Part shown: positions 1-64,000 of the stretch, one piece after another
How the letters are laid out: every line of letters begins with the position of its first letter
Position numbering within the stretch: the stretch's first letter is position 1
DNA from: a virus
Reading direction: 5' to 3' (one strand)
IMG/VR virus record: IMGVR_UViG_3300037423_001547
Length of the DNA: 64,000 nt
Position numbers and translations under genes: made by a program
The notes under the pieces: model-generated
The model's input: only the letters and a program-made list of their open reading frames with translations
Database searches by the model: none
Told to the model about the DNA's origin: nothing

Positions 1-69
1 GGCGAGCGGGCCGCGGTGCCAGGGCACTTCGACGTGCCCGGTCAGGTCGGGCTGTACGGGGGCGGTCAT
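1..69 (-). CDS. 5' end of an unidentified early gene running off the left edge (partial)
   Basis: ATG at 69-67 overlaps the TGA stop of the upstream gene (ATGA at 66-69), the coupling pattern used throughout this operon. Only 23 codons are visible. Confidence 0.35.
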   Translation of the reverse strand, partial: MTAPVQPDLTGHVEVPWHRGPLA

Positions 70-596
70 TCGGCACCTCCGGCGGTGAGTTCGGGCAGGA
101 CGGCGGCGGTGAGACGGCCCTCGCGCCAGGCCTGCATGACCTGGGCGCGGCCGTCCTTCTTGAAGCGCACGGAGTGGGTGCGTGCCCGGGCCGGAGCGAT
201 CTCGACCCCGGGCACGTCGTGGATGACGCCGGTCTCCGGGTCGGCGTACTCGGCGGCGCCGGCCGCGGTCATCTCCTTCAGCAGCCGGTCGGTGAACGCG
301 GCGCGGACGGTGGTGATGAACTTCCGCTCGATCTCGCTGCCGTAGTTCGCGAGGACCCAGGCGGTGAACGCCTCCTCGTCGACCACCTTGGCGGCGGCCT
401 CACCGCTGGAGAGGCTGACGGTGGCGATGTCGGGGCCGTCGGGGAGGCTGACGGCGACCTGCTTGACGCCGGTCTCCTGCGCGGCGGTTTCGAGGGCGGC
501 GCGGGTGGCCTTGCGGGCGTCGTCGTAGGCGTCCTTGACGGTGTCGAGGAGCGTCTTCAGCGCGGCCTCGCGCGCTGCTGCTTCCTTGAGGTTCAT
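66..596 (-). CDS. Gp157-like early protein, partner of RecT in the recombination module
   Basis: 176-aa ORF with ATG 596 preceded by AAGGAG. It has an Ala/Glu-rich coiled-coil N-terminus and lies directly downstream of RecT. Family assignment is from memory only. Confidence 0.55.
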   Translation of the reverse strand: MNLKEAAAREAALKTLLDTVKDAYDDARKATRAALETAAQETGVKQVAVSLPDGPDIATVSLSSGEAAAKVVDEEAFTAWVLANYGSEIERKFITTVRAAFTDRLLKEMTAAGAAEYADPETGVIHDVPGVEIAPARARTHSVRFKKDGRAQVMQAWREGRLTAAVLPELTAGGAE

Positions 597-656
597 GTGC
601 TACTCCTTGGGGTGGGCCGCCCCGATAGCCGCGGGGCGGCCCGTGTTGTGCGGCGG

Positions 657-1721
657 TCAGGCGGCGGAGCCGGTGAGCAGCGCGGTCATCTGCCGCATCT
701 GCGCGGCGGGTGCCTGCGCGATCGGCAGGCCGAAGCTCTTCTCGAACTCCTCGTCGAGGTTGTCGAGGCCGACCGCCGCGGCGGCGGCGCGCAGCTCCCG
801 CTCGGCGATGTCCGCGTCGGTCTCGCCCTCGGCGACGACCTCGGCGTCCGTCACCCCGTCGTCGTTCTTCTCCTCGGGCTTCGGCAACGCCTTCCAGCGG
901 CGCGTGAGGTACTCGCGCAGCCCGTCCTGCTCACCCGTGTCCGGCGCCTTGATACGCGCGTCGGAGGGCACGGAATCCTTGGCCTCGCCAACGATCCCGT
1001 TGACCTCGTCACGGCTCTGCGCCCTGGACGCCCGCTCGGCGAGCGCCTGCGCCTCAGGGTGCGGCTCGAACTCACCGCCCGGGGCGGGCGCCGCCCACGG
1101 GTCCTGCTCGCCCGACTGAACGCGCCGCAGCTGCTGCACCTCCGCCTCCACCGGCTCGCCCTCAGCGTTGACCTGGGCGCCCAACTCCTCAGGCGTGTAG
1201 TGCAGACCGAACAACACGTCCTCACACGCGTCCCGCGCCACCTCCGTGATCGCCCGCGCCTTCAACATCGCGGCCGTGTACTTCTCCCACGTCGCGGGCT
1301 TCCCGTTCCTGTCCCGAGCGAAGGGCTTGCCGTCCTTGATCTGGAGCAGCCCAGCCTGCTCGGCACGCTGAAGGTTCCACGTGCACTCGTAGGTGAACTC
1401 GGGGTCGTCGGCCCGCACGATCTGCGCGGTGGCCCACGTCATGCCGTCCGACTTCACCCGCAGCTTGTGGCCGGCCTTCCGCACCAGCGCGCCGATAAGG
1501 CCGGACGAGGCGGAGGGCTTGCCCTCGATGACGTGAATGCCGGTGATGGCGGCGACGGGGGTGATGCCGAGGGTGCGGCCGTACTCGACGGCGTAGAGGA
1601 CGTTGGCGGGGCGGCCGACGAACTGGCGGGGCAGGAGGTCGGCGTCGGAGAGGAGTTGGGCGAATCGGACGGCGCTGTCGAGGCTGCCGGCCTGCTGGTG
1701 CTTGACGATTTCGGTGCTCAC
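657..1721 (-). CDS. recT: RecT-family single-strand annealing protein
   Basis: The core (LGITPVAAITGIHVIEGKPSASSGLIGALV ... TWEKYTAAMLKARAITEVAR) looks RecT-like, with an acidic C-terminal tail. GTG 1721 has GAAGGA upstream and a GTGA overlap with the preceding small ORF. ATG 1745 is an alternative start. The upstream part of track ORF 657..2156 is Arg/Pro-rich and overlaps the 1885..2400 gene. Confidence 0.8.
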   Translation of the reverse strand: MSTEIVKHQQAGSLDSAVRFAQLLSDADLLPRQFVGRPANVLYAVEYGRTLGITPVAAITGIHVIEGKPSASSGLIGALVRKAGHKLRVKSDGMTWATAQIVRADDPEFTYECTWNLQRAEQAGLLQIKDGKPFARDRNGKPATWEKYTAAMLKARAITEVARDACEDVLFGLHYTPEELGAQVNAEGEPVEAEVQQLRRVQSGEQDPWAAPAPGGEFEPHPEAQALAERASRAQSRDEVNGIVGEAKDSVPSDARIKAPDTGEQDGLREYLTRRWKALPKPEEKNDDGVTDAEVVAEGETDADIAERELRAAAAAVGLDNLDEEFEKSFGLPIAQAPAAQMRQMTALLTGSAA

Positions 1722-1888
1722 GGGCGTGTGTCCTTCGGGTCGCATGTGCACTTCTCGGGGTGGTCGCACGCCAGTTGCGCGAACCGGCGGTCGGCGTCCA
1801 GGTCGAGGGCGTGCCGGTCGGGGTCGTCGAGGGGTAGTGACTGGCGGAGCGCTTCGAGCGCGGCCACCTGCTCCGTGAGGGCGCTCAC
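1718..1888 (-). CDS. small hypothetical protein (56 aa)
   Basis: Read by hand: VSALTEQVAALEALRQSL...CDHPEKCTCDPKDTRP. GTGA overlaps at both ends tie it to the neighbouring genes. It is below the ORF-track size cutoff. Confidence 0.45.
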   Translation of the reverse strand: MSALTEQVAALEALRQSLPLDDPDRHALDLDADRRFAQLACDHPEKCTCDPKDTRP

Positions 1889-2400
1889 CGCTCACCGCCG
1901 TCGGTGACCTCGGTCCAACCGTCCTTGGCCCACGAGTCGGTGCCTTCGCAGATGTCGAGCCAGGAGGCGCCATCGCGGCTGAGGAACCCGAACGCGGCCA
2001 GACGGCCGTGGGGGTCGGTGGCGACGGCCGCGACCTTGAAGGTCCACGTCTCGTCCTCGAAAGGGGCACCGTCCCGCTGGTAGGTCCGGCCGGGCTCGAA
2101 GAACGTCGGCTTGACCCCGGCGGGCAGCATGGTGTTGTTCGGGCGGACCGCGCCACGGGAGATCTTCGACGCGATCACGTTGAGGAAATCCGCCCGTTCC
2201 GCGTCCGCCTTCTTGCCGGTGGCGCGGTACTCGCGGGCCTTCTTGCCCAGCCACCGCATGATCTCGGCGTCCCGCTCGGCGACGGCCTCGGCGCGATAGC
2301 GGTCGGCGAGAGCCATGGCCTCTCGGCAGCCTTCACACTTCATCTCGGTGGTGCAGTCCGATACCCCGAGACGGAACTCGATCTCATCGCGAGCGCTCAT
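1885..2400 (-). CDS. hypothetical early protein (171 aa)
   Basis: Balanced amino-acid composition, translationally coupled to both neighbours, with a CxxC pair near the N-terminus. Confidence 0.7.
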   Translation of the reverse strand: MSARDEIEFRLGVSDCTTEMKCEGCREAMALADRYRAEAVAERDAEIMRWLGKKAREYRATGKKADAERADFLNVIASKISRGAVRPNNTMLPAGVKPTFFEPGRTYQRDGAPFEDETWTFKVAAVATDPHGRLAAFGFLSRDGASWLDICEGTDSWAKDGWTEVTDGGER

Positions 2401-2777
2401 GCCGCACCCGCCTCACGCTGCGCAGGGACGGGACGCGGGGCGGCGATCGTGGCGAGCCGGTCCCGCATCCGGGCCACCTGAGCCCCGTAGATCGGCACGA
2501 GGCCGCCGTTCGCGAACTCGTCGACCAGCTTGTGCATCCGCTCGTCGAACTCGTGCCGGGCGTGCGAGTCCCGGCCCTGGTGCACCGCCGACCGCAGCAG
2601 GCCGGCCATGTCGGCGAGTTCGTCGACCAGGCCCTGCGGGTCCTCGTCGGCGGCGGTGATCAGCTCGGTGAACACGGCGGAGATGAGGAACGCGGTGAGA
2701 TCGAGTTCGGCGCCGGATTCGGTGGCGTTGACGCGGATCGGGAACGGGCCGTCCACGGGGGTGTCGTTGGTCGTCAT
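2397..2777 (-). CDS. hypothetical early protein (126 aa)
   Basis: ATGA overlaps at both ends and an acidic, non-repetitive composition. Confidence 0.65.
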   Translation of the reverse strand: MTTNDTPVDGPFPIRVNATESGAELDLTAFLISAVFTELITAADEDPQGLVDELADMAGLLRSAVHQGRDSHARHEFDERMHKLVDEFANGGLVPIYGAQVARMRDRLATIAAPRPVPAQREAGAA

Positions 2778-3034
2778 CGGTTCACCTCGGCGGTGGGAGC
2801 GGAGAGGAGCAGGAGCAGTCCGGCGGCGGTCACAGCCGCTGCACGGCGGGCCTCAACGGCGGTGTGGCGGGCACGGACGACCTCGACCAAGACCCGGTCA
2901 CGAACCGACTGCCAGTCCGGCAGCAGCAGGTAGTCGGCGTTCACCCAGCCCACGAACGGGATGGCGGCAGTGGCGCTCAGGCTGATGCCGAGCGACAGGA
3001 ACGCGACCAGCTCAGACAGCGAGTGAGCCATCAC
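2774..3034 (-). CDS. small membrane protein (86 aa)
   Basis: Two hydrophobic stretches (LVAFLSLGISLSATAAIPFVGWV and AAAVTAAGLLLLLSAP). Coupled by overlapping start and stop codons. Confidence 0.6.
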   Translation of the reverse strand: MMAHSLSELVAFLSLGISLSATAAIPFVGWVNADYLLLPDWQSVRDRVLVEVVRARHTAVEARRAAAVTAAGLLLLLSAPTAEVNR

Positions 3035-3384
3035 GGGCCCCCCATCTCGGGCAGGTCGTGGCCCAGCCGGTGGTCATGGTGGACGTAGGCGTAGAACTCG
3101 CCGTCCGGCACCTCACGCACCCGCGCCGGCGCCTCCAACTCGGCAAACACGGCCCGGTTCTCCCGCAGCGCCCCCGTCGCGACGGACAGCGCCTCCTCCA
3201 GATCAGCGACCCGAGCCTCCAGTCGCTTCAACTCCTGCGCCTGGAACGCACCCACCAGACGGCCCTCGCGGTCCACCGCCTCCAGACCACGCGCCAGCGA
3301 GTCCTCGAACACGTCCGCCTCAACCGGGCTGAACGCGGACTGAGCGGCCTTCAGCGCCTCCAGCGCGATCGGTGACAGGCTCAT
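3031..3384 (-). CDS. coiled-coil hypothetical protein (117 aa)
   Basis: Internal ATG 3384 forms an ATGA overlap with the upstream stop. The longer track ORF to 3492 would overlap the 3381..3638 gene. Confidence 0.6.
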   Translation of the reverse strand: MSLSPIALEALKAAQSAFSPVEADVFEDSLARGLEAVDREGRLVGAFQAQELKRLEARVADLEEALSVATGALRENRAVFAELEAPARVREVPDGEFYAYVHHDHRLGHDLPEMGGP

Positions 3385-3638
3385 GCCCTCACCACCGGCT
3401 TCAGCGGGCCGAACGCCGTCTCCACCAGACGCCACGTCCACGCGAACGACTCGCCCACGCCGGCGTCCTCCGGGTTGGACGGCTGCGGGCAAGCCAGCAG
3501 CACCTCACCCGACGGGGTGTGCCCGCTCGGCACCCACGTGTCGCCCTCGCGGTCCACGAACGCCTGCGGGGACTGGTGCAGCGGGAGAACCCTGCTGCGG
3601 GTCTGCGATGATGTGCTCAAGGTGATCCACTCCTTCAC
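3381..3638 (-). CDS. hypothetical protein (85 aa)
   Basis: ORF in the cro-led operon with plausible composition (FVDREGDTWVPSGHTPSGEVLLACPQ). Confidence 0.55.
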   Translation of the reverse strand: MKEWITLSTSSQTRSRVLPLHQSPQAFVDREGDTWVPSGHTPSGEVLLACPQPSNPEDAGVGESFAWTWRLVETAFGPLKPVVRA

Positions 3639-3713
3639 TGGGATCAGGTGGATTGCCGAGTCGTTGGGCTGCTCAGGCCGGCCAGTCGGAGCGGCCCTTC
3701 GGCGTAGATGGGG

Positions 3714-3899
3714 TCAGGCGGCGTCGGCCGCCGGCGCCGTTGTCGGCTGGGCCACCGGGATGGGGCCGCCGGGGTTGGTCATGATTCGGCGGAGTTCTTC
3801 GACGAGTTCGTCTGTGGGCTCCGGGGCCTGCGCTACGCGGGCGCGGATAGCGGCGACGACGTCGGGGCCGAGGATCGCGAGGCGCTCTTCGCGGGTCAC
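3714..3899 (-). CDS. hypothetical protein (61 aa)
   Basis: Start overlaps the stop of the Cro-like gene (3896-3899). Confidence 0.5.
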   Translation of the reverse strand: MTREERLAILGPDVVAAIRARVAQAPEPTDELVEELRRIMTNPGGPIPVAQPTTAPAADAA

Positions 3900-4126
3900 G
3901 CCATGGCCTTGGCGGTCTCGGTGACCTCATCCATCACGTCGCGGATGTCGAAGTCGTACGTTTCCGACAGGCGGATCGCCGTGATCAGGTCAGGTTGTGC
4001 GGCGCCTCGAAGGATTCGATAGACGGTGGTCGGGTTGATGCCGGTCCGCTTCTGGATGGCGTGGCCGCTCTTGTCGCCTGCTTCCTCTGCCTTTTCGCGG
4101 AGCTTGGTGACGTTCAGCTGGTACAT
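3896..4126 (-). CDS. Cro-like HTH DNA-binding protein (76 aa)
   Basis: From ATG 4126: MYQLNVTKLREKAEEAGDKSGHAIQKRTGINPTTVYRILRG, an XRE/Cro-type helix-turn-helix. It is divergent from the repressor-like gene. Confidence 0.75.
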   Translation of the reverse strand: MYQLNVTKLREKAEEAGDKSGHAIQKRTGINPTTVYRILRGAAQPDLITAIRLSETYDFDIRDVMDEVTETAKAMA

Positions 4127-4363
4127 GGGTGTGCGCCTCCTTCCGCAGGTAGCGGGGGGTTTCTGCCTCACGAGGAAGACTCTGACAGAAGAATGCCTGC
4201 CGCGCAAGGCAGGTGTCAGGCAAGGCAGGTGCGAATTTCCAGCCGAATGCTTGTTCGATCCCGGGTGTGACCAGTGTTAATGCAGGTCAGTGGCCGGATG
4301 GTGCACCTTCCTCGCGAGGCAGTCCCTAGCTACTGCCTACCTAGGCAGGTACTGTCTAGGGAC
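4127..4363. promoter_or_regulatory. divergent lysis-lysogeny switch region with repeated GGCAG-type operators
   Basis: CAAGGCAGGTG occurs at 4205-4215 and 4221-4231. Dyads: CCTGCC/GGCAGG (4196-4201/4208-4213), AGGCAGT/ACTGCCT (4317-4323/4332-4338), CTGCCTA/TAGGCAG (4334-4340/4343-4349). Confidence 0.6.
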
Positions 4364-4825
4364 ATGACGGATGCCCCCCAGGGCCGCGTACAGCAGTTCT
4401 TCGCGGTCGTCCTCCCCGCCCTCACAGAAGCCGGCTACACCGGCTACGGATCGCAGCAGCGCCTCGCCGACGCCACCGGCATGTCCCCCGGCACGGTGTC
4501 CCGGCTCGTCCGCGGCAAGACGATTCCGGACATCCAGTTTTTCCCGGCCCTCGCCGAGGCGATTGGCATGTCCCCACTCAAGCTGCTCGTTCTCGCGGGC
4601 GTCTTCCCCGAAGAGACGCTTGAGTCCCACCAGCCACTGTCCGAAACTAACCAGTCACAGGTAGGCTCCGAAGGAATCACTCCGGAGAAGGCTGCGGACC
4701 GGCTCGGCTTCCACGACGACGTCCGGCGCGCAATCTTCGTAGGATTCGTCGAATCCCTCAGAAAAACCGAACCCGAGGGCCCCGGCGAGACCAAGGACTC
4801 CGGAGACGCAGCAGCACAGATGTGA
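4364..4825 (+). CDS. cI-like XRE-family repressor
   Basis: From ATG 4364: QQRLADATGMSPGTVSRLVRGKTIPDIQFFPALAEAIG is a clear HTH_XRE motif. It lies next to the integrase and is divergent from the cro-like gene. Confidence 0.75.
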   Translation: MTDAPQGRVQQFFAVVLPALTEAGYTGYGSQQRLADATGMSPGTVSRLVRGKTIPDIQFFPALAEAIGMSPLKLLVLAGVFPEETLESHQPLSETNQSQVGSEGITPEKAADRLGFHDDVRRAIFVGFVESLRKTEPEGPGETKDSGDAAAQM

Positions 4826-4832
4826 TGCGGGG

Positions 4833-5393
4833 GTGCGGTGGATGAGTCTCACAGGCAGTACGCGGACCACAACGACGGCAGGCATAGCGCTCCTGGCCGC
4901 CGGCCTGGCTCTCTGCACCAGCGGAGCCATCCGCGACAGCCTCCCCCACGCCCTCGGCGGAACGTGCCTCACCACTGTCGCGCTCACACTGATCGCACTG
5001 ACCCTCATCCGGCAATGGGTCAGTGACACGCGGCACGAGCGGAAAGACTTGGCTGCCGCACGCCACGACGCCGAGGCGCAGCAGCGTAAGTTCTTCGCTC
5101 TTCAGGCGGCTAACGAAGGTGAGATGGCCCGTTTCAAACGGGACATGAACATGGAGAAGGCCCGCATCGTCGAGACGCTCAGGGTTGAGCGGGAGGCGAT
5201 GCGGGCCCAGTTCGAAGAGGAACGCCTGCAAGTCAGCCAGAACGCGTTCCGGATGGGCGTTGAGATGGAGCGGTCCGGGGCGCTGAGGGCCGTGAAGCCG
5301 GTCCAGCTCGACAATCTCATCCCGTTCCCGGAGCAGGCCTCCCGAGCGTCGGAGCATCAGCGGTCTCGGGAGCACGGAGTGGTCGGTCCCTGA
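4833..5393 (+). CDS. membrane-anchored coiled-coil protein, co-oriented with the repressor
   Basis: Two N-terminal hydrophobic segments (AGIALLAAGLALC, LTTVALTLIALTLI) followed by a charged coiled coil. ATG 4842 is an alternative start. The 3' end overlaps the integrase 3' end convergently. Confidence 0.55.
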   Translation: MRWMSLTGSTRTTTTAGIALLAAGLALCTSGAIRDSLPHALGGTCLTTVALTLIALTLIRQWVSDTRHERKDLAAARHDAEAQQRKFFALQAANEGEMARFKRDMNMEKARIVETLRVEREAMRAQFEEERLQVSQNAFRMGVEMERSGALRAVKPVQLDNLIPFPEQASRASEHQRSREHGVVGP

Positions 5394-6957
5394 ACCCTGG
5401 CTCTCCTGCAAACGCCAGCGTGACACGGCCGTCTTCAATTGTCCGGACAGTCGAACTACGCGCCTTCCACAGCCGCACAGTCACCACCTGCCTTATGACT
5501 TCACGCTTCTGCTCCAGCGACAGCGCCCGCACCGCTGGCCGCCCCTCCTCTTCCGGCGCACCGTTCCACACCACGTCCGGGTCCGGCGCGTTGATGAGCG
5601 CCAGGAGCACGGGGTCCACACCAGTGATCTCGCGCAGCTTCTTCCGTTCGGCTTCCAGCCTCGGCACGAGCCTCTGCTCCAGCGAGGCCAGCGAGGCCGC
5701 AGAGAGCCTGAACCGCCCCGTCTCCTCGTCGTACTCCTCGGCGGTGCGTCGGGCCTCGGCGAGCTGCTCCTCGAAGGCGTTGATGCGGCGCTGTGCGGCC
5801 GCCATCTCGTCCTCGACAGCACCATCGTCGGGGATCAGAGCGGAGATGGCTTTGGACTTGTCGCGGAACCAGTTGACCACTGCTTCTTCGACGTAGGCAT
5901 CGAGCCAGCGTTCCCGGATCGACGTGTCCTTCTTCTCACCGCACTCCAACTTCGGGCCTCTCCCGGCATTGGGGTTCCCCCTCAGCAGCGCGTGGTCGCC
6001 GCAGGGGCCGCACAGGGCAATCAGCGACAGGAGGTGTACGGGCTCAGAGCCGCGCTGCGTGCGCCGAGTTGGGTCCGTCAGCTTGGCCGTGACCCGGTTG
6101 AACATGGCCCGGCCTTCTGGGGTTTCGAGTCCACGGATCGGGGGCCATGTCGCCTTCTTCCAGTCCCCTCCGTTCTTCCGCTCTCCCAAGTACGCGCGGT
6201 TGAGGAGCATCAGCCGGACGTTACGTGTGGTCCACGGGCGGCCGTCCGTGCGGGCCGCTTCCGGTTCGCCGTTCAGCCAGCGGATGAGGGAGGCGACGGA
6301 GTCCCCGCGATCGATGTGCACGAGCGACTGGTACACGAACGGGCCGGTCGTCTTGTTCTCATACTGGCGGACGCACCTGAGCTGTCCGTTGACGACCTCG
6401 TAGTCGCGGCTGTAGCCGAACAGGAGCCTGCCGTGCGGGTCGCCGGCCGCGGCCGTGCGCTGGGCGGTGCGCACGTTGCGGTCCCGGATGTCGTCTGCCT
6501 CCCCTTCCGCATTGATGGCGTCCATGGCGGTTGCCCTGCGGTCGTCGCTGCGGCTGAGGTCGTAGACGGTGCCCTTGTAGCAGAGGAGGACGCCGGCGTG
6601 GAGGCAGGCGGCGCGGAGCCTGACGTAGGCCTCAAGGTCGCGGTAGTACCTGCTGGCTTCGTAGGCGACGACGATGCGGGTGATGCCGGGGCGGGTGGGG
6701 GTGGTTTCGATGGCTTCGAGGAGGTCTTCGAAGTCGTCGCGTGCGCGGGTGGCGTGGCGGGATGCTGAGAGGCCGAGGTCTTTGAACTCTTCGACGATGC
6801 GCCAGCCGTAGTTGTGGCAGATTGCCCGTCCTGCGATGAGCTGGTCTTCGACGCTGTCTCCGCGTTTGTTGGGGTCGCGGGAGGCGCGTCCGTAGAGCAG
6901 TGCTTCGAACTCGGTGTTGGGGAGTACGAGGTGCAGGTATGACGGGTCGTAGGGCAT
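5317..6957 (-). CDS. int: large serine recombinase (phage integrase)
   Basis: N-terminal resolvase catalytic domain with YGRASRD (catalytic Ser context). Also a recombinase domain, a Cys cluster (CGPCG...C) and a C-terminal coiled coil. 546 aa, typical of phiC31/R4-type integrases. Confidence 0.92.
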   Translation of the reverse strand: MPYDPSYLHLVLPNTEFEALLYGRASRDPNKRGDSVEDQLIAGRAICHNYGWRIVEEFKDLGLSASRHATRARDDFEDLLEAIETTPTRPGITRIVVAYEASRYYRDLEAYVRLRAACLHAGVLLCYKGTVYDLSRSDDRRATAMDAINAEGEADDIRDRNVRTAQRTAAAGDPHGRLLFGYSRDYEVVNGQLRCVRQYENKTTGPFVYQSLVHIDRGDSVASLIRWLNGEPEAARTDGRPWTTRNVRLMLLNRAYLGERKNGGDWKKATWPPIRGLETPEGRAMFNRVTAKLTDPTRRTQRGSEPVHLLSLIALCGPCGDHALLRGNPNAGRGPKLECGEKKDTSIRERWLDAYVEEAVVNWFRDKSKAISALIPDDGAVEDEMAAAQRRINAFEEQLAEARRTAEEYDEETGRFRLSAASLASLEQRLVPRLEAERKKLREITGVDPVLLALINAPDPDVVWNGAPEEEGRPAVRALSLEQKREVIRQVVTVRLWKARSSTVRTIEDGRVTLAFAGEPGFRDRPLRAPETADAPTLGRPAPGTG

Positions 6958-7043
6958 GCGGTGAAGGTACCGCCCTGTGGGGGATGTTAGCTACAGATTC
7001 GGGGGACAGTGTCGCTTAGGTTCACTGGTGCCGTTTCCTGGTT
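6958..7043. other. candidate attP region immediately upstream of int (core not defined)
   Basis: Position by analogy with other serine-integrase phages. Only weak dyads are seen around a TAGCTA centre at 6988-6993. Confidence 0.25.
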
Positions 7044-7044
7044 T

Positions 7045-7081
7045 GCCGGGTCCGCCGCGCGGGGGTGGTGGCGGACCCGGC
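7045..7081. terminator. GC-rich hairpin (12-bp arms)
   Basis: GCCGGGTCCGCC (7045-7056) pairs with GGCGGACCCGGC (7070-7081). It lies just downstream of the minus-strand gene ending at 7098. Confidence 0.6.
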
Positions 7082-7097
7082 GAACTGCATGGGGTGC

Positions 7098-7304
7098 TCA
7101 GTCGCCGTTGATTTCCTCGACGAGGTTCAGCATGTCGTCGAGTCGGCCGCGCAGCGTCTCGACGAGGAGGATGAGGCCGGCGGCGTCGAGTTGTGCGAGG
7201 TCTTCGGATCGGGCGTATTCGTAGTCTCTACGCGCGTAGTCGACGCGGGTGCGCTGGAGGTCGGTGAGGGGTCCCGGGGGGTGTGGGGACGGCTCATCGG
7301 TCAT
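7098..7304 (-). CDS. hypothetical protein (68 aa)
   Basis: From ATG 7304: MTDEPSPHPPGPLTDLQRTRVDYARRDYEYARSEDL... The upstream part of the track ORF runs into an AT-rich non-coding-looking stretch. Confidence 0.5.
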   Translation of the reverse strand: MTDEPSPHPPGPLTDLQRTRVDYARRDYEYARSEDLAQLDAAGLILLVETLRGRLDDMLNLVEEINGD

Positions 7305-7430
7305 GGTGTGCCACCTGTTTGACGTGCTCATCAGTGGTTGCTGTAACGGCCAATAGTTGACTGTTGAAGTCATATTTTTCAATGGGGCAAGGATCACGTC
7401 ACTCGAACGGGCGTTTTAATCATTCCGTGA

Positions 7431-7745
7431 TTGCGTTCTGGCCGGAAAGCGCACTCACGATGTACCAGAGATGGTACAGACATTGATCATCGCGGGCAGC
7501 AGCGTGTACCCGTGCCATCCGATCCGCTGCCCGACTGGGTACTCACCCGCCGCCGGGCCATCGGAGATGCCGTCCGCGCAGCCCGCACCGCCAAGAAGCT
7601 CAGCCAGGAGACCTTAGGCGAGCTGACGGGCCTCGACCGCAAAACCGTCAACCGGATCGAGCAAGGCACACACCCCACGACCATCGACCGCCTCCTCCTC
7701 ATCGCCGACGCGCTTGACACACCTCTCGCTGACCTCGTCAGGTGA
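7431..7745 (+). CDS. XRE-family HTH regulator
   Basis: KKLSQETLGELTGLDRKTVNRIEQGTHPTTIDRLLLIADAL is a canonical HTH_XRE motif. The start is uncertain: TTG 7431 per the track, or GTG 7512, which would leave the dyad outside the CDS. Confidence 0.65.
   Translation: MRSGRKAHSRCTRDGTDIDHRGQQRVPVPSDPLPDWVLTRRRAIGDAVRAARTAKKLSQETLGELTGLDRKTVNRIEQGTHPTTIDRLLLIADALDTPLADLVR
7461..7478. promoter_or_regulatory. operator-like dyad TGTACCA-N4-TGGTACA
   Basis: Perfect 7-bp inverted arms in the locally AT-richer 7305-7500 stretch, upstream of or overlapping the XRE gene 5' end. Confidence 0.45.
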
Positions 7746-7777
7746 CGGACCGCCTCTCGTTCTACGCGGGAGGGCGG

Positions 7778-7808
7778 GGCGTCCGTCGCGTCGGACGCGG
7801 ACTTTTTT
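7778..7808 (+). terminator. intrinsic terminator with T-tract
   Basis: GCGTCCG (7778-7784) pairs with CGGACGC (7791-7797), followed by TTTTTTT at 7802-7808, 30 nt after the XRE stop. Confidence 0.7.
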
Positions 7809-8000
7809 TGGCGGGCTCCCGTAGCACGCCTCACCAGCACGTCCGCTGACCCAGCCTGTCGGCCCGTACAGGGTGCGGACATAGACCGGCCCGCTGCAAG
7901 GGATCACGGCGGCGTGTCTACGTCATGTCGCAGGCTCGCCAACAGGAGGCCCCGCCCATCCGCCACGGGGGAGGCAGACGGACGGGGCCAGCCAGTGGTG

Positions 8001-8453
8001 CTACACGGCCGCCGGGACGGGCACGAGAGCACGAGCCTGCTCCATCAGTCCCGCGTCCTCAACCGCGAACCTGCCGGCCGTCACCCGCAGGTGCCCGTAG
8101 TAGGCGCTGTCGAGGTCGACCGTGCGGGTCATGTCCAGCGACCACGAGGCCTCGGGGACGTCGATCGTCCCGGCCTTACGGACAGTGCGGGAGCCCGAGC
8201 CGGTGCACGCGAGCCAGCATCCGGCGCGCTGCTCATGCTGGCCCTTCCACTCGCCGACGAACCCATGCCGGGCGGCCATCGCGAACAGATCACCCGGTTC
8301 GTGGACGTTACCTTCGACGGGGATGACGCCGAGGACGGCGGTGAGTCCGCCGTCGGTGGTGGTGTAGGCGAGGACGCAGCGGGAGCTGGTTTCCCAGTCG
8401 TGGAGGAACGGGAAGATCGTGACGCGGCCGTGTCCCTTGATGTCTCTCGCCAT
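8001..8453 (-). CDS. hypothetical protein (150 aa)
   Basis: ATG 8453 preceded by GAGAGGA. Globular-looking composition with no motif I recognise. Confidence 0.6.
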   Translation of the reverse strand: MARDIKGHGRVTIFPFLHDWETSSRCVLAYTTTDGGLTAVLGVIPVEGNVHEPGDLFAMAARHGFVGEWKGQHEQRAGCWLACTGSGSRTVRKAGTIDVPEASWSLDMTRTVDLDSAYYGHLRVTAGRFAVEDAGLMEQARALVPVPAAV

Positions 8454-8473
8454 CGCGTGGTCCTCTCTTCGGG

Positions 8474-8510
8474 GTGTCGGCCCCGCCACTGTACGGGCGG
8501 GGACCGACAC
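8474..8510 (-). terminator. hairpin after the GRDP-like gene
   Basis: GTGTCGGCCCCGCC (8474-8487) pairs with GGCGGGG-A-CCGACAC (8496-8510), directly downstream of the stop at 8518. Confidence 0.6.
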
Positions 8511-8517
8511 ACTTATC

Positions 8518-8994
8518 TCAGTTGGCGTGCCCGCAGTCCGGAGGGTTGCCCGGAACGCCGTCGTCTCCGCAGGTGTCCTCGCAGTCGACGCGGGTGTCCT
8601 GCCACAGTTCCGGCAGCACCACGTAGCCGGCGCGCTCGATCGCTTCCACGGTCAGTGGCAGCACCGTGGCGGCCGGAGGGTACGCAACCCCCTGGCTGTC
8701 GCACGGGTTGTGATGGACCTTCGGCCAGCCGTGTGAGTCGAAGAACTGGTCGTACTCGCGGGTGTACTCCAGGAAGGCGTGCCAGCCCATGTCGACGGCT
8801 GGGCTCATGTAGAGCGTCGGGCTTCCCGCTGGCTTCTGCGCGCAGGTGGCCAGGTAGGCGAAGATCTGGTCGGTGACCTGGACCGCCAGTTCCCGGGCTA
8901 TGCCGTTCTTGGTCATGACCCGTCGGATGAGCCGCTCGAAGAAGACGGGCTCTGCCAGAGATCGGCCGGTCACGCGTACTGCGGTTGCTGCCAT
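8518..8994 (-). CDS. glycine-rich-domain-protein-like (DUF1399-like) protein, function unknown
   Basis: ATG 8994 preceded by AAGGAGAG. SPAVDMGWHAFLEYTREYDQFFDSHGWPKVHHNP resembles the WHxH...Y signature of GRDP/DUF1399 proteins (from memory). The C-terminus is Cys/Asp-rich. Confidence 0.55.
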   Translation of the reverse strand: MAATAVRVTGRSLAEPVFFERLIRRVMTKNGIARELAVQVTDQIFAYLATCAQKPAGSPTLYMSPAVDMGWHAFLEYTREYDQFFDSHGWPKVHHNPCDSQGVAYPPAATVLPLTVEAIERAGYVVLPELWQDTRVDCEDTCGDDGVPGNPPDCGHAN

Positions 8995-9033
8995 GCTCTC
9001 TCCTTGCGTAGGTGGAGTAGTGCACGTGCGGTG

Positions 9034-9073
9034 GGGTCTGCCGCCGGGACGGGGTAGCACCGGCGGCAGACCC
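9034..9073 (-). terminator. strong hairpin (14-bp perfect stem)
   Basis: GGGTCTGCCGCCGG (9034-9047) pairs with CCGGCGGCAGACCC (9060-9073), downstream of the 9646-to-9147 gene pair. Confidence 0.7.
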
Positions 9074-9146
9074 GCGGCCTCCCACGAGGGGGTCGGCGAG
9101 GCCGCCCGGCACCGTCTTGCCGCGGTGCCGAGTCTGAGAGGGGCTG

Positions 9147-9308
9147 TCAGTGGCCGCGCGGCCGTGTCGGGTACCGCTGATGCGGCACAGCCTGGCAGCG
9201 CTCCTTGTGGACGTACACGGTGTGGCCTGGGCCAGTTGGCGCGATGTGGTCGACCCGCCGGTATTCCTCGTCGGGCAGGATCGGCTGGTCGCAGCGGGCG
9301 CACACCAT
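9147..9308 (-). CDS. small CxxC protein (53 aa)
   Basis: MVCARCDQPILPDEEYRRVDH...VHKERCQ. The ATG overlaps the upstream stop (ATGA at 9308). Below the ORF-track cutoff as a separate ORF. Confidence 0.45.
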   Translation of the reverse strand: MVCARCDQPILPDEEYRRVDHIAPTGPGHTVYVHKERCQAVPHQRYPTRPRGH

Positions 9309-9646
9309 CAGCGGCGTCCTTCCCGGATGAGGCGGCGCAGCCCGCGCCCGACCTGGCAGTGGTCGGCGTTGTCGACGCACTGTTCGCACAGGGGGCCGTG
9401 GTCGAGGAGCGCCCGGTACGCGGCCGTGCCGGTACAGGAGCGGCAGCCGCGAGGGAACCAGGAAACAGGCTCGCCGACCCGCTTGAACTTGCGTGGGCCG
9501 AGGTCGACCGCCGTGCTGGGGGTGAGGGCGATGCCGTCCCATACGCAGGTGTAGCCGCGTACCTGGTCCTGCGACAGGCTGTTTATCGGCGGCAGGTCCA
9601 GTAGGGCGAGCACCTCCGTCAGGGTGCTCGCGGTCTCGCTCGGCAT
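9308..9646 (-). CDS. Cys-rich hypothetical protein (112 aa)
   Basis: The C-terminal half carries CRSCTG...CEQCVDNADHC, which looks like a metal-binding arrangement. Confidence 0.6.
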   Translation of the reverse strand: MPSETASTLTEVLALLDLPPINSLSQDQVRGYTCVWDGIALTPSTAVDLGPRKFKRVGEPVSWFPRGCRSCTGTAAYRALLDHGPLCEQCVDNADHCQVGRGLRRLIREGRR

Positions 9647-9716
9647 GGGTCAGGCCTCCACGGTCACGGTGATCCGTCTCACACCACCGACCGTAGAAGC
9701 CGGGCAACGCCGCAAC

Positions 9717-9734
9717 GCTCACAAATCTGTGAGC
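9717..9734. promoter_or_regulatory. dyad GCTCACA-N4-TGTGAGC
   Basis: Perfect 7-bp arms between the regulator stop (9745) and the next gene start (9646). It could be an operator or a short terminator. Confidence 0.4.
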
Positions 9735-9744
9735 GCTGTGAGTG

Positions 9745-10929
9745 TTACAGGCCGACCCAGGCCGCCATGTGGTTCAGCGTGTCCGGCGTCCGACGGGCCA
9801 CATGTACCAGCCCGCGGATCGTCTCCCGCGCGCCAGGGTGGTAGCGGGTCTGCTCCGGCGCCGCGTGACGGGCATCGACCAGCGACTGCAACGCCGCCTC
9901 CGTGTGCCCAGTCTCCATCTCCGTGCGGGCCCGGTCGATGAAGAAGTGGGCGCGGCGGCTGGTGGCGAGCGACGGCGGCAGCTTGATCCTGCGGGCCTGC
10001 GTCAGTGCGGCGTCGTAGTGACGCATCTCCACGGCCGCCGACATCCGGTGCAACATCACATTGGTCGGGCCGAACGACAGCCAGTGAACGTCGGAGGCGT
10101 CCCCGATCCGCTGCGCGATCTGCCGTGCCTCGGAGATGTGGCTGACGACGGTGCTCGTCTGCCGGGCCCGTGCTGCGATGACGGACGCCCCGAGGTGCAG
10201 CTGTCCCATGACCGCGTGCGCTTCGCGGGTGGGTTCGGCCTGCGCAACGGTTGTGTGCCCGGACGCGATGAGTCGCTGGCCGATGGTGTACTCGCCCTCC
10301 CGGAAGTAGACGAGGGCGCGCATGTACTGGCGGACCGCCCCCAAGCACGGGTCCGAAGCACGCTCGGCAGCCCACGCCATCCGGTCCAGGGCGACCGCCG
10401 ACAGATCGTAGTAGCCGAGCTTCACGCTGATGTCGTGGGCGGTCCGGTACGTCGAAGCCAGCGCCTGCCACAGCTCGGTCGACGGCATTGCCCAAGCAGT
10501 GTGCGTGAGTTCGGCGATCGCGCCGGGCAGTGCGCGGGCGGCGTTGCGGAGGTGGGTGGCGCGCACCTGCTCGCACAGCCGGTCCGCCTCCGTGATGAGG
10601 ACGTCGGCCGGCCGGGCGCGCAGGTCCGGGTTGGCGCCGAGGTCGTACAGGTCGAGGGCCTCGCGGATCGGGCGGACCAGTTCGGCGAGCCGGTCGCGTT
10701 GGAGTTCGGTCACGTAGGGCTGTCCCGTGAGGGTGGTGACGTCGACCTTCAGGGCGTGTGCTACGGCTGCGACGAAGTCGGCTGTGGCGGGGCGGGCGCC
10801 GCACTCCACTTGGTTGAGGAGGCTGTACGAGTAGGGGATGCGGTCGGCGAGTGAGCGTTGGGTGAGCCTGGCCAGTTTGCGTTGTTCGCGGATCCGCGCG
10901 CCGGTGTGGTCGTCGTCCAGTGTGGGCAT
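9745..10929 (-). CDS. XRE-family regulator with long helical-repeat (TPR-like) C-terminal domain
   Basis: N-terminus GARIREQRKLARLTQRSLADRIPYSYSLLNQVECGARP is an HTH_31-type motif. About 300 further residues form an Ala/Leu/Arg-rich helical domain, an architecture common in Streptomyces. Confidence 0.85.
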   Translation of the reverse strand: MPTLDDDHTGARIREQRKLARLTQRSLADRIPYSYSLLNQVECGARPATADFVAAVAHALKVDVTTLTGQPYVTELQRDRLAELVRPIREALDLYDLGANPDLRARPADVLITEADRLCEQVRATHLRNAARALPGAIAELTHTAWAMPSTELWQALASTYRTAHDISVKLGYYDLSAVALDRMAWAAERASDPCLGAVRQYMRALVYFREGEYTIGQRLIASGHTTVAQAEPTREAHAVMGQLHLGASVIAARARQTSTVVSHISEARQIAQRIGDASDVHWLSFGPTNVMLHRMSAAVEMRHYDAALTQARRIKLPPSLATSRRAHFFIDRARTEMETGHTEAALQSLVDARHAAPEQTRYHPGARETIRGLVHVARRTPDTLNHMAAWVGL

Positions 10930-10993
10930 ACTGGTCTCCGTTCTAAGCAGCCACTTGGAACAGTACCCACGCAGGGCCGTGTGGGTGATGCTT

Positions 10994-11024
10994 CCGCCCC
11001 CGACTCCGCCCGGAGCGGGGGCGG
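10994..11024 (+). promoter_or_regulatory. GC-rich hairpin in the leader of the flavoprotein gene
   Basis: CCGCCCCCG/CGGGGGCGG plus inner CTCCG/CGGAG. It ends 22 nt before ATG 11047 and sits in a divergent intergenic region, so it is not a simple operon terminator. Confidence 0.4.
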
Positions 11025-11046
11025 TTGCATGTGATCAGATACCGGC

Positions 11047-11595
11047 ATGACCTCTCGTGTGCTGTACCTGTTCGGCTCGGCGGCTCCTCCGGTCTTCGAC
11101 ATCGCGGCCGTGATCCGGGATGCGCAAGCGCGTGGGTTCGACGTGTGCCTCGGCCTCACTCCCACCGCGAACCGGTGGCTCAGCGAGCAGCTCCCCGACC
11201 TGGAGGAGCTGACCGGGCGCCCAGTCCGGTCCGAGTACAAGCTGCCCGGCGAGCCCGACGTGTGGCCCAAGGCCGACGTCATCGCCGTCGCGCCGGCGAC
11301 CTTCAACACGGTCAACGCGTGGGCGCTCGGCATCACCCGGGACTTCGTTGTCGGTGTCGTCGCCGAGGGCATCGGCAAGGGGATCCCGATCGTGACCATG
11401 CCCTGTGTGAACGCGGCCTACGTGCAGCACCGGCAGTTCGAGCGGAGCGTCGGCGAGCTACGGGAGATGGGGGTGCAGGTGCTGTACGGGGAGGGCGGGT
11501 TCGTGCCGAACCTGCCGGGCCAGGGAAAGCCGAAGGAGTATCCGTGGCACCTGGTGCTCGACACGGCAGAGCGGATTGCGGCGTCAACCCCGTAG
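11047..11595 (+). CDS. HFCD-family flavoprotein (CoaC/EpiD-like cysteine-decarboxylase fold)
   Basis: VLYLFGSAAPP...GLTPTANRWL...VAPATFNTVNAWALGITRD...MPCVN matches the flavoprotein (PF02441-type) signature as I remember it. 182 aa. Confidence 0.75.
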   Translation: MTSRVLYLFGSAAPPVFDIAAVIRDAQARGFDVCLGLTPTANRWLSEQLPDLEELTGRPVRSEYKLPGEPDVWPKADVIAVAPATFNTVNAWALGITRDFVVGVVAEGIGKGIPIVTMPCVNAAYVQHRQFERSVGELREMGVQVLYGEGGFVPNLPGQGKPKEYPWHLVLDTAERIAASTP

Positions 11596-11604
11596 GCTTG
11601 GATC

Positions 11605-11787
11605 ATGTCCCCCGACCCTGCCGTCTCTGGCACCGTGCGGTCGTCTGTCGTCCTCAACGCGCAGATACGGGCCCTGTGGCAGCGTGGCGGCGGCCAGTTG
11701 GGGACAGCCGAGCTGCGGGCGGAGTACGAGCGGCTTGTCGTCGAATGGGCGGCAGCAGTACGGCGCGAGACGGCTGAGGCGGTGTGA
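11605..11787 (+). CDS. hypothetical protein (60 aa)
   Basis: Follows the flavoprotein gene after 9 nt. Helical composition with no Cys. Confidence 0.45.
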   Translation: MSPDPAVSGTVRSSVVLNAQIRALWQRGGGQLGTAELRAEYERLVVEWAAAVRRETAEAV

Positions 11788-11817
11788 CGAAGCCCCGCCT
11801 CCGCCGCGCGGGCGGAC

Positions 11818-12018
11818 TCACGGCTCCTCAGGCCACACAGACAGCTCCTCGCCGGTCTCCTCATCGACGAGGGCGACCCGGACGCCGGGCATGCTGCCGT
11901 ACTCGCCGACCCAGCCGATGAACTTCCGGCGGGCGACTTCCTCGCTACCCCACCAGCCGTGCTGCACTGGCCGGCCGTGCGTGGCGAGCAGGAGGTGGTA
12001 GCGGCCTGGGCTGGTCAT
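11818..12018 (-). CDS. hypothetical protein (66 aa), downstream partner of the LexA-DBD gene
   Basis: ATGA overlap with the upstream gene at 12015-12018. Trp/Gly-rich (HGWWGSEEVARRKFIGWVGEYG). Confidence 0.6.
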   Translation of the reverse strand: MTSPGRYHLLLATHGRPVQHGWWGSEEVARRKFIGWVGEYGSMPGVRVALVDEETGEELSVWPEEP

Positions 12019-12233
12019 GCGAGCCGGATCCCGCGGTAGCGGCCGGGCTCGCGGACGATCGCGCGCTTCGCTTCGAGTTCGACGAGCTGGTAGTGGACGG
12101 AGGCGCGGCTACGCAGGCCGACGGCGGCGCCGATCTCCCGGATGCTCGGTGCTTCGCCGTGGTCGGTGATGTGCTGGCGGATGGCGCGGAGGATGCGCTC
12201 CTGGGTGTCGGTGAGGTGGTCTACGCGGTGCAT
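12015..12233 (-). CDS. LexA N-terminal DNA-binding-domain-only protein (72 aa, no peptidase domain)
   Basis: LTDTQERILRAIRQHITDHGEAPSIREIGAAVGLRSRASVHYQLVELEAKRAIVREPGRYRGIRL matches the LexA winged-helix domain. The ORF stops where the hinge and S24 domain would begin. Confidence 0.75.
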   Translation of the reverse strand: MHRVDHLTDTQERILRAIRQHITDHGEAPSIREIGAAVGLRSRASVHYQLVELEAKRAIVREPGRYRGIRLA

Positions 12234-12241
12234 GCAACGAC

Positions 12242-12257
12242 TAGAGCACGTGTTCGA
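12242..12257 (-). promoter_or_regulatory. SOS-box-like operator
   Basis: The minus strand reads TCGAAC-ACGT-GCTCTA. The left half is perfect and the right half matches 4 of 6 positions of the actinobacterial TCGAAC-N4-GTTCGA box. It is 9 nt upstream of ATG 12233, with ATAAAAT just upstream. Confidence 0.45.
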
Positions 12258-12284
12258 ATTTTATGGCAAGGTGACGCACCAGGC

Positions 12285-12317
12285 AGGGCCCCGCACGCGC
12301 GCGGCGGACGGGGCCCT
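12285..12317 (-). terminator. hairpin ending the late operon
   Basis: AGGGCCCCG (12285-12293) pairs with CGGGGCCCT (12309-12317), abutting the stop of the last late gene. Confidence 0.6.
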
Positions 12318-12595
12318 CACCGGTTGCTGATCGTGAGGTGGATCGACCGCTCGTCGATCAGCCCCCCGACAGTGGTGATCTGGCAGACCAGCGTGTACGC
12401 GCTGTCGACCGTCCCACCCGACACCCGCTGAGTCACCACCGTGCCCGTCACAACAGGCGCCCCGACAGCAGTAAGCCCGGCAGGCACGGTGACCGTCGCA
12501 GAACTGATCGTGTCAGCGACCTCCGCGAGCCACGCCGACCAGTCCCAGGTGTAATCCAGCAGCGCGGAAGGATCCTTGACGTAACTGTCGGCCAC
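12317..12595 (-). CDS. hypothetical virion-associated protein (92 aa)
   Basis: Last gene of the late operon with a beta-rich Thr/Val composition. Confidence 0.6.
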   Translation of the reverse strand: MADSYVKDPSALLDYTWDWSAWLAEVADTISSATVTVPAGLTAVGAPVVTGTVVTQRVSGGTVDSAYTLVCQITTVGGLIDERSIHLTISNR

Positions 12596-12600
12596 GCGAC

Positions 12601-13665
12601 CTACCTCCGGATTATCAGGGTTCGCGGCTCGGCAGCCACGGCCAGGGTTCGGGATTCGGCGGCCACAGTCAGGCGCCGCCGCTCGGCGGGAATCATGAGG
12701 GTGCGCTCCGGGCTGGGCACGGTGGTGGACGGCACGGTGAGCGGGCGCGCCGTGTCGACCTCCAGTGCGGGCGTCAGAACCGCCGTCTTGACGCCTACGA
12801 GGGGTAGTGCCGTCTCCACGGATCCGGCGGCGGCCAGCGTCGCCGTGACAGTCGACGCGAGCGGCTGGGCGGCCTCGACGGATCCGGCTGCCCCGAGCGC
12901 ACCTGCCTTCACGCCGACGAGGGCCTGCGCGGTGTCCTGTTCGACAACCGGTACGAGAGTAGCGGTCTTGGTACCGACGAGCGCCTGCGCGCCGTCGGTC
13001 TCCGAGGCGATGCCGAGCGTGACTGTCTTGCTGGCGACCAGTTGCTGCGCTGCCTCGGTGGCGGATGCGACGCTGAGCGTTGTCGTCTTGCTGCCGGTCA
13101 GCGTCTGTGCGGTCTCGGTGGCGGACGCGATGCCGAGGGTCGCGCCGTTGACCACATCCGCGGCGGTGAAGTCATCGAAGCGAAGGGAGGACGTGGATTC
13201 AGCGCGGACGCCGACGCTGGTGCCGGTCGTGACAGCCGAGTCGGTGACGGAGATCCGCAGGGTCCCGTTGATGTACCCCTTGATCGCGGTCCCGACGACT
13301 TGAAGTTTCACGACGTCGCCCGCTACGGCGGCCGCGGCGTAACTGCCGATGCTGGTGAAGCTGCCGCCGACCACCGAGAAGAGGTTCCACGAGGTGCCGT
13401 CGTTACGGAGCAAGTAGCCCTGGGTGATGTTCGCGTTGCCTCTGGCCCATACGCCGTGGCTGACGGCTGCTGTGGCGGCGATGGTCATCTGGACTGAGTG
13501 GTCGGAAGTGGCCATCGCTCCGGCAGCGCGCAGGATGATCGTGCCGCCCGCCGAGCCGCTGCTGAGTTGGTTGGAGATGATCGACCAGTCGCCGGACACC
13601 TCAACCCACCCGGCCCCCAGGTCGGTGGAGTTGGCGCGGTTGAAGTCGTCGCTGAAGCTGGCCAC
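12601..13665 (-). CDS. lectin-fold-like protein with seven 20-aa tandem repeats (fibre or decoration candidate)
   Basis: The N-terminal ~170 aa look like a concanavalin/LamG-type beta sandwich (weak call). Residues 176-315 form 7 exact 20-residue repeats (TLGIASATETAQTLTGSKTT etc.). Confidence 0.7.
   Translation of the reverse strand: MASFSDDFNRANSTDLGAGWVEVSGDWSIISNQLSSGSAGGTIILRAAGAMATSDHSVQMTIAATAAVSHGVWARGNANITQGYLLRNDGTSWNLFSVVGGSFTSIGSYAAAAVAGDVVKLQVVGTAIKGYINGTLRISVTDSAVTTGTSVGVRAESTSSLRFDDFTAADVVNGATLGIASATETAQTLTGSKTTTLSVASATEAAQQLVASKTVTLGIASETDGAQALVGTKTATLVPVVEQDTAQALVGVKAGALGAAGSVEAAQPLASTVTATLAAAGSVETALPLVGVKTAVLTPALEVDTARPLTVPSTTVPSPERTLMIPAERRRLTVAAESRTLAVAAEPRTLIIRR
12721..13140 (-). 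repeat. 7 x 60-bp in-frame tandem repeat
   Basis: Period-20 peptide repeat with a conserved T-L-x5-(E/D)-x-A-Q-x-L-x-G-x-K-T pattern. Confidence 0.75.
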
Positions 13666-13692
13666 GGGTGCCTCCTGCTCGGGCCGCCGGCG

Positions 13693-14145
13693 TTACGCGG
13701 TGGAGCTGGCCCGGAAGAAGTCGTTGATCGTCAGCGAGAAGTTGTTTCCGTCCGGCGTCCAGGTCAGGTCGTGCTTGGTGAGTGGGATGAGGTCGGCGTC
13801 GGTGCCGCCCGTGGTGTCGGGGTCGTAGCAGATGACGAGGGCGCCGATCGGGTTGCCGGTTGGCGACGTCCACGTGACGTCCGCGGCGTCCAAGGCGATG
13901 CGGTCGTTGGTGTCGTCGACGGTGACCGTGACGCTCGCGAGGGTCTTGCGGCCGACGGTGGTCTGTTCGTTCGTGGTCCCGGCAACCAGCGAGGCGAAGT
14001 CGTCCTTGTCGCGCAGGACGGAATCTGCCTCCAGACCGCTGGACTCCAGGGCGATCAGGATGAGGGCGTCGTTCGCGGCGGGCAGTGAGGCGTAGTACGC
14101 CACCTTGCCCAAGGCGATGTTGAAGGTGATGGTGGCCATGCTCAC
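13693..14145 (-). CDS. hypothetical protein (150 aa)
   Basis: Well-balanced, beta-rich composition, located in the post-lysis block. Confidence 0.65.
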   Translation of the reverse strand: MSMATITFNIALGKVAYYASLPAANDALILIALESSGLEADSVLRDKDDFASLVAGTTNEQTTVGRKTLASVTVTVDDTNDRIALDAADVTWTSPTGNPIGALVICYDPDTTGGTDADLIPLTKHDLTWTPDGNNFSLTINDFFRASSTA

Positions 14146-14150
14146 TACTC

Positions 14151-14780
14151 CTATACGTACTGCCTGCGCTGGGGGTCCAGCGCCAAGGCCTGCGGACTCT
14201 TACCGTCGTCGGGATCGCTGGGCTGCGGAGCGCCGTCCTTCCGGCACACCAGCGCATCCGGATCCCACGACGGCACCTGCGGCGAGTAGCCGGTCGGGCA
14301 TGCGGGGCCCGCAGGGCCTCGCTCTCCCTGCGGCCCTTGCTCTCCCCTGGGACCAGCCGGTCCGGGCTCGCCTTGCGGGCCCTGCTGCCCGGCCGGCCCG
14401 ACGGGACCCGTTGGGCCGGTCGAACCGGCGGGTCCCGTCGTACCGTCGGTCCCGTTCTTCCCGTTCTTGCCGGGGGAGCCAGAGGGGCCGGGTTCGCCCT
14501 GTGGTCCGGTCGGTCCTTCAGGACCCGGTGGACCAGTGACGGTCTTACCTGGTTCGCCGCGAGATCCGGGCGGTCCCGCGACGGGCTTCTCACCGAGCTG
14601 CTCCACCTGCCGGGCGAGCGCGTCACGGGCGGCATTGGCCGTGTGCAGTTCATTGGTGAGGCCCTGCACGCTCAGCACGATCCACGCAAGCGCAGCCCCG
14701 AGCATCAGCGCCGCTGTTATAGCCAGCACATCGCCGCGGCGCCACCGCCGCTCTTCCGCCCTGACTTGCACCCGGCTCAC
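14151..14780 (-). CDS. membrane-anchored collagen-like repeat protein
   Basis: GTG 14780 lies 2 nt after the upstream stop. There is a TM segment ([21 protein letters not shown]), then about 100 residues of uninterrupted G-X-Y triplets ([11 protein letters not shown]...GERGPAGP) and a C-terminal globular part. Confidence 0.75.
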
Positions 14781-14782
14781 GA

Positions 14783-15073
14783 TCAACGCCCCTGTGTCAG
14801 CAGGATGATGACGGGGAGAAGGATCCCGACGAGCGGCACGATCACCGCGCCGATCAGCCACCTGCGGGTGGCGACCAACTTCTCGGTGTCCTTCTCTCTC
14901 AGGGTCTCCAGCGTTGCGACCCGTGCGGCGAGTGCTTCGTGCCGCAGGTCGTAGATCCGCTGGTCGACTTTCTCGTCCATGCGGCGGCCGAGCTGCTGGA
15001 TGTCGTCGCGGACGTCGGCGAACCTCTCGTCGAAGCGTCTGACGACTTCACCCAGCGTCGGCTCGTCCGGCAC
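14783..15073 (-). CDS. lysis-cassette membrane protein (C-terminal TM anchor)
   Basis: 96 aa with a charged coiled-coil N-terminus and a C-terminal TM ([21 protein letters not shown]). Directly follows the holin. Confidence 0.65.
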
Positions 15074-15085
15074 GTGCAGCTCCGA

Positions 15086-15352
15086 TCAGACCCGGGGAGC
15101 GGAAGAAGCGGAGTTGGTGAAGCCGATCCCGCGGGCCAGCAGCCCCTTCACGAGGGACACGACAGCGGCGACCCCGGCCGTGCCCACCGCCTGCCAGAAG
15201 CTGACGTTGAACATGTCCGCCGGGCCGGCGGCAAGGGCGACGCTGGCGACCGCGGCAAGGAAGGTCCAGATGACGCGTTCGGTGAGGTCGATGGCGTAGG
15301 TCTTGGCGGTCTTCACGATCGTGTTGACGTCGGGCAGGGATGGAGTGGACAT
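15086..15352 (-). CDS. holin
   Basis: 88 aa with two hydrophobic helices (IWTFLAAVASVALAAGP, AVGTAGVAAVVSLV). Immediately downstream of the endolysin. Confidence 0.65.
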   Translation of the reverse strand: MSTPSLPDVNTIVKTAKTYAIDLTERVIWTFLAAVASVALAAGPADMFNVSFWQAVGTAGVAAVVSLVKGLLARGIGFTNSASSAPRV

Positions 15353-15385
15353 GGGTTCTCTCTTCTGTGGGTTGGAGTGGGAGGG

Positions 15386-16330
15386 TTACTGGGCGAGGCG
15401 CGCGGCGAGTTTGGCCGCGACCTTCTCTGCGATCTGTTCGGCGAGTGCCGGGTTCGCGGCGACCGCTGCGGCGAGCGCCGTGATCTGCGCGTCCGACACG
15501 ACCGGCGTCGTCAGCGTGTCGACCTTCTTCGCGAGCTCGCGCAGGCGGGTGTTGGTGTCCTTGAGGTAGGACTGGGGCTGCCAGGTCGTGTTGGTGGCCG
15601 CGTCCGGCGCATCCGGCGGGGCGGCGACCTGGTCGGTCTTCCAGACGGCGTCGTAGATGTCGGCCTTGGTGATTCCGGCCATGGGGTCCTCTTCCTGGGT
15701 GGGTCCTGCACGGAGGGTGGAGGCCACGTCGGAGCGGACCGCAGGCATGGCCATGATCTTGCCCGGGGCGTAGCCGGGGTCCCACTTGTCGTCGGACCAT
15801 TCGCCGTGCGCGATGACCGAGCGTTCCGTCCAGCCGTGGAAATCGAGGACCGCCGCCGACAACCGGCGGGCCGCCGCATACTGCGCCGCGCTCATCTCAT
15901 GCGATCCGCTGTACTGGATCTCGACGCCGTAGAAGTGGGCGTTGCCGTCCACCCCGTCGCTGTTGCCGCGCGTCGGGTGCAACTGGCCCGTGTAGTCCTC
16001 GTTGATGACGTGCTGCAGCACCGCCGGGTCGCCGCCGCCAGCGTGGTTCGCTCGGCCCCAGCCGATCAGGTAGACGGTGCCGTCGGCGCCGATGGAGAAG
16101 TGGCAGAGCGGGCCCGGCAGGTCGGAGAGTCCGTTGTAGAGGGTGCCTGCGGCGTAGGCCTTGGCGTCTTTCACGTCGGCGCCGGTGTGGTGCCAGATGA
16201 AGCCGTTGACCGGCCCCCACGCGCCCTTGCTGTTGCGGTTGTGGGTGGCCCAGCCGGAGATCTCGACGTACCGGAGACCCCACTTCTTCAGCTGGGTGAC
16301 GGCCTCCGTGGCCGTCATCGGGGTCGCCAT
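15386..16330 (-). CDS. endolysin, N-acetylmuramoyl-L-alanine amidase (PGRP/amidase_2 type)
   Basis: From ATG 16330 (GGAG upstream): GFIWHHTGADV...GRANHAGGGD...FYGVEIQYSG are amidase_2-like motifs, with an Ala-rich C-terminal domain. The track extension to 16429 has no RBS and covers a regulatory motif. Confidence 0.88.
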   Translation of the reverse strand: MATPMTATEAVTQLKKWGLRYVEISGWATHNRNSKGAWGPVNGFIWHHTGADVKDAKAYAAGTLYNGLSDLPGPLCHFSIGADGTVYLIGWGRANHAGGGDPAVLQHVINEDYTGQLHPTRGNSDGVDGNAHFYGVEIQYSGSHEMSAAQYAAARRLSAAVLDFHGWTERSVIAHGEWSDDKWDPGYAPGKIMAMPAVRSDVASTLRAGPTQEEDPMAGITKADIYDAVWKTDQVAAPPDAPDAATNTTWQPQSYLKDTNTRLRELAKKVDTLTTPVVSDAQITALAAAVAANPALAEQIAEKVAAKLAARLAQ

Positions 16331-16331
16331 C

Positions 16332-16382
16332 TCAGGCTCCGTTCGCGCTGGCGTGGCGGGCGAGTGACGATTCCGCGGGCAT
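16332..16382 (-). CDS. 16-codon upstream ORF coupled to the endolysin start
   Basis: ATG 16382 preceded by GGGAGG. Encodes MPAESSLARHASANGA. The TGA (16334-16332) sits 1 nt before the lysin ATG. Confidence 0.3.
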   Translation of the reverse strand: MPAESSLARHASANGA

Positions 16383-16405
16383 GCTGGCCTCCCACAGGCT
16401 AGGTT

Positions 16406-16419
16406 CCTTTGAATCGTAG
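16406..16419 (-). promoter_or_regulatory. late-operon leader motif, copy 1 (upstream of the lysis genes)
   Basis: The minus strand reads CTACGATTCAAAGG, 23 nt upstream of the uORF ATG. A second GAATCGCAG copy lies at 16443-16451. Confidence 0.5.
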
Positions 16420-16572
16420 CCTGTAGCACCCCATTGACCTATGAATCGCAGGCTATAGTTCGTTCATCCCTGGCTCAGGGGATGGCGGCGGGAGCGTGTC
16501 CGTGCGGGTCGCGCTCTCGCCGCGCCAGGCACCGGCACCCCCACCCGCACAAACCCGCACGCAGGAGCAGCC

Positions 16573-17310
16573 ATGCATGACCCGCTCACCGTCGCGTTCG
16601 AGATCCGCCGCCCCTGGCCGGAGCGCTCCACCCTCCCCGCCGCAGGCGACAAGGCCGCGCGCTGGCGCATCCGCCTCCACCACGACTGTGGCACCTGGTG
16701 CGCCGACGACCCACCTCACAAGGGCGGCGCGTTCCCCTGGTGGAAGCCCTCCAGCTACAGCGCGTTCTGGCGCCTCGCAGGCCGGGACTACTACTTCCCG
16801 CCCGTGATCACCGTGTGGCACCGGGAGCCTGGTGGGCGTGACGGCCTGACGGTGTGCAGCAGACGTGTCCAGCGTCGCGACGGTACGTGGCGGCGCACGC
16901 GCGGCTGGCGTTGGCACATTCACCATTACAAGATCCAGTTGCGGCCCTTCCAGAAGTGGCGCCGACGCCTGCTCACCCGCTGCGCCTGGTGCGGTGGCCG
17001 CTCCGTGAAGGGCGACCAAGTCAACGTCTCCCACTCCTGGAACGGCTCGCGATCCCGCTGGTGGCAGGGCGAACGTGGCTTGTTCCACCGGGACTGCTCC
17101 CCGATCGAACGGGCCCACGCCACCTGCGTGTGCACGCGGCCCGTGCTGGACCACGACACCTACGGGAGGTGCGCCAGCTGCGGCCGGTTCCGGCCCTTCG
17201 GCCTCACCGACGCCAACCTCGCCCGCGCCCGCGACCTCCAGACCATCCCGAAGGGCAGCCGCCGCGCCGACGCCGAGGAGAAGCCCGTGGCGGACGGGGA
17301 CGAGTCGTGA
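16573..17310 (+). CDS. Trp/Arg/Cys/His-rich protein of unknown function, first gene of the plus-strand cassette
   Basis: 245 aa containing VWHREPGGRD, WRWHIHHYKIQ, CAWCGG and CASCG, which looks like a metal-binding arrangement. I recognise no family. Confidence 0.65.
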   Translation: MHDPLTVAFEIRRPWPERSTLPAAGDKAARWRIRLHHDCGTWCADDPPHKGGAFPWWKPSSYSAFWRLAGRDYYFPPVITVWHREPGGRDGLTVCSRRVQRRDGTWRRTRGWRWHIHHYKIQLRPFQKWRRRLLTRCAWCGGRSVKGDQVNVSHSWNGSRSRWWQGERGLFHRDCSPIERAHATCVCTRPVLDHDTYGRCASCGRFRPFGLTDANLARARDLQTIPKGSRRADAEEKPVADGDES

Positions 17311-17410
17311 GCTACCTGTGCGCCGCGTTGGCGTTCCTGTTCGCGTTCGTCGTCCTCGCCCCACACGCCGAAGTCCACGTAGAGCCCGTACCTGCCGCGT
17401 GGAGCGGCCG

Positions 17411-17569
17411 ATGAACACCGCCGTCACCATCACCGCGATCATCGCCGCCGTCGCCCTGCTGAACAGCGGCATCACCGCCCTACGCGACATCGCCAAAGCG
17501 AAACACCAGACCGTCACTAAGCACTGCAAGACCTGCACCTGCGACAACAGCAAGGAGTCAGAGGCATGA
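17411..17569 (+). CDS. small membrane protein (52 aa)
   Basis: ATG 17411 preceded by GGAG. Has a TM segment (VTITAIIAAVALL) and a Cys-rich tail (CKTCTC). Its stop overlaps the epimerase ATG (ATGA). Confidence 0.5.
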   Translation: MNTAVTITAIIAAVALLNSGITALRDIAKAKHQTVTKHCKTCTCDNSKESEA

Positions 17570-19242
17570 AGGTTCTGATCACGGGTGGCAGCGGCTTCAT
17601 CGCCTCATGGTGCCGCCGGGAACTCCTCGCGCGAGGCCACAGCGTGCTGGTCATGGACCACCAGGACCGCCGCCAGCACCTCGCAGACGGCGAGGAGTTC
17701 TTCCTCGGCGACGTCCGTGACGCAACCGCCGTCACCGAAGCCGCCGCCCACGTCGACGGGATCATCCACCTCGCCGCCGTCCTCGGCACCCAGGAGACCA
17801 TCAGCAACCCGCGGCCCAGCGCCGAGACGAACATCCTCGGCAGCCTGAACGTCTTCGAGGCCGCCGTGCAGTACAACCTCCCTGCGGTCTATGCAGGGGT
17901 GGGGAACGCGTGGATGCGGGACCACGGAACCGGCTCCTACACGATCAGCAAGACGGCGGCCGAGGACTTCGTCCGCATGTTCAACGCCTACCGCAGCGGC
18001 CGTATCACGATCGTCCGCCCCGTCAACGCCTACGGGCCGGGGCAGAGCATCGCCGCCCCCTACGGCTGCGTCGATCCGAGCACACCCGTACTGTGCGCCG
18101 ACCTCGTCTGGAGGCCGATCTCCAGCCTGCGGGAAGGTGACGAGATCGTCGGCATCGACGAGTACGCGCCAGCGAAGAAGCAGCGAAAGCTGCGTCGGTC
18201 CACCGTGACGGGCTCGTGGGCAACGCGAAAGCATGCCGTCCGTCTCCACTTCGACGACGGCCGGTCGGTCACCTGCTCGCTCGATCACCCCTGGCTCGCA
18301 TCCTCACCGTCGGGGCAGATCCGCCAGTGGATCGAGGCGCGGAAGCTCCGCACAGGGGACCGCGTCGTGTGGGCCACGGATCAGACCTGGGACGCTGGGG
18401 ACAGCCGTTCCCACGGCTACGTCTCTGGACTCCTCGACGGCGAGGGGCATGTAGGCGGCCACGGCCCGGTATTCACGCAGAACCCCGGCCCCGTGCTGGA
18501 CGAGTACCTCTACCTCCTCAAAGAGTTCGGGTTCGAGCCCCAGACCCGGACGAAGGAGAACGGCCGGATCGTCGTGGACACGTCGGTCTCGGGACTGACT
18601 TCACGACTTCGGCTGCTGGGCGAGTTCCGCCCCGTCCGTCTCCTTGCGAGGGCCTCGCAGCTCTGGGAAGACAAGGCGCCGAACGGCGGCCGGGCGACCA
18701 TCACGGCCATCGAAGAGCTGGGCGAGACGGACCTGTGGGACGTCGAGACCACGTCGCACACCTACATCGCCAACGGGTTCGCGTCACACAACTCCAGCAA
18801 GGTCCGCAAGATCATGCCCGCCCTGACGTGCCGTGCGCTGACCGGTGCGGACATCGAGGTGTACGGCGACGGCACCCAGATCTCCGACTGCGTGTACGTC
18901 GGCGACGTGGCGCGGACGTTCGTGACCGCGTTTGAGCACACCGCCGCGCACGGGCCGACGGAGAAGCCGGTGGAGGTCGGGCCGCTCACGTCGGTCACCG
19001 TCAACGACATCGCCCGCCTGGTCGCTGAGGAGGCCGCGCGGGTGACGGGGCGGGAGCCGGTCGGGTTGAAGCATCTGCCGATGCGGCCGGGTGAGGTCCC
19101 GAACGCTGTCGTCTCCTCCGACACCAGCACGCTGCAGCAGATCGGGATGACGGCCGCGGACTTCGTGCCGCTCGACGAGGGCATCCACCACACGGTCCGC
19201 TACTACGCCGAGCAGTGGCTCCCCGGCTACCTGGCCGCCTGA
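17566..19242 (+). CDS. NAD-dependent sugar epimerase/dehydratase (extended SDR) interrupted by an intein
   Basis: Rossmann motif TGGSGFIAS and catalytic SYTISK (YxxxK). The exteins (167 + 149 aa) sum to 316 aa, the normal length for GalE/RmlB-like enzymes. Confidence 0.88.
   Translation: MKVLITGGSGFIASWCRRELLARGHSVLVMDHQDRRQHLADGEEFFLGDVRDATAVTEAAAHVDGIIHLAAVLGTQETISNPRPSAETNILGSLNVFEAAVQYNLPAVYAGVGNAWMRDHGTGSYTISKTAAEDFVRMFNAYRSGRITIVRPVNAYGPGQSIAAPYGCVDPSTPVLCADLVWRPISSLREGDEIVGIDEYAPAKKQRKLRRSTVTGSWATRKHAVRLHFDDGRSVTCSLDHPWLASSPSGQIRQWIEARKLRTGDRVVWATDQTWDAGDSRSHGYVSGLLDGEGHVGGHGPVFTQNPGPVLDEYLYLLKEFGFEPQTRTKENGRIVVDTSVSGLTSRLRLLGEFRPVRLLARASQLWEDKAPNGGRATITAIEELGETDLWDVETTSHTYIANGFASHNSSKVRKIMPALTCRALTGADIEVYGDGTQISDCVYVGDVARTFVTAFEHTAAHGPTEKPVEVGPLTSVTVNDIARLVAEEAARVTGREPVGLKHLPMRPGEVPNAVVSSDTSTLQQIGMTAADFVPLDEGIHHTVRYYAEQWLPGYLAA
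18067..18792 (+). mobile_element. intein (242 aa) with a LAGLIDADG-like motif
   Basis: Starts with Cys (CVDPSTPVLCADL). Block B is VTCSLDHPW, followed by GYVSGLLDGEGHV. It ends TSHTYIANGFASHN and is followed by Ser (+1). Confidence 0.85.
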
Positions 19243-19257
19243 ACGAAGGAGGCGGCC

Positions 19258-19860
19258 GTGGCCCGCTTGCAGATCCTGCAACTTCCCGAAGGCGCTGGCG
19301 ACGACCGGCCGCCGTTCGTCCTCGTCATCGACCAGCACCAGCCGCAGCGCTACGCACTCGGCATCGGCGAGGACGAGCCCGAGATGGTCGACGAGTTCGC
19401 CGGCGTCGCCGAGCAGATCGGGGCCCGTGTCGTGTTGGTGTTCCAAGAGACCGTCGAGATCCCTGCGAATGAGACCGCCGTGCACGCGCAACCCCTGATG
19501 CGCGTCGCGGACTTCGCGGGGCTCGACGAGATCAAGCGGCTGACCGAAGAGCGTGACGAAGCCCGCCTGTGGGCCCGACACGGCTACGAGATCGGGCAAC
19601 GCCACTGCGGCTGGTCCGACCACGGCGTCGCACCCGACTGGCTCACCGAAGGTTGGCCGCCCCACTTCGACGACTGCGAGCACTTCAAGCGTGCGGCGGA
19701 CTACGACGAGGCGCTCACCCGCGTCCGCAACCTGCCCGAGGAGCCCAAGTTCATGGATGCCCTGCACTCCGACTCCGCTGGCTACCGGCACGGCTACCGA
19801 GTGGCCATCGGCGATGCCAAGCGCGCCACCCGAGCCCGAGCCGCAGAGGACGGAGGCTGA
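19258..19860 (+). CDS. hypothetical protein (200 aa)
   Basis: Balanced composition, GGAGG upstream, embedded between the epimerase and the glycosyltransferase. Confidence 0.65.
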   Translation: MARLQILQLPEGAGDDRPPFVLVIDQHQPQRYALGIGEDEPEMVDEFAGVAEQIGARVVLVFQETVEIPANETAVHAQPLMRVADFAGLDEIKRLTEERDEARLWARHGYEIGQRHCGWSDHGVAPDWLTEGWPPHFDDCEHFKRAADYDEALTRVRNLPEEPKFMDALHSDSAGYRHGYRVAIGDAKRATRARAAEDGG

Positions 19861-19861
19861 C

Positions 19862-20875
19862 GTGCGCTGCCACTTCTGGTCCGCTGACCAGGCGGGTTCC
19901 AGTCTGTACAGGGCTACCCTGCCCGGGATGAGCTTGCAGTGGCTCGGTCACAATGTGTCCGGCGGCATGCGACTCCCCCAGGACTGGCCTGCCCTCGACG
20001 CGGTCGTTGGCTGCCGGGTGGCCAAGCGGGAGCCGTCCCTGATGTGGCACAAGCTGAAGGACGAGGGGAAGCGGCTCGTCCTCGACCTCGACGACGACTA
20101 CTTCCACATCGACCCCAGCAACGCCCACGCCCGCCAGGTCTGGGACACCGACATGCTCGGCAGGCTCGTCGCCAACATGCAGATCGCAGACCTCGTCACC
20201 TGCTGCTCCGAACCCCTCGCCGACGTCCTCCGCAACTACGCCGAAAACGTGCGAGTGATTCCGAACGGGCTGCCGGCGCAGTACCTGGGCACGCCCCGCG
20301 ACTACGAGGCCGCGGATCGTCCGCTGTTCGTGGGCTGGGCTGGCACGTCGTCCACGGTGGCGGAGTTGCCAGAGACTGTTCGCGCCCTCAACCGGATCGC
20401 CCAGTACCCGCGGCCCGGCGGCGGGGTGCAGGTCCGCATCGTTGGGATCAGCCCGGAGCACGCGATGGGCCTGGGGCTGCGCGGCCGGCGGGTCGGTGCG
20501 TTGGGTTGGGTGGAGCGGTTCGAGCACTACCTGCACGCGGTGTCCGAGTTCGACGTGTGGTGTGCGCCGTACAGGGACACGGCGTTCAACCGGGCGAAGT
20601 TCGCTACGAAGTGGCTGGAGGCCTCGGTGCTGGGGATCCCGCTGATCGCCTCCGATATCGAGCCGTACCGGCGGGTGATCCGGCATGGGGAGAACGGGTT
20701 CCTCGTGAAGTACGAGCACGAGTGGGGACGCTGGCTTAAGCGGCTCGCCGACGACCCGGAGCTGCGCCAGCGGATCGGGATGACGGCGCGGGGTGAGGCG
20801 TCGGGCAGCATCATGCAGGCGTTGCATCACCAGTGGGAGGCGGCCGTCCGCATGCCTGCGGAGGTGACCGCATGA
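19862..20875 (+). CDS. GT-B fold glycosyltransferase (GT1/GT4-like)
   Basis: GTG 19862 with GGACGGAGG upstream. The C-terminal KWLEASVLGIPLIASDIEPYRRVIRHGENGFLV matches the E-x7-E sugar-donor region of GT4-type enzymes. Confidence 0.78.
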   Translation: MRCHFWSADQAGSSLYRATLPGMSLQWLGHNVSGGMRLPQDWPALDAVVGCRVAKREPSLMWHKLKDEGKRLVLDLDDDYFHIDPSNAHARQVWDTDMLGRLVANMQIADLVTCCSEPLADVLRNYAENVRVIPNGLPAQYLGTPRDYEAADRPLFVGWAGTSSTVAELPETVRALNRIAQYPRPGGGVQVRIVGISPEHAMGLGLRGRRVGALGWVERFEHYLHAVSEFDVWCAPYRDTAFNRAKFATKWLEASVLGIPLIASDIEPYRRVIRHGENGFLVKYEHEWGRWLKRLADDPELRQRIGMTARGEASGSIMQALHHQWEAAVRMPAEVTA

Positions 20876-21117
20876 TCGCCCGCCTGACCTGGATCCCTGA
20901 CAACGGCGAGAGCGAGACCCTCACCGTAGACATCGCAGCACCCTGGCTCGAAGAGTTCCGCTCCTTGATCGGCACGCCCGAGTGGGCAAGCAGCGAAGCC
21001 GTCATGTGGATCCCCTGCCGTACCCGCGATGACCAGCCCATGACGAAGCGTCTGTTCCGGCTCGCACGCATCATCGCACTCGAACCCGTCCCAGCTGCGG
21101 AGAGGTCGACGCCTTGA
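20872..21117 (+). CDS. hypothetical protein (81 aa)
   Basis: ATGA overlap with the glycosyltransferase stop. Confidence 0.5.
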   Translation: MIARLTWIPDNGESETLTVDIAAPWLEEFRSLIGTPEWASSEAVMWIPCRTRDDQPMTKRLFRLARIIALEPVPAAERSTP

Positions 21118-21299
21118 CCGGGCCAGATCATTACCGCGAAGGCGAGCACCTCCTCGGCCGCTGCCTGGAATGGGGCCACGGCGAGCAACGCCAAGCCCTG
21201 GCCGTCGAAGCCGTCGCCCACTTTCTTGCCGCGCTCGTCGCCGCCACAGCCACCCACCAGCACCCCGAATCCGTCCGATGGCAGGAGGCCACCGAATGA
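21114..21299 (+). CDS. hypothetical protein (61 aa)
   Basis: TTG start overlapping the upstream stop. Its own stop overlaps the next ATG. Weak call. Confidence 0.4.
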   Translation: MTGPDHYREGEHLLGRCLEWGHGEQRQALAVEAVAHFLAALVAATATHQHPESVRWQEATE

Positions 21300-22165
21300 T
21301 CGACGGCAAAAGAGTCATTGCGTGGACCCCCTACGGCCGGGTCCGGACGTACAGCATCCTCTTCCAGTACCTGCGGCGGGACTTCGAGGATGGCCTCCTC
21401 GACGAGGTCTGGCTGTACATGAACACCGACCCGACCGGCCAGGAAGACGACATTGCCTACGCCCACCAGCTCGCCGAGGAGCACTCGACCTGGGTCAAGC
21501 TCAAGCACCGGCCCGAAGGCGTCCACCTCGGCCACCTGCCCAAGCAGAGGTACACCGGCCTGGCCTACCGGGAAATGATCGACCCGGACACGGTCTACCT
21601 GCGGCTCGACGATGATGTCGTCTACCTGCACGAGGACGCGATCGAGAACCTCGTGCGCGCCCGCATCGAGATGCCGGCGCCGACCGCCGTGTTCCCGATC
21701 ATCGTCAACAACGCGATCTGCTCCCACTTCCTCCAGGTCTGCGGGAAGGTCCCCATGGAGTGGGGTGAGGTCAAGCCGTACTGCATGGACCCGACCGGCT
21801 GGGCCAACGGGCCCTTCGCCGTCAAGCTGCACGAGATGCTCCTCGACCACATCGACGCCGGCACCGTCGACCAGCTCTACCTGTACCAGGACTTCCCGCT
21901 CCAGCCAGGCACGCAGTTCTCCGTGTCCTGCTTCGCGAGCCTCGGCAGCATGTACGCCGGCCTCCCGCACGGGCCCGGCATCCTCGTGCCGGATGAAGAG
22001 GAGAGCTGGCACACCATCCACCGGCCGCTCGCCACCGGCGCCCCGAACATCCTCCGCGGCGACGCGATCGTCAGCCACTGGTCGTTCTTCCCGCAGCATC
22101 CGTTCCTCAACAACACCACGCTCCTGGACCGGTACCGGGAGATCGCAGACAAGGCGGTGGCCTGA
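21296..22165 (+). CDS. putative GT-A-like glycosyltransferase (DxD-type motif)
   Basis: From ATG 21296 (ATGA overlap), 289 aa. VYLRLDDDVVYLHEDAI resembles a DxD nucleotide-sugar/metal site after an N-terminal beta-alpha region. The family is not identified. Confidence 0.55.
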   Translation: MIDGKRVIAWTPYGRVRTYSILFQYLRRDFEDGLLDEVWLYMNTDPTGQEDDIAYAHQLAEEHSTWVKLKHRPEGVHLGHLPKQRYTGLAYREMIDPDTVYLRLDDDVVYLHEDAIENLVRARIEMPAPTAVFPIIVNNAICSHFLQVCGKVPMEWGEVKPYCMDPTGWANGPFAVKLHEMLLDHIDAGTVDQLYLYQDFPLQPGTQFSVSCFASLGSMYAGLPHGPGILVPDEEESWHTIHRPLATGAPNILRGDAIVSHWSFFPQHPFLNNTTLLDRYREIADKAVA

Positions 22166-22371
22166 TGGCCCAGATCAGCGTCGAGGACGCCCTCGAAGAG
22201 TTCCGGAAGCAGTACGGCAAGGCCGTCGACGAAAACGTCCTCCTCCGCGCGCAGAACACGGCCTTGGAGCGGCGGGTGACGGAGCTGGAGCAGCAACTCG
22301 AAGGCCGCCCCGCACCCGCCGGCCCGGATCTGGCCGCGCAGCCCCCGTTCCTGGAGGGCGAGCAGGGTTAG
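22165..22371 (+). CDS. small coiled-coil protein (68 aa)
   Basis: Its start overlaps the upstream stop. Its 3' end overlaps the convergent tail-fibre stop by 4 nt. Confidence 0.5.
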   Translation: MAQISVEDALEEFRKQYGKAVDENVLLRAQNTALERRVTELEQQLEGRPAPAGPDLAAQPPFLEGEQG

Positions 22372-23435
22372 GCGATTCGGCGGATGTACATGTAGGAGCT
22401 GGTCAGCACCGATACGGCGGCCGCGTTCGACACGGACTGCGACCACTGGTAGGTGATGTTGCCTGCGCTGCCGACGGTGACGATGGACTCCTCGATGATG
22501 GCGATCGACAGGGTGTCGGCCTGGTAGATGGTGGTGGTTGTGTAGCCGTGGCCGGAGAATCGGCCTTGGGTCTGCTGACGTGAGGTGAATCCGGCGGTGA
22601 CGTCGCAGGGGCCGTGTACGAGTTTCAGGCCGGTGGTGCTGGCGGGTACGGCCCAGGCGGATTTGAAGTCGGTGTTGGCGGTGTCCGCGGTCGTCGCGAA
22701 GATCACGAAGCGGACGAGGTAGATGCCTCCGGAGACGACGCTTGCTGTCAGGTGGGGGTCGTCTGCGACGGTGGCGTTGTTGGTGCGGGCGGTGTCGGAC
22801 GGTTTGAGAACGTATCGTTCCTGCCCGATTCCGGTGGCGGAGAGGTTCCCGCCGACGGCGAGGTTCCCGGTGATGTTGGCGCTGCTTGCCACGCTGAGGT
22901 TGATGCCGACGTTGAGGCTGTCGTCGGTGGCCAGTGTGTTGGCGGCGGATCGGTAGAGGTTGACGTCGGGGGCGGTGGACCCGCCTGGCCCCCAGTTGTG
23001 GGTGCCGTCGGTGTCGATCTCGAATCGGTCCTGGGTGTCTCCGGTGACGCGGCTGGAGATCAGGTCGGTGGTGGTGGCGGCGTTGACGACGGCGAGGCTG
23101 GCGCTGCTGCCGCTGGAGTTGATGTTGATCTGTTTGCCGGACGCCAGCCGCAGCGTGGAGTTGAAGCTTGCGCTGCCGTTGGGGATTTCCACCCAGGAGC
23201 CGGACGCCGGGCTGGTGCCGTTGGAGAAGTAGGTCCGGTAGCTGGTGTCGGTCTCGAAGATGCCCTTGCCCGAGTACGGAGACGAGGGCCGCGTCGACGA
23301 CGTGCACGATGCGAAGCCGACTGCGGCGTCGACCTTGTCCCAGTTCTGGCCGATGTCCTGGCTGTAGTTGACCAGTTCGGAGCCGTCGCTCTTGCTCTTG
23401 TACAGGCCGAGGCGTGTGGTGGACGGGTCAGGCAT
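22368..23435 (-). CDS. tail fibre / receptor-binding protein
   Basis: AAAGGAGA RBS. The N-terminus MPDPSTTRLGLYKSKSDGSELVNYSQDIGQNWDKVD is typical of actinophage minor tail proteins. The rest is a Ser/Thr/Asn/Gly-rich beta-type sequence. Confidence 0.78.
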   Translation of the reverse strand: MPDPSTTRLGLYKSKSDGSELVNYSQDIGQNWDKVDAAVGFASCTSSTRPSSPYSGKGIFETDTSYRTYFSNGTSPASGSWVEIPNGSASFNSTLRLASGKQININSSGSSASLAVVNAATTTDLISSRVTGDTQDRFEIDTDGTHNWGPGGSTAPDVNLYRSAANTLATDDSLNVGINLSVASSANITGNLAVGGNLSATGIGQERYVLKPSDTARTNNATVADDPHLTASVVSGGIYLVRFVIFATTADTANTDFKSAWAVPASTTGLKLVHGPCDVTAGFTSRQQTQGRFSGHGYTTTTIYQADTLSIAIIEESIVTVGSAGNITYQWSQSVSNAAAVSVLTSSYMYIRRIA

Positions 23436-23898
23436 GCCGGGTCTCCTTTGCGGCCTTGGCGTGGCGGGTGCGTTCAGCGAGGACGGATCGGCGCATGGCG
23501 GCGATCTCCTGGCCGGATGCGCGCGGCCATTGCCGGATCACGTCCAGGGGGTCCGCGGCGCGGGTCTTCTGTGGCGGAACCACGGCCTTGGCGACTTCCT
23601 GTTTGGCGCGTTCCAGCAGTGTCAGGTGGCTGTCACGGGCGACCTGCACGCTGTCAGCAGTGAACAGCGCCGGGACTTCTCCGGGTTCGCGGAGGCGGGC
23701 GGCGAACGGTTCGTGCAGGATCATGTCGAGGGCGGTTTCCGCGTCGACGTCGTACTCGGCCATCCGCCAGTCGACGGCATTCTTCGGGAATACGTGCAGG
23801 TGAGTGCTGCCGTCGGGGCGTTCCATGACGATCATCCAGCAGGGTGTTTCCCGATCTGGTCGGTATTCCTTCACATCGGTGATGGTGTAGGTGTCCAT
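23428..23898 (-). CDS. hypothetical tail-associated protein (156 aa)
   Basis: GAGGAG RBS, located between Tal and the fibre. Confidence 0.65.
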   Translation of the reverse strand: MDTYTITDVKEYRPDRETPCWMIVMERPDGSTHLHVFPKNAVDWRMAEYDVDAETALDMILHEPFAARLREPGEVPALFTADSVQVARDSHLTLLERAKQEVAKAVVPPQKTRAADPLDVIRQWPRASGQEIAAMRRSVLAERTRHAKAAKETRHA

Positions 23899-23907
23899 GG
23901 GGTCTCC

Positions 23908-26817
23908 TCAGATCCGGAAGCACCAGAAGTAGATGGACCAGAGCCCGGATCCGGCGGGGCTGATGGTGGCGGTGAACCCGGTGGCGTCGGATGCAGTGCA
24001 AGAGTTCGAATGGACCACATCGTCACGAATGGTGTAGATGGGCAGCATTTGGGATGCCTTGGTGGAACCGAAGGAGATGGAGATGGACGATGAGCCGCTG
24101 GTGGCGTCGATGGACCCGGTGAAAAGTCCCATGTTCGTGCCGCGGTCGGTGAAGTCGTCCCACTTGCCGGTGTGGTGGGTGATGCTGTCGTTGCCGAACC
24201 AGAGCACGTTTTCGTTGCCGGTTCCCTGCCCGAACCCGACAAAGGCTTGGTTCGCGTCAGCGTAGAATTCCCCGCCTTGACCGTATGAGACCTGCGCTTT
24301 GTTCGAGTCGGCGTAAAAGTTTCCCCCCTCGGTTCCGCCTCTGTTGAACCCGGCGTAGAGGGCTCCCGGCGCGGCCCATACGTAGCCGCCGCGTCGTTGC
24401 TCGCTGGGGAACGTGATGCTTTCGAGGGCGGCGGCGGAACTGGTCAGATAGACGCGGTTGGCGCACGTGACGCCTGCGTCGTCGAAGGGGCTGGAGTTGA
24501 CGCCGACGGAGACGTCCGTGCCTGCCGAGACGCCGTTGATGGACCCGTAGTCGGTGCCGGTGTTGGCGTAGAAGCGGATCTCGGGCAGGAGTGTGGCGGT
24601 TGGGTTGATCTCGATACGGCGGCCGCTGGTCCCGGATTTGAGCTGCCCGATGATGGACACCGACCCGTCAGCCGCCGCGATGTTCACCGTCTGCGTGCCT
24701 GAGCCGTTGTAGGCAAGCAGCCCTGCGCTGGAGAGTTCAACGCGCGCCCCGCTGTCGGCGGTCTTGATGCGCGAGCCGACGATCCAGTCCGCGCTGATCG
24801 TGCCAGCGGTGACCTTGGTGACGGTGAGATCAGAGATGTGGGCGTCGTCGATGAGGAGCGCGGTCGCCGTGGCCGCATCCGAGGGCCCGCTCTTGTTGCC
24901 CGCCTTGTCGACCGCGATCACCCGGACGTAGCGGGCCGATGTCTCCTCCACCTGCACCGTGAAGACGACCGGGATCTGCGCCTGCATCATGCCCGCGTTT
25001 GCGACGGCCTTGCCGAGCAGCGTCGAGGTGGACGGCGTGAACGTCGGCTCGTAGCTCACGTGGACTTCGAGGTGGTCGAGGTCCGCCTCCAGGTTGTACG
25101 TACCGCCACTGGACTTGCCAAGGGTGTGCGTGATCTGCACAGCGATCCGTGAGCCGGCCACCGACGGGGCCGCCGGCGTGGACGGCGGAATGTTGTCCGA
25201 GGTTGCCACGAACGTCGTGGTAGCCGACCAGGCGCCAGTGTTGCCGGTGGAGTCGACGCCACGGATCTGCACGTCGTAGCCGACACCAGGGCTGAGGTCG
25301 AGGAGTTCGGCGGTGGTGTGGTCCCAGGCCACCGTCATGTACTGCCACTGGGTGGACGGTGCGGCAAACGGCTGCTTCCAGACCTGCATGTCCTGCCAGC
25401 GGATCTGGCTGACCTGGGACCAGGTGGCCGGGTAGATCATGTCGGTGTCGATGGCCCAGCGGATGTCGTAGTGGTCGCCGTCCAGGACGGTGGAGCCGTC
25501 GACGTTGTTCGGGGCGTTCCAGGACAGGATCGTGCGGGCGCGGGTGAAACCGCGGTTGTCGAGGTAGGCGGCGCCGGTGAATGGGGTGATGAATACCGGT
25601 ACGCCTGGCGTCGAGGTGTCGCTGTTGGGGCGGGAGCCGACGGGTTCGGTGCTGGTGTTGGTGAGCTGGCGGGAGAAGTCGCCGACGGTCACCGTGGACG
25701 TGGCGTCGGTTTCCCATTCGACGTACTGGGTGAGATCAGTCCAGGTGCCGTTCGCGTCGCGGTAGGCGACCGTGTACTGCTCGGTGATCGCCCACTGGGT
25801 TTCGGCGACTTGCAGTTTGATCGGGTTGATTCGTACGCCCCGGAACGTGATCTCCGTGCTCGTGTCGACGAGCCCACTGTCCGGGTCGTACACCCACACT
25901 CGGTCACCGACGACGAAGCTGCCGTGGACGTCGTAGTCGGCCGTGCTGAGGGTGAGGGCGTTGCGGGTCGACGTGAACTGGGACAGGGCCAGTTGCGCCC
26001 GTGTGGCCGCGTTTGCGGTCGCCGTGTCCGACTCGGACACCAGCCGTGTCAGCTTCAGCGCGTTGCCGTGGATGTCCTTGTACGGAGTCGCCGGGCTGAT
26101 GTTCGCCGACCCGGTGGCGATGCTGGAGCCCTCGCCCTCCGCGAGGAGCACCACCCGCGTGCTGTAGTCCTCCACATCCCGGGTGACGTCCACGCTGCCG
26201 GGCAGCGCACGGAGGAACATGTCCTCCCCGGTCTCCTTGGTGGTGATCACACAGGTGGGGTTGGTGACGAACAGGCTGCTGTCCGGGCCCGCGTCCAACG
26301 TCCCGTTGCCGTTGACCCGCCAGGACACCGGCACCGAAGTGGTGGACATGGTGTCGCACACGTAGGTGATCGCCTCACGGGGCGACTCGTACTGATGCCG
26401 GCCGGTGTACTGCCCGGACACGCTGTAGATGGTGCCTGCGGTGACCGCGCCGCTGGCTGGCAGGAGCATGTTGATGGCGGTGGCGAAGGATGCGGACGCG
26501 GGCTCAACCGCGTTCTCGTAGACGTCGCCCTTGCCGTCCTCGTCCCCCAGCCAGAACGCCATGCCGACCCCGCCGATGGACAGATCGTCTTGGGGAGCCG
26601 CGGTGCGGCCGTCGTCGCCGATGGTGCGGGTGCGGAGGACACCGACGTAGCGGGCGGCAGTCAGCAGGTTGTCGCCGTACTGGGCCGGGTCCAACCGGCC
26701 GGGGATGATCGCGACATGCCCGAAGTAATCGAGGCGGTCGAGGACGTCGCGGGGCGTCCCAGGGAGGAGCTTGACCTCCCACGAGCCGAGGGCTTTGAGA
26801 ACCTCCTGGACAGCCAC
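23908..26817 (-). CDS. tail-associated lysin/tip protein (Tal-like minor tail protein) with FN3-like repeats
   Basis: 969 aa directly after Dit, GTG start with GGAGG upstream. The N-terminal part is like prophage tail endopeptidase family proteins, and the middle is FN3-like (WSATTTFVATSD, PSTPAAPSV). Confidence 0.82.
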   Translation of the reverse strand: MAVQEVLKALGSWEVKLLPGTPRDVLDRLDYFGHVAIIPGRLDPAQYGDNLLTAARYVGVLRTRTIGDDGRTAAPQDDLSIGGVGMAFWLGDEDGKGDVYENAVEPASASFATAINMLLPASGAVTAGTIYSVSGQYTGRHQYESPREAITYVCDTMSTTSVPVSWRVNGNGTLDAGPDSSLFVTNPTCVITTKETGEDMFLRALPGSVDVTRDVEDYSTRVVLLAEGEGSSIATGSANISPATPYKDIHGNALKLTRLVSESDTATANAATRAQLALSQFTSTRNALTLSTADYDVHGSFVVGDRVWVYDPDSGLVDTSTEITFRGVRINPIKLQVAETQWAITEQYTVAYRDANGTWTDLTQYVEWETDATSTVTVGDFSRQLTNTSTEPVGSRPNSDTSTPGVPVFITPFTGAAYLDNRGFTRARTILSWNAPNNVDGSTVLDGDHYDIRWAIDTDMIYPATWSQVSQIRWQDMQVWKQPFAAPSTQWQYMTVAWDHTTAELLDLSPGVGYDVQIRGVDSTGNTGAWSATTTFVATSDNIPPSTPAAPSVAGSRIAVQITHTLGKSSGGTYNLEADLDHLEVHVSYEPTFTPSTSTLLGKAVANAGMMQAQIPVVFTVQVEETSARYVRVIAVDKAGNKSGPSDAATATALLIDDAHISDLTVTKVTAGTISADWIVGSRIKTADSGARVELSSAGLLAYNGSGTQTVNIAAADGSVSIIGQLKSGTSGRRIEINPTATLLPEIRFYANTGTDYGSINGVSAGTDVSVGVNSSPFDDAGVTCANRVYLTSSAAALESITFPSEQRRGGYVWAAPGALYAGFNRGGTEGGNFYADSNKAQVSYGQGGEFYADANQAFVGFGQGTGNENVLWFGNDSITHHTGKWDDFTDRGTNMGLFTGSIDATSGSSSISISFGSTKASQMLPIYTIRDDVVHSNSCTASDATGFTATISPAGSGLWSIYFWCFRI

Positions 26818-26820
26818 CCG

Positions 26821-28029
26821 CTACCTCCGAACCCCATAGACGCTCTCCGGCATGCATGCCACGTACTGGTTCCGCAGATCCGTCGCCGCGTCCCCTGAGA
26901 CCGCGCTGCCGCCGCCGGCTACGACTCCGATCCAGAAGTCCATGCTCGTCGTACTCGCCTTGGTGACGCCGCCGTTCGTGTGTGCGGTGAAGGTGCGGGC
27001 GGAGCCGACGGCGAACCGGTTGCCGTCGGAGTCGTTCGCCGTGGCGGTGACGTATCCGGATGCCGCGAAGCTGGTGTTGGTCTCCAGCGTGGACCGGTAG
27101 GCGGCCAACGTGGCGGAGGTGCCGGTCTGGAGGTAGCCCTCAACGAACCGGGAGCCGCGGCGGAGGGTGAGGTCGAGGGTGGTGCGCCCGGGGTTCTGGC
27201 TCTTGATGAGCCTCACGACGGCCATCTCGGGGTCGTTGCGGATGAGGGTGGCTGCGTCCCAGGTGGTGATGCTGCTGGCGGATCCGGCGACGGAGACGTT
27301 CCACAGCTTCGAGTGGTAGGCGCCGCCGGTGTAGGCCTGTACGTCGAGGGTGGCCGAGGCGCTGGGTGTGACGTTGACGAGGCCGTTCGACAGGGCCCAA
27401 CCAGCGGCCGAGAGCGGCACGTCGACGCCGTACACCTCCTGCGACGCCGTGGTGGTGACCTTCACGCGGCCCGTCAGGTAGCTGGTCGGGGCGCAGCCCC
27501 AGCGTGGGCTGATGTTGGCGGGGACGCTGCGGTAGACGGTGATCGTGCCGTCCGCGCTGGCGCGGGTCATCGTGGTCGGGTTGGTGGTGCCGGTGTAGTA
27601 GCCGTAGTGGCCGATCGGCGGGGCGTGCCAGCGCTCGCCGGTCAGGGAGAAGTCGTTCAACCGGACGGCGCCGGTGAGGCGGGACTGGAGGTCGGTCTCC
27701 GAGTCGGAGCCGACCCGGTCCAGGCTGACTTTCCAGTCGGCGGTCACCATGTCCGTGCGGTACTCGGTGTACGTGCTGCTCGCGGCCTTGACCGTGTAGT
27801 AGCCGTTCCGCTCCGGCTTGTCCGTCCACGTGACGGGGATGCACTGGCCCGGGATCAGCGCGTTGATCCCGTCGTGTCGGGCCACCACCTGCGCGCGGGT
27901 GAGCGGCGGATACGACTCCTGCCCTTCGATGTCGAGGCTACGGTCGTCGCCGCCAGACTCTCCGACGGCGAACGTCTCCCGCAATGGGATCCGCCCGAGC
28001 TGGACGTCGCCCCAGTTGTACAAGGCCAT
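26821..28029 (-). CDS. distal tail protein (Dit)
   Basis: ATG 28029 forms an ATGA overlap with the tape-measure stop. Size and position are canonical. The track extension to 28320 is Arg-rich and lies inside the tape-measure gene. Confidence 0.75.
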   Translation of the reverse strand: MALYNWGDVQLGRIPLRETFAVGESGGDDRSLDIEGQESYPPLTRAQVVARHDGINALIPGQCIPVTWTDKPERNGYYTVKAASSTYTEYRTDMVTADWKVSLDRVGSDSETDLQSRLTGAVRLNDFSLTGERWHAPPIGHYGYYTGTTNPTTMTRASADGTITVYRSVPANISPRWGCAPTSYLTGRVKVTTTASQEVYGVDVPLSAAGWALSNGLVNVTPSASATLDVQAYTGGAYHSKLWNVSVAGSASSITTWDAATLIRNDPEMAVVRLIKSQNPGRTTLDLTLRRGSRFVEGYLQTGTSATLAAYRSTLETNTSFAASGYVTATANDSDGNRFAVGSARTFTAHTNGGVTKASTTSMDFWIGVVAGGGSAVSGDAATDLRNQYVACMPESVYGVRR

Positions 28030-31000
28030 CAGCGCGCCCTCTCCCGGTCGTAGGTCCGCAGCGCTTCCTTGATCTCGACGACCAGCTCCTGCGCGGCCTG
28101 CCTGCGCGCGGACCGGCTGGAGAAGTCGAAGCTGCCCGAGACGGTGATGTTCTCGATCGTGACGCTGCCGCCACCCCGACCGGAGACGAGCTGCTCGAAC
28201 ATCGCCGTCTGCCGGGCGTCCAGCACGCGCTCCGGGCGTCCGGTCCGGTTGATGGCCATCGTGGCGCCGGGCTGCAGCAGGCCACCGCTGTCGTACTTGG
28301 CGGCCGGCGCGAAGCCCCACCGGCTGGTGAACAGGCTGTCGCGGTAGGAGCGGGCGCGCGGGCCGACGATGACGCCGGCGCCGCCCCGGGACTCGACGTT
28401 GACGCCTGCGATGGTGCCTGCGGTGTGGCCGACACCGGAGTTGGTGATCCCGACCATGAAGGGGCTGTTGAGGTTGCGGACCCAGCCGGACGGGCCGTTG
28501 TTCCCGACGAACGCGCCGGTCGCCCAGCGGCGGTGCGGGCGCTCGCCACGGATCACAGACTCAATCGCCGACATGAACCCGGAGCAGTCCCAGCTGGGGT
28601 TCCCGTTTCCGGCCCACTGATAGGGCAGGCCAGCCTGGGTCTTCGCCCACGCCAGCGCCCGCTGTACGGCTGGCCCGCCCACGGCCTTCTTGTCCTCGTT
28701 GCCCAGGAAAGACAGCATCCCGTCGAGGGCCTTGTTGGAGAGGCCCTTCAGGAGGGAGCCGACGCCGCCGCCGGGGATCCGGCCGATGAGCGGGCGGACG
28801 ATGGCGGCGATGGCTTTCTGCGCGGCCGACTTGAGTCCACCGATCACCAGGTCTTTCGCCCAGTCGACTGCGCCGCCGATGGCTCCTCCGATGCCGGAGG
28901 TGATGCTGCCGACGATGCCGCCGGAGGCGTAGTGCTGGGTGCCGCCTTGGTACCGGCGGCGTTCCTCTTGCCTGCTGGGGTTGCCGCCGGTTTTGGTGGG
29001 GTGGTCCTGGCCGAGCATGGCGTCGATGCCGCGGTGTCCGCCGAGCTGGGCGACCTGCTGCTTGGAGAGGATGCGCTCGCCGGGGGTGAGCATGGCGGGG
29101 ACGGTGTCGGTGTTGCCGGTGCCGGGGACGACGCCGCCCTTGTTGAAGCCGAGGCTGATGGTGGGCAGCGTCAGCTTGGAGTTGATTTTTCCGGCGATGG
29201 TGTTCCACATCTTCCGGATGCCTGAGTTGTACACATGTGACACCACCCATTTCACGGGGGCCGCGAACTTGGACTGGATGCCCGCGAACAGGGTTCCGGT
29301 GCCGTCACGGATCGCGCGGACACCGTTGAGGAAGGCGTTCTTGAAGTCGCTGAGCTTGCCTCGCAGGGTGGAGAAGACGCTGGTGACCTTGGACACGGCG
29401 CTGTTCCACAGCCCGTTCCAGGTGTTCGTGACCGAAGTCCTCAGCCCGGACACCCAGTTCACTACCGACGTCTTCGCGCCGGTGAGGGCCTTCCACAGTC
29501 CGGACCAGAAGCTGTCCCACTTCGATCGGGCGCTGTTCCACAGGTTGTTCCAGGTGTCGACGACCCACTTGCGCAGGTTGTTGAAGATCTCCTTCGACTT
29601 CGTCCAGAGCTTGGTGAACCAGTCGATGATCGCGTGCACCAGATCCGGGATGATCGAGTGCCCGACGAGAACGTCATACAGCCACGTGAACTTGTCGACG
29701 ATCCACTTGACGCCGTCCGTGATCGCCTTGGTGAACGTGGTGATCCACCCGATGACCGTCGTAATCGCCGGGACCAGCGTGGTGATCGCGCTCGTGAGTA
29801 CGGTCGTCAGCATGGTCGCGAGCTGGAGGATCAGCGGCATCAAAGGTGTGAGCACCTGCAACGCCAGGTCCAACAGCGCGATCGTGAGCTGCGACAGCGG
29901 CGGAATCAACGGCAACACCGCAAGCATCAGCTGCGGGAACAAAGGAGCCAACTGCCCGAGGAACTGGCCGAACTGCTGCACGATCGGCACCAGCGCCCCG
30001 ACGACCGGCAACAAGCCCTGCGTCAACGCGCCGATCAGCGGCACCAACTGGGCGCCGAACGCCGAGATCATCGGCCCCAGCGCCTCGACGATAGCCCCGA
30101 TCAGCTCACCGAGCGGCGGCAGCAGCGGCATGACCGCCTGCACCAGCCCGACGATGATGTCCCCGACATCCGACACGATCGGCAGCAGCGCGTCCACGAT
30201 CGGCATCAACGCCTTGCCCAGCGCAGCGGCGAGGTCGGCGAGGACGGGCCCGAACTTTTCCGCCAACTCGGTCACGACTGGCGCCAGCGCGGCGAGCAGC
30301 GGCAGCAGCGCCTCGATCACCGCACCCAGGGTTCCCGCGAACAGCTTCGCGATCGAGTTGACCGCCGTAAAGATCGACGTGAGGGCCTTCTGCACCTCCG
30401 GCATCGCTGTGATCTTCCGCAGCTCCGCGAACACGGCCCCCAACGAACCGAGCGCGTCACCACCACCTGCGGATGCCGCCTTGAAGATGTTCTTGACCGT
30501 GCCGAAGATGTCACCGAGGAGCTGCCCGAACTGCTTCGCGATGTCGACACCGTTGTTGATGGCGTCCTCAAGAGCACCCGACTTGAACGCGTCCGACAAC
30601 TTCTTCGAGATGCGGTCCGCCGCAGTGCCGGCCGCCGTCGTCAGCCGCTCGAACGCTGGCGACGCGGCGATGCTGATCTGCGTGAGCGCGGTGACGATCT
30701 GCCCGGGGATCCGGGTCAGCTGGCTCGTGGCGTCGTTGAGGCCCTGGAACATCTTCCGCAGTTGGCCGGTCTTCGCCAGCTCGATCACAGCGTTCGCGGC
30801 GTTCGTCGCCATCGCGTTGAGATTGCTGGCCATGCCGACCAGCCCAGCCCGCAGCGAGGGGATCACCGCCGTGGACAGCTCGGTGAACTTCTGCCCCAAC
30901 CCTTGGAAGAGGGCGTTCTGAACGTCCAGCTTCAGGCCCCGCCACGCATCCCGCTGCGCGAGCACAGAGTTGACGAAGGCCTGCGCGTTCGGCGCCAGGT

Positions 31001-32471
31001 TGGCGATCGCTGTACCCAGCTTGTCGGTGGCTGAGGCGCCGGCCTCCTGCGCGGCCGCGAGCGCCTCCGCGGCTTCCTTCGCTGCCTCCTGGGCGTCGGC
31101 GATCTGCCGGGCCCCGTCCTTGGCGGCCTGCGCTGCCGCGGCCTGGGCGTCCGCGACGTCCCGCTGGGCTTTCGCGATCCGCTGCGCCCCGTCTACCTGG
31201 GCGCGGGCGGCGTCGATCTGGGCGTCCTTCAGCTCCTGGGTCTTGTCCTTGATCTCCTGGTTGGCGTCACGCTCCTTCTCTTTGGCGTCCTTGACCTTCT
31301 TGCTGCCTTCGACCCCGGCCTCGTTCGCTGCGGTGGTCTGCTCCTGAAGGCGCTGCGTCTCGGTCTGCTGCTCGTTGAGTGCCTGCAGGGCTTTGTCGTA
31401 GGCCAGCTGCGCCTTGTCGATTTCCTCCTGCGTTGCCTTCGAGCCCTTGGCTTTGACCGCGGCCAGCTCCTGCTCGGCGTCCTGCAGGTCCAGCACCTTC
31501 TGCCGCTGGTCCAACTGGGCGTCGGCGAGCCGGTCGTTCAAGTCCTGGAGATCTTCGGCGGCCTGCTTGCGAGCATCGTTGAGGTCTTCCTGTGCCCGCT
31601 TCGCTGCCCGCTGCGCATCCGCGAGGTCCCGCTCCGCCTGCTCCACCTGTTCGGCCGCCCGCCGGCTGGCGTCGGCCACGTCCTGGACGGTGTTCTTCAG
31701 GTTCTGCTGCGCGTCCTCGATGTCCCGGGCTGCCCTCACGCGGGCCTCGGCAGCGTTGACCTCGGCGTCCTTCACAGCCCGCTGTGCCTTCGCAAGGGAC
31801 CGCTGCGCCGACTCCACCCGCCGCGTCGCGTTCTCCGCGGTGGCCGCGCTCTTCGTGGCCGGCGCGAACGCGGCCTTGAAAGCGTCCCCGATCCCGGACG
31901 TGCCGATCTTGATGGCGGCGAACGCGGCACCCAGCGACAGCACCGCCGGCGCGGCCAGCGCTGCGGCCGGACCCATCTGGATGATGGCCTGTCCGAGCGA
32001 AGCCAGCGTGGGGAGTGCGCCAGTGGCTAGGACTTTCAGGTTGGTCAGGGCAGAGGTGAGGCTGCCGATTCCGGCCGAGCTGCCTCCCGCTCCTCCCACG
32101 CTCCCGGTGAGGCGCGAGAGCGCGGACCGGTCGAGGTCGACGCGGACGTTGATGCGGCGGTCGCGGGTGAGGGTGTCGAGATCGGCGCGGGCGCGGCCGG
32201 TGTCGGCGTCTGCGGTGATCCGTGTGGTGCGGGCACGGGTGAGGAGTGCCAGGTCGTCGGCTGCCGCACGGGTGTCGACGTCGGCGGTGATCCGGGCGGT
32301 GCGGTCCCGCATCAAGGCGTCGAGGCGAGCGAGGGCGGACCGGTCGTCGAGTTCGACGCCCACCTTGACGATGTACCGGCGGGACTGGAGCCGCTGCATG
32401 GACCGGTTGAACGAGGTCTCATCGGCCGTGACCTCGACGAAACCCTCAGCGATCCGAAACGCGCCGGCCAT
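28029..32471 (-). CDS. tape measure protein with NlpC/P60-like domain
   Basis: 1480 aa with Ala/Leu-rich coiled-coil and hydrophobic segments. GLPYQWAGNGNPSWDCSGFMSAIESV is an NlpC/P60 catalytic-Cys motif. Follows the G/G-T chaperones. Confidence 0.93.
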   Translation of the reverse strand: MAGAFRIAEGFVEVTADETSFNRSMQRLQSRRYIVKVGVELDDRSALARLDALMRDRTARITADVDTRAAADDLALLTRARTTRITADADTGRARADLDTLTRDRRINVRVDLDRSALSRLTGSVGGAGGSSAGIGSLTSALTNLKVLATGALPTLASLGQAIIQMGPAAALAAPAVLSLGAAFAAIKIGTSGIGDAFKAAFAPATKSAATAENATRRVESAQRSLAKAQRAVKDAEVNAAEARVRAARDIEDAQQNLKNTVQDVADASRRAAEQVEQAERDLADAQRAAKRAQEDLNDARKQAAEDLQDLNDRLADAQLDQRQKVLDLQDAEQELAAVKAKGSKATQEEIDKAQLAYDKALQALNEQQTETQRLQEQTTAANEAGVEGSKKVKDAKEKERDANQEIKDKTQELKDAQIDAARAQVDGAQRIAKAQRDVADAQAAAAQAAKDGARQIADAQEAAKEAAEALAAAQEAGASATDKLGTAIANLAPNAQAFVNSVLAQRDAWRGLKLDVQNALFQGLGQKFTELSTAVIPSLRAGLVGMASNLNAMATNAANAVIELAKTGQLRKMFQGLNDATSQLTRIPGQIVTALTQISIAASPAFERLTTAAGTAADRISKKLSDAFKSGALEDAINNGVDIAKQFGQLLGDIFGTVKNIFKAASAGGGDALGSLGAVFAELRKITAMPEVQKALTSIFTAVNSIAKLFAGTLGAVIEALLPLLAALAPVVTELAEKFGPVLADLAAALGKALMPIVDALLPIVSDVGDIIVGLVQAVMPLLPPLGELIGAIVEALGPMISAFGAQLVPLIGALTQGLLPVVGALVPIVQQFGQFLGQLAPLFPQLMLAVLPLIPPLSQLTIALLDLALQVLTPLMPLILQLATMLTTVLTSAITTLVPAITTVIGWITTFTKAITDGVKWIVDKFTWLYDVLVGHSIIPDLVHAIIDWFTKLWTKSKEIFNNLRKWVVDTWNNLWNSARSKWDSFWSGLWKALTGAKTSVVNWVSGLRTSVTNTWNGLWNSAVSKVTSVFSTLRGKLSDFKNAFLNGVRAIRDGTGTLFAGIQSKFAAPVKWVVSHVYNSGIRKMWNTIAGKINSKLTLPTISLGFNKGGVVPGTGNTDTVPAMLTPGERILSKQQVAQLGGHRGIDAMLGQDHPTKTGGNPSRQEERRRYQGGTQHYASGGIVGSITSGIGGAIGGAVDWAKDLVIGGLKSAAQKAIAAIVRPLIGRIPGGGVGSLLKGLSNKALDGMLSFLGNEDKKAVGGPAVQRALAWAKTQAGLPYQWAGNGNPSWDCSGFMSAIESVIRGERPHRRWATGAFVGNNGPSGWVRNLNSPFMVGITNSGVGHTAGTIAGVNVESRGGAGVIVGPRARSYRDSLFTSRWGFAPAAKYDSGGLLQPGATMAINRTGRPERVLDARQTAMFEQLVSGRGGGSVTIENITVSGSFDFSSRSARRQAAQELVVEIKEALRTYDRERAR

Positions 32472-33271
32472 CTACCCTCCCTGTGCCACGCTCACGAGTC
32501 CCGGGAATTGCGCCCGGAACTGGGTCAGCGAGACTTCCGTCTTCTCGCTGCTGCCGCGTCCCTGAGGCGCGGCGGTTGTGCTCGTGCGGGTTTGGGTGGT
32601 GTTAGTCGGCTGCCGGTCCTCGCGTTCGGCTTCGACGCGGGCGGCCATCACGCCTTGGTAGGCGGTCAGCCGGTGCGCCAGTGCAAAGTAGCGTCGGGCG
32701 CTGATGTCGACTTGCTCAAGGTCGATGCGGTAGATGGCCAGGAAGTCGGCGTCCAAGTCGTCTTCGTGGTCGAGGACCCAGCCGATCTCATCGATCCGGT
32801 CCAGTACCGGTCGGGAAAAGTCTCGGCGGCGAAACCCCTCATCCAGGAGCCGCGCCCATGCAGGTCCTACGCTTTTCCCTCCTTCTTCTCTCCCCGGCCG
32901 AGGGCCAGGTCGATGACGATCTGGATGATCCGTTCGAGCTGTTCGCCCTTCAGCCCCCGGGACTTCTCCAGCGCCTTGTACGCCTCCGTACCAAGGACCC
33001 GGGTCAAGAGGGCCGGGGCGGCGAGCTCCTGGCCGATCTCGGCTGCGATCCGCAGGTATTCGAGGCCGACACCGACGGGGATCTCCTTGGGGATCGTGTA
33101 CTCGGTGTCGCCGATGTAGAAGAGCGGGACACGTTCCTCGACGACGTCCTCGTCGGCCTCGATGTGGATCGGTTCGAAGTCCAGGGCCGCCGCGGGGCCG
33201 GTCGGCTTGCTTGCCGGGCGCTTCCGGGCGGCCGTGGTCTGGCGGGTACGGGCGGGGGTGGTGGATGCCAT
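32472..33271 (-). CDS. tail assembly chaperone G-T fusion made by a -1 programmed frameshift
   Basis: The -1 frame is open from the slip site through to the stop at 32472-32474, which abuts the tape-measure ATG. I translated this by hand across 32757-32897. Confidence 0.65.
32867..33271 (-). CDS. tail assembly chaperone (G-like)
   Basis: 134 aa between the tail tube and the tape measure. It ends in a slippery GGGAAAA heptamer. Confidence 0.75.
   Translation of the reverse strand: MASTTPARTRQTTAARKRPASKPTGPAAALDFEPIHIEADEDVVEERVPLFYIGDTEYTIPKEIPVGVGLEYLRIAAEIGQELAAPALLTRVLGTEAYKALEKSRGLKGEQLERIIQIVIDLALGRGEKKEGKA
32873..32879 (-). other. slippery heptamer G_GGA_AAA
   Basis: Plus-strand TTTTCCC. 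In the zero frame it reads gaG GGA AAA gcg TAG. After slippage it reads GGG AAA AGC GTA GGA. Confidence 0.65.
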
Positions 33272-33309
33272 GGGTGGTGCTCCTCGCTACGGGCAGGGAC
33301 AGGCGCCGG

Positions 33310-33870
33310 TCAGCTGGTCTGGTCGACGATGTGGAACGGCGTGATACTGGCGCTGACGTAGTGGCCGGCGAATTTGATCGGGATGAGCGTCTGCTTGTCC
33401 TTGGTGTAGGCCAGCTCGCTGCTGTCGGTGTTCAGCATGCGCCGGCCGATCACGCGGCGCCGGAACTGGGACGGGGCGTAGCCGTCCATGATGATCGCGA
33501 AGTATGTCGGCTGGGTGGCTGAGCTGCTGACGTTCGGGTCGTAGCTCTTCCAGCCGGAGCCGCTGGCTGCGGTGCCGCCGTTGAGGCTGAGCGACAGGTT
33601 CTCCAACGTGGGCTCGGCCAGGGAGGTCTCGATCGTGAAGTCGGCCTTGGTCAGTCGGGAGCCGACGCGGAGGGTGATCTGGTCGACTTCCAGCTCCGAG
33701 TAGGTCTGGTCGACGGACAGCTTGACGCCGTCCTGGGTCCCGCCCAGGTCGGTCCAGCTGGACGCGGCCGGGGTGGTGTTGACCTGGGTGTCGGTCGGCT
33801 CAACGGCACCGAAAGCGCCCTGGTAGAGGGTCGCGGGCCCCTGGATGAGGTTGGTGGTGGTGACGGCCAT
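33310..33870 (-). CDS. major tail (tube) protein
   Basis: 186 aa with an AAGGAGAG RBS, in the canonical position upstream of the chaperones. Beta-rich with a LIQGPATLY start. Confidence 0.78.
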   Translation of the reverse strand: MAVTTTNLIQGPATLYQGAFGAVEPTDTQVNTTPAASSWTDLGGTQDGVKLSVDQTYSELEVDQITLRVGSRLTKADFTIETSLAEPTLENLSLSLNGGTAASGSGWKSYDPNVSSSATQPTYFAIIMDGYAPSQFRRRVIGRRMLNTDSSELAYTKDKQTLIPIKFAGHYVSASITPFHIVDQTS

Positions 33871-33871
33871 G

Positions 33872-34051
33872 TCAGCTCTCCTTGTTTCCGGCCGACGTCT
33901 TCTTGGTGGTGACCGGCGGCGCGGAGGCGGCCGGGGCTTCGGTGGTGTGGGCGTCTTCGACGAGGAGGCCCTGCGCCTTCAGGTCGGCGTACTCGACGTC
34001 CCCGACCTCGATCGGCTGATCGGGGCGCATGGTGGTCCGGACGATGGGCAT
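33872..34051 (-). CDS. hypothetical protein (59 aa)
   Basis: ATGA overlap at 34051. MPIVRTTMRPDQPIEVGDVEYADLKAQGLLVED... Confidence 0.45.
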   Translation of the reverse strand: MPIVRTTMRPDQPIEVGDVEYADLKAQGLLVEDAHTTEAPAASAPPVTTKKTSAGNKES

Positions 34052-34278
34052 CAGGGGTAGTCCTCCCGACGAAGTGGGAACCGGTGGTGGGCGAACTGCG
34101 GCAGGAGCGGCAGCGCGATGGTCTGCTCGGGCGGGATACTCCGCGGGCACTCGACGATCCGGATGTCCCCGGTCAGGAGGAACTCCAGCTCCCCACGGGA
34201 GTTGTGGACGATGACCCGTCCGTTCCAGGTGAGGAGGTCGCCGCCGAGCCCGGCGTCCTGGATGGCGTAGCGGCTCAC
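34051..34278 (-). CDS. hypothetical protein (75 aa)
   Basis: GTGA overlap at 34275-34278 with the upstream stop. Confidence 0.5.
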   Translation of the reverse strand: MSRYAIQDAGLGGDLLTWNGRVIVHNSRGELEFLLTGDIRIVECPRSIPPEQTIALPLLPQFAHHRFPLRREDYP

Positions 34279-34724
34279 GACGGCACCTCCGTCCACGCGA
34301 TGACGAGGCCGGGGATGCTGTACCGGGCATACGAGGAGGCGTCGTCGTGGATACGGCGGTGCTCGCCTGTGGTGTACGCGGACAGCACCCGCGCCTGCGG
34401 GTAGCCGGTCGGCAGCGTGAGCGTCTGAGGGATCGCTGGGTGGTCGTAGCAGGCGGCCTGGATCGCCTCAGCCAACGCGGCGGCCTTGTTCCATGGCGGC
34501 TTCTGCGACTGCGGGTTGTTGGCCCAGCAGTCCACGCCGACCGCGGGCTCGCGCAACGGCACGTACAGGTTCGGGGTGCCGCCGGCCACGACGAGCGTGC
34601 AGAACCCGGACGCCGCCCACGAGGTGTTGTCCTTCGGGAGGGTGGTGGCGACGCGGTCGCCGACGACGGTCTTCAGCCAGGCGGTGGCCACGAGTTCCGG
34701 GGTCGGGCGCAGGCGGAGGCTCAT
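34275..34724 (-). CDS. tail terminator / tail completion protein
   Basis: 149 aa, called from position in the connector block only, with ATGA coupling. Confidence 0.55.
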   Translation of the reverse strand: MSLRLRPTPELVATAWLKTVVGDRVATTLPKDNTSWAASGFCTLVVAGGTPNLYVPLREPAVGVDCWANNPQSQKPPWNKAAALAEAIQAACYDHPAIPQTLTLPTGYPQARVLSAYTTGEHRRIHDDASSYARYSIPGLVIAWTEVPS

Positions 34725-35092
34725 GGCGTCCTCCGTTGGAACAGGGCCGGCCGGAGGTACGGCATGGGCTGTGTGCCGGGGTGGTTGACGCGGGCCACGG
34801 GGTGGTCCGCGCCGGGCCAGTACAGGGCCTTCTTGTTGCGGGGCAGGATCACGTGCGGGCTGGTGCCCATTTCCACGTCGGTGGCGTAGTTGCAGTCGAG
34901 GGAGCCGACCCTGAGCACTTTGTCGTGGACTTCGCGGCGGAGGCTGTCGTGGAGGCGGCCGGTGCGCTTGTGCACGTAGTTCCGGGCGTCGCCGAGGATG
35001 GCGTCGCCGATGGTGTCCTGGAGCCAGTCGTTGATCGCCTGGTCGACGTGTGCGCGCGCTGAAGGGTCGATCCGCACACCGGATCGCGCCAT
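34721..35092 (-). CDS. HK97 gp10-like head-tail adaptor
   Basis: ATG 35092 with a GGAGAGGAGG RBS. DAILGDARNYVHKRTGRLHDSL and GTSPHVILP resemble the gp10 family. Confidence 0.65.
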   Translation of the reverse strand: MARSGVRIDPSARAHVDQAINDWLQDTIGDAILGDARNYVHKRTGRLHDSLRREVHDKVLRVGSLDCNYATDVEMGTSPHVILPRNKKALYWPGADHPVARVNHPGTQPMPYLRPALFQRRTP

Positions 35093-35195
35093 GGCCGCCT
35101 CCTCTCCGAAGGTGGTCTCGTGCCGGCCGCCCGGTCTCCCCGAGCTGTGTGGCCCTGTTCGGTTGTTGATCGCGTTGCGGACAGCCGCAAAGCGA

Positions 35196-35525
35196 TCAAG
35201 TCGTGCGCCGCAGATCCAGCCGGCGGTCGACCCTGATGGCCGGGTTATCCATCCCAGACACCGCGTCGACGATGTACTTCGCGCCCGTGCACTCATCGAG
35301 CACCCGGTCCTGATCCGTCACGTCCGTATCCGCCGGCACCCGGGCGACGGCGTAGCGGACGATGCGAGGCGTCGGATCGTCCCTGGTCGTCACCCGCCGG
35401 GACTGCTCGGTCAGCGACGCGGGAATGCCCGTGTAGACCGCGGTGTCGGTGTCCTGCTCGTCGCCATAGGCGTCGGTGGTGGTGCCGCGGAGGACGCTGA
35501 TCCGGGTGGTCGCGACTGCCTGCAT
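35196..35525 (-). CDS. head closure / head-tail joining protein
   Basis: ATG 35525 in an ATGA overlap. 109 aa, called from position in the connector block. Confidence 0.55.
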   Translation of the reverse strand: MQAVATTRISVLRGTTTDAYGDEQDTDTAVYTGIPASLTEQSRRVTTRDDPTPRIVRYAVARVPADTDVTDQDRVLDECTGAKYIVDAVSGMDNPAIRVDRRLDLRRTT

Positions 35526-35971
35526 CACGCACCTCCGTGGTACGGGGCCCAGACGAGCGAGTCGTCCATGCTGTCCGACAGCGCGTCCCCGACCAGCGGG
35601 CCAGCGCCCTCGACCGCGGACCGGATGTGCACGGTCCTCGACCGCATCCACGACACTCGCTTCAGTGCGCGGGCGGCCATGGGTGCGAGGACCAGGCCGT
35701 CGCCCTGCAGCGTGGTGGAGACCTGGTCCTGCTGGATCTGCGTGGCATCCAGCCGCGTCTCCAGCCCGAACTGCCCCGCGATCCATGCTGCTTGGTAGGC
35801 GACGGCCTGGCCCAGCCAGTGAAGGTCCCGTGTACGCATCCGGTCCTGGTCGGTGTAGATGCGGTTGCTGAAGACCTCGATTGCAGCCTGCGCCTGAACA
35901 AGCTGCTGACCCGTCACCGACACCCCAGTGGTGTCGAGGACGTCCTGCACAGTCGCCCAGGCGTTGACCAC
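35525..35971 (-). CDS. head-tail connector (gp6-like)
   Basis: 148 aa. N-terminal WATVQDVLDTTGVSVTGQQLVQAQAAIEVF is typical of phage gp6-like connector proteins. Confidence 0.62.
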   Translation of the reverse strand: MVNAWATVQDVLDTTGVSVTGQQLVQAQAAIEVFSNRIYTDQDRMRTRDLHWLGQAVAYQAAWIAGQFGLETRLDATQIQQDQVSTTLQGDGLVLAPMAARALKRVSWMRSRTVHIRSAVEGAGPLVGDALSDSMDDSLVWAPYHGGA

Positions 35972-35972
35972 G

Positions 35973-36350
35973 TCAGCCCTCGCCCTCGATCACATCGCGC
36001 GGGGTGGTGGTGTCCTCCGGGTGGTGATCGACAGAGGCCGGGGCCGTCTCCACCGAGTACGTCAGCACCAGAGACAGACCGTCCGCATGCTGTTCGGCGC
36101 CATCGAAGGCCACGCCACCGTGAGGGTGCAGGCCGCGCTGGATCGCCTCGTTGACGACGCCGGCGCGGTTGGCCTCGTGCTGGTAGTCCTCGTCGTTCCA
36201 CCGTGCGGCAAGCACGACGAACTGCTTGACGAACCGCATGCCTTGCGCGCCGTCGGCGGTCCGCTCGTCGACCTCGACTTCGGGCTCACCGGCCTTCGCC
36301 GGATGCTGTCGGGCCCGCGCGCTGGCGGTGGTCTTCTTCGCTGCTGCCAC
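35973..36350 (-). CDS. hypothetical head-associated protein (125 aa)
   Basis: GTG start with a GGGAGG RBS, directly downstream of the capsid gene terminator. Confidence 0.6.
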   Translation of the reverse strand: MAAAKKTTASARARQHPAKAGEPEVEVDERTADGAQGMRFVKQFVVLAARWNDEDYQHEANRAGVVNEAIQRGLHPHGGVAFDGAEQHADGLSLVLTYSVETAPASVDHHPEDTTTPRDVIEGEG

Positions 36351-36370
36351 GGCTCGCCTCCCTGCCTGCT

Positions 36371-36403
36371 GCTGTACCGCCCGGAGCCGTCGGGCGGTAC
36401 AGC
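36371..36403 (-). terminator. 13-bp-stem hairpin just after the major capsid gene
   Basis: GCTGTACCGCCCG (36371-36383) pairs with CGGGCGGTACAGC (36391-36403). The capsid stop is at 36417. Confidence 0.7.
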
Positions 36404-36416
36404 GTCGTGAGGTGGG

Positions 36417-37331
36417 TCAGCCGACGAGGATGGACGCGCCGTTGGGGTGGCCGTAGGCGAAGCCGCGGCGGGCGCGCATCTTCAGGATCGACTCGTCCGT
36501 CAACGCGCTGAGGCCGTCGCGTCCGTCGATGAACACCGACTCCGGGCCTGAGCGGATACCGAGGAGCATCAGCTCCGGGTTGACGAACGCCATGATCGAC
36601 CGGCCGGTCGGCGCCGAGGTGGCGGTCGCGGCGAGCTTCGCACCCAGCGACCAGCGGATCGGCACGCTGAAGATGGTGTCGGGGGTTCCGGCCGTGCCCT
36701 GGATGAAGATCGGGCGGGACTGGCCGTCGAGGACACCGCGGAGGCTCTTACGGAACGACGGGTGCGCGATGGCGACCATGCTGCCGGGGTCGAAGTAGTC
36801 GCCGGACTCGACGTTGCCGATCGCGGTGGAGAACTCCGCGTAGGTCGGTGCGCCCGAGCTGGCGGCGGTGGTGATGTTCGCGCCACCGGTGTAGGAGAGG
36901 GTCGCGTCGGTGGTGTTCAGCAACTGATACAGCGACGTGAACGGGACCGTCGTACCGTTGCTGGCCGCGCTGACGGCGAGGCTCGCGTTGTCGATCATCT
37001 TGGCGTAGGACTTGCCCCAGCCCATCATCTTCGACTCGATGACGTTCGCCACCGAGTCATCGATGTCCTCCTCGGCGATACGGACGGCCTTGCCGAACTT
37101 CACCGCGGACAGGAGGACTTCGTCGTTGAGGGAGGTGTCCTCGCCGTAGGTGCCGCCCTTCGCGACGACCGCGACGTCCATGCCCGCGGTGCGGGGAACG
37201 TGCTTGGTGTCGGAGCCCATGGGGATACGGGCGGCGAGGGATTCGACGGCGGAGATCTGGGTGATGGACTGGACGACCTTGGACGTCTCCCACTCTTCGG
37301 GAATCCACGGTTCCATGGTGTTGCGGGCCAC
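36417..37331 (-). CDS. major capsid protein (HK97 fold)
   Basis: 304 aa, GTG start with an AGGAGGG RBS. Follows the scaffold. The sequence is typical of HK97-family capsids lacking a delta domain. Confidence 0.86.
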   Translation of the reverse strand: MARNTMEPWIPEEWETSKVVQSITQISAVESLAARIPMGSDTKHVPRTAGMDVAVVAKGGTYGEDTSLNDEVLLSAVKFGKAVRIAEEDIDDSVANVIESKMMGWGKSYAKMIDNASLAVSAASNGTTVPFTSLYQLLNTTDATLSYTGGANITTAASSGAPTYAEFSTAIGNVESGDYFDPGSMVAIAHPSFRKSLRGVLDGQSRPIFIQGTAGTPDTIFSVPIRWSLGAKLAATATSAPTGRSIMAFVNPELMLLGIRSGPESVFIDGRDGLSALTDESILKMRARRGFAYGHPNGASILVG

Positions 37332-37351
37332 GGTTGCCCTCCTGTGGGCGT

Positions 37352-37390
37352 CGTGATGGGGAAGCGTTTGTCGGCTCGGGCCCCATCACG
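37352..37390 (-). promoter_or_regulatory. hairpin in the 137-nt scaffold-capsid spacer
   Basis: CGTGATGGGG (37352-37361) pairs with CCCCATCACG (37381-37390). An AT-richer stretch at 37430-37468 is adjacent. Confidence 0.45.
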
Positions 37391-37468
37391 GGCGCCTACA
37401 AGCAAAGGGCGGTGGTTGGCTCCGATCACCGGAGTTATTTCACCTGATGATGAATATACCTCTGTACG

Positions 37469-38191
37469 TCAAGCCTTACCCAAGATCCGGGCCGCGTGCT
37501 GTTCCGCCGTCGACTTCGGCTTGTCCGGGGCCGCCGGGCGAGGCGCACCCGTCGGCCGCGCCTTCGGCTTCGGCCGTTCCTGCGGCAGCAGCTCCGGGTA
37601 GTCCGACTTCACCCGGTCCACCTCCGCCTCGACACCGAGGAGGTCGCCGTCGTCGTCGACGCTGATGGCATCCCAGTCGATCAGCTTCATCAGCCGGTCC
37701 GGGCTCGTGAACCCCGCTTCGGCCAGCGCCGCGCGGACACCGGACTTCTTCATCGGCTCCCGGAACCGGCGCTCCCCCTCCTCACGGGCCTCGCGTAGCG
37801 CCTTCTCGTGCTCGGTCTCGTCGCCGCGGGCCTTCTCCTCCAACTCCTTGTTGCGGAGCCGGTGCCGCTTCGCGTCGTCGTTGGCCTTCTTCAAAGCGGC
37901 CTGCGTCCGCGCCCACTCGTCCTTCGACGGCGGCTTGAAGTCGTCCCCGGTGTCGTCGGTCTTCTTGGCCGGAGGCTTCGGCTTCGGCGTCTCGTCGGGC
38001 TCCGGCTCGTAGTCCGGGCCAGGCTCGGTCTCCGGCTCCTCCTCGTCGGAGACCTCGACGTCCGGCTCGTCGTCGGTTTCGGCGCCGCCGGCGATGACGT
38101 GGATCGGGCGGCCGTCTGCGCGGTAGCCGAGGATCGTGCCCGGGGGCAGGCTGATGCCTTCAGCCTGCTCAGTGTTGGGGTGGATGCCCAT
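37469..38191 (-). CDS. scaffolding protein
   Basis: 240 aa, highly charged (Glu/Asp/Lys/Pro) and coiled-coil. Lies between the MuF-like and capsid genes. Confidence 0.75.
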   Translation of the reverse strand: MGIHPNTEQAEGISLPPGTILGYRADGRPIHVIAGGAETDDEPDVEVSDEEEPETEPGPDYEPEPDETPKPKPPAKKTDDTGDDFKPPSKDEWARTQAALKKANDDAKRHRLRNKELEEKARGDETEHEKALREAREEGERRFREPMKKSGVRAALAEAGFTSPDRLMKLIDWDAISVDDDGDLLGVEAEVDRVKSDYPELLPQERPKPKARPTGAPRPAAPDKPKSTAEQHAARILGKA

Positions 38192-38241
38192 GGTGTTCTC
38201 CCATCACGGGGTTGGCGACGCCCATCGTCGGGCGCCGGGGT

Positions 38242-39258
38242 TCATGCGGCGGCCGGGAAGCGGCCGGTCCTGATCGCGGTGCGGGCGCGGGCCTCGACCG
38301 CGGGCAGCAGATCGTCGACGGTGCGCAACAACTCGCGGGCGGCGCGCAGCCGTACCGCACGGGACTCGGACGGGCGGGCGGTGCCGTAAGCGAGGGAACG
38401 GTGTGCCTCCCGCTGCAGTGCCAGCGGGAACGGCACGCCCTCGGTGGTCCACGCGTCGTCCCAGGGGACTGCTCTGCACCTGCAGTGCGCGTGCAAGGGC
38501 GGCCCGTCCACGCCCGGACGGTGCGCACCACGCTGCCGGGGATCCCAGGACAAGCCGCCCGGGAACGGCTCGTCCTTCTTGACGACGCGGCCGGTGTACG
38601 CGCTGCAACGAACGCAGGCATCCGCTTCCGATACCCACACCCTGAGCGGAGCCGCCGCCCGCACCACCGCGTCCAGGCCCTCGTGCACGGCGGTGTTGAT
38701 GACCCACGCGATATGCGCACGCACCGCAGGCAGCGCGGCGCGGGCTGCGCCGAGCCCGGCCAGCATGTGCGACCAGCGCGACACCCGGTCCGGATGCAGC
38801 AAGAACAGTGCACGGTCGCGGCGCTCGGTCACCATCTCCCGGATCCGGCGCGCCTCGTCCCGCAGCGAACGGCTGACGGACGGGACACGCGGTTCCCGGC
38901 GCCGTCGGCCCGACGCGGCTCGAACGAACTCGGTGCCCTGCCGCACCCCCATCGCGAGCGCCGGGCCGAGCCCGTCGGCGAGTGCGGCGGGGGCCCGGTC
39001 GGCGATGCCGGCGAGGAGTCGCTGGACGGCTGCCTTCGCGGTGGCAAGGATCCGGCGCAGCGCGTCAGCCGAGGCAGCCGCATGGTGGGGTCCGCCGAAC
39101 GCGCGGGTCCACGCATCGAGGATGCGACGGATCAGCTCCTCGAACGCCCGGTCGGCGCCGCGGAGCGCACGGGCGGCGATCCCGTTCTCCAGGTCAACGA
39201 CCTCGCCCGTGTGCTCGTCCTGCACCAGGTTCATGAGGCGGTCGCTGGAGTACGGCAT
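38242..39258 (-). CDS. head morphogenesis protein (MuF / SPP1 gp7 family)
   Basis: 338 aa with CVRCSAYTGRVV...PPLHAHCRCRAVPW, the conserved MuF-like C-terminal motif. ATGA overlap with the portal stop. Confidence 0.8.
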   Translation of the reverse strand: MPYSSDRLMNLVQDEHTGEVVDLENGIAARALRGADRAFEELIRRILDAWTRAFGGPHHAAASADALRRILATAKAAVQRLLAGIADRAPAALADGLGPALAMGVRQGTEFVRAASGRRRREPRVPSVSRSLRDEARRIREMVTERRDRALFLLHPDRVSRWSHMLAGLGAARAALPAVRAHIAWVINTAVHEGLDAVVRAAAPLRVWVSEADACVRCSAYTGRVVKKDEPFPGGLSWDPRQRGAHRPGVDGPPLHAHCRCRAVPWDDAWTTEGVPFPLALQREAHRSLAYGTARPSESRAVRLRAARELLRTVDDLLPAVEARARTAIRTGRFPAAA

Positions 39259-40784
39259 CAGCCCTCCTCCTGCACCTGCGCGAGGGCTTCGAGGTCGTCG
39301 ATCGCCCCAGACAGCAGTGCGGTGACCTGCTCGCCGGTGATGACCCCGAGCGCGGCCGCAGACCCCAGCTTCTGAGCGGAGTCGGCCAGGGAGGCGAGGA
39401 CATCGACACGGCGCTGCAACTCGGCATCATCGGTACCCGCGAGCCACGCGTCGACCTGCTCGGCCCGGTAGCCGGCCTCCATGAGGGCCTGCTTACGCGG
39501 CACACCAGCATCGATCTTCGCCTTGACGGTCTGCCAGCCTTCGACGCTCGACACGGACCGGGCCGGCACCCAGTCGACGGTTACGACCGGGTTCTCGACG
39601 CCGAGGCGGCGCAGCGCGAACACGAACGCCTCATGCAAGGATGCGCCGTAGCTGGTCTGCCGGTTCTCCACCTTCGAGATGAACGGGCCGTCCTCCTCGC
39701 GGTAGGACTCGCCCGAGCGCTGGCTGGAGGACTGGGGGTCGAACATGCGCAGCGGGGTGTCGGTGATCTGTGCCATCGCCCGAACGTTGAAGTTGATCGG
39801 GTCGAGGAACACGTCAGGTTGGGCGGCGTCGAACTGCCCGACCTGCTTGAAGCCGCGTAGCAGCAGCATCTCGCCCGGCCCGGCTTTCAGGCTGCTGTCG
39901 TCACCGGAGTCGGAGGGGCCGGTGCCGTTCTCGTTGAGGGGCCAATCGTCGTCGTCGAAGTCGCCGGGTTCCAGATCGCTGGTGTCGGTGTTGGCGGTCT
40001 CGGTGAGCGCGTACCGCTGCGGGAAACCCTGGTAGTCGACGGTACCCATGTGGGTGGCCTGGAGCTTGGTGATGGCGTTCTGCGGGCCGTAGGCGCCGTA
40101 ATGCTCAGGACATCCGTAAGGGCGATCGTTCCTGAAGTGGAAGACGGGCTGCTCGCCCCAGTCATGGTCGATGACCCACGACTCAGGGTCGTCCGGGTCT
40201 GCGGGCCAATGGTTCCAGTCGGCCGGCTTGTCGCCTCGGGAGTTCTCTCCGGTGGTCCAGCGTTCGGTGCGGTCGTCGTACAGCAGCTCGGCCCGCTGGT
40301 ATCTGCCCTCACACCATCGCTTGATCGTGAAGTCTTTGCGGCGCGGGTTGTCCTCGGCGTAGATGACGCGGACGGTCTGCGGGGAGTTGTAGAACATCTC
40401 GACCCGCAGCACGTTGCCCTGCTCGTCCTCGACAGGCAGGACCATCAGGTAGGCGTCGCCGTACTCGCCGGCCCGGCGGAACAGGTCGGGGAGTTCGAGG
40501 TTGAGCTGGTTGTCCTTCCAGATTTTGGAGATGAGGGTGTTCGTGGCTGGGTCGGGGCTGGTGATCGAGGCGACCTTGAGCCGGTTGGTGACCGCGTTGA
40601 CGGGGGTTTTGGCGAAGTTGAGGTCGAAGTCGATGTGGTGGGCGCGGAGGGCGCGGCGGATCCGGGTCGACGTGAAGACTTCGGGGACTTTGCCGTCGTA
40701 GTAGATCTGGGCCTGGTCGTAGCCGGGGCGGGCTTCCTTCAGCTCTTCGATTCCGAGCATGAGGTCGGCGCGTGACTCGTCCAC
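39258..40784 (-). CDS. portal protein
   Basis: About 508 aa in an SPP1 gp6-like position and size. GTG 40784 has GGTGGGAGG upstream. The track start, GTG 40847, would bury the conserved leader motif inside the CDS. Confidence 0.9.
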   Translation of the reverse strand: MDESRADLMLGIEELKEARPGYDQAQIYYDGKVPEVFTSTRIRRALRAHHIDFDLNFAKTPVNAVTNRLKVASITSPDPATNTLISKIWKDNQLNLELPDLFRRAGEYGDAYLMVLPVEDEQGNVLRVEMFYNSPQTVRVIYAEDNPRRKDFTIKRWCEGRYQRAELLYDDRTERWTTGENSRGDKPADWNHWPADPDDPESWVIDHDWGEQPVFHFRNDRPYGCPEHYGAYGPQNAITKLQATHMGTVDYQGFPQRYALTETANTDTSDLEPGDFDDDDWPLNENGTGPSDSGDDSSLKAGPGEMLLLRGFKQVGQFDAAQPDVFLDPINFNVRAMAQITDTPLRMFDPQSSSQRSGESYREEDGPFISKVENRQTSYGASLHEAFVFALRRLGVENPVVTVDWVPARSVSSVEGWQTVKAKIDAGVPRKQALMEAGYRAEQVDAWLAGTDDAELQRRVDVLASLADSAQKLGSAAALGVITGEQVTALLSGAIDDLEALAQVQEEG

Positions 40785-40806
40785 CAGTGCGACCTCCCAC
40801 CCTTGA

Positions 40807-40821
40807 CCTTTGAATCGAAGG
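40807..40821 (-). promoter_or_regulatory. late-operon leader motif, copy 2 (upstream of portal)
   Basis: The minus strand reads CCTTCGATTCAAAGG, 22 nt upstream of GTG 40784. An inverted GAATCGAAG copy lies at 40746-40754. Confidence 0.5.
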
Positions 40822-40886
40822 ATAGACGGTCGATCGAGTCGCGTCACACCTCACCACAGGTAGCCCCTACCTTCGAAAGCGAGGCG

Positions 40887-42494
40887 CTACGCATACGTGG
40901 CGGCCCGAGCCGACGGCGCCGCCTTCTTCACCGGCGGCATGAATCGCCGGACGGCCGACCCCACCGCATCGACCATGTCGTCGTTCGGGCCCTTGGGGAA
41001 CGTGCACATCTGCTGCTCCAACTCCGGCAGCCTGCGCGCGTGAAACACCCGGCCACGCTGATACAGCCCGAGCAACCCCTCAGCCCGCGTGAACTTCGGC
41101 TCGCTCTGGTGAACCGTCTTCACCCTCACCGGCAAGCTGTGGAGGATCGCCTGCCACGCGTCGCCGCCCTGGTTGACCTCGATCAGGACCAGTCCGATCC
41201 GCGGGAACTCATCCAGCAACGCCAGCACCCGCTCCCTCAGCTCCGGGCCCGGGCGGACCTTAAGCGCCATCGCCGCGTGCACGGTGCACCGCTTATGCTG
41301 CGCCGACCACGACACCACGGCCAGCCCGGTGAAGTCGGACGCCCTCTTGGCGGTGGTGGCCGGGTCGATGCTGAGCATCATGTGGGTAATCGGGTCGGCG
41401 CCGGTGACCGGGTCGACGCGGTCTTCGATGTTCAGGGCGCCGTTGAGGCGTTCCAGTGCGGTCGGCGGTGTCGGGTAGCGGAAGTCGTCCGGTGTCCACA
41501 GTGCGCCGTCCGCGGCCAGCGGATCGTTCGCCATGTTCTTCGCATAAGACCTGGTGTGCCGTATCTCGGTCAGGTACCCGATGGGCCACTTCGCCGGCCA
41601 CATGGACCGCTCCGTGCCGTCGGGGCGTTCCACGATCGGCAGGCTGTGGTGCGCGCGGATCCCCTCGTCCTGGATCCACTGGGCGACGTTGACACCCTTC
41701 GCGGCCCGGACCAGCTGGTGGATGATGCTGCCCGGCATGGTGACGGTCCCGCAGATCGCGACGCGGGCGTAGATGTTCAGCGGCAGGATTGCGTCCAGCA
41801 GGGTGGTGAGTCGCTTCGAGGCGAGGGCGGCGGAGTAGCTGCTCTCGTCGGGCTCCACATCGTCGCAGAGAAGCAGGTCAGGTCGCTTCTCCTCCACCTT
41901 CATACCGAGGGCACTCGAATCGATGCCGTGAGCTGCGAAGATGAACCCGCTCTTGGCGATGTACATGCTGTGCGTGTCCGCGATGTTCTGCCCGGACGGC
42001 CGTTTCGCCGCGGTGCATAGGTCTGGGAAGTCACGGCGCAGCAAGGCGTTACCGTCCAGCTCCCGCTTGAACGTGCTGAGATGCCGTTCCGCCTGGGTGG
42101 CGGCCGATGCGAATGCTGCTGCGAACTTCACGTGCCCGTGCGCGGCAGCCCACATCGGCAGGATCAGGAACCACCACGTCGTCTTGCCGGTGTTGCGGGG
42201 CGCGATCCAGGCGTCGCGCTCCTCGGCCGGCCCGGTGGGCGGTCGTACCCAGCGGCGGCCGGCCCTGCACCAGTCGAGGTGGGCGTCACCGAAGGTGATC
42301 CGACCTTCCTCGTCTTTGAGATGGTGCCTGAGGTAAACGAGGGCGAACAGCAGGGGATCGAGCCGGGTGAGGGTGCGCCGGCCTTCGGGGTCGGCGAGGA
42401 GCCGCGCGTCGAACTGGGCGAGGTAGGCGTCCAGGTTGAAGGTCTCTGCGTCGAGGCCTTCGAGGTAGCCGACCGTGCGGGTTGCGGTCGTCAC
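40887..42494 (-). CDS. terL: terminase large subunit
   Basis: Walker A-like IAPRNTGKTTW, an ATPase domain and a C-terminal nuclease domain. The start is uncertain: GTG 42494 follows the upstream stop at 42499, and the track ORF extends to 42596. Confidence 0.92.
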   Translation of the reverse strand: MTTATRTVGYLEGLDAETFNLDAYLAQFDARLLADPEGRRTLTRLDPLLFALVYLRHHLKDEEGRITFGDAHLDWCRAGRRWVRPPTGPAEERDAWIAPRNTGKTTWWFLILPMWAAAHGHVKFAAAFASAATQAERHLSTFKRELDGNALLRRDFPDLCTAAKRPSGQNIADTHSMYIAKSGFIFAAHGIDSSALGMKVEEKRPDLLLCDDVEPDESSYSAALASKRLTTLLDAILPLNIYARVAICGTVTMPGSIIHQLVRAAKGVNVAQWIQDEGIRAHHSLPIVERPDGTERSMWPAKWPIGYLTEIRHTRSYAKNMANDPLAADGALWTPDDFRYPTPPTALERLNGALNIEDRVDPVTGADPITHMMLSIDPATTAKRASDFTGLAVVSWSAQHKRCTVHAAMALKVRPGPELRERVLALLDEFPRIGLVLIEVNQGGDAWQAILHSLPVRVKTVHQSEPKFTRAEGLLGLYQRGRVFHARRLPELEQQMCTFPKGPNDDMVDAVGSAVRRFMPPVKKAAPSARAATYA

Positions 42495-42498
42495 CGGG

Positions 42499-42738
42499 TC
42501 AGCCCTCGTCGTCGCGGCTGCTGACGTAGCCGCCGTTCTCGATCTCCAAGGCGGCCGTGAGCATGCCGAGCGTGGTGATCCAGTCGAGGGATTCACTGGC
42601 CGCCTTGACGAGGCTGACGACCCCGTCAGCCTTTACGATCTTCAGGATGACGTGGGCGTCGGTCGGCATGTCACCCTCGTCCAGGTCGACGGTGACGCCG
42701 AGCGCGTCGAGGAGCTGCCCGATCTTCTGGTCAGGCAT
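42499..42738 (-). CDS. hypothetical protein (79 aa) between terS and terL
   Basis: GGAGG RBS and acidic composition. Its start overlaps the terS stop region. Confidence 0.55.
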   Translation of the reverse strand: MPDQKIGQLLDALGVTVDLDEGDMPTDAHVILKIVKADGVVSLVKAASESLDWITTLGMLTAALEIENGGYVSSRDDEG

Positions 42739-43279
42739 TGGCGCCTCCGTCGAGGATCTGCTGCTCTTCCAACTGGGTGCGGGCCTTGGCCTCGCGGAGC
42801 ATCTCCTGCAGCTCCACGTCCTGCTGCGTGACCTGGTGGACGGTGGCGTCGACCTTGACGGGCTGATTGAGGCCCATCATGATCCGGAAGCTGTCGAGGG
42901 TCTGCCGGGCTTCGCGGAGCGCGGCAAGCACTGGCGCGTGGTCGCGGAGGGGCTTGCCGTCCTCGTCGCAGATGACCTTGCCGTGGGAGACCATCACATG
43001 GTCCGCTTCGGCGATCTCGATGGCCTTGGCGTAGGCGTACTCCAGGCGGCTGGCGTGGACTCGGATGGCCTCTTGGCCGGCGTCTTGGACGACGGCTTGG
43101 ACGGCGCGTTGGACGCTGCGCATGGCGGTCCATTTACTGACGCCGAGCTGTTCGCCGATCTCCCTGTAGTTGAGGCCCTGGCTGAAGAGGCGCGCTGCTT
43201 GGGCGTCTTGTTCTGCGGTCTCGATGGTGCGGGTGTACTTGCCTTTGCCGTTGCGGGCGTCCTGGTTGGGGTTGGCCAT
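42731..43279 (-). CDS. terS: terminase small subunit (HTH-containing)
   Basis: 182 aa with QGLNYREIGEQLGVSKWTAMRSVQRA, a sigma-70 region-4-like HTH. GAGGAGG RBS. First gene of the packaging block. Confidence 0.7.
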   Translation of the reverse strand: MANPNQDARNGKGKYTRTIETAEQDAQAARLFSQGLNYREIGEQLGVSKWTAMRSVQRAVQAVVQDAGQEAIRVHASRLEYAYAKAIEIAEADHVMVSHGKVICDEDGKPLRDHAPVLAALREARQTLDSFRIMMGLNQPVKVDATVHQVTQQDVELQEMLREAKARTQLEEQQILDGGANA

Positions 43280-43303
43280 GGTGGGTGCCTCCTCAAGCCT
43301 GTA

Positions 43304-43318
43304 CCTTTGAATCGTAGG
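43304..43318 (-). promoter_or_regulatory. late-operon leader motif, copy 3 (upstream of terS)
   Basis: The minus strand reads CCTACGATTCAAAGG, 24 nt upstream of ATG 43279. An inverted GAATCGAAG copy lies at 43336-43344. Confidence 0.5.
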
Positions 43319-43362
43319 TCAGAGTGCCATCTCATCTTCGATTCCAGCGTGAGGCGGGTTTG

Positions 43363-43569
43363 ATGGCCAGCAAGCGGAGCAGCAAGAAGAAGACGCCGAA
43401 GCTCGGCACCGGCAAGCGGTTCGCCGCGGTCGAAGCCAGCGCCGCGAAGTCCGGCGCCCGCAACCCGGCGGCCGTCGCCGCGGCGATGGGGCGGAAGAAG
43501 TTCGGGGCGAAGAAGATGGCCGCACTCGCGGCGGCCGGCCGACGGCGCGCCGCGCGCAAGGGGCGCTGA
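43363..43569 (+). CDS. small highly basic protein (68 aa)
   Basis: MASKRSSKKKTPKLGTGKRFAAVEASAAKSGARNPAAVAAAMGRKKFGAKKMAALAAAGRRRAARKGR. GAGG upstream. Confidence 0.5.
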   Translation: MASKRSSKKKTPKLGTGKRFAAVEASAAKSGARNPAAVAAAMGRKKFGAKKMAALAAAGRRRAARKGR

Positions 43570-43572
43570 GCC

Positions 43573-43770
43573 TTGGTCTCTTCGAAGGGCGGTCGCGCCG
43601 GCTTCGTGTACCGCGCGCGCTTCGCCGTGTACCGCGCTCTGCGGCGGCAGGGTGCGTCGAAGTCGAAGGCGGCGAGGATCTCGAACGCGGGTCGGACCCA
43701 CGCTCAGCGTTCGGCCATGAGTCGCAAGGCGGCCCGCACGCGGCAGGCACGCGGGCGCAAGCGTCACTGA
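43573..43770 (+). CDS. small highly basic protein (65 aa)
   Basis: TTG start. Arg/Lys/Ala-rich (YRALRRQGASKSKAARISNAGRTHAQRS). Confidence 0.4.
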   Translation: MVSSKGGRAGFVYRARFAVYRALRRQGASKSKAARISNAGRTHAQRSAMSRKAARTRQARGRKRH

Positions 43771-43788
43771 GGGCAGTGGCGGGTGGCA

Positions 43789-43824
43789 GAGGCCCCGGAG
43801 GCTGTGGCGGCGCTCCGGGGCCTC
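43789..43824. terminator. bidirectional terminator hairpin (12-bp stem)
   Basis: GAGGCCCCGGAG (43789-43800) pairs with CTCCGGGGCCTC (43813-43824), between convergent genes. Confidence 0.75.
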
Positions 43825-43831
43825 GCCATGT

Positions 43832-44458
43832 TCAGGGGCAGTGCTCGCCGTACTTGACCGCGTTCAGCGTGACCGGCTGCCCGTTCAGCTTCGTCCCGGC
43901 GGCCGGTTCCTGGGAGCAGACCTGCCAGTTGGACTCGATGAGGACCAGCCGCCCGGCCTTGGTCGCGTCGTTGACGGTGATCGACGTGCTGGAGTCAAGG
44001 GCGCCCCGTGCGGCCTTGACGCTCTTGCCGTGGAAGTCGGGCATCGTCCCGCCAGCAGCCGATGGCGGAGCCTGGTCGTGGGCCGGGCAGGTCTCGTCGA
44101 GCTTGACCGCGCCGAAGTCCAGCTCGGTGTTCGTCGCGGCCTGGCTGCCGGCCTTGATGTTCTGGGAGCAGACCTTCCAGTCGCGGTCGAGGATTTGCAT
44201 GCGGGCGCGGCCGGATGAGTCGTGGCTCTTGAGGCTGTAGAAGCCGACCTCTTGGGCCTTGTCTTGGGCGGATTGGAGACCCATGCCGACGAAGTTGGGC
44301 ACGGTCTCCTTGGTGCCGGTCTTGCTGTCGCTGCTGGTGGTTGCCGTCGCGGTGGCGGTGCTGCCGCTGCTGCCCGTCGTCGTGGCGGGATCGCAGGCGG
44401 TGGCCGCGCCGAGGATGGCGATGACGGCGGTGGTGCAGGCGAGTGTTCTGCGGTGCAT
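43832..44458 (-). CDS. secreted lipoprotein with two PASTA-like repeats
   Basis: From ATG 44458: signal peptide plus lipobox (AVIAILGAATAC). Two repeats start VPNFVGMGLQSAQDKAQEVGF and MPDFHGKSVKAARGALD, each ending V-C-SQ-x-x-AG. Confidence 0.72.
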   Translation of the reverse strand: MHRRTLACTTAVIAILGAATACDPATTTGSSGSTATATATTSSDSKTGTKETVPNFVGMGLQSAQDKAQEVGFYSLKSHDSSGRARMQILDRDWKVCSQNIKAGSQAATNTELDFGAVKLDETCPAHDQAPPSAAGGTMPDFHGKSVKAARGALDSSTSITVNDATKAGRLVLIESNWQVCSQEPAAGTKLNGQPVTLNAVKYGEHCP

Positions 44459-44562
44459 GGTGGTCCCCCCTGGGTGTGCGGGTGTCGGGGGTGAGGGTAC
44501 GGCGGGTGTCGGGTGTGTGGGGGTTATGTGATGGTGCTGTGACCGGATCGGGTGGTGCGCGA

Positions 44563-44793
44563 TCAGGAGTAGTTCCGCGGCGGGAGTGGCTCGGCCTGCG
44601 ACTCGTCGATGATCCAAACGCAGCTGATGTAGTTCGGGTTGATCAGCACGTCCTGATCCCGGTCCGCCACATGCACCGCAATCGGTTTCCCGGAGTCGTG
44701 GTGTTGAGTGACAGTGCCTTCGATCGTGACACCGCTCGACAGGACAAACTCGTAGCGGCCGCCCTTCTTCACCTTGCGGTCCATCAAATCCAT
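44563..44793 (-). CDS. hypothetical protein (76 aa)
   Basis: ATG 44793 with an AGGAG RBS. Beta-rich small protein. Confidence 0.5.
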   Translation of the reverse strand: MDLMDRKVKKGGRYEFVLSSGVTIEGTVTQHHDSGKPIAVHVADRDQDVLINPNYISCVWIIDESQAEPLPPRNYS

Positions 44794-44956
44794 GAGGGTG
44801 CTCCTGTCACAGGATGTTGGGCTGGACGTCGCCACTGGGCATGGCTGCTCCTTGTGCGGGTTAGTGTTGCGGTGGAGGAGAGCGACAGGCTTTGGGCCTG
44901 TGCTGCGTGGAGCCCCCGCCGGGTTGTTGGAGGCGGGGGCTTCGGCCATGCAGGGG

Positions 44957-45196
44957 TCAGGCGCCCTGGCGGGTCTGCTTGGCGTGCCGCCGGGACTCGG
45001 TGAGGGGGCACAGGTAGACGCAGGTGCTCTCCCGGCATAGGGGGCAGATATCCGTGTGGAGCGCCGTGTCGATGTTCTGAGCGACCGTGAGGAGCCGGGC
45101 CCGGTCCTCGGGGCCCTCCAGGTGCTCGGCTGCCAGGCGCAGCGCGGCGGCGACCATCGCGTCGACGGGTACGCGGGTTCCGGTCATGTCTCGCAT
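44957..45196 (-). CDS. hypothetical protein (76-79 aa)
   Basis: ATG 45196 (GGGAG upstream) or ATG 45187 (ATGA overlap with the upstream stop). Has a CPLCRESTCVYLCP cluster. Confidence 0.5.
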   Translation of the reverse strand: MRDMTGTRVPVDAMVAAALRLAAEHLEGPEDRARLLTVAQNIDTALHTDICPLCRESTCVYLCPLTESRRHAKQTRQGA

Positions 45197-45426
45197 GGGT
45201 GGCTCCCGAGGTGGTTGGGCTGGATGTCGAAGGTAAGCGTGACGGGGGTTGCTCCGTCGGAGAGTCCGGCTTCGTCGAGTACGGCGGACCGGATCCGCAG
45301 GTACAGGTCGTAGCGGGTCTCGTCTGGCTCCCAGTTGCAGGTGCCGGAGCGGGAGCCGATGCCGTCGAGGGTGATCAGCCAGTGGTGGGTGCCCTGTTCG
45401 TGGAGGGGGTCGATTCTGTTGGGCAT
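45184..45426 (-). CDS. hypothetical protein (80 aa)
   Basis: Strong AAAGGAGG RBS. Confidence 0.6.
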   Translation of the reverse strand: MPNRIDPLHEQGTHHWLITLDGIGSRSGTCNWEPDETRYDLYLRIRSAVLDEAGLSDGATPVTLTFDIQPNHLGSHPCET

Positions 45427-45445
45427 CAGCCCCTCCTTTGATCGT

Positions 45446-45817
45446 TCAGGTGGTGCTGGCGTGAACTCGGGGGTGCCAGCGCACTGTCAGGATCACTGAT
45501 GGGGCGAGTGCTTGCCAAGCGTGGCGAACGCCGGGGCCGAAGTACACGAACTGGCCCTGTTCGTGGAGGGTGACGTGGTTGGGGGTTTGGTCGGGGAAGT
45601 CGAGGCGGAATCGGCCGTCGATGAGGACGGCGATGCTGGCGGTTTCGGCGGCTGCTGAGAGTTCGTGGCGGTGGTCGCCGATGGGGTGCCGGCTCCATTT
45701 GAGTTCGAGGTCGTTGGTTTTGAGGGGGCCGTGGGTGTCGTCGAGGAATGCGCCGACGAACCAGCCGCGGGTTTCGGGGAAGTTTTCGGCGTTGCCGATG
45801 TGGATGGTGCCGGTCAT
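45446..45817 (-). CDS. cupin-like small protein (weak call)
   Basis: From ATG 45817, 123 aa. Beta-rich with a GDHRHE...H pattern reminiscent of cupins. Confidence 0.45.
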   Translation of the reverse strand: MTGTIHIGNAENFPETRGWFVGAFLDDTHGPLKTNDLELKWSRHPIGDHRHELSAAAETASIAVLIDGRFRLDFPDQTPNHVTLHEQGQFVYFGPGVRHAWQALAPSVILTVRWHPRVHASTT

Positions 45818-45902
45818 GGGGTTCGTCCTGTCGTGTCGGGCGGTCAGACGGCGGGTGGTCAGCGGACGCGGCGGTCGGGGCCTTCGGGGTTGTGGTGGCC
45901 TG

Positions 45903-46163
45903 CTACTGCTTGCGGTAGTAGCCGTCGAGGAACTCGCGCGTGCCACGGATCGACCGTGCGAGGTCCTCGTCGAACTCGTCGGCGCGTTCAGCCAGGTCGT
46001 CGAGCATGGTGAGGGTGCCGTCGATGCCGTACTCCAGGCTGGAGATGCGCTGCTGGTAGCTGCGGTAGAGGCGTTCGTCGGCCTCGGCTTTGGCTTCGGC
46101 GGCGTCGCGGGCGGTGAACTCGTCGTCCACTTCGGTGTCTGTGTGCTGCGAGTTGATGGTCAT
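45903..46163 (-). CDS. hypothetical acidic protein (86 aa)
   Basis: AGGAG RBS and helical composition. Confidence 0.55.
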   Translation of the reverse strand: MTINSQHTDTEVDDEFTARDAAEAKAEADERLYRSYQQRISSLEYGIDGTLTMLDDLAERADEFDEDLARSIRGTREFLDGYYRKQ

Positions 46164-46190
46164 GGTGGGTACTCCTGTCAGGTCGGGCGG

Positions 46191-46460
46191 TCAGGCGAGC
46201 TGTGTTGCGGTGATCAGCGGGTGCGGCTCCAAGGAGACCCAGTCGCAGCCACCGTGGGCGTGGACCGCGCCGCTCTCCTCGTCCTGCCACGCGCTGTCCA
46301 GGTCGAACGGGATGCGGCGCGCGGCTTCAGCGAACGGGCCCTTAGCGGCGTCCTTGCTGGCGTACACGCCGAGGACTTCGCCGCCCTCGTGGTCCTCGCC
46401 CGTGGAGAGAACCCAGACGATCGGTTCGGACGGCTGCTGGCAGTGGGCGAGTTCGGACAC
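46191..46460 (-). CDS. hypothetical protein (89 aa)
   Basis: GTG 46460 with AAGGA upstream. The longer track ORF is Arg/Pro/His-rich upstream of that point. Confidence 0.5.
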   Translation of the reverse strand: MSELAHCQQPSEPIVWVLSTGEDHEGGEVLGVYASKDAAKGPFAEAARRIPFDLDSAWQDEESGAVHAHGGCDWVSLEPHPLITATQLA

Positions 46461-46480
46461 GGCTGGGGTCCTTTCGTGGC

Positions 46481-46508
46481 GGTGGGTTGAGCGTATGGCG
46501 GGGGTCAG
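46481..46508 (-). repeat. 25-28-nt early-gene leader repeat, copy 1
   Basis: GGTGGGTTGAGCGTATGGCGGGGGTCAG, 21 nt upstream of GTG 46460. Confidence 0.5.
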
Positions 46509-46681
46509 AGGGCGCGGACGCCCCACTTGCATTCGGTGCAACGCCAGATGGGGCCGAGGCTGAGCCGGCACCCGTGATAGTCGGTGTAGTCCTCGACGCG
46601 GACGAACGTGATGGAGCCGCATTCGGGGCACAGGTCGGGCTCGTCGTCGTACTCGACCGGCTGGGGGCTGGTGGCGGTCAT
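46505..46681 (-). CDS. zinc-ribbon protein (58 aa)
   Basis: ATG 46681 with a GAGAGGAA RBS. CPECG...CTEC gives two CxxC pairs. Confidence 0.55.
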   Translation of the reverse strand: MTATSPQPVEYDDEPDLCPECGSITFVRVEDYTDYHGCRLSLGPIWRCTECKWGVRAL

Positions 46682-46694
46682 GGCGGTTCCTCTC

Positions 46695-46719
46695 GGTGGG
46701 TTGAGCGTATGGGGGTCAA
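46695..46719 (-). repeat. early-gene leader repeat, copy 2
   Basis: GGTGGGTTGAGCGTATGGGGGTCAA, 14 nt upstream of ATG 46681. Confidence 0.5.
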
Positions 46720-46874
46720 ACGGCGACACGGGCGGCGCGCTTCCACTGCTGCCGCTCGGAGCGCTTCACACGCCGGCGGGCGGTCTTGCGGTCACGGCCG
46801 GGGGCCTGACCGCAGCAGTGGCAGTCGCGGCCGCCGGGTCCGTCAGGGGCGTGGCGGCCGATCATGCGGGGCAT
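46716..46874 (-). CDS. small basic Cys-containing protein (52 aa)
   Basis: Read by hand: MPRMIGRHAPDGPGGRDCHCCGQAPGRDRKTARRRVKRSERQQWKRAARVAV. AAGGAG RBS. Below the track cutoff. Confidence 0.45.
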   Translation of the reverse strand: MPRMIGRHAPDGPGGRDCHCCGQAPGRDRKTARRRVKRSERQQWKRAARVAV

Positions 46875-46886
46875 CGGGTTCTCCTT

Positions 46887-47231
46887 TCAGGCGGCGGGCC
46901 GGTAGGGGCCCCAGTCGCCGCGCAGCATCGGGTTGTACGGGCGGTCCTCCAGCTCCAACGGCAGGTCGGACCAGACCAGCATGGTGATGCCGAGGTCGAC
47001 GGCGGCGGCCACACGGTGGTGACCGTCGACCAGCCACGGCCGGCCGTTGAAGGTGCGGACCATGACGGGGAGGGCGATGCCGTCCCGGCGGATCTCCTCC
47101 AGCAGGCCGGCGTAGTGCTCGGAGGTTTGCTTGTGGTTGAGGACGTCGCGGACGTACAGGGCGTCGGGGGTCTCGTCGTCGTCGACGGTGAGCATGTCCA
47201 GGACGGTTGCGGTGGGGATGATGCCAAGCAC
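46887..47231 (-). CDS. ParB-like nuclease domain protein
   Basis: 114 aa, GTG start with an AAGGAG RBS. WLVDGHHRVAAAV is the DGxHR motif of the ParB/Srx fold. Confidence 0.72.
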   Translation of the reverse strand: MLGIIPTATVLDMLTVDDDETPDALYVRDVLNHKQTSEHYAGLLEEIRRDGIALPVMVRTFNGRPWLVDGHHRVAAAVDLGITMLVWSDLPLELEDRPYNPMLRGDWGPYRPAA

Positions 47232-47255
47232 GTCGGGGCTCCTTACGCGGCGCGG

Positions 47256-47432
47256 TCAGGTGTTGTTTCGGCGGTCGAGTTCGTCGCTGATGCGGTCGGC
47301 GTAGTCGGCGTGGAACTCGACCACGGAGGGGCTGCACATGTCGTAGCGGGGGTCGATCAACCGCAGGCAAGCGGCGCGTTCGTCGTGGAGTCCGTTGGTG
47401 GTCATGGTGGCGAGGTGTTCGGAACGGGTCAT
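47256..47432 (-). CDS. hypothetical protein (58 aa)
   Basis: Read by hand: MTRSEHLATMTTNGLHDERAACLRLIDPRYDMCSPSVVEFHADYADRISDELDRRNNT. Fills an otherwise empty gap. Confidence 0.4.
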   Translation of the reverse strand: MTRSEHLATMTTNGLHDERAACLRLIDPRYDMCSPSVVEFHADYADRISDELDRRNNT

Positions 47433-47441
47433 GGCGGGTTC

Positions 47442-47798
47442 CTAGGCGGCGAGGCTGAGGATGTGGGCGGCGATGCGGTGCTTGCAGGGGTGGAGGCCCT
47501 TGATGCCGGCCGGGCATGAGCAGGCGGTGCGGTGGGCCTTGTAGGTGCGCGTGCCGTCGGAGGAGGGGGCGAGGTAGATGCCGGCGCGGAGGGGGATGAG
47601 GGCGCCCTGCTCGATGAGTTCTTCGGCCTTGGCGACCTGGTGGGGCTTGTACTGGGCGACGACCTCGGCCTTGGCTGCCTCGCGGACCTTGCGGTGGCAG
47701 GTGGGGCCGTAGCCGAGAGCGGTCGACTTGGCGGACCGGAGCCCCCTGCCGCAGCGGAGGCAGTTGGTGTGCTGGTGGGTGGTGGCTGCGGCGTTCAT
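47442..47798 (-). CDS. SWIM zinc-finger protein
   Basis: ATG 47798 with a GAGGGGA RBS. Has CSCPAGIKGLHPCKH (CxCxnCxH) and an N-terminal CLRCG...C...H pair. Confidence 0.7.
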   Translation of the reverse strand: MNAAATTHQHTNCLRCGRGLRSAKSTALGYGPTCHRKVREAAKAEVVAQYKPHQVAKAEELIEQGALIPLRAGIYLAPSSDGTRTYKAHRTACSCPAGIKGLHPCKHRIAAHILSLAA

Positions 47799-47829
47799 GT
47801 CGTTCCCCTCACTTCGTCGTGCTGATATA

Positions 47830-47860
47830 GACAAGGTAGTTCCGTAGCCCTAACCTTGTC
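47830..47860. promoter_or_regulatory. operator-like dyad GACAAGGT-N15-ACCTTGTC
   Basis: 8-bp perfect arms in the divergent spacer between the SWIM gene and the plus-strand HTH gene. A further TAGAC-TTT-GTCTA dyad lies around 47899-47911. Confidence 0.5.
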
Positions 47861-47932
47861 AATATGAATGCAGCGAAGTTCCTGGAGGGTGTGGCGCTAG
47901 ACTTTGTCTACGCCACATCGACAGGGGGAACC

Positions 47933-48175
47933 ATGGCCGACCCGAACGCCGACTACTGGACCGTCGCCGACATCGCCGAACACTGGGGGGTCACCGCGCA
48001 GACGATCCGCACCTACCGCTCACGCAAGCGCGGTGAACTGCCCGAGCCCGACAACGTCTTCGGCCGCTCCCCGGTCTGGCGGCCGGCCACCATCATCAAC
48101 TTCCAGCGGCCCGGCCAAGGCGCACGGACCGACCTGCCGGAGCGCCCGGTGAGCAGCGAGGAGAAGACCGGATGA
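47933..48175 (+). CDS. excisionase/MerR-like HTH protein (80 aa)
   Basis: From ATG 47933 (GGGGGAA upstream): YWTVADIAEHWGVTAQTIRTYRSRKRGELPEPD...PVWRPATI is HTH_17/Xis-like. Confidence 0.68.
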   Translation: MADPNADYWTVADIAEHWGVTAQTIRTYRSRKRGELPEPDNVFGRSPVWRPATIINFQRPGQGARTDLPERPVSSEEKTG

Positions 48176-48423
48176 ACAGTGTTGGCATCCAGCTCGTCGG
48201 CGGCCCGGCCGACGGCAGGCTCCTCGTGATCCCCGGCGATCCGGCGAACCCGCCCCGCGTCTATGACGGGCTGATCTATGAGATGGGCAAGCGCAGGCTG
48301 ATCTATCGGCGCGCGGACGGCCGGGGTGTCCTGGGAAGGCGGACGCCGGGCGCCGAGGGACTGCCGTGGCGCTACCAGTACGACGGCGACCGCCCGGTGC
48401 GCCCGGACGAGGAGCCCACATGA
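48172..48423 (+). CDS. hypothetical protein (83 aa)
   Basis: ATGA overlaps at both ends. Confidence 0.55.
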   Translation: MNSVGIQLVGGPADGRLLVIPGDPANPPRVYDGLIYEMGKRRLIYRRADGRGVLGRRTPGAEGLPWRYQYDGDRPVRPDEEPT

Positions 48424-48821
48424 CCGCCCTCGCCGTCCGTGCCCTGCCGCACTGTCCGAACCCGCGCCGTATCCCCGCATCGGACCGCTGGACCGGTGAC
48501 TACATCGCCGAAGTCTGCGACTGCCCGCGCGACCACCCCCACCACTGGCGCGTCCACTGGGTCCACCAGGACGGCCGCCCCATGCACTGCCCGTGCGGGC
48601 TGAGGCAGCGCGTGAACGCCCCGCCGGACGACTACCTGATCACCATGAACGACGGCTACGTCTGCGCCGCGTGCGTGCCACGCGTGCCATCCACGGTCCG
48701 ATTGCAGGGAACACCGCTGGTAGCTGATCTGCCCTGCTGCTACTGCCCGGGAACAGCTCGGGCAGGCAGCGGATACGGGATCGACGGGCCGTACCACCCC
48801 GAGCTGGAGCCCACCGCATGA
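48420..48821 (+). CDS. Cys/His-rich hypothetical protein (133 aa)
   Basis: From ATG 48420. Multiple Cys/His clusters (CDCPRDHPHH, CPCG, CAAC, CCYCPG). Confidence 0.55.
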   Translation: MTALAVRALPHCPNPRRIPASDRWTGDYIAEVCDCPRDHPHHWRVHWVHQDGRPMHCPCGLRQRVNAPPDDYLITMNDGYVCAACVPRVPSTVRLQGTPLVADLPCCYCPGTARAGSGYGIDGPYHPELEPTA

Positions 48822-48825
48822 CGAC

Positions 48826-48850
48826 GGCCCCGCCCAACCCGGGCGGGGCC
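48826..48850. terminator. bidirectional terminator hairpin
   Basis: GGCCCCGCCC (48826-48835) pairs with GGGCGGGGCC (48841-48850), between convergent genes. Confidence 0.7.
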
Positions 48851-48870
48851 GCTGCATGTCGAGGCGGACG

Positions 48871-49287
48871 CTAGCTGCCGAGACTCTCCACCATCTTCAG
48901 CTTGTCGAACCGACCATCCTTGCCCGTCCAACCCAACCCATCAAGCGCCTTCGCCATCAGCAGCACGGTGTAGTCATCCTCCGAAAGCGACTCGCACGCC
49001 CCCGGCCGGCCCTTCCCGCCCTCCTTGGTCTTCTTGCCGAGCGTGTCGAACGCGTCGTTGGCCACGCCCTCGTACCCGGACCGGACCATGCCGGCGAGCG
49101 TCTTGTCGAAGGCATCGACCCGCTTCTTCGCCTCGCCGACGGTCGGCTTGTCTGCGGTATCGCCTCCGGTCCGCTCGGTGAGCGCGGCGGCGCAGTCCGT
49201 GGCTTTCTCGTCGCCGGACTTCGAGCAGCCGGCCGCCCCTACGGCGAGCAGGGCGGCGGCGAGCAGGGCGGTGGTGGTGTAGCGCAT
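48871..49287 (-). CDS. secreted lipoprotein (138 aa)
   Basis: From ATG 49287: MRYTTTALLAAALLAVGAAGCSKSG is a signal peptide with a lipobox. The long track extension upstream has no coding character. Confidence 0.72.
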   Translation of the reverse strand: MRYTTTALLAAALLAVGAAGCSKSGDEKATDCAAALTERTGGDTADKPTVGEAKKRVDAFDKTLAGMVRSGYEGVANDAFDTLGKKTKEGGKGRPGACESLSEDDYTVLLMAKALDGLGWTGKDGRFDKLKMVESLGS

Positions 49288-49381
49288 GGTCCCCCCATTG
49301 GCGCGTGAGATCTGTCGCCGCATCATCCGCCCGTGTGAACGCGGCGTGGAGGCGGTGTCACCGGACTGTGACCGAATGGGC

Positions 49382-49418
49382 GAGAGCCCCACCGGACGGG
49401 GAGGCCAGTGGGGCTCTC
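49382..49418. promoter_or_regulatory. 11-bp-stem hairpin in the 361-nt non-coding spacer
   Basis: GAGAGCCCCAC (49382-49392) pairs with GTGGGGCTCTC (49408-49418). Confidence 0.45.
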
Positions 49419-49602
49419 TCAGGGGGTAGCCGTGGCGCTCGAAACCCGACCACGAACCCAGTGTCCCAACACTGTCAAACGGTGTCCGCGGGATCCGGTT
49501 GCGCGTCCCTGGCTTCCGGGGCGGCGGAACAGGGCGGCCGATCCTCCCGGAACCGTGAACACGGGGGTTGACCTGCATGGATGCGTGTTCACCGCGCAGG
49601 GC

Positions 49603-49635
49603 GGGGTGTTCAACGGCGGCCGCGCTGAACACCCC
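49603..49635 (-). terminator. hairpin after the FtsK-like gene
   Basis: GGGGTGTTCA (49603-49612) pairs with TGAACACCCC (49626-49635), 14 nt downstream of the stop at 49649. Confidence 0.6.
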
Positions 49636-49648
49636 GTGAGCGGGCCTC

Positions 49649-51541
49649 TCAGAGGCTCTTGATGATGGCGTTGACCTTCCCGAGGGACACCCCGGTCGCC
49701 TCCGCCGTAGCGCGCTGCGTCGCCCCCGGGTTGGCCGTGAGGAACGCCCGCACCTTGTCTTCGGGGGACGCGCCGAACGCTGGCGTGGCCGTGTCCACGG
49801 CGGCGGCCGGCAGCTCCCGGACCGCGTTGTCGTCCATGGTCCAGGTGCGGATCAGGACGGGACCGTAGCCCTTGAGGAAGCCGTGGCCGCGGAATGCTCG
49901 GTCGTCGGGGATCGACTGGGGTTCGTAGTAGGCGCAGTCGTCCAGTGCGACCTGGGCGTGGGTGCCGTTCGCGACGCGCAGGGAGAAGCGTTGCAGCATG
50001 TTCGGGGCGATCATCTTGTGAATGCCGGGCGCATCACCGCTGGTCACGCCGTACTGGGTCTGCCACCACAGCACCACGCCACGGGACCGGCCGAGCGATG
50101 ACAGCTCGATCAGCTTCTGCAGAAGGTCGTCCTTCCCCTTCTTCAACCCCGCGATCACCGCGAGGATGACCTGACCCTCGTCGATGTTCACGGTGAGCTG
50201 CCGGCCGTCCCATACGGACAGGCCGCGGGCTCGCATCTCGCTCTTTCGGCTGGTCATCACGTCGTGCGCGTACTCGATCGCGTCGACGACCTCGGGCGTG
50301 TCGGTGGCGCAGCGGCAGATCCCGTCCCACACGTTGGCCTCCTCGCCCTTGCCGTCGATCAGGATCAGCTCGCCACGCAGGTGCGCGTGCGCCATCAACG
50401 GGCGTGTCGACCACGACTTGCCAGTACCGGACGCGCCGGTGATCAGGAGCCGCTCGTCGAACCTGATGAGGACTTCCTCACCGGTCTCCGTGTCCGTGCC
50501 GAGGGACACCATCAGGCCTTCCGGCGGCGGCATGACGTCCGCTGTCCACGCTGTCCGGACACCGGTCGCGGCATGGCTGGACACGAACTTGACCAGCAGT
50601 TCGTTCGTGACACGGCCCTCGGAGACGATGAACCGGCCGTCGGCACGCATCGCGGTCTGGATCTTGTCCCAGCCTGTCCGGGCTTCCTTCCTGGACAGCT
50701 TGGACAGGCCGACGGTGGCCTTCCACCCGGACAAGGTCGACGTGACCTCGCAGGTCAGCACCTGCTCGCTGAACACCTGCCAGAACGCTTCACGGAGCGC
50801 ACGTTCCTCACCCGTCGATCCGCCAAGGTAAGGGGCCTGTTCCTGCTGCATGAGGGTCTGCAGCCGGGCCAGGTCGAGGGCGGTCTTCACCTGGGACTGT
50901 GCTGCGATGGCGTCACCGCGGAACGTCTCGGTACGCGTCCGGGCCTGCTTGAGCCGGATGTCTTCCCGCTTCTCTTCGAGGTCAAGGCGGTGCCCGGCAT
51001 TGTTGCGCTCATACATCAGCTTGAAGCCGAGCGCGGCCGCCGTCCCGCCGAGCCACGCGAAGAAGTCGACCCAGCCGCTTCCGGTGGCTGCGGTGGTCCA
51101 GGTGATCCCACCGACCGCGAGGCCGAGGACGACGGAGTTGAAGCCCTGCGGCCACGATCGGTTCATGCCGGCGATCCCGGCGATGGTGCCGATGACGGTG
51201 GCCGTACCGCCGCAGAGGGACGGCCAAAGAGGGCCGTAGGCGTGGACGGCGATGTTCGCGCAGCCGGTGACCAGGGTTGGTACGGCGACAGTCCAGTAGC
51301 TGGTCTTCGCAGTGTCGGACTTCGCCCAGTCGGGGACCTTGCCGGCGTGTTGGGCGGGCTCGGGTGCGGCGTCCTTGACGACCCGTTGAGCGGCCACCAG
51401 CGCAGCCGTGAGGGCTTGGATGTCGAGTTCCCCCACGCGGGGTGCGGCAGGCGCTCCAGCGGCCTCCAGGGGGCTGGCGTGCCCGTCCACGAAGTCATCC
51501 CACGCCGGATCAGGGGCACCCGGGAACGGGTCGACAGCCAT
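49649..51541 (-). CDS. FtsK/SpoIIIE-family DNA translocase (TraB-like)
   Basis: 630 aa. N-terminal TM segments, Walker A ITGASGTGKSWS, a Walker B-like LTVNIDEGQ, and a C-terminal winged-helix tail. GAGGAG RBS. Confidence 0.88.
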   Translation of the reverse strand: MAVDPFPGAPDPAWDDFVDGHASPLEAAGAPAAPRVGELDIQALTAALVAAQRVVKDAAPEPAQHAGKVPDWAKSDTAKTSYWTVAVPTLVTGCANIAVHAYGPLWPSLCGGTATVIGTIAGIAGMNRSWPQGFNSVVLGLAVGGITWTTAATGSGWVDFFAWLGGTAAALGFKLMYERNNAGHRLDLEEKREDIRLKQARTRTETFRGDAIAAQSQVKTALDLARLQTLMQQEQAPYLGGSTGEERALREAFWQVFSEQVLTCEVTSTLSGWKATVGLSKLSRKEARTGWDKIQTAMRADGRFIVSEGRVTNELLVKFVSSHAATGVRTAWTADVMPPPEGLMVSLGTDTETGEEVLIRFDERLLITGASGTGKSWSTRPLMAHAHLRGELILIDGKGEEANVWDGICRCATDTPEVVDAIEYAHDVMTSRKSEMRARGLSVWDGRQLTVNIDEGQVILAVIAGLKKGKDDLLQKLIELSSLGRSRGVVLWWQTQYGVTSGDAPGIHKMIAPNMLQRFSLRVANGTHAQVALDDCAYYEPQSIPDDRAFRGHGFLKGYGPVLIRTWTMDDNAVRELPAAAVDTATPAFGASPEDKVRAFLTANPGATQRATAEATGVSLGKVNAIIKSL

Positions 51542-51612
51542 TGCAGTGTGCTCCTCAGATGGCGGGTGCGGGCGGGCCCGAGACGCGGTAGTCCCGGGCC
51601 GGCAGGGGTGGG

Positions 51613-52557
51613 TTAGCTGTACGGGTTGCCGATCCGCTTGGCGGTGCGGCGGATACTGTCGGCGTTCATGTCCGGGCGGAGCCGTGTGGCTGTCCGGACC
51701 AGGTCGTCGTGACGGACACCGTTGTCCGAGAGTGCCCGGACGAGGGCGGCCGGCCCGGACGCCTTGTCGGCAAGCGCCCGGAGAGCGTCCGAGTATGTGT
51801 CCGTGCCGGTCAGGACGTTGTTCGCGTCTGCTGTCCGGATGCTGCCGGATACCTCATCCGGACTGTCTGGGGACGTGTCCGGGCGGTCTCCGGACAGCAT
51901 GTCCAGGGTGTCCGCCCCGACCTCCGCGACGGTGTCCGAAGGGGCCGGCCGGGCCGCGCTGACGGTGATGCCGAGAGGGGATCGGCGGGACAGCTCGTCC
52001 CGCTTCCGGATCCGCTCCAACCCGACCTGGAAGGTGACGTCGTCCCGCTCCAGGGCGACCTTCCCCTGAGCGCGGATCAGGGCGACCTCCTCGGCAGCCT
52101 CCCGCTCGATCTCCGCCGCGCGCCGCCGGGAGATGTATTCGCTGTCCCGGATGACGGCGTTGATCTCCGCCTCCTGCTCTGCGGTGAGTGCGGTCGGATC
52201 CCGGCGGAGCCTGATGTCACCAACCCATGCGATCTTCGCGACGATCGGGGGGAGGGCGCCGGCGAACGCGGCGGCTGGGGTGATGTGCCAGCCGTGCCAG
52301 GCGAGGAGGGTGCAGGCGACGCCGAGGGTGATCCACTCGACGACCTCGATGATGCGGCCGCCGATGCCCTTGTAGGACAGGTATTGGACTACGCCCCACA
52401 GGCCGTCGACGGAGACGGCGGCGAGGAGTCCCCACGCGCCGGACTGCACCAGGTCGGTGATGGACCATCCGGTCCAGCCGAGGGATACGAGGGTGAACAG
52501 GATGGCGACGGGCGTGAGGGCGGTCGTGCGGGGCGCGGGTGCGTCGGCGGTCTTCAC
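51613..52557 (-). CDS. DUF2637-like polytopic membrane protein with charged C-terminal domain
   Basis: GTG start with a GGAGA RBS. Four N-terminal TM helices are followed by a Glu/Arg/Ala coiled region. This architecture often accompanies FtsK-like Tra genes on actinomycete mobile elements (from memory). Confidence 0.6.
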   Translation of the reverse strand: MKTADAPAPRTTALTPVAILFTLVSLGWTGWSITDLVQSGAWGLLAAVSVDGLWGVVQYLSYKGIGGRIIEVVEWITLGVACTLLAWHGWHITPAAAFAGALPPIVAKIAWVGDIRLRRDPTALTAEQEAEINAVIRDSEYISRRRAAEIEREAAEEVALIRAQGKVALERDDVTFQVGLERIRKRDELSRRSPLGITVSAARPAPSDTVAEVGADTLDMLSGDRPDTSPDSPDEVSGSIRTADANNVLTGTDTYSDALRALADKASGPAALVRALSDNGVRHDDLVRTATRLRPDMNADSIRRTAKRIGNPYS

Positions 52558-52578
52558 GGTCGTCTCCGGGTGGGTGGG

Positions 52579-52818
52579 TCAGTGGATGTGGGGTCGGTGG
52601 GTGAGGGCGTTATGGGCGATCAGGGCGAGGCCGACAACGAGGGCGGTGGCGCCGAGGTGCTGGACGGCGGCCGTGGCGACGCCTTCGACGATGGCGAGGA
52701 GCAGGCCGGTGACGAGTTGGGCGAGGTGGCGGGTGCCGTCGGGGTGCATGGCGGCGAGGATGATCAGGCTGGCGTAGAGCAGGTTGCGGATGAGGTGGTC
52801 GGGGCGGCGGCGTCGCAT
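52579..52818 (-). CDS. small membrane protein (79 aa)
   Basis: ATG 52818 with an AGGAGG RBS and two or three hydrophobic helices. Confidence 0.6.
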   Translation of the reverse strand: MRRRRPDHLIRNLLYASLIILAAMHPDGTRHLAQLVTGLLLAIVEGVATAAVQHLGATALVVGLALIAHNALTHRPHIH

Positions 52819-52897
52819 CGGAGCCTCCTGAGCGGGTCGGGTGGGTGGCTGGCGGTTCTCCTTGGCACCCCCGCGGGTCGGGTGCCGCGGGCAGCCG

Positions 52898-52987
52898 TCA
52901 GTCGTCGGGGTTGTCGGCTTGGCGGCAGCCTTCGCTGCAGTAGGGGTGTCCGCCGGGGGCGCCACAGTTGATGCATTCGTTGTCCAC
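52898..52987 (-). CDS. 29-aa Cys-rich mini-protein
   Basis: Read by hand: VDNECINCGAPGGHPYCSEGCRQADNPDD. GAGGAG lies 9 nt upstream of the GTG. Confidence 0.3.
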   Translation of the reverse strand: MDNECINCGAPGGHPYCSEGCRQADNPDD

Positions 52988-53072
52988 GGGCTACTTCTCC
53001 TCAGGGTTTGGGCCGGGCTGGCGGGACGGGAGGGGACCGGTCTGGCCGCCAGCCCGGCGGCATGGGGTGGGG

Positions 53073-53240
53073 TTAGCGGGTGCGGGCTTCTTGCGCGGCG
53101 AGGGTTTGCCGGACGTCGGCGGCGGCCGCGTAGTCGGCGGCGCACGCCTGGACGGTGGCCGGCTCGGCGAGGATCCGGTTCGGTTGCGGCGCGAGGGACA
53201 CGGGGGTGGGCTCACCTTGGGTTTGGCCGTTACGCTGCAT
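53073..53240 (-). CDS. hypothetical protein (55 aa)
   Basis: Read by hand: MQRNGQTQGEPTPVSLAPQPNRILAEP... AGGAGAG upstream. Confidence 0.35.
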   Translation of the reverse strand: MQRNGQTQGEPTPVSLAPQPNRILAEPATVQACAADYAAAADVRQTLAAQEARTR

Positions 53241-53340
53241 GCGGTCATCTCTCCTGGTAGGCAGGCGGATGGCTGGCCCGACGGGAGGTGCAACTCCCGC
53301 CGGGCCGTTCTGTTGGTGCCGGAATCAAAGTACCGACCTT

Positions 53341-53356
53341 GTTGCCACGTGGCAAC
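53341..53356. promoter_or_regulatory. perfect 16-bp palindrome GTTGCCACGTGGCAAC
   Basis: 50 nt upstream of the plus-strand HTH gene, in a divergent spacer. Confidence 0.55.
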
Positions 53357-53405
53357 TAGGTCAGACAGGATGGTGTCCATGGGCGAGGCCGAAGGAGGGC
53401 CGGAC

Positions 53406-53645
53406 ATGGTGTCGTTCCGCGAACTCGCGCGAAGACTGGTAGCCGATGGGATCGTTGAGACGATCTCGCATCAGCGGTTGTCGAAGATCTCGCGCGACGA
53501 TCCGGACTTCCCGCCCGTGGTGAAGGTCGGCAGTTCGAATGCTGTCGACTATCGGCTTGCCGTGCCGTACTTCCGAAGCCGGGTGACGCGGCCCGGGTGG
53601 CGGACGGACGTGAAGGGCAAGCCGCCGAGAGCAGAGTCGGAGTAG
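53406..53645 (+). CDS. HTH DNA-binding protein (79 aa)
   Basis: ATG 53406 with an AAGGAGG RBS. MVSFRELARRLVADGIVETISHQRLSKISRDDPDFPP is MerR/Xis-like. Confidence 0.6.
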   Translation: MVSFRELARRLVADGIVETISHQRLSKISRDDPDFPPVVKVGSSNAVDYRLAVPYFRSRVTRPGWRTDVKGKPPRAESE

Positions 53646-53664
53646 CCGCGCCCGGACAGACGAG

Positions 53665-53687
53665 AGCCCCGGTCGTCGGCCGGGGCT
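53665..53687. terminator. bidirectional hairpin between convergent genes
   Basis: AGCCCCGG (53665-53672) pairs with CCGGGGCT (53680-53687). Confidence 0.6.
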
Positions 53688-53783
53688 TCGTCGTGCCCGA
53701 GGTGCTGTCCACCGGGCGGGTAGCGGCCGCCCGGCGCGAGCCAGAGTGTGGCGCCGGCGGTTGGGTTCAGGGTAGGCGGGCTG

Positions 53784-54134
53784 TCAAACGGGGCGGTAGA
53801 ACGGAGATGCCTCGCACTCACCCATCGTGCAGACCACCCTCTCGTCGCCCGGAGTGTCTGGGGAGGCGCCGCGGCGGAGGCTCCAGCATCCGCACTCGGG
53901 GCAGGGCTCTTGCGGGCCGGGCTTGGTCGTAGCAAGCCATTCGGCGAACGGCTGGGGCATGGGCCAGCGCTCGCGAGCGGGTTGCGGCCCGTTGGCCATC
54001 CACTCGTTGACGCTGCTGACGATCTGGTCGTCGCTGAGCTGGTCGTTCCAAGGGGTGTGCGGAACGGTGATGGTGTAGCGGGTGCCGTCGTCGTCTTCGC
54101 GGCTGACGATGCGGTGGTCGTCGTGTTCGGTCAT
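53784..54134 (-). CDS. hypothetical protein with C-terminal zinc-ribbon-like motif (116 aa)
   Basis: ATG 54134 with GAGGGAAA upstream. CPECGC...C...C near the C-terminus. Confidence 0.55.
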   Translation of the reverse strand: MTEHDDHRIVSREDDDGTRYTITVPHTPWNDQLSDDQIVSSVNEWMANGPQPARERWPMPQPFAEWLATTKPGPQEPCPECGCWSLRRGASPDTPGDERVVCTMGECEASPFYRPV

Positions 54135-54333
54135 GGCTGGTTTCCCTCTGGTGGCGTGAGGGTTCATGGTGCGCTCGGGTTGGGGGAGGTTCAAGGGTGC
54201 ATACATCTACCGCTTGCCGTCGTGTGGGCGTAGCGTCTGCTTCCCCGCGAAGGGGCGCCCTTCGAGGCACCATGGCCCGCTGGCTGGCGGGGTACCAGCC
54301 GGCGGGCCGCGCCATGCCCGGGTGCCACGACCG

Positions 54334-54465
54334 TCAAGCCGGGTGCGTGCTGCCTTGGTTCATCGGCCAGCGGCGGCCGCAGCGGACGCATTCGTACTGG
54401 CCGCCCTTGATGACCTTGACGGCTCCGGGGCGGCCTTTGCTGCTGCATGGGGCGACGCTGGTCAC
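54334..54465 (-). CDS. 43-aa hypothetical mini-protein
   Basis: GTGA overlap with the nuclease stop. VTSVAPCSSKGRPGAVKVIKGGQYECVRCGRRW... Confidence 0.3.
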   Translation of the reverse strand: MTSVAPCSSKGRPGAVKVIKGGQYECVRCGRRWPMNQGSTHPA

Positions 54466-54827
54466 GGCTGCGGTTCCTTCACATGCTCGGCTGCGCGGGG
54501 CCAGGGGACCGCGTGCCCGGTGGCGAGTAGCTCGGTGTTGAGGCAGGCCCCGTCGGGTGCGGTGATGGTGCCGAGGAGCCGTCCGTATGCGTCGTTGCGG
54601 TCCTTCTGCGTGCGGACGGTGAGTATGCCGTCGGGGCAGTGCTGCCCGAACCAGTCGATGACCCAGGCGAGGGCGGCGCTTCCCTCCACCGTGGAGAGTT
54701 CGGGGGCGTTGAGGCCGGCGGCGCGGATGCGGATGCCGTGCTGCCAGACGTGCATTCCGAGATCCACGTCGAGGATCAGGGTGTCTGCGTCGACCAGGCG
54801 GACGAGGCGGGCGGTGTACTCATACAC
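54462..54827 (-). CDS. staphylococcal-nuclease-like (thermonuclease family) protein
   Basis: GTG start with an AAGGAG RBS. VRLVDADT, IRIRAAGLNAPEL and DRNDAYGRLLG match SNase active-site regions. Confidence 0.8.
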   Translation of the reverse strand: MYEYTARLVRLVDADTLILDVDLGMHVWQHGIRIRAAGLNAPELSTVEGSAALAWVIDWFGQHCPDGILTVRTQKDRNDAYGRLLGTITAPDGACLNTELLATGHAVPWPRAAEHVKEPQP

Positions 54828-55038
54828 GGGGCTGCTCCTTGCGTCGGGCGGCGCGCTGCATGGCGCGCCGGGTTGCGCGGTTCGCGGCGGGCGGGGCGGG
54901 GAGTTCGCGCCAGCCGAAGGGGCTTTCGTCGTCGTCCAGGTCGACGACTTGCTCGCCGAGGCTGACGAGGTGGGTGTTCCAGGTGGCCGGGACGGTTCCG
55001 GCGCGTTCTCCGCGGGGTGTGCTGGATGGCCCGGTCAT
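54820..55038 (-). CDS. hypothetical protein (72 aa)
   Basis: Overlapping start and stop codons link it to both neighbours. Confidence 0.5.
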   Translation of the reverse strand: MTGPSSTPRGERAGTVPATWNTHLVSLGEQVVDLDDDESPFGWRELPAPPAANRATRRAMQRAARRKEQPRV

Positions 55039-55427
55039 GCGTGCTGCTCCTGGTGCTCCTCGGTGACGTGCCGGTCGCGGGCGCGTTCGGCGGACTGCTG
55101 GCTGGTGTGGTCGAGGGAGAGCCAGCCGTCGCAGGTGTCGGCGCCCCAGCAGCGGAACACCCAGGCGGGGTCGCCTCGGTCGGTGCGGTAGGGCTGGACG
55201 ACGAGGCCGGTGGTGACGGCGGGCTGGGGCTGCTCCTGTGCGGCTGCTTGGCGTCGGGTGTCACGCAGGCCGGCGACCAACTCTTCGATGCGGTCGACGG
55301 GGATGCGGACGGGGATGGTGGCGAACTCGCCGCGGGCCCAGATCGTGACGACGGGCTCGTTGCCCCAGTGGGTTTCGGGGGTGGTTTCGATCTCGTGGCC
55401 GTCGGGGTCGGTGTAGTGGAAGGTCAC
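55035..55427 (-). CDS. hypothetical protein (130 aa)
   Basis: GTG start with an AGGAG RBS and balanced composition. Confidence 0.62.
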   Translation of the reverse strand: MTFHYTDPDGHEIETTPETHWGNEPVVTIWARGEFATIPVRIPVDRIEELVAGLRDTRRQAAAQEQPQPAVTTGLVVQPYRTDRGDPAWVFRCWGADTCDGWLSLDHTSQQSAERARDRHVTEEHQEQHA

Positions 55428-55540
55428 GGTGTGGCTCCTGAGGGGCTGTGCGCCTCAGTGGGGCGCGTTGAGGGTGCGGGGTGATGTCGGGGGCTTACGC
55501 GAGCTGTGAGGCCGTCAGGCGCCCGTACAGCCGCCTCCGT

Positions 55541-55566
55541 GGGGCCGCGCTGCTCCACGCGGCCCC
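55541..55566 (-). terminator. hairpin inside the early region
   Basis: GGGGCCGCG (55541-55549) pairs with CGCGGCCCC (55558-55566), 8 nt after the stop at 55574. Confidence 0.6.
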
Positions 55567-55573
55567 GGCAGGC

Positions 55574-55813
55574 TCAGCTCTGGCGGGCCTCGGTCTGGAA
55601 CTCGATGACGATCTCTTCGTCCCGGACGTGGAACCGGAGCGCGTCGTCGGCGATCGTCTGTCCCTCCGTCAGCCCGTGTGCCTCCCGGTAGGCGCGGCAG
55701 GCGGCTGCGCAGGCGGCGTTGATGTCGCCGATGCAGGCACCCCAGGGTTCGGCCGCGGGGATGATCCAGCGGTGCACGGTGCTGGTGACGGTCTCGGTGG
55801 TGTAGGTGGCCAC
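55574..55813 (-). CDS. hypothetical protein (79 aa)
   Basis: GTG 55813 with a GGAGG RBS, 2 nt after the upstream stop. Confidence 0.55.
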   Translation of the reverse strand: MATYTTETVTSTVHRWIIPAAEPWGACIGDINAACAAACRAYREAHGLTEGQTIADDALRFHVRDEEIVIEFQTEARQS

Positions 55814-55815
55814 GG

Positions 55816-56889
55816 TCAGGCCTCCGTGTCGGGCTGGCCGGACCGCGCCACGGCGGCGGGGTCCTCCACGGTGTACGTCGTGGTCGCACGGACGAGGCGG
55901 CGCTGAACGGGCGTGCCGTCCTTCCACTTCGGTCCGATGGCGCTGGCGTGGGCCAGGTGCTTCACGGCGCGGTCGCGGTCGGGGTATCGGGTGCCTGGCA
56001 CCCACTCGTCGGCGACTGGGTCATACAGCTCGGCAGCCCACCTGTGTTCAGCCGGGTGCGCCTCCGTGCCGTCCTGTGTCGGGTCCTGCCGCGCCTCGCG
56101 GGCTGACTCCGGAAGCGGCTGCACAACGACCGTCGTGGTCTGCCGGGCCACCCGGTACTCGAAGTGCGGCATCTCACCTCGATACGCGGCCAACTGACGA
56201 TTCGCTTCGTCGAGGTCTTCCAACGTGAGAATGGGCGATTCCCACCCGCCGTCCTCGGCGCGGCATTCGAGGAAGTACAGGACCGTCTCACGGCGAACAG
56301 CATCCGGCTCGGAGCCCTCCGAGTCCTCGGCGGTCAGAGGACGCAGCTCGTCGGGGTCCTGCGGCTGCGGCTGCTCCCCGGGCTCGGGCTGTTCCTCTGG
56401 CTGCCAGACCGGATGCTCGGCCCGCTTGCTGATCGTCAGCATCTCCAGCAGCCGCTCCGCCATGAAGCGGGCCACGGTCGACGTGAGTTCGATGGGGTAG
56501 GGCGTCGAGTTGTCCAGGGCGTGGGCGAGTTCGTCGACGGTGACGGCGGTCTGCTGGTCGGGCGCGGGCAGCTCGGCCCGGCTCGCGTCGTAGGCGGCGA
56601 GCAGCTCCTCCGGCGTTCCGTAGCCGAGGCCCTGGCAGTACGAGAAGTCCAGCGCATGCAGCAGTTGGGCGCGGACGTCGTCGGTGGCGGGCGCCGGGCC
56701 GGCAGGAGCGGCGGCAACGGTCAGCCTCGGCAGCAGCCAGCGGGCAGCCTTCCGGTAGTCGTCCTGACCGCGCCCGTGCTGAGCGACGGACAACTGCTGC
56801 CAGGTCGGGTGGTCGCCGTCGTGGACGTGGACGTCGGCGGCGCACAGCATGCGCGCCCACACTTCGATGGCGGCGGTCGGGTCGGTCAT
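55816..56889 (-). CDS. hypothetical protein (357 aa)
   Basis: Long ORF with balanced composition and an acidic Pro/Glu linker. No motif recognised. Confidence 0.7.
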   Translation of the reverse strand: MTDPTAAIEVWARMLCAADVHVHDGDHPTWQQLSVAQHGRGQDDYRKAARWLLPRLTVAAAPAGPAPATDDVRAQLLHALDFSYCQGLGYGTPEELLAAYDASRAELPAPDQQTAVTVDELAHALDNSTPYPIELTSTVARFMAERLLEMLTISKRAEHPVWQPEEQPEPGEQPQPQDPDELRPLTAEDSEGSEPDAVRRETVLYFLECRAEDGGWESPILTLEDLDEANRQLAAYRGEMPHFEYRVARQTTTVVVQPLPESAREARQDPTQDGTEAHPAEHRWAAELYDPVADEWVPGTRYPDRDRAVKHLAHASAIGPKWKDGTPVQRRLVRATTTYTVEDPAAVARSGQPDTEA

Positions 56890-57209
56890 CGCTGGTCACT
56901 TCCGTCGGCGAAGAGGATCGGGGTGGCAGGGCAGGCGTCGTCACCGCGCGCCTGCCGGACGGCCTCACGCCCGGCCTCGATGCCTCGCAGGTTGGTCGCT
57001 CGCGGCTCCGGGTAGGCCGGGTTCGGCGCAGCGGTGTCGGCATCGGTGTGGATCGGGTGATCGGCCGGGTAGGCGCACACGCACAGGTTGCTGCGGTAGG
57101 CCTGCGTGTAGGCGTGGGGGTGGGCTCGGGATTCCTCGGCCATGCCGCACTCGCAGTTGCCTGCGTTGCTGTGGCGAGAGCGCTGGTACGGGTGCAAGGT
57201 CACGGTCAC
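56886..57209 (-). CDS. His/Cys-rich hypothetical protein (107 aa)
   Basis: Its stop overlaps the start of the downstream gene (56886-56889). Has CECG and CVC clusters. Confidence 0.55.
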   Translation of the reverse strand: MTVTLHPYQRSRHSNAGNCECGMAEESRAHPHAYTQAYRSNLCVCAYPADHPIHTDADTAAPNPAYPEPRATNLRGIEAGREAVRQARGDDACPATPILFADGSDQR

Positions 57210-57231
57210 TCCTGGTGGCTGGTGCGGGCGG

Positions 57232-57561
57232 TCAGGCGGCAGCGTTGACTGAGTTCACGGCGCATCCGTGGTGTGGCTCGGTGCACCAGTGGCGTCCGGC
57301 CCAGGTGATTCCGCCGGGCTGCAGTGCTCCGAGGGCGATGGCGCCGGCGAGAGCGGTGAGCGCTGCGGCTCGCTCCCGCCGGTCTTCGAAGTTGCCGGGT
57401 GCGGTGAGCCGGTCGGCTCCGGCCGCGAGTTCGTCGGCGTAGTGGACGGCGAGACGCTGCCGGGCCCGGTCGGTCAGGTCGGCGAGCTGGACGAGGTGCA
57501 GGGGGATCAGGCCCTCGATGGCGGTGAGCAGCATCGGCGGGATCCCGGTGCTGGCGGTCAT
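57232..57561 (-). CDS. hypothetical protein (109 aa)
   Basis: ATG 57561 in an ATGA overlap. The longer track ORF upstream is Arg/Pro/His-rich. Confidence 0.58.
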   Translation of the reverse strand: MTASTGIPPMLLTAIEGLIPLHLVQLADLTDRARQRLAVHYADELAAGADRLTAPGNFEDRRERAAALTALAGAIALGALQPGGITWAGRHWCTEPHHGCAVNSVNAAA

Positions 57562-57824
57562 CGGCCGTCTCCGATCTCGTCGAGGGCGGTGCGGATGGCG
57601 TGCTGCTGCTCGCGGTCGGGGTAGCCGAGGCCGGAGAGTTGAGCGGCGGCGATCAGGTCGGCGTGGGTGGGGGTGTCGGGGTCGGTGTGGCCGTGGTCGG
57701 CGAGGATGCGGGCTGCGTCGGCCGGGGTGGCGGTCACGTCGGTCCTTTCGGTCGTGGTGTGGGAGGCTGGGGCCGGCCCGGGCGTGGTAACGACACGCCC
57801 GGGCTCTTGCGTGGGTGCGGTCAT
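57558..57824 (-). CDS. hypothetical protein (88 aa)
   Basis: ATG 57824 in an ATGA overlap. Confidence 0.52.
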   Translation of the reverse strand: MTAPTQEPGRVVTTPGPAPASHTTTERTDVTATPADAARILADHGHTDPDTPTHADLIAAAQLSGLGYPDREQQHAIRTALDEIGDGR

Positions 57825-58105
57825 GCGGCACGCTTGGCGGCCGAAGCTCGACGCGGGCTCCCGCCGGACCGGCCAGTGCGCTTGTCGTAGTCCCGCATGT
57901 AGGGCCGCATGTAGGCCGAGTTCGCGGCCCTCGACTCCTCGCAGGCGGGCAGGTTCCCTGTGCGCTGGTGCCACTGGTAGCCGCGCCGATCTCCCGTGCA
58001 GCAGCTGAGCGTTGCGTGCTCCGGCTCGGGCTCCGGCTCGGGCCGGGCGGTCGGCTTCATCGGGATGGCTCGGAGTTCGGCGAGCGCCCGCTGGATCGGG
58101 TCCAT
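57821..58105 (-). CDS. hypothetical protein with CCTGDRRGYQWHQRTGNLPACEESRAANSAY motif (94 aa)
   Basis: ATG 58105 with GAGGA upstream. The Cys-containing motif resembles one I recall from other actinophage proteins, but I cannot name the family. Confidence 0.5.
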   Translation of the reverse strand: MDPIQRALAELRAIPMKPTARPEPEPEPEHATLSCCTGDRRGYQWHQRTGNLPACEESRAANSAYMRPYMRDYDKRTGRSGGSPRRASAAKRAA

Positions 58106-58106
58106 G

Positions 58107-58292
58107 TCAGTCCTCGCATTCGTGGTCGTGGCCTGCTCCGGCACATTGGCCGCAGTCGAGGCAGGTGTCGCAGTGGGTGCAGTGGCCGCAGGGGCGTCGG
58201 GTGGGCGGGGTGCAGGTGCAGGTGGTGAGGGTGGGTGCGGGGTCGGGCCAGATGGGGAGTTCGATCTGACCGGGGCAGAGAGTGCGGGTCAC
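58107..58292 (-). CDS. Cys-rich small protein (61 aa, 10 Cys)
   Basis: GTG start with a GGAGAG RBS. TCTCTPPTRRPCGHCTHCDTCLDCGQCAGAGHDHECED. Confidence 0.55.
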   Translation of the reverse strand: MTRTLCPGQIELPIWPDPAPTLTTCTCTPPTRRPCGHCTHCDTCLDCGQCAGAGHDHECED

Positions 58293-58326
58293 CTGGTCTC
58301 TCCGTTCGGTGTGTGGTGGCTGCTGG

Positions 58327-58689
58327 TCACGGCCGGGCGGCGGCAGACACGGCGGCGGGGTCCTCGATTGCGCGGCGGACGGCGACGATCCACTCGGGCG
58401 TGGGCAGTTCGAACAGGCGGGCCGCCATGTCCTGCTCGTCGCACAGGGCGGTGACGGCGGTCAGCTGGGCGCGGAGGCGGCGGATCTCGGCGGCCATGGC
58501 GGTTACGTCCTCCGGCGCGTGGACGATGAACTCGCCGTCGGCGGTGTGCCAGTAGCTGGCGAGGTGGTCGCCTTCCGCGTTGTGGATGTCGTTGAAGTCC
58601 TCAGACAGCCGCCACGGCCCCTTGCTGGCGGCGCTGGCGCGGGCTTGGATCGCGTCGAGGTTGAGGGGCTGGCTGGTGGTCATGGGCAT
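58327..58689 (-). CDS. hypothetical protein (120 aa)
   Basis: ATG 58689 with GGAG upstream. The long track ORF to 59385 is an alternative-frame shadow over the methyltransferase gene. Confidence 0.6.
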   Translation of the reverse strand: MPMTTSQPLNLDAIQARASAASKGPWRLSEDFNDIHNAEGDHLASYWHTADGEFIVHAPEDVTAMAAEIRRLRAQLTAVTALCDEQDMAARLFELPTPEWIVAVRRAIEDPAAVSAAARP

Positions 58690-58721
58690 CTCCAGGGGTG
58701 TGTGACGGGACGGGCGGGCGG

Positions 58722-59531
58722 TCAGGCGGAGGCGAACAGGTCGGCGGCATACGGCTCGGACAGCCGGCGGGCAGCGGCCTCGGCGTGCGGCTCGTGACCC
58801 TCGACGGCTATCGCCCGGAGGCCGAGCTGGCGGGCGGCGAGCAGGGTGCTGCAGGAGCCGCCGAACGGATCCACCACCAGACCGGCGGGAGGGCAGGCGT
58901 AACGGATCAGCGGCAGCAGCAGCGGGACGGGCTTCTCGGTGGGGTGGATGCCGCCGTTGCGGTGCATCGACCGGACCTTGATGACGGAGGTCATCAACCG
59001 GGTGCCGTTGTCGGTCCAGCTGCCGGTGGCGTACTCGCCTCGGTGCCCGATCTCCTTCGGCCCCTGCTTGACGACTCGGCCGCGTTCGATGACGCCGGTG
59101 GTGATGCGCTGCGGCTGCCGGTACACGTCCCGCCACGCGCCCTGGTAGAAGAACCCGGCCTGCTCGTGGACGCGGCGGAAGCGGTCGTTGTTCGGGCCGG
59201 ACGCGTTGTGCTTCTCCCAGATGACGTCGACGTCGTCGGGGTCGTCTTTGCCGATGGTGTCGTGGGAGAGGTGCCAGCCGGCGGCGCGGAACTGGTCGGC
59301 AAACCGCATGAACGTTCGCAGGCCGCCGAAGCACCACATCGACGGGGCCACGGGCGCGACAGCGTCGAGCCAGCCGTCGGGCCAACGATCCCAGCCGTGG
59401 GAGGTCTCTTCGTAGGGCGGGTCGGCAACGATCAGTTCTGCCTGCAGGCCGAGTTCGGGCAGGATGTCCCGGCAGTCGCCGAGGTAGAGGGTGAGGCCGC
59501 TGTCGGGGTCCTCCCAGTACGGGGTGGGCAT
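58722..59531 (-). CDS. DNA methyltransferase (N6-adenine/N4-cytosine, beta class)
   Basis: The N-terminal LIVADPPYEE (DPPY, motif IV) precedes the C-terminal VVDPFGGSCSTLLAARQLG (motif I). That order defines beta-class amino-methyltransferases. Confidence 0.9.
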   Translation of the reverse strand: MPTPYWEDPDSGLTLYLGDCRDILPELGLQAELIVADPPYEETSHGWDRWPDGWLDAVAPVAPSMWCFGGLRTFMRFADQFRAAGWHLSHDTIGKDDPDDVDVIWEKHNASGPNNDRFRRVHEQAGFFYQGAWRDVYRQPQRITTGVIERGRVVKQGPKEIGHRGEYATGSWTDNGTRLMTSVIKVRSMHRNGGIHPTEKPVPLLLPLIRYACPPAGLVVDPFGGSCSTLLAARQLGLRAIAVEGHEPHAEAAARRLSEPYAADLFASA

Positions 59532-59574
59532 CGTGTCCTCCGGGTGTGGTGGGTGGTGGTGACGGGGGCGGGGA

Positions 59575-59724
59575 TCAGGCGCGGCGCTGCTGCCAGTGGC
59601 TGGGGTCGTTGCCCGTGCCGCAGCAGGTGGGGCAGTTCCCGGTGTCGGGGTCGCAGTCGTGGCAGCCGTTGCCGTTGCAGTCGGGGTGGGCTCCGTCGCC
59701 GTGGCAGGTGCGGCAGTCGTTCAT
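59575..59724 (-). CDS. 49-aa DnaJ-type CxxCxGxG zinc-finger mini-protein
   Basis: Read by hand: MNDCRTCHGDGAHPDCNGNGCHDCDPDTGNCPTCCGTGNDPSHWQQRRA. AGGAG RBS. Confidence 0.5.
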   Translation of the reverse strand: MNDCRTCHGDGAHPDCNGNGCHDCDPDTGNCPTCCGTGNDPSHWQQRRA

Positions 59725-59787
59725 GGAGTGCTCCTGGTTTTGTACGGACTGGTCAGTTGGGTGCGGCGGTCATTTGGTGCACCGGGG

Positions 59788-59943
59788 TCAGGCGGCGGGC
59801 TCGTAGGCGGTGCGGAGCCGGTTGGTGATCCAGGCGTGGCCGCAGTGGGGGCAGCGGTAGGCGGAGCGGATCTGGGTGTCGTCTCGGCGTTCGGCGCGGG
59901 GGCGTATGCCGCAGCGGCAGCAGTTGGGGCAGGTGTCGGTCAC
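59788..59943 (-). CDS. 51-aa zinc-ribbon mini-protein
   Basis: Read by hand: VTDTCPNCCRCGIRP...YRCPHCGHAWITNRL. GGAGA RBS. Confidence 0.5.
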   Translation of the reverse strand: MTDTCPNCCRCGIRPRAERRDDTQIRSAYRCPHCGHAWITNRLRTAYEPAA

Positions 59944-59956
59944 GGTTGGTCTCCGT

Positions 59957-60325
59957 TCAAGCGGAGGGTTCGGCGAGGGGGAGCTGGCCGCTGGCTTCGA
60001 TGGCGGCGCGTCGGGTGGCGGCTGCCGTCTGTGCGTGGTGGTCGCGGTCGTAGTGGAGGTGGCAGCCCTGGCACATGGCGCGGAGGTTGTCGTCGTGGCA
60101 GTTCTCGGGGGTGTGGTCGAGGTGGGCGACGGTGAGCACCACCTTCGAGCCGGTGCCGTACGCCTGACCGCCGTTGACGTTGGGGCAGCGGCCGACGTGT
60201 GTGCCGCGTCCGCATTCGCCGTGGCATTCGCAGCGGCCGGCGGCGCGTTCGGTGCGGATGCGGAGGCTGATGGTTTTCCAGTCGGCGGGGTACCGGTGGC
60301 GGTTTTCGGGCCGGATGGGGCTCAT
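59957..60325 (-). CDS. HNH endonuclease
   Basis: CECHGECG...VAHLDHTPENCHDDNLRAMCQGCHLHYD gives an H-N-H arrangement with flanking Cys pairs. Confidence 0.88.
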   Translation of the reverse strand: MSPIRPENRHRYPADWKTISLRIRTERAAGRCECHGECGRGTHVGRCPNVNGGQAYGTGSKVVLTVAHLDHTPENCHDDNLRAMCQGCHLHYDRDHHAQTAAATRRAAIEASGQLPLAEPSA

Positions 60326-60338
60326 GGCTGGTGTCCTG

Positions 60339-62168
60339 TCAGGCGGCGTCGTGGGGTGCGTCGGGGTGGCCGTGGTTGGGCCTGTCGGGGTGGCTGCCGG
60401 TTTCGGGGTCGCAGCCGAGGTGGGTGTCGTAGCCGCGGTCGAGTCGGTAGCCGGTGAGGGGTTCGGTGCAGACGGTGCAGCAGCGTTCTGAGTGCTGCGC
60501 TGTTCCCGGTGTTCCCTCCCCGTTCCCCCTCTTCGAGGGGGGAACGTGGGGAACGGGGGGCGTTCCCGGTGTTTCCCCGAGCGTTCCCGGAAACGTCTGA
60601 CCTGCGGTTTCTTCTGTTCCCGGTGTGTTCCGGGAAACGTTTCCGGGAAACGTGGGTTGGGGAACGTCGGGGAAACGTTGCTGGGAAACGTCGATACCGG
60701 GCTTTTCGGACCGCGCCTTGCGGTGCTTCACAGCCTCCGCGATCTTTTCGTTGCGGGCGGAGATCTGAAGTTCTGCCAGCTTTGCGCGGACCTGCCGGTT
60801 GCCCGCGTCGTCGGGGACTCCTGCACGGTCCAGGGCGGCGATGATGTGCTCGACGGTGCCGGGGACGGCCGCCATGCCGGCGTCCTGGCCGGGCTCGGTG
60901 TCGTAGGTCATTAGGACGTGCCGGGTGCCGCCCAACGCCCAGTTGTCGCCGTCACGCTGGGACTGGCGCAGCAGGGTGAAGGAGTCGGGGCCGATGCCGG
61001 TGCGGGTGTGGGTGCGCTTCAGTACGAGGGTGCCGCCGCCCTGGTAGGTCAGCTCCCATACGTGGTCGACGTCCTGCGTCTTTGCTGAGGAGCCCCGGCC
61101 GCCGCGCTCTTTGTCCTTGCCGAAGTGGTCCAGGCGCACGCTCGCGATCCGGTCCCGCTTCAATGGCAGCAGGGTGTGCCGGTACAGCGACAGCCACGTA
61201 TCGGCGTCGTTCTCGGGTCCGCCGATGAATCGGGACACGGTGTCGATGACGACGAGTTCGGCTCCGGTGGCCTTCACCAGGGCCATGAGGTCGGCGCCGC
61301 CGCCGGCTGTGTCGAGGGGGCGGACGGGTGGGAAGGATGCGTACCTCAGTTCGCCCATGCGGAGCGGGCCTGCGCCGAAGGACAGGAACCGTTCCTGTAC
61401 CTGTTCCTGTCCGTTTTCGGCGTCGAGGTACAGCACCTTCACGGGGTCCTGTGCGGTGTCGCCGAGGAACGGCTGGCCGGTGGCCATCCGCCACATCCAC
61501 TCTTGCGTGAAGAGGGACTTGCCGGCCTTGCCGTCGCCGACGAGGGTGATCTGCTGGCCGGGGCCCATGAGTTTGCCGGGCAGGAGCTGGATGGCGCCGA
61601 AGTCGGTCGCGAAGAACGTGCCCCAGTTCAGGAGAGAGGCGACGAGGTGGGCGGGTCCGCGACCGGTGTTCTCGCGGAGCTGTTCGCCCTGTTGGAACTC
61701 GGCGACTATGGCGGCGAGTTCGTCACCGCTGACGCCGCGGTCGATGGCGGCTTTCAGCGCGGTGGAGTGGGCGTCGTAGCGGCGTTGCCGCGCGGTTTCG
61801 GCGATGCGTTCGGCGAACGCGGCGGCCATCATCGACGGGATGGTCTCGTTGCCGAGCCGGTAGATGAGGTTGCCGCCCTCGACGCGGTGGAGCTGCCCCT
61901 GCTTTTCGATCTCAGCGCGCACGAGGGCCGGGTGGCATTCCTGGCCGGTGGCGTACAGGCCGGCGGCGATGTCCCAGATGAGCTGGTGCGCGGGCCGGTA
62001 CAAGTCGTCGCGGCTGATGAGGAGGGAGCATTCCTCGTAGGCGAGGCGGGAGTGCATGACGACGCCGACGACGTACTGTTCGGCCTCGATGTCGTGGGGA
62101 GGCGGGTTTCGGTTGAGGCCGTCCTGGTCCGCCGTGTCGCGCGGGCTCATGTGGCGGACGTTCTCCAC
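60339..62168 (-). CDS. replicative helicase-like protein (DnaB N-terminal domain plus RecA-like/RepA-type ATPase)
   Basis: GTG 62168 with a GAGGAG RBS. PPHDIEAEQYVVGVVM is a DnaB N-domain signature. Walker A is TLVGDGKAGKS. The Pro/Gly/Thr-rich tail is encoded by the repeat array. The track start at 62411 adds an Arg/Pro-rich stretch with no RBS. Confidence 0.85.
   Translation of the reverse strand: MENVRHMSPRDTADQDGLNRNPPPHDIEAEQYVVGVVMHSRLAYEECSLLISRDDLYRPAHQLIWDIAAGLYATGQECHPALVRAEIEKQGQLHRVEGGNLIYRLGNETIPSMMAAAFAERIAETARQRRYDAHSTALKAAIDRGVSGDELAAIVAEFQQGEQLRENTGRGPAHLVASLLNWGTFFATDFGAIQLLPGKLMGPGQQITLVGDGKAGKSLFTQEWMWRMATGQPFLGDTAQDPVKVLYLDAENGQEQVQERFLSFGAGPLRMGELRYASFPPVRPLDTAGGGADLMALVKATGAELVVIDTVSRFIGGPENDADTWLSLYRHTLLPLKRDRIASVRLDHFGKDKERGGRGSSAKTQDVDHVWELTYQGGGTLVLKRTHTRTGIGPDSFTLLRQSQRDGDNWALGGTRHVLMTYDTEPGQDAGMAAVPGTVEHIIAALDRAGVPDDAGNRQVRAKLAELQISARNEKIAEAVKHRKARSEKPGIDVSQQRFPDVPQPTFPGNVSRNTPGTEETAGQTFPGTLGETPGTPPVPHVPPSKRGNGEGTPGTAQHSERCCTVCTEPLTGYRLDRGYDTHLGCDPETGSHPDRPNHGHPDAPHDAA
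60500..60695. repeat. dense GTTCCC/GGGAAC and GTTTCC/GGAAAC half-site array (iteron-like, candidate origin)
   Basis: About 16 half-sites in about 190 bp. TGTTCCCGGTG occurs at 60501 and 60615, and CGTTCCCGGTG at 60561. A perfect 15-bp palindrome CGTTTCCGGGAAACG lies at 60638-60652. Confidence 0.6.
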
Positions 62169-62179
62169 GGGCGGTCTCC

Positions 62180-62485
62180 TCAGAAGAGCGTTGTCGTCGG
62201 GCACTGGTGCGATATGAGGTGCTGGTGCGGGCAGTCCGGCGGGTGTCGGGTGCCGGTCCAGCGCAGGCGTAGGGGCCGGAAGCGTTGGCGAGGCAGGCAC
62301 CAGACGAGGTCGTGTGGTGTGCTTGCTGCGGCGGCCGGCCCGTAGGGGCGGGGCTCGTCGGCGGGTGGGAGGTCGACGCTGGCTTTGATGGCGGCGACGT
62401 GGCCGACCCACTGGGTGAGGACGGGCGCGGAGCAGGCCGGGCAGCGGCTGGTGCTGCTGCCCTTTCCGCTCGCGCGCCCGCTCAT
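62180..62485 (-). CDS. hypothetical protein with N-terminal CxxC (101 aa)
   Basis: ATG 62485 in an ATGA overlap with the DUF2303 stop. The longer track ORF is a shadow frame. Confidence 0.55.
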   Translation of the reverse strand: MSGRASGKGSSTSRCPACSAPVLTQWVGHVAAIKASVDLPPADEPRPYGPAAAASTPHDLVWCLPRQRFRPLRLRWTGTRHPPDCPHQHLISHQCPTTTLF

Positions 62486-63312
62486 CAGGCGGAGGTCCCG
62501 TTCATGACCGCGGTGTCGATCTGTTCGCTGATGGCCTTGACCACGTCCGCGAACGCGGTCTTGCGGATCTCGTCGGGACGTTCCAGCTTGTAGCCGAGTT
62601 GGAGCCCGTTCTGCCCGATGCGGTGGCGGAGGCGGGCGGTGAGCTTGTAGCCCTCGCTGCCGTCGAACGGGACCAGGCCGATGATGAACGTCTCGGGGAC
62701 GGTGAGCTGTCCCTTCTGTCCGGCCTTGGACTGGACGGTCTCGACGTACTGGAACTGCCGCTGCCCTGAGGAGAGTCGGCTGGCGGACTGGAAGTCGACC
62801 TTGACGGCGGCCTGGAAGGACTGAGCGATCTCCAGCATGTCCGCGGAGTTCGGCTCCAGCAGTTCGGGGAGGTGGTCCTCCAGGAACTCGGCGAACTCCT
62901 CCTGTTTCATCAGCTGGCCGTCCTGCTGGGTCCACTGCTGCCAGGCGGTGGTCGGGCGCAGCGCGAGGTGGAGGCGGTGGTCACCCCAGCGGGCGGCGTC
63001 CGCGGCGTTGGCGTTGAGGACGGCGGTGACGGTGAGGCGCTCGCTGTCGGCGTACACCTCGGAGGCGTCGTCGTGGTGCTTGGTCCAGTAGGCGAGGAAG
63101 GACTCGGCGTCGCGGACGGTGGTGGTGCCGGTCTTCCGGGACGGCTGGTCCTTGTACTCCTCGCCGGTGAGGTCGATCTTCTGGACGCCGGCCGGGGTGC
63201 GGAAGGCGTAGACCTTGCCGATCTCCAGCTGGGCGGGCTCGGCCGCGAGGAGCGCGGTGTCGACGATGACCTGCGCTTCGCCGGGCGTGGCGGTGAGGTT
63301 GCTGTAGCTCAC
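62485..63312 (-). CDS. DUF2303 (YfdQ-like) prophage protein
   Basis: 275 aa, GTG start with an AAGGAAG RBS. The overall sequence resembles the YfdQ/DUF2303 family as I remember it. Confidence 0.65.
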   Translation of the reverse strand: MSYSNLTATPGEAQVIVDTALLAAEPAQLEIGKVYAFRTPAGVQKIDLTGEEYKDQPSRKTGTTTVRDAESFLAYWTKHHDDASEVYADSERLTVTAVLNANAADAARWGDHRLHLALRPTTAWQQWTQQDGQLMKQEEFAEFLEDHLPELLEPNSADMLEIAQSFQAAVKVDFQSASRLSSGQRQFQYVETVQSKAGQKGQLTVPETFIIGLVPFDGSEGYKLTARLRHRIGQNGLQLGYKLERPDEIRKTAFADVVKAISEQIDTAVMNGTSA

Positions 63313-63315
63313 GGA

Positions 63316-63711
63316 TCAGGCTTCCTTGTAGTCGGTGGTGGTGTCGGCCATGCGGAACTCGGTGGTGCCGTCGGCGTTGCGGTAAACGCCGGGGGTCATC
63401 TGGCGGGGGTCCTCGCGGACGGGCTGGCCGTCGTCGTTGAGGAAGTAGAGGCTCTTGACCGGGGTGGGCTTGGGGGCCTTGACGGCGGACTCGACGCCGA
63501 TGGGCAGCGGCGCGGACTCGACGCCGTTGGCGGGGGGTTCGACGACGATGGTGATCGTCATTTGGCCCTTCTTTCCGTGGGCGCGGACGGCGTCGAGGAG
63601 GGTGTGGAACTCGGCGGAGAGTTCTTCCTCGGTGCGGCCGTTGAGGTGGCTGGCGAGGAATGCGGCGACGGGGGCCTGCATGATTTCGCCGGTGTCGGGC
63701 TGGATGGTCAT
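63316..63711 (-). CDS. hypothetical protein (131 aa), first gene of the rightward-located early operon
   Basis: ATG 63711, balanced composition, preceded by a divergent regulatory spacer. Confidence 0.65.
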   Translation of the reverse strand: MTIQPDTGEIMQAPVAAFLASHLNGRTEEELSAEFHTLLDAVRAHGKKGQMTITIVVEPPANGVESAPLPIGVESAVKAPKPTPVKSLYFLNDDGQPVREDPRQMTPGVYRNADGTTEFRMADTTTDYKEA

Positions 63712-63808
63712 ACGGTGGTGCCTTTCTGAGTGGTGTATCCGAGTGAATGTGCTGGTCAGGGCGTGATGCAGTGCCGTGCGCTACGGGCTTCTGACGCACA
63801 TCCATGAT

Positions 63809-63829
63809 GCCACATTGATGTGGCCACAT
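63809..63829. promoter_or_regulatory. overlapping palindromes GCCACAT-TG-ATGTGGC and ATGTGGCCACAT
   Basis: Perfect 12-bp palindrome at 63818-63829. A related TGTGGCCAC occurs again at about 63866-63874. Both lie in the divergent spacer 63712-63896. Confidence 0.5.
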
Positions 63830-63896
63830 GCGAGTATCGGAAACGGTTGGGAGGCTGGACTTCCGTGTGGCCACCCTGATGTGCGAACATGTCGAC

Positions 63897-64000
63897 ATGC
63901 CCGCCACCGAGGAGACCGTCGCTGCCCTGCGGAAGGCAGTGCGCGCCAAGACCGCAGCTGAGAAGCGCGCTGATGACGCGCGCGCCGCGCTGGCCGTTGC
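63897..64000 (+). CDS. 5' end of a plus-strand gene running off the right edge (partial)
   Basis: ATG 63897. MPATEETVAALRKAVRAKTAAEKRADDARAALAV... Confidence 0.4.
   Translation, partial: MPATEETVAALRKAVRAKTAAEKRADDARAALAV

Follow-up and report, generated by a model that had tools for sequence, protein, structure and literature searches.

A LexA DNA-binding domain without a cleavage domain, encoded with a conserved partner behind an SOS box in Streptomyces mobile elements

The DNA analysed here, referred to as the window, is a stretch of 64,000 nucleotides from the IMG/VR virus record IMGVR_UViG_3300037423_001547. It has 68% G+C and represents a Streptomyces-type temperate phage, which is present on 11 contigs. 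A long late operon on the minus strand runs from the terminase and portal genes over the tape-measure gene and an amidase endolysin gene (15386-16429) to a Gp77-like tail gene (12317-12595, minus strand, match to PF23148 Gp77). A large serine integrase is encoded at 5317-6957. The accessory stretch that has the late operon on one side and the integrase on the other contains a cassette of two small genes on the minus strand, with the Gp77-like gene upstream and a flavoprotein gene and a gene for a 394-aa XRE regulator among its neighbours. The putative regulators of this phage are XRE-type. The first gene of the cassette (12015..12233) encodes a basic protein of 72 aa with a pI of 10.7, and the second (11818..12018), which overlaps the first by ATGA, encodes an acidic, Trp/Gly-rich protein of 66 aa with a pI of 5.2. 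The ORFs of 72, 66 and 60 aa were also predicted by an independent gene caller on one JGI metagenome contig. Just past the stop codon of the Gp77-like gene, a GC-rich hairpin can be read from the minus strand at 12286..12316 (GGGCCCCG, a 15-nt loop and CGGGGCCC). It has no T-tract and is not listed by the consensus terminator scan. This hairpin probably ends the late operon, so that the cassette would form its own transcription unit.

The 72-aa product had been read in the first-pass annotation as a LexA winged-helix domain that stops before any hinge or S24 peptidase sequence, and both points held in the searches. The PF01726 LexA_DNA_bind profile matched over its positions 3-65 of 65 with an E-value of 5e-18 and 65.1 bits (cut-off 23.7), and the protein could be aligned with residues 4-68 of the E. 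coli LexA. The AlphaFold2 model (pLDDT 91) has three helices at residues 9-25, 31-38 and 43-55 and a two-stranded beta wing formed by residues 59-61 and 69-71. Its best matches in the PDB were the N-terminal domains of LexA (3JSO, TM 0.86, rmsd 1.1 A). The C-terminus of the protein, ...RGIRLA, lies at the point where the hinge of LexA would begin, and no match to the Peptidase_S24 profile was found. Against the TIGR00498 lexA model the protein gave 59.4 bits over model positions 3-68 of 203 only, which is not a full-length match and lies under the equivalog cut-off of 110.95 bits. Compared with the cellular LexA proteins described by this model, the 72-aa protein has the same winged-helix DNA-binding domain, with 49% identity to the Streptomyces host copy, whereas the Ala-Gly cleavage site, the S24 domain with its Ser/Lys residues and the dimer interface are missing. 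Since both the hinge and the S24 domain are absent, RecA cannot inactivate the protein.

A frameshifted full-length lexA could look like such a short gene. When the C-terminal domain of a Streptomyces LexA was compared by tblastn with the 64-kb window, nothing was found (best E 0.06), and no S24-like sequence was seen in any frame of the window. We conclude from this that no frameshifted full-length lexA is concealed here. The 200 nt that follow the 72-aa gene are a conserved unrelated ORF, and the short form is stable in 265 clusters, which also speaks against a frameshift.

The 66-aa partner is predicted by AlphaFold2 to have a beta-beta-alpha-beta-beta fold (pLDDT 90.8). No family was assigned to it in Pfam, PHROG, PADLOC or NCBIfam, and a Foldseek search of the PDB gave nothing significant (best E 0.33). 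Its matches in the BFVD (TM about 0.75-0.8, E about 4e-3) were limited to small proteins of phages, all of them uncharacterised. We also asked whether the partner is a known toxin or a remote S24 domain and rejected both, as it is a protein of only 66 aa with this beta-beta-alpha-beta-beta fold and has no significant match in the PDB or to a family. In some relatives the N-terminus is extended by a Cys-rich stretch. The Streptomyces phage Kromp encodes a homologue with 56% identity, gp71, which occurs alone, with no 72-aa-type gene beside it and no SOS box upstream. Two sequences that appear as fusions of the LexA domain with the partner, P0277 and P0358, were discarded as evidence for an interaction of the two proteins, because their linkers read like frameshift products.

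The relatives of the 72-aa protein form 265 clusters of 69-107 aa, almost all of 72 or 74 aa, which come from Streptomyces and are named 'LexA family protein'. Those of the partner form 107 clusters, with 225 representative clusters at 50% identity. We compared 77 related loci, 53 of them genomic and 24 from IMG/VR. The coupled second ORF is real: the partner lies directly 3' of the LexA-like gene in 68 of the 77 loci and is missing in nine, and the 4-nt overlap is found in 45 of 56 intact copies. Purifying selection acts on both genes, with a median pairwise dN/dS of 0.27 in the LexA-like gene and of 0.54 in the partner, the less conserved of the two. The surroundings vary from phage tail and lysis genes, as in the window, to small GntR and XRE genes and others. 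In 30 of the related loci a divergent DUF6233 gene adjoins the cassette; such a gene is absent from the 64-kb window. Plasmids such as S. collinus pSCO1 carry the cassette as well, and several copies can be found within one genome. Degraded copies also occur. Across prophages, plasmids and islands with unrelated neighbours it is 70-88% identical. The two genes thus form a cassette that is conserved in prophages, plasmids and islands of Streptomyces.

Upstream of the 72-aa gene, the minus strand carries the SOS box TCGAAC-ACGT-GCTCTA (TCGAACACGTGCTCTA, 12242..12257) between a -35-like hexamer TTGCCA (12264..12269) and a -10-like hexamer TCTAGT (12240..12245), which the box overlaps. The first-pass annotation had noted this operator-like sequence; it is present as described there, with a gap to the ATG of 8 nt and not 9. 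In the window, TTGCCA is followed by 18 nt, TCTAGT, 6 nt and the ATG. The alignment of the upstream regions of 65 distinct related sequences showed a conserved block, cTTGCCc-N4-AAtTCGAACAnGnGCTCTAaT-N6-ATG, beyond which the sequence is not conserved. The TTGCC(C) is conserved with 1.4-1.7 bits per position in these 65 regions, and the -10-like hexamer, also conserved, reads TCTAAT in most relatives. In 61 of the 77 loci the box starts at a fixed distance from the start codon, which is 24 nt for 54 of them and 25 nt for the other seven, and 57 of these 61 loci fit TCGAAC-N4-GNNC. The offset is the same for the variants starting with MHRVD... (72 aa) and MARHRVD... (74 aa), and also for an unrelated gene on the plasmid pSVJI1.

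No Shine-Dalgarno sequence was seen in the variable 6-nt gap before the ATG. The position of the -10-like hexamer 6 nt before the ATG implies a leaderless mRNA, and the simplest reading is that transcription would start at the A of the ATG from a promoter TTGCCC-N18-TCTAAT-N6-ATG, in which the window has TCTAGT for TCTAAT. The very short leader proposed before is thus probably absent altogether. The sequence ATAAAAT, which had been taken for the -10-like element, is specific to the window and was rejected, since a T at its first position was found in only 6 of the 65 relatives. A scan for consensus promoters and terminators between 11500 and 12500 called nothing. The sigma-70 -10 elements almost always have an A at position 2; the conserved hexamer has a C there and is not called by the sigma-70 consensus scan.

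The motif of the S. venezuelae LexA, tCGAAC-N4-GNNCGa, was derived from ChIP-seq and SPR (Stratton et al. 2022, PMC9380542). The box of the window departs from it once, with a T in place of the G at position 15, and agrees with it throughout the 14-nt core TCGAACACGTGCTC. Taken alone, such a match has no significance, as it does not exceed what is expected by chance in a sequence of 64 kb: six matches with up to two mismatches were counted in the window where 2.5 were expected, and TCGAAC-N4-GNNC was matched six times against 4.1 expected. The significance of the box comes from its conservation across loci and from published ChIP-seq data on an identical site.

This site is found on the S. venezuelae plasmid pSVJI1. 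The 14-nt core in the window is identical to the site of pvnz_37140, which is listed as TCGAACACGTGCTC in Table 1 of the published study (PMC9380542). The LexA-FLAG ChIP summit was reported at pSVJI1 position 74160 with a log2 enrichment of 3.26 (PMC9380542 supplement), and it falls inside the box at 74157-74170. After mitomycin C, the RNA log2 fold change was 3.94 (15-fold) for pvnz_37140 and 2.91 for pvnz_37135, and the LexA ChIP enrichment at the site fell only by 0.29 log2 units (PMC9380542). The plasmid stretch reads gAATTCGAACACGTGCTCTAATcgaattATG, which is the same cassette with the same spacing as in the window. Like the locus in the window, the pvnz_37140-37135 operon has the identical 14-nt box in the same arrangement, AATTCGAACACGTGCTCTAAT-N6-ATG, and it has a DUF6233 gene nearby, as in 30 of the related loci. 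In contrast, the genes that it carries code for a protein of 83 aa and for a product resembling Y-family polymerases, in place of the LexA domain and its partner. The LexA occupancy and the induction by mitomycin C are experimental for the plasmid operon, whereas the locus in the window is known from its sequence. No gene for a LexA-type domain is encoded on pSVJI1. Since the plasmid site is bound and induced without a LexA paralogue, the host LexA does sit on this type of box in vivo, and such boxes respond to DNA damage. For the operator in the window, a site for the host LexA in an SOS-induced operon is the best explanation, and we consider it probable that the cassette is repressed by the host LexA and induced by DNA damage. 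The first-pass annotation had suggested autoregulation. An SOS-type operator does overlap the promoter, and the 72-aa protein may regulate its own gene, but no feature of the operator calls for this.

A further question is what the 72-aa protein itself binds. The family shows almost no variation in the recognition helix, which reads RSRASVHYQL. Compared with SSTSSVAHQL of the host LexA, this helix differs at two to three positions equivalent to base-contacting residues of the E. coli LexA. The correspondence was taken from alignments of the 72-aa protein with the E. coli and the host LexA, with the E. coli residues being those that we take to contact the bases in the 3JSO structure. As the helix differs at these positions, the SOS box may not be the target of the 72-aa protein. 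Without a dimerisation domain, its binding to palindromes may also be poor. Covariation of the recognition helix with the box was uninformative within the family, where both are nearly invariant. No further operator copies above background were detected in the window, and no second conserved palindrome was found near the cassette. Since the window has no other strong box, its own promoter is the only evident phage target of the 72-aa protein. We infer that the protein likely binds GAAC-type boxes.

More distant genes encoding only a LexA domain (68-74 aa) were found on linear plasmids of Streptomyces. The recognition helix of this second family, SSTSSVAYQL, is almost identical to the SSTSSVAHQL of the host. 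The gene is the second in its operon and follows a member of the pvnz_37140 family. In NZ_CP108453 the operon begins with TCGAACAGGTGATCTAAT-N6-ATG, and in NZ_CP108868 with TCGAACACGTGTTGTA and the ATG 9 nt later. NZ_CP109588 and NZ_CP109577 have no such box at that position, so that the box cassette is present in two of the four loci examined. Since the second family lies behind similar boxes in these two loci, the wiring of a truncated LexA is apparently recurrent. From these sequences, a truncated LexA behind an SOS box appears to have arisen more than once in Streptomyces mobile elements.

The closest characterised relative of the 72-aa protein is gp6 of the Bacillus thuringiensis tectivirus GIL01, which is also the only truncated LexA copy that we found studied in the literature. 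This truncated LexA homologue is expressed from a promoter repressed by the host LexA, and hence after DNA damage, and activates a late promoter, together with gp7, via its own palindrome GaCACAnnTGTGaC, which overlaps the -35 element (Fornelos et al. 2018, PMC6182141). GIL01 also encodes gp1, a 58-aa winged-helix autorepressor. Like gp6, the 72-aa protein is a phage-encoded LexA winged-helix domain without a cleavage domain. It is likewise carried by a mobile element, and it would have a host-LexA promoter, judging from the identity of its box to the validated one. The specific DNA binding of gp6 is established, whereas the 72-aa protein is compared by its sequence and model; gp6 is absent among the sequence matches to it. 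Unlike gp6, the Streptomyces protein comes from an accessory cassette in which its gene follows the SOS box directly and has a conserved 66-aa partner, and its family also occurs outside phages.

The mycobacteriophage Wildcat gp13 is a protein of 77 aa that is annotated as LexA-like and was growth-inhibitory when overexpressed (Ko and Hatfull 2020, PMC7474061). It resembles the 72-aa protein as a short LexA-like actinobacteriophage protein without a cleavage domain. It differs in what has been reported for it, which is the overexpression phenotype and a co-precipitating host protein, with no SOS-box wiring or partner described. Wildcat gp13 was not detected as a sequence relative of the 72-aa protein. 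In coliphage 186, with tum, and in the Gifsy phages, with their antirepressors, the host LexA is said to gate a small prophage operon directly. There, as would be the case here, no cleavable repressor of the phage is needed to sense the damage. Their products are antirepressors, whereas the first product of the cassette is a LexA-type DNA binder without antirepressor homology. The Listeria protein AriS inhibits the SOS response and is not LexA-like. The Streptomyces cassette stands apart in that it lies directly behind a type of SOS box which has been validated on a different replicon, and in that its geometry is leaderless. It further has a partner that is conserved, and it is found not only in phages but also in plasmids and islands.

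We propose that the cassette would act as a self-contained, DNA-damage-inducible two-gene moron between the late operon and the integrase. In a lysogen, a dimer of the host LexA on the SOS box, which overlaps TTGCCA-N18-TCTAGT, would keep the promoter shut. DNA damage would activate RecA, LexA would cleave itself and the promoter would open, giving a leaderless bicistronic mRNA. The LexA domain of 72 aa would then be made, which RecA is unable to inactivate. It would most likely bind GAAC-type boxes, including its own operator, and so exert a negative feedback. Possibly it also acts on SOS boxes of the host or of rival elements, by which the SOS output would be capped or reshaped. The coupled acidic 66-aa protein would be an accessory factor. 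The domain identity, the missing cleavage domain, the conserved pair and the conserved promoter with its box are directly supported. The leaderless start, the binding targets of the 72-aa protein and any effect on the SOS response are the parts that we infer. As a whole, a damage-induced operon repressed by the host LexA, whose product would in addition act on GAAC-type boxes, among them the one in its own promoter, is put forward tentatively, with a chance slightly short of even. The different recognition helix, the missing dimerisation domain, the C in the -10-like hexamer, the drop of only 0.29 log2 units in the ChIP signal and the lack of a second strong box speak against this full model.

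The genes controlled by the 72-aa protein could also be others than those with SOS boxes. As in the case of gp6, a regulator timed to the SOS response by the host LexA could have its own DNA specificity and switch genes of the mobile element. The precedent is the GIL01 protein itself, which is expressed after the loss of LexA, recognises a distinct palindrome and activates late genes (PMC6182141), and the recognition helix of the family, nearly invariant and unlike that of the host LexA, would fit such a role. However, the same cassette is found at 70-88% identity amid unrelated neighbours and no common element-specific target is evident; a second conserved palindrome nearby or a motif copy above background in the window was not found either. 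We regard this explanation as unlikely. A role in prophage induction, where the LexA-controlled 66-aa protein or the pair would inactivate a non-cleavable repressor of the phage and so couple induction to DNA damage, is improbable. An SOS box directly upstream of small prophage genes, as it is seen here, is reportedly the layout of LexA-controlled antirepressors, and this phage, with its XRE-type putative regulators, has no S24-like sequence in the window when searched by BLAST with the C-terminal domain of the host LexA. But no antirepressor family or fold was detected, plasmids and non-phage contexts beside DUF6233 genes have the cassette just as often, several copies can occur per genome, and in phage Kromp the partner has no box at all.

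From the overlap of the two genes, the first-pass annotation had read the layout of a type II toxin-antitoxin or two-gene regulatory module. In the former case, the 66-aa protein would be a toxin, with the HTH protein as an antitoxin that represses its own operon. Such an addiction module would agree with the presence of two small genes that overlap downstream of a promoter with an operator, with the mobile, multi-copy and sometimes degraded state of the cassette and with the growth inhibition by the overexpressed LexA-like gp13 of Wildcat (PMC7474061). The properties of the two proteins did not bear this out. No toxin family or toxin fold was matched by the partner, which is acidic, whereas the DNA binder is basic, and it is the DNA binder that is more conserved (dN/dS 0.27 versus 0.54). 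The pairing is not obligate, with the partner alone in Kromp and the DNA binder without the partner in 9 of the 77 loci. The operator is probably a site for the host LexA, and it is shared with the unrelated pSVJI1 operon. We therefore hold a toxin-antitoxin function to be very improbable.

If the full model of a damage-induced, host-LexA-repressed operon applies, the mobile elements might supply, once the host repressor is lost through RecA, a RecA-proof substitute for LexA that closes SOS boxes again or keeps some of them selectively closed, as a second SOS layer owned by the element. The 66-aa partner might then contribute the oligomerisation that the short protein lacks. This extension is doubtful at present. 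Such a layer could mute mutagenesis or repair in the host or silence rival prophages that are gated by LexA. The wiring of the Streptomyces family can be read from its sequence, with the gene directly behind a type of box at which published ChIP-seq locates the host LexA on a different replicon. That the cassette supplies a LexA surrogate which is induced by damage and proof against RecA is a hypothesis that can be tested in S. venezuelae, where lexA tools and datasets exist. Should it be wrong, the locus would still be a well-defined cassette with an SOS-inducible leaderless promoter, and two conserved small proteins would gain a regulatory context. Should it be right, it would reveal a way in which the DNA-damage response of Streptomyces hosts is edited by their plasmids and prophages.

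The gene for the 66-aa partner is convergent in the window with a 60-aa ORF at 11605-11787(+), for which no family match was obtained. Homologues of this ORF were found in 17 related loci, and small genes of the GntR and XRE types frequently come after them. The partner itself has a single homologue in an isolated phage, gp71 of the Streptomyces phage Kromp (locus L001, 3991-4185). It is a lone gene that is oriented against both of its neighbours and lies close to a phage sigma-factor gene, and neither a LexA-like gene nor an SOS box is present at the Kromp locus. The partner-domain relatives P0267, P0321, P0373 and P0275 carry at the N-terminus a Cys-rich extension of about 80 residues that is possibly zinc-binding and gives no match in Pfam.

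Elsewhere in the window, a recA-box-like sequence, CCGAATGCTTGTTCGA, is found at 4243-4258, 16 nt upstream of an XRE ORF at 4274-4825(+). Its reverse complement, TCGAACAAGCATTCGG, resembles the validated recA box, and both the candidate box and the ORF are positioned beyond the integrase. Either LexA has a second site here, or the resemblance could be due to chance. The AT-rich stretch at 7380-7500 adjoins the serine integrase and includes the inverted repeat TGTACCA-tctc-TGGTACA at 7461-7478 as well as a weak SOS-like box at 7403-7418 that lies immediately upstream of the ORF 7098-7397(-).

In 30 related loci, a DUF6233 gene (PF19746) is divergent from the SOS-box cassette, for example in L002 (5575-5935(-)), L061 and L088 (5573-5929). 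Its start lies 20-80 nt upstream of the cassette -35 element, and the protein of about 110-120 aa has a CxxC-type motif in its C-terminal part. No DUF6233 gene is present within the 64-kb window, and no publications were found on the family.

The Streptomyces plasmids NZ_CP108453 (L094, 1229-1716) and NZ_CP108868 (L092, 1235-1707) carry LexA domain-only genes that belong to a second family. The recognition helix of these proteins, SSTSSVAYQL, is host-like. On both plasmids the LexA domain-only gene is the second gene, following a pvnz_37140-family gene for a protein of 81-83 aa, and a similar SOS-box cassette precedes the pair. The SOS-box cassette of the window, with its putative leaderless layout, recurs on the S. 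venezuelae plasmid NZ_CP018075 (L086, 1480-1530), with a DUF6233 gene on its opposite side. There, the cargo consists of the genes for an 83-aa protein and a Y-family polymerase-like protein (cassette and cargo, L087 2401-4290, corresponding to plasmid 72900-74789). Since the same cassette stands upstream of these other genes, it looks like a portable promoter unit whose cargo can be exchanged.

Follow-up and report, generated by a model that had tools for sequence, protein, structure and literature searches.

A 15-bp dyad occurs in phased pairs at the starts of three late gene units in temperate Streptomyces phages

The late genes of a nearly complete temperate Streptomyces siphophage are marked by a 15-bp dyad, which occurs in pairs three or six helical turns apart upstream of terS, of the portal gene and of the lysis cassette (Table 1; positions refer to the window, the whole stretch of 64,000 nucleotides that was analysed). 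The sites, their symmetry and phasing, their restriction to late units and their conservation across a mosaic lineage are all matters of observation, and there is no covariation that would point to a conserved RNA structure. As to their role, comparison of sequences makes it somewhat probable that they act as operators, in phased pairs that overlap late promoters and are bound by a dimeric DNA-binding protein able to oligomerise; the binding of such a protein, the overlap with promoters and the sign of the regulation are what we infer.

Table 1. Dyads and neighbouring features of the three late units
Feature	Position	Strand	Remarks
Holin-like gene	15086-15352		Downstream of endolysin
Endolysin (Amidase_2)	15386..16330	-	
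16-codon uORF	16332..16382	-	Shine-Dalgarno GGGAGG at 16388-16393
Lysis unit, proximal dyad	16406..16420	-	Reads GCTACGATTCAAAGG; includes TACGAT
Lysis unit, distal dyad	16438..16452	-	Reads CCTGCGATTCATAGG; centre 32 bp from proximal centre
Divergent gene, 245-aa Cys/His/Trp-rich protein	16573..17310	+	
Portal gene	39258..40784	-	Start revised to GTG 40784; Pfam SPP1_portal; Shine-Dalgarno GGGAGG at 40793-40798
Portal unit, proximal dyad	40807..40821	-	Reads CCTTCGATTCAAAGG; preceded by conserved CTAT (TATCCT at 40821-40826)
Portal unit, distal dyad	40870..40884	-	Reads CCTCGCTTTCGAAGG; two mismatches to N-pattern
TerL, large terminase	40887..42596	-	
terS, 182 aa	42731..43279	-	Heads late operon; weak Pfam HTH_23 match; aligns with relatives; same gene called by JGI
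terS Shine-Dalgarno GAGGAGG	43288..43294	-	
terS unit, proximal dyad	43304..43318	-	Reads CCTACGATTCAAAGG; -10-like TACGAT at 43311-43316
terS unit, distal weak dyad	43335..43349	-	Reads CGCTGGAATCGAAGA (11/15); centre 31 bp from proximal centre
Divergent gene, 68-aa very basic protein	43363..43569	+	GC3 0.93; called by JGI

An initial annotation had drawn attention to an 11-mer, CCTTTGAATCG, estimating that its recurrence was beyond chance, and the estimate stands: three exact copies (16406-16416, 40807-40817 and 43304-43314) and no fourth are present on the two strands of the window, as against 0.02 expected, and none of 100 dinucleotide shuffles reached three. What is conserved extends beyond these letters to a unit of 15 bp, CCTNNGAWTCNNAGG, with the 11-mer as its core. 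With at most one mismatch this unit has four matches in the window (0.50 expected; 0/100 shuffles reach four); when two mismatches are allowed, the 11 matches are not enriched over the 10 expected. This unit is a 7-1-7 pseudo-palindrome, CCT-W-Y-GA-T-TC-R-W-AGG, with the half-site CCT[A/T][C/T]GA. All variants found among relatives fit CCTWYGAWTCRWAGG; CCTGCGATTCGCAGG, CCTTTGATTCAAAGG and CCTACGAATCGTAGG among them are perfect palindromes, and the central base is occasionally flipped (GAATC). The C(C/T)T(A/T) described upstream of CGATTC on the minus strand holds except at the lysis copy, which reads GCTA.

The relatives considered comprise IMG/VR contigs together with prophages from ten species of Streptomyces, and where TerL is at least 64% identical essentially all of them repeat the window's three dyad locations and their spacings. 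In 37 loci anchored on TerL (64-90% identical) the dyad is found upstream of terS in 34, at the position equivalent to the proximal site, and after TerL in 33, these being counts of non-independent observations since the sites are phylogenetically related. Positions 1-3, 6, 7, 9, 12 and 14-16 of the terS proximal dyad are invariant in these loci, TATCCTTCGA at the portal proximal dyad is unchanged in 16/16 aligned relatives, and the lysis pair was recovered in all six relatives reached via a tail protein. The lysis proximal dyad of relatives reads GCTACGATTCNNAGG (L253-L258, L061) or TCTACGATTCAAAGG (L164). The DNA between paired dyads has diverged, and early regions are likewise diverged and mosaic. 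More distant phages, including Yara, KimJongPhill, Isperia and phiC31, lack the dyad. A scan for the motif over the window and over 10 kb of early region in ten relatives gave no copies beyond these, confirming that it is found only where late units (terS, portal and lysis) start.

In the window, 32 bp lie between the centres of the partner dyads at lysis, 31 bp between those at terS and 63 bp between those at the portal; among relatives, the best secondary site falls at +/-31 or 32 bp for 29 of 38 terS-type sites and at -63 or -64 for 21/38 portal-type sites, and a distal dyad at -31/-32 accompanies all eight lysis-type sites. At terS, relatives show cGAATC(G/A)AAGcc at the same -31 offset. 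Two of the three "second copies" reported initially are cores of distal dyads (16443-16451 at lysis, 43336-43344 in the weak terS dyad); the third, at 40745-40753, lies within the portal ORF (codons LGIEEL) in sequence that relatives do not keep. The true partner of the portal proximal site is 63 bp upstream and starts 3 nt past the TerL stop codon; relatives keep the offset at 63-64 bp, with a 48-nt spacer conserved in length and not in sequence.

Re-measured distances from dyad to start codon agree with the initial annotation (24 nt to the terS ATG 43279, 22 nt to GTG 40784, 23 nt to the uORF ATG 16382), as does the GGAGG-type Shine-Dalgarno sequence before each start. The relocation of the portal start to GTG 40784 is upheld as well: relatives start at a TTG 18-20 nt past the dyad, and in several of them the frame is closed by stops 12-60 nt upstream. 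A fixed register of 22-24 nt is, however, not a property of the lineage, in which distances range from 18 to 50 nt (24-26 nt for terS type 1, 39-50 nt for terS type 2). The uORF is likewise absent from relatives, where the lysin starts directly; in the window its stop leads straight into the endolysin start as TGA-G-ATG.

The terS and lysis sites both lie in divergent intergenic gaps, and a promoter is required at each because each faces a divergently transcribed gene. An 83-bp control region is common to terS and the 68-aa gene, the position of which is filled by a small basic gene in relatives. The lysis unit has its intergenic region in common with the 245-aa gene, the first of a plus-strand glycosylation block (to 22371); homologues of the 245-aa protein are present in L253, L254 and L258, immediately upstream of the lysis dyads and divergent in L253 and L258, and about 6.7 kb off in L254. 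The left half-site at terS and lysis is fixed as CCTAC or GCTAC, giving TACGAT, and the mirror positions 11-12 vary. The TANNNT -10 proposed initially fits these two units and fails at the portal, where the second base of TTCGAT is not the A that is key to a -10 element; going by the TANNNT match, the dyad may overlap a late promoter at terS and lysis. Proximal sites are also strongly asymmetric, with CCTAC or CCTTC on the left and TCAAAGG followed by a conserved T at +16 on the right, the near-invariant stretch being 19 nt, T(-2)nnCCTWCGATTCRAAGGT. A pure dimer site does not demand this asymmetry, and some of the conservation may therefore be owed to a promoter; the sense-strand T at the dyad centre in 64/71 proximal sites implies an orientation-specific constraint and is consistent with an overlapping -10.

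The whole 15-19 nt could then be an extended late promoter (-10, discriminator and start region), read by the host HrdB holoenzyme through the -10 TACGAT or by an alternative phage-directed sigma-like factor, to which the -10-only late promoters of T4 offer a parallel; the second copies would be tandem or divergent promoters and not operator partners. The divergent layout and the hexamer match argue for this, as do the conserved orientation to transcription, with T(-2) and T(+16) asymmetrically kept, and the distal terS copy, which on the plus strand reads CTTCGATTC toward the divergent gene, 18 nt ahead of its ATG. We nevertheless regard a promoter on its own as a doubtful explanation. It leaves over the dyad symmetry and the perfect palindromic variants, as well as a partner spacing that stays at 31/32 and 63/64 bp in genomes that have diverged, and it is at odds with the TTCGAT of the portal copies; no -35 element was detected, the searches of the window turned up no sigma-like or RNA-polymerase gene, and no homologue of phiC31 gp12 was found. 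Reduced to a bare -10 hexamer, it would not account for the 19-nt near-invariance either.

It is improbable that the motif acts in the RNA leader, as had been suggested, whether as a processing site, a ribosome standby site or translational enhancer, or a hairpin sequestering the Shine-Dalgarno sequence. The motif does lie upstream of strong Shine-Dalgarno sequences, its AAAGG complements the 3' tail of the 16S rRNA (the enhancer option), left-arm CCUUC can pair with the portal GGGAG in 16/16 relatives, and folding is good in some of the intergenic regions (z-scores as low as -3.9). These scores are inconsistent, however, reaching +0.95 and being positive in 4 of 12 relatives; RNAalifold gave five pairs, none of them compensatory, at a consensus energy of only -4 kcal/mol, the Rfam search matched no family, the distance to the start codon varies, and a helical-phase partner spacing would serve no purpose in RNA. 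Packaging or recombination, with the dyads as TerS recognition sites (cosB- or pac-like, beside terS as in lambda) or as conserved junctions for module exchange, is a most unlikely role, although one pair is immediately upstream of terS and dyads fall at borders of conserved and mosaic modules: the dyad is invariant while the N-terminal DNA-binding domain of TerS is of two unrelated types, the same dyads recur 2.5 kb off at the portal gene and 27 kb off at the lysis genes, and phased pairs with a conserved orientation to the genes are not expected of module-exchange junctions.

The two unrelated domain types likewise make TerS an unlikely binder. The XRE repressor-like protein, the small basic product of the divergent gene, the LexA-DBD protein and the methylase were examined and are also unlikely, every DNA-binding candidate of the window failing a test of co-occurrence or homology. 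As no phage-encoded candidate co-varies with the dyad, the binder may be a host (Streptomyces) factor.

Short dyad repeats near actinophage gene starts are of a kind already described, and those of the Streptomyces phages are a variant. Cluster EG Microbacterium phages carry 18-bp inverted repeats, GATCAACCNNGGTTGATC, typically 14-22 bp upstream of start codons, and Cluster O mycobacteriophages carry 17-bp dyads, TGTTCGGNNNCCGAACA; no function or binder is known for them (PMC7302621, PMC4351075). These too are short, highly conserved dyads in intergenic gaps despite diverged surroundings, but each genome has 8-10 of them in EG and more than 30 in O, chiefly among right-end non-structural genes, and a third of those in Cluster O are inside genes, whereas ours are confined to three late loci, at packaging, portal and lysis. 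The present dyads differ further in sequence and 7-1-7 geometry, in being always paired in phase (31/32 or 63/64 bp) with conserved orientation, and in belonging to a temperate phage of Streptomyces hosts. The Start-Associated Sequences (SAS/ESAS) of Cluster K mycobacteriophages, a proposed site for a host or phage factor (PMC3203893), are comparable as gene-start motifs conserved across sub-clusters before different genes. SAS, however, is an asymmetric 13-mer with the RBS inside, 3-7 bp from the start of non-structural genes only, whereas the dyad lies upstream of a separate Shine-Dalgarno sequence, 18-50 nt from the start, at late genes only.

Regulatory precedents are found elsewhere among temperate phages. 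Cluster A stoperators, bound by L5 gp71-type repressors, include sites outside the immunity region, among them late operons, oriented with transcription (PMC9283540, PMC6550527). They are a precedent for negative control directly on late units. Stoperators are asymmetric 13-14-mers for a monomeric repressor, with roughly 20-30 sites genome-wide plus an early-promoter operator; our dyads are symmetric, paired and at three loci, with none in the early or immunity region. In Gram-positive temperate phages whose late promoters depend on activators of the RinA/ArpU/Ltr family, a tightly regulated promoter directly upstream of terS controls packaging and lysis (PMC3152322). The regulated late promoter ahead of terS is the likeness. 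The genes of RinA-type activators occupy the slot just upstream of terS, which in the present case is taken by one of three small basic proteins unrelated to one another; the dyad, moreover, would overlap the -10 and is not an upstream activator box. No ArpU/RinA gene was found. Lrp/AsnC-type (feast/famine) and other oligomeric repressors bind 15-bp 7-1-7 dyads about three helical turns apart, cooperatively and with the DNA wrapped or looped. This likeness is one of geometry alone: the dyad sequence is unlike the E. coli Lrp consensus, YAGHAWATTWTDCTR, and no AsnC-family gene was found in the window.

Of the roles offered by the initial annotation, the comparative data favour the binding of a late regulator. 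Each dyad would be recognised by one dimer of the putative protein, and two bound dimers would touch on the same helix face, adjacent where the spacing is 31-32 bp and across a small DNA loop or wrap where it is 63-64 bp. The proximal dyads of terS and lysis would cover both the -10-like TACGAT and the point where transcription is predicted to start, for a leader of about 20-25 nt. Negative gating is the more likely sign, with the -10 and start site occluded and relief late in infection; against it stands the positive control that usually governs late genes in temperate phages, among which a dedicated late repressor would be unusual. A dual role is allowed because distal dyads would sit near -40 or -71, classical activator positions. 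Operators of this kind would stand where late transcription begins, ahead of terS with its packaging, head and tail operon, of the portal gene and of the lysis cassette, and their occupancy would gate RNA polymerase at the late promoters and the divergent promoters in the same gaps too.

The window holds six dyads at only three loci, upstream of terS, the portal gene and the lysis genes, and these sites are symmetric, helically phased and conserved in relatives. The 11-mer CCTTTGAATCG (minus strand CGATTCAAAGG) occurs in exactly three copies, starting at 16406, 40807 and 43304, as the initial annotation had reported; 0.02 copies are expected, and none of 100 dinucleotide shuffles contained three. 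The reported distances to the start codons of terS (24 nt), portal (22 nt) and a short upstream ORF (uORF) ahead of the endolysin (23 nt), each start following a GGAGG-type Shine-Dalgarno (SD) sequence, were likewise correct. Extended leftward, the motif reads CCTACGATTCAAAGG at terS, CCTTCGATTCAAAGG at portal and GCTACGATTCAAAGG at lysis, a 15-bp pseudo-palindrome of 7-1-7 arrangement with the half-site CCT[A/T][C/T]GA. Allowing at most one mismatch, CCTNNGAWTCNNAGG is found four times in the window (0.5 expected), the fourth being CCTGCGATTCATAGG, the lysis partner dyad. The variants found in relatives all fall within the consensus, and the perfect palindromes CCTGCGATTCGCAGG, CCTTTGATTCAAAGG and CCTACGAATCGTAGG are among them; in some relatives the centre base is flipped to give GAATC. 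An unbiased profile, for which sites were picked by their position relative to TerL and motif match was not used, reads T(-2)-n-n-C-C-T-[A/T]-C-G-A-T-T-C-[A/G]-A-A-G-G-T(+16), and the majority of its positions are invariant across 33 distinct terS and 30 distinct portal sites.

Each proximal dyad, the copy nearer the start codon, has a distal partner, the dyad pattern being CCTWYGAWTCRWAGG with pair spacings of 31/32 or 63/64 bp; B-DNA makes three turns in 31.5 bp and six in 63 bp. In relatives the strongest secondary site is at +/-31 or 32 for 29 of 38 terS-type sites, at -31 or -32 for all eight lysis-type sites, and at -63 or -64 for 21 of 38 of the portal type; type-2 terS regions, one of two classes of terS region, have a weaker partner 31 bp downstream, not upstream. 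The portal partner dyad begins 3 nt past the stop codon of TerL, and 16 aligned TerL-portal gaps share the order distal dyad, 48 nt, invariant TATCCTTCGA(T/A)TCAAAGG, SD and start codon, the 48-nt spacer being constant in length and unconserved in sequence. The dyad thus has symmetric, conserved half-sites, and partners spaced to permit cooperative binding, as the operator of a dimeric repressor would.

Features of the window, with dyad spacings given centre to centre and mismatches counted against the N-pattern of the dyad
Feature	Coordinates	Strand	Remark
XRE-type regulator	3896-4126		
Serine integrase	5317-6957		
XRE-type regulator	9745-10929		394 aa, HTH_31
LexA DNA-binding-domain protein	12015-12233	minus	72 aa
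Lysis cassette, holin-like gene	15352-15086	minus	
Lysis cassette, endolysin	16330-15386	minus	
uORF	16332-16382	minus	16 codons
Lysis proximal dyad	16406-16420	minus	
Lysis partner dyad	16438-16452		32 bp; 0 mismatches
Glycosylation block	16573-22371	plus	
Epimerase/dehydratase gene	17566-19242	plus	split by intein
Late operon: terS, TerL, portal, capsid, tape measure and tail genes	43279 to ~22.4 kb	minus	
Portal proximal dyad	40807-40821	minus	
Portal partner dyad	40870-40884		63 bp; 2 mismatches
TerS	42731-43279	minus	
terS proximal dyad	43304-43318	minus	
terS partner dyad	43335-43349		31 bp; 11/15 matching
Basic-protein gene	43363-43569	plus	68 aa
Gene left of divergent early gap	47442-47798	minus	
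Early inverted repeat	47830-47837 / 47853-47860		8-bp arms
HTH gene	47864-48175	plus	
RecT-like, DnaB-like, FtsK-like and methylase genes			present in window

Gene content was obtained from codon-position GC together with Pfam and PHROG scans. The window has a GC content of ~68%, and no tRNA genes, Rfam matches or long internal repeat were found in it. The same terS is also present on a 55-kb JGI soil-metagenome contig, and the relatives are IMG/VR contigs of 64-82 kb and prophages of ten Streptomyces species, a complete genome in this clade measuring about 65-70 kb; on the grounds of gene content, the JGI contig and these relatives, the window represents most of the genome of a temperate Streptomyces siphophage. 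The isolated phages nearest by TerL, Streptomyces phages Yara, Wentworth and KimJongPhill and Microbacterium phages, share only 45-49% identity, the dyad is missing from these nearest isolates, and megablast against phage genomes found no isolated relative. The plus-strand glycosyltransferase block, which presumably serves virion glycosylation, contains a gene for an NAD-dependent epimerase/dehydratase split by an intein with a LAGLIDADG homing-endonuclease domain.

Of 37 loci with TerL 64-90% identical, 34 have the dyad upstream of terS and 33 have it after TerL; all ten close Streptomyces prophages have dyads, and each of the six relatives found via a tail protein has the lysis-type pair, as do two further relatives (L061 and L164). 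The dyad is absent from sister clades with TerL 43-53% identical, from Yara, KimJongPhill, Isperia and phiC31, and from phages sharing only the endolysin; it is the structural module that the dyad accompanies, and not the lysin gene. No dyad was found in 10 kb of the early region of ten relatives or, in the window, near the XRE genes, the integrase or the divergent early region at 47.8 kb; lambda CI/Cro-like operators, in contrast, lie at early promoters beside the repressor gene. From this distribution we take the regulon to be the three late units, and the genes diverging from two of the three probably belong to it also. One relative, from Streptomyces sp. NPDC004610 (L227), carries an extra dyad, CCTGCGATTCCAAGG, at 15059-15073, ~3.4 kb downstream of its portal site. 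Weak partner sites flank this dyad at -31 and +64, and in some genomes it may mark a further, fourth unit under regulation.

The divergent early region has a repeat of its own, GACAAGGT-N15-ACCTTGTC, lying in the gap between a minus-strand gene and a plus-strand HTH gene; it is probably an early-region operator, and its sequence is unrelated to that of the late dyad. The HTH protein has only a C-terminal tail, DLPERPxSSEEK, in common with a ribbon-helix-helix-like protein that relatives encode upstream of terS on the opposite strand (2596-2793 in the relative L004, and nine other loci), and the pair looks like a DNA-binding domain swap onto a conserved tail.

Recognition of the dyad also bears on the start of the portal gene, which the initial annotation had proposed to move from 40847 to GTG 40784. 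The relatives support the move: their portal gene starts with TTG 18-20 nt past the dyad, behind GGGAGG, the encoded N-terminus reads L(E/D)DE..ADLM.GIEEL, and in several of them in-frame stops occur 12-60 nt upstream, in or beside the dyad. In the window the codon equivalent to this TTG is CTG, followed by GTG 40784, which is the best-supported candidate start; the longest-ORF start would put both dyads inside coding sequence, and the JGI caller chose ATG 40760. The dyad finding thus corrects the portal start and explains the disagreement between gene callers. At the lysis locus, the uORF has a strong SD and ends as TGA-G-ATG on the endolysin start; relatives lack it, their lysin starting ~24 nt past the dyad, and it could be a translational coupling device or a remnant.

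The motif had initially been read as a late promoter, an activator site or an RNA-level element. Its role in marking late units holds, as does the view of it as a promoter and/or regulator site; the dyad symmetry, the pairing and the correct portal partner had been missed. With regard to a promoter, an 83-bp gap separates terS from the divergent basic-protein gene (GC3 0.93, and called by JGI too), ~190 bp lie between the lysis genes and the plus-strand glycosylation block, and in relatives too the genes upstream of the lysis genes are on the opposite strand; since opposite-strand genes flank them, terS and lysis transcription must begin in the divergent gaps. The left half of the proximal dyad at terS and lysis is fixed as CCTAC or GCTAC, which yields TACGAT, a TANNNT hexamer (A at position 2, T at position 6) as in the -10 of HrdB/sigma-70-type promoters, found in the terS proximal dyads of 32 of 33 relatives and the lysis dyads of eight of eight, while the mirror positions 11-12 vary (AA, GA, CA, GT). 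The centre base on the sense strand is T in 64 of 71 proximal sites, the bias to be expected if a -10 reading TACGAT, as opposed to TACGAA, overlaps the dyad. Portal dyads read TTCGAT, with TATCCT or TACCTT 5-6 nt upstream as an alternative. Neither a consensus scan for a -35 (TTGACN, 16-18 bp upstream) at the three sites nor the anchored alignment revealed a -35 element or a conserved hexamer at that position; this is compatible with a promoter, as many actinobacterial promoters have no -35 element. A start ~7 nt downstream of TACGAT would give leaders of ~20-25 nt.

The reading as an RNA element gained no support: the distance from dyad to start varies (18-20 nt at portal, 24-26 nt at terS type 1, 39-50 nt at terS type 2), a hairpin inside one dyad is ruled out by its loop of 1 nt, inspection by eye of the paired dyads showed no intersite pairing covariation at variable positions, and Rfam gave no match at gathering thresholds. 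RNAalifold of 16 portal gaps predicted five pairs only (CCUUC with the SD, -4 kcal/mol), with no compensatory changes among the 16 sequences, and folding z-scores of single sequences ranged from -3.9 to +0.95. A conserved TerL-portal terminator hairpin was also discounted, strong hairpins being present in some relatives and none in others.

Returning to the dyads as protein-binding sites, we considered which protein might recognize them. No phage sigma factor or RNA polymerase was found in the window, nor any homolog of phiC31 gp12; a Pfam scan of its ~65 proteins gave no AsnC-family match, and ORF clustering in 30 relatives found no family that could be a universal regulator within the 5-10 kb upstream of terS. 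TerS was rejected since its N-terminal HTH is of two unrelated types while the dyads of the relatives concerned are identical. The protein is modular, its C-terminal two thirds being conserved across the clade of relatives with TerL at least 64% identical, and the swapped N-terminal HTH suggests swapped packaging specificity. The small basic gene divergent from terS is a poor candidate for an autoregulator, as its slot holds three families (DUF7218-type, DUF6582-type and window-type) lacking detectable homology (hhalign probability at most 1.2%). In the loci compared (the window, L001-L032 and L223-L232) this slot always encodes an extremely basic protein of 55-75 aa, of DUF7218-type in most relatives, which looks like the non-orthologous replacement of a late function. 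The larger XRE regulator was excluded because all 18 of its homologs on viral contigs lie outside the dyad-bearing clade, and a 245-aa Cys/His-rich protein beside the lysis dyads because just three of the six relatives have it.

The stand-alone LexA DNA-binding-domain protein (PF01726, E = 5e-18, without a peptidase domain) is encoded downstream of the lysis and extra structural genes. It too was discarded, having homologs in dyad-free loci of actinophage contigs (L204, L216); the geometry of the actinobacterial SOS box is unlike that of the dyad. A methylation switch, an idea prompted by the invariant GANTC at the dyad centre and the phage PF01555 methylase, was set aside because only two clade contigs are among the best 80 matches to this methylase. 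GANTC occurs 130 times in the window, versus 283 expected from dinucleotides and 158 from a third-order Markov model (computed analytically); TCNGA and CANTG show similar deficits, and the shortage of GANTC reflects codon usage and not avoidance of restriction. With the operator invariant and the lineage mosaic, two possibilities are left: the regulator gene lies elsewhere in the phage genomes, or the regulator is a conserved host protein.

We propose that a dimeric DNA-binding protein would recognize each dyad, and that pairs of dimers would contact each other along the same helical face, either three turns apart or, by way of a small DNA loop or wrap, six turns apart. The proximal dyad would cover the -10-like hexamer and the predicted start; because of this position, occupancy would control access of RNA polymerase, and negative gating is favored, and because the distal dyads would lie near -40 (terS, lysis) or -71 (portal) a dual repressor/activator role is possible. 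That a protein binds, that the dyad overlaps a promoter and which sign the regulation has are our inferences. A more specific proposal, which we consider rather unlikely, is that the late switch of this prophage lineage is held by a conserved Streptomyces oligomeric DNA-binding protein, Lrp/AsnC-like in geometry, that binds the phased dyads and gates packaging, portal and lysis transcription. Lrp/AsnC sites share the geometry of 15-bp dyads ~3 helical turns apart, but no such protein was matched in the window.

To our knowledge, late-gene control in actinobacteriophages is essentially uncharacterized, and of the several conserved start-associated or dyad repeats that have been catalogued we know of none with an established mechanism. 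Microbacterium phages of Cluster EG carry 8-10 copies per genome of an 18-bp inverted repeat, placed 14-22 bp ahead of start codons (PMC7302621), and Cluster O mycobacteriophages a 17-bp dyad with >30 copies per genome (PMC4351075); the function of both is not known (PMC7302621; PMC4351075). The dyad described here resembles these in its symmetry, intergenic position and closeness to starts, but their 8 to >30 copies and association with non-structural genes are not matched, and the sequences are unrelated. In Cluster K the SAS is an asymmetric motif of which the RBS is a part, 3-7 bp away from the start codon (PMC3203893), whereas our dyad ends 18-50 nt before the start, with a separate SD in between. 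Cluster A stoperators are asymmetric and numerous (PMC9283540); against these 13-14-mers at many genome sites, the dyads are symmetric and at three loci only. RinA-type late promoters upstream of terS need an activator encoded beside terS (PMC3152322), and have in common with our system a regulated promoter at terS, here a predicted one. The element differs from known actinophage repeats in its restriction to three late loci, phased pairing, conserved orientation, sequence and host, and our literature search found no published description of its sequence or concept.

With three loci per genome and phased pairs that predict specific phenotypes for spacing mutants, the system is tractable, and its conservation in prophages of named, culturable Streptomyces strains makes it experimentally accessible; lysogens with relatives include Streptomyces sp. 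NRRL S-1022, S. naphthomycinicus TML10, S. spinosisporus 7R016, S. kaempferi CGMCC 4.7020 and S. capoamus JCM 4253. Were the host-protein reading true, it would explain an invariant operator amid mosaic phage regulatory modules, and virion production would be tied to a signal from host physiology rather than to a late activator encoded by the phage. Identifying the binder would yield the first defined late switch for a family of temperate Streptomyces phages, make available a compact, tightly gated promoter/operator cassette with which to engineer Streptomyces, and tell whether phage or host holds control.
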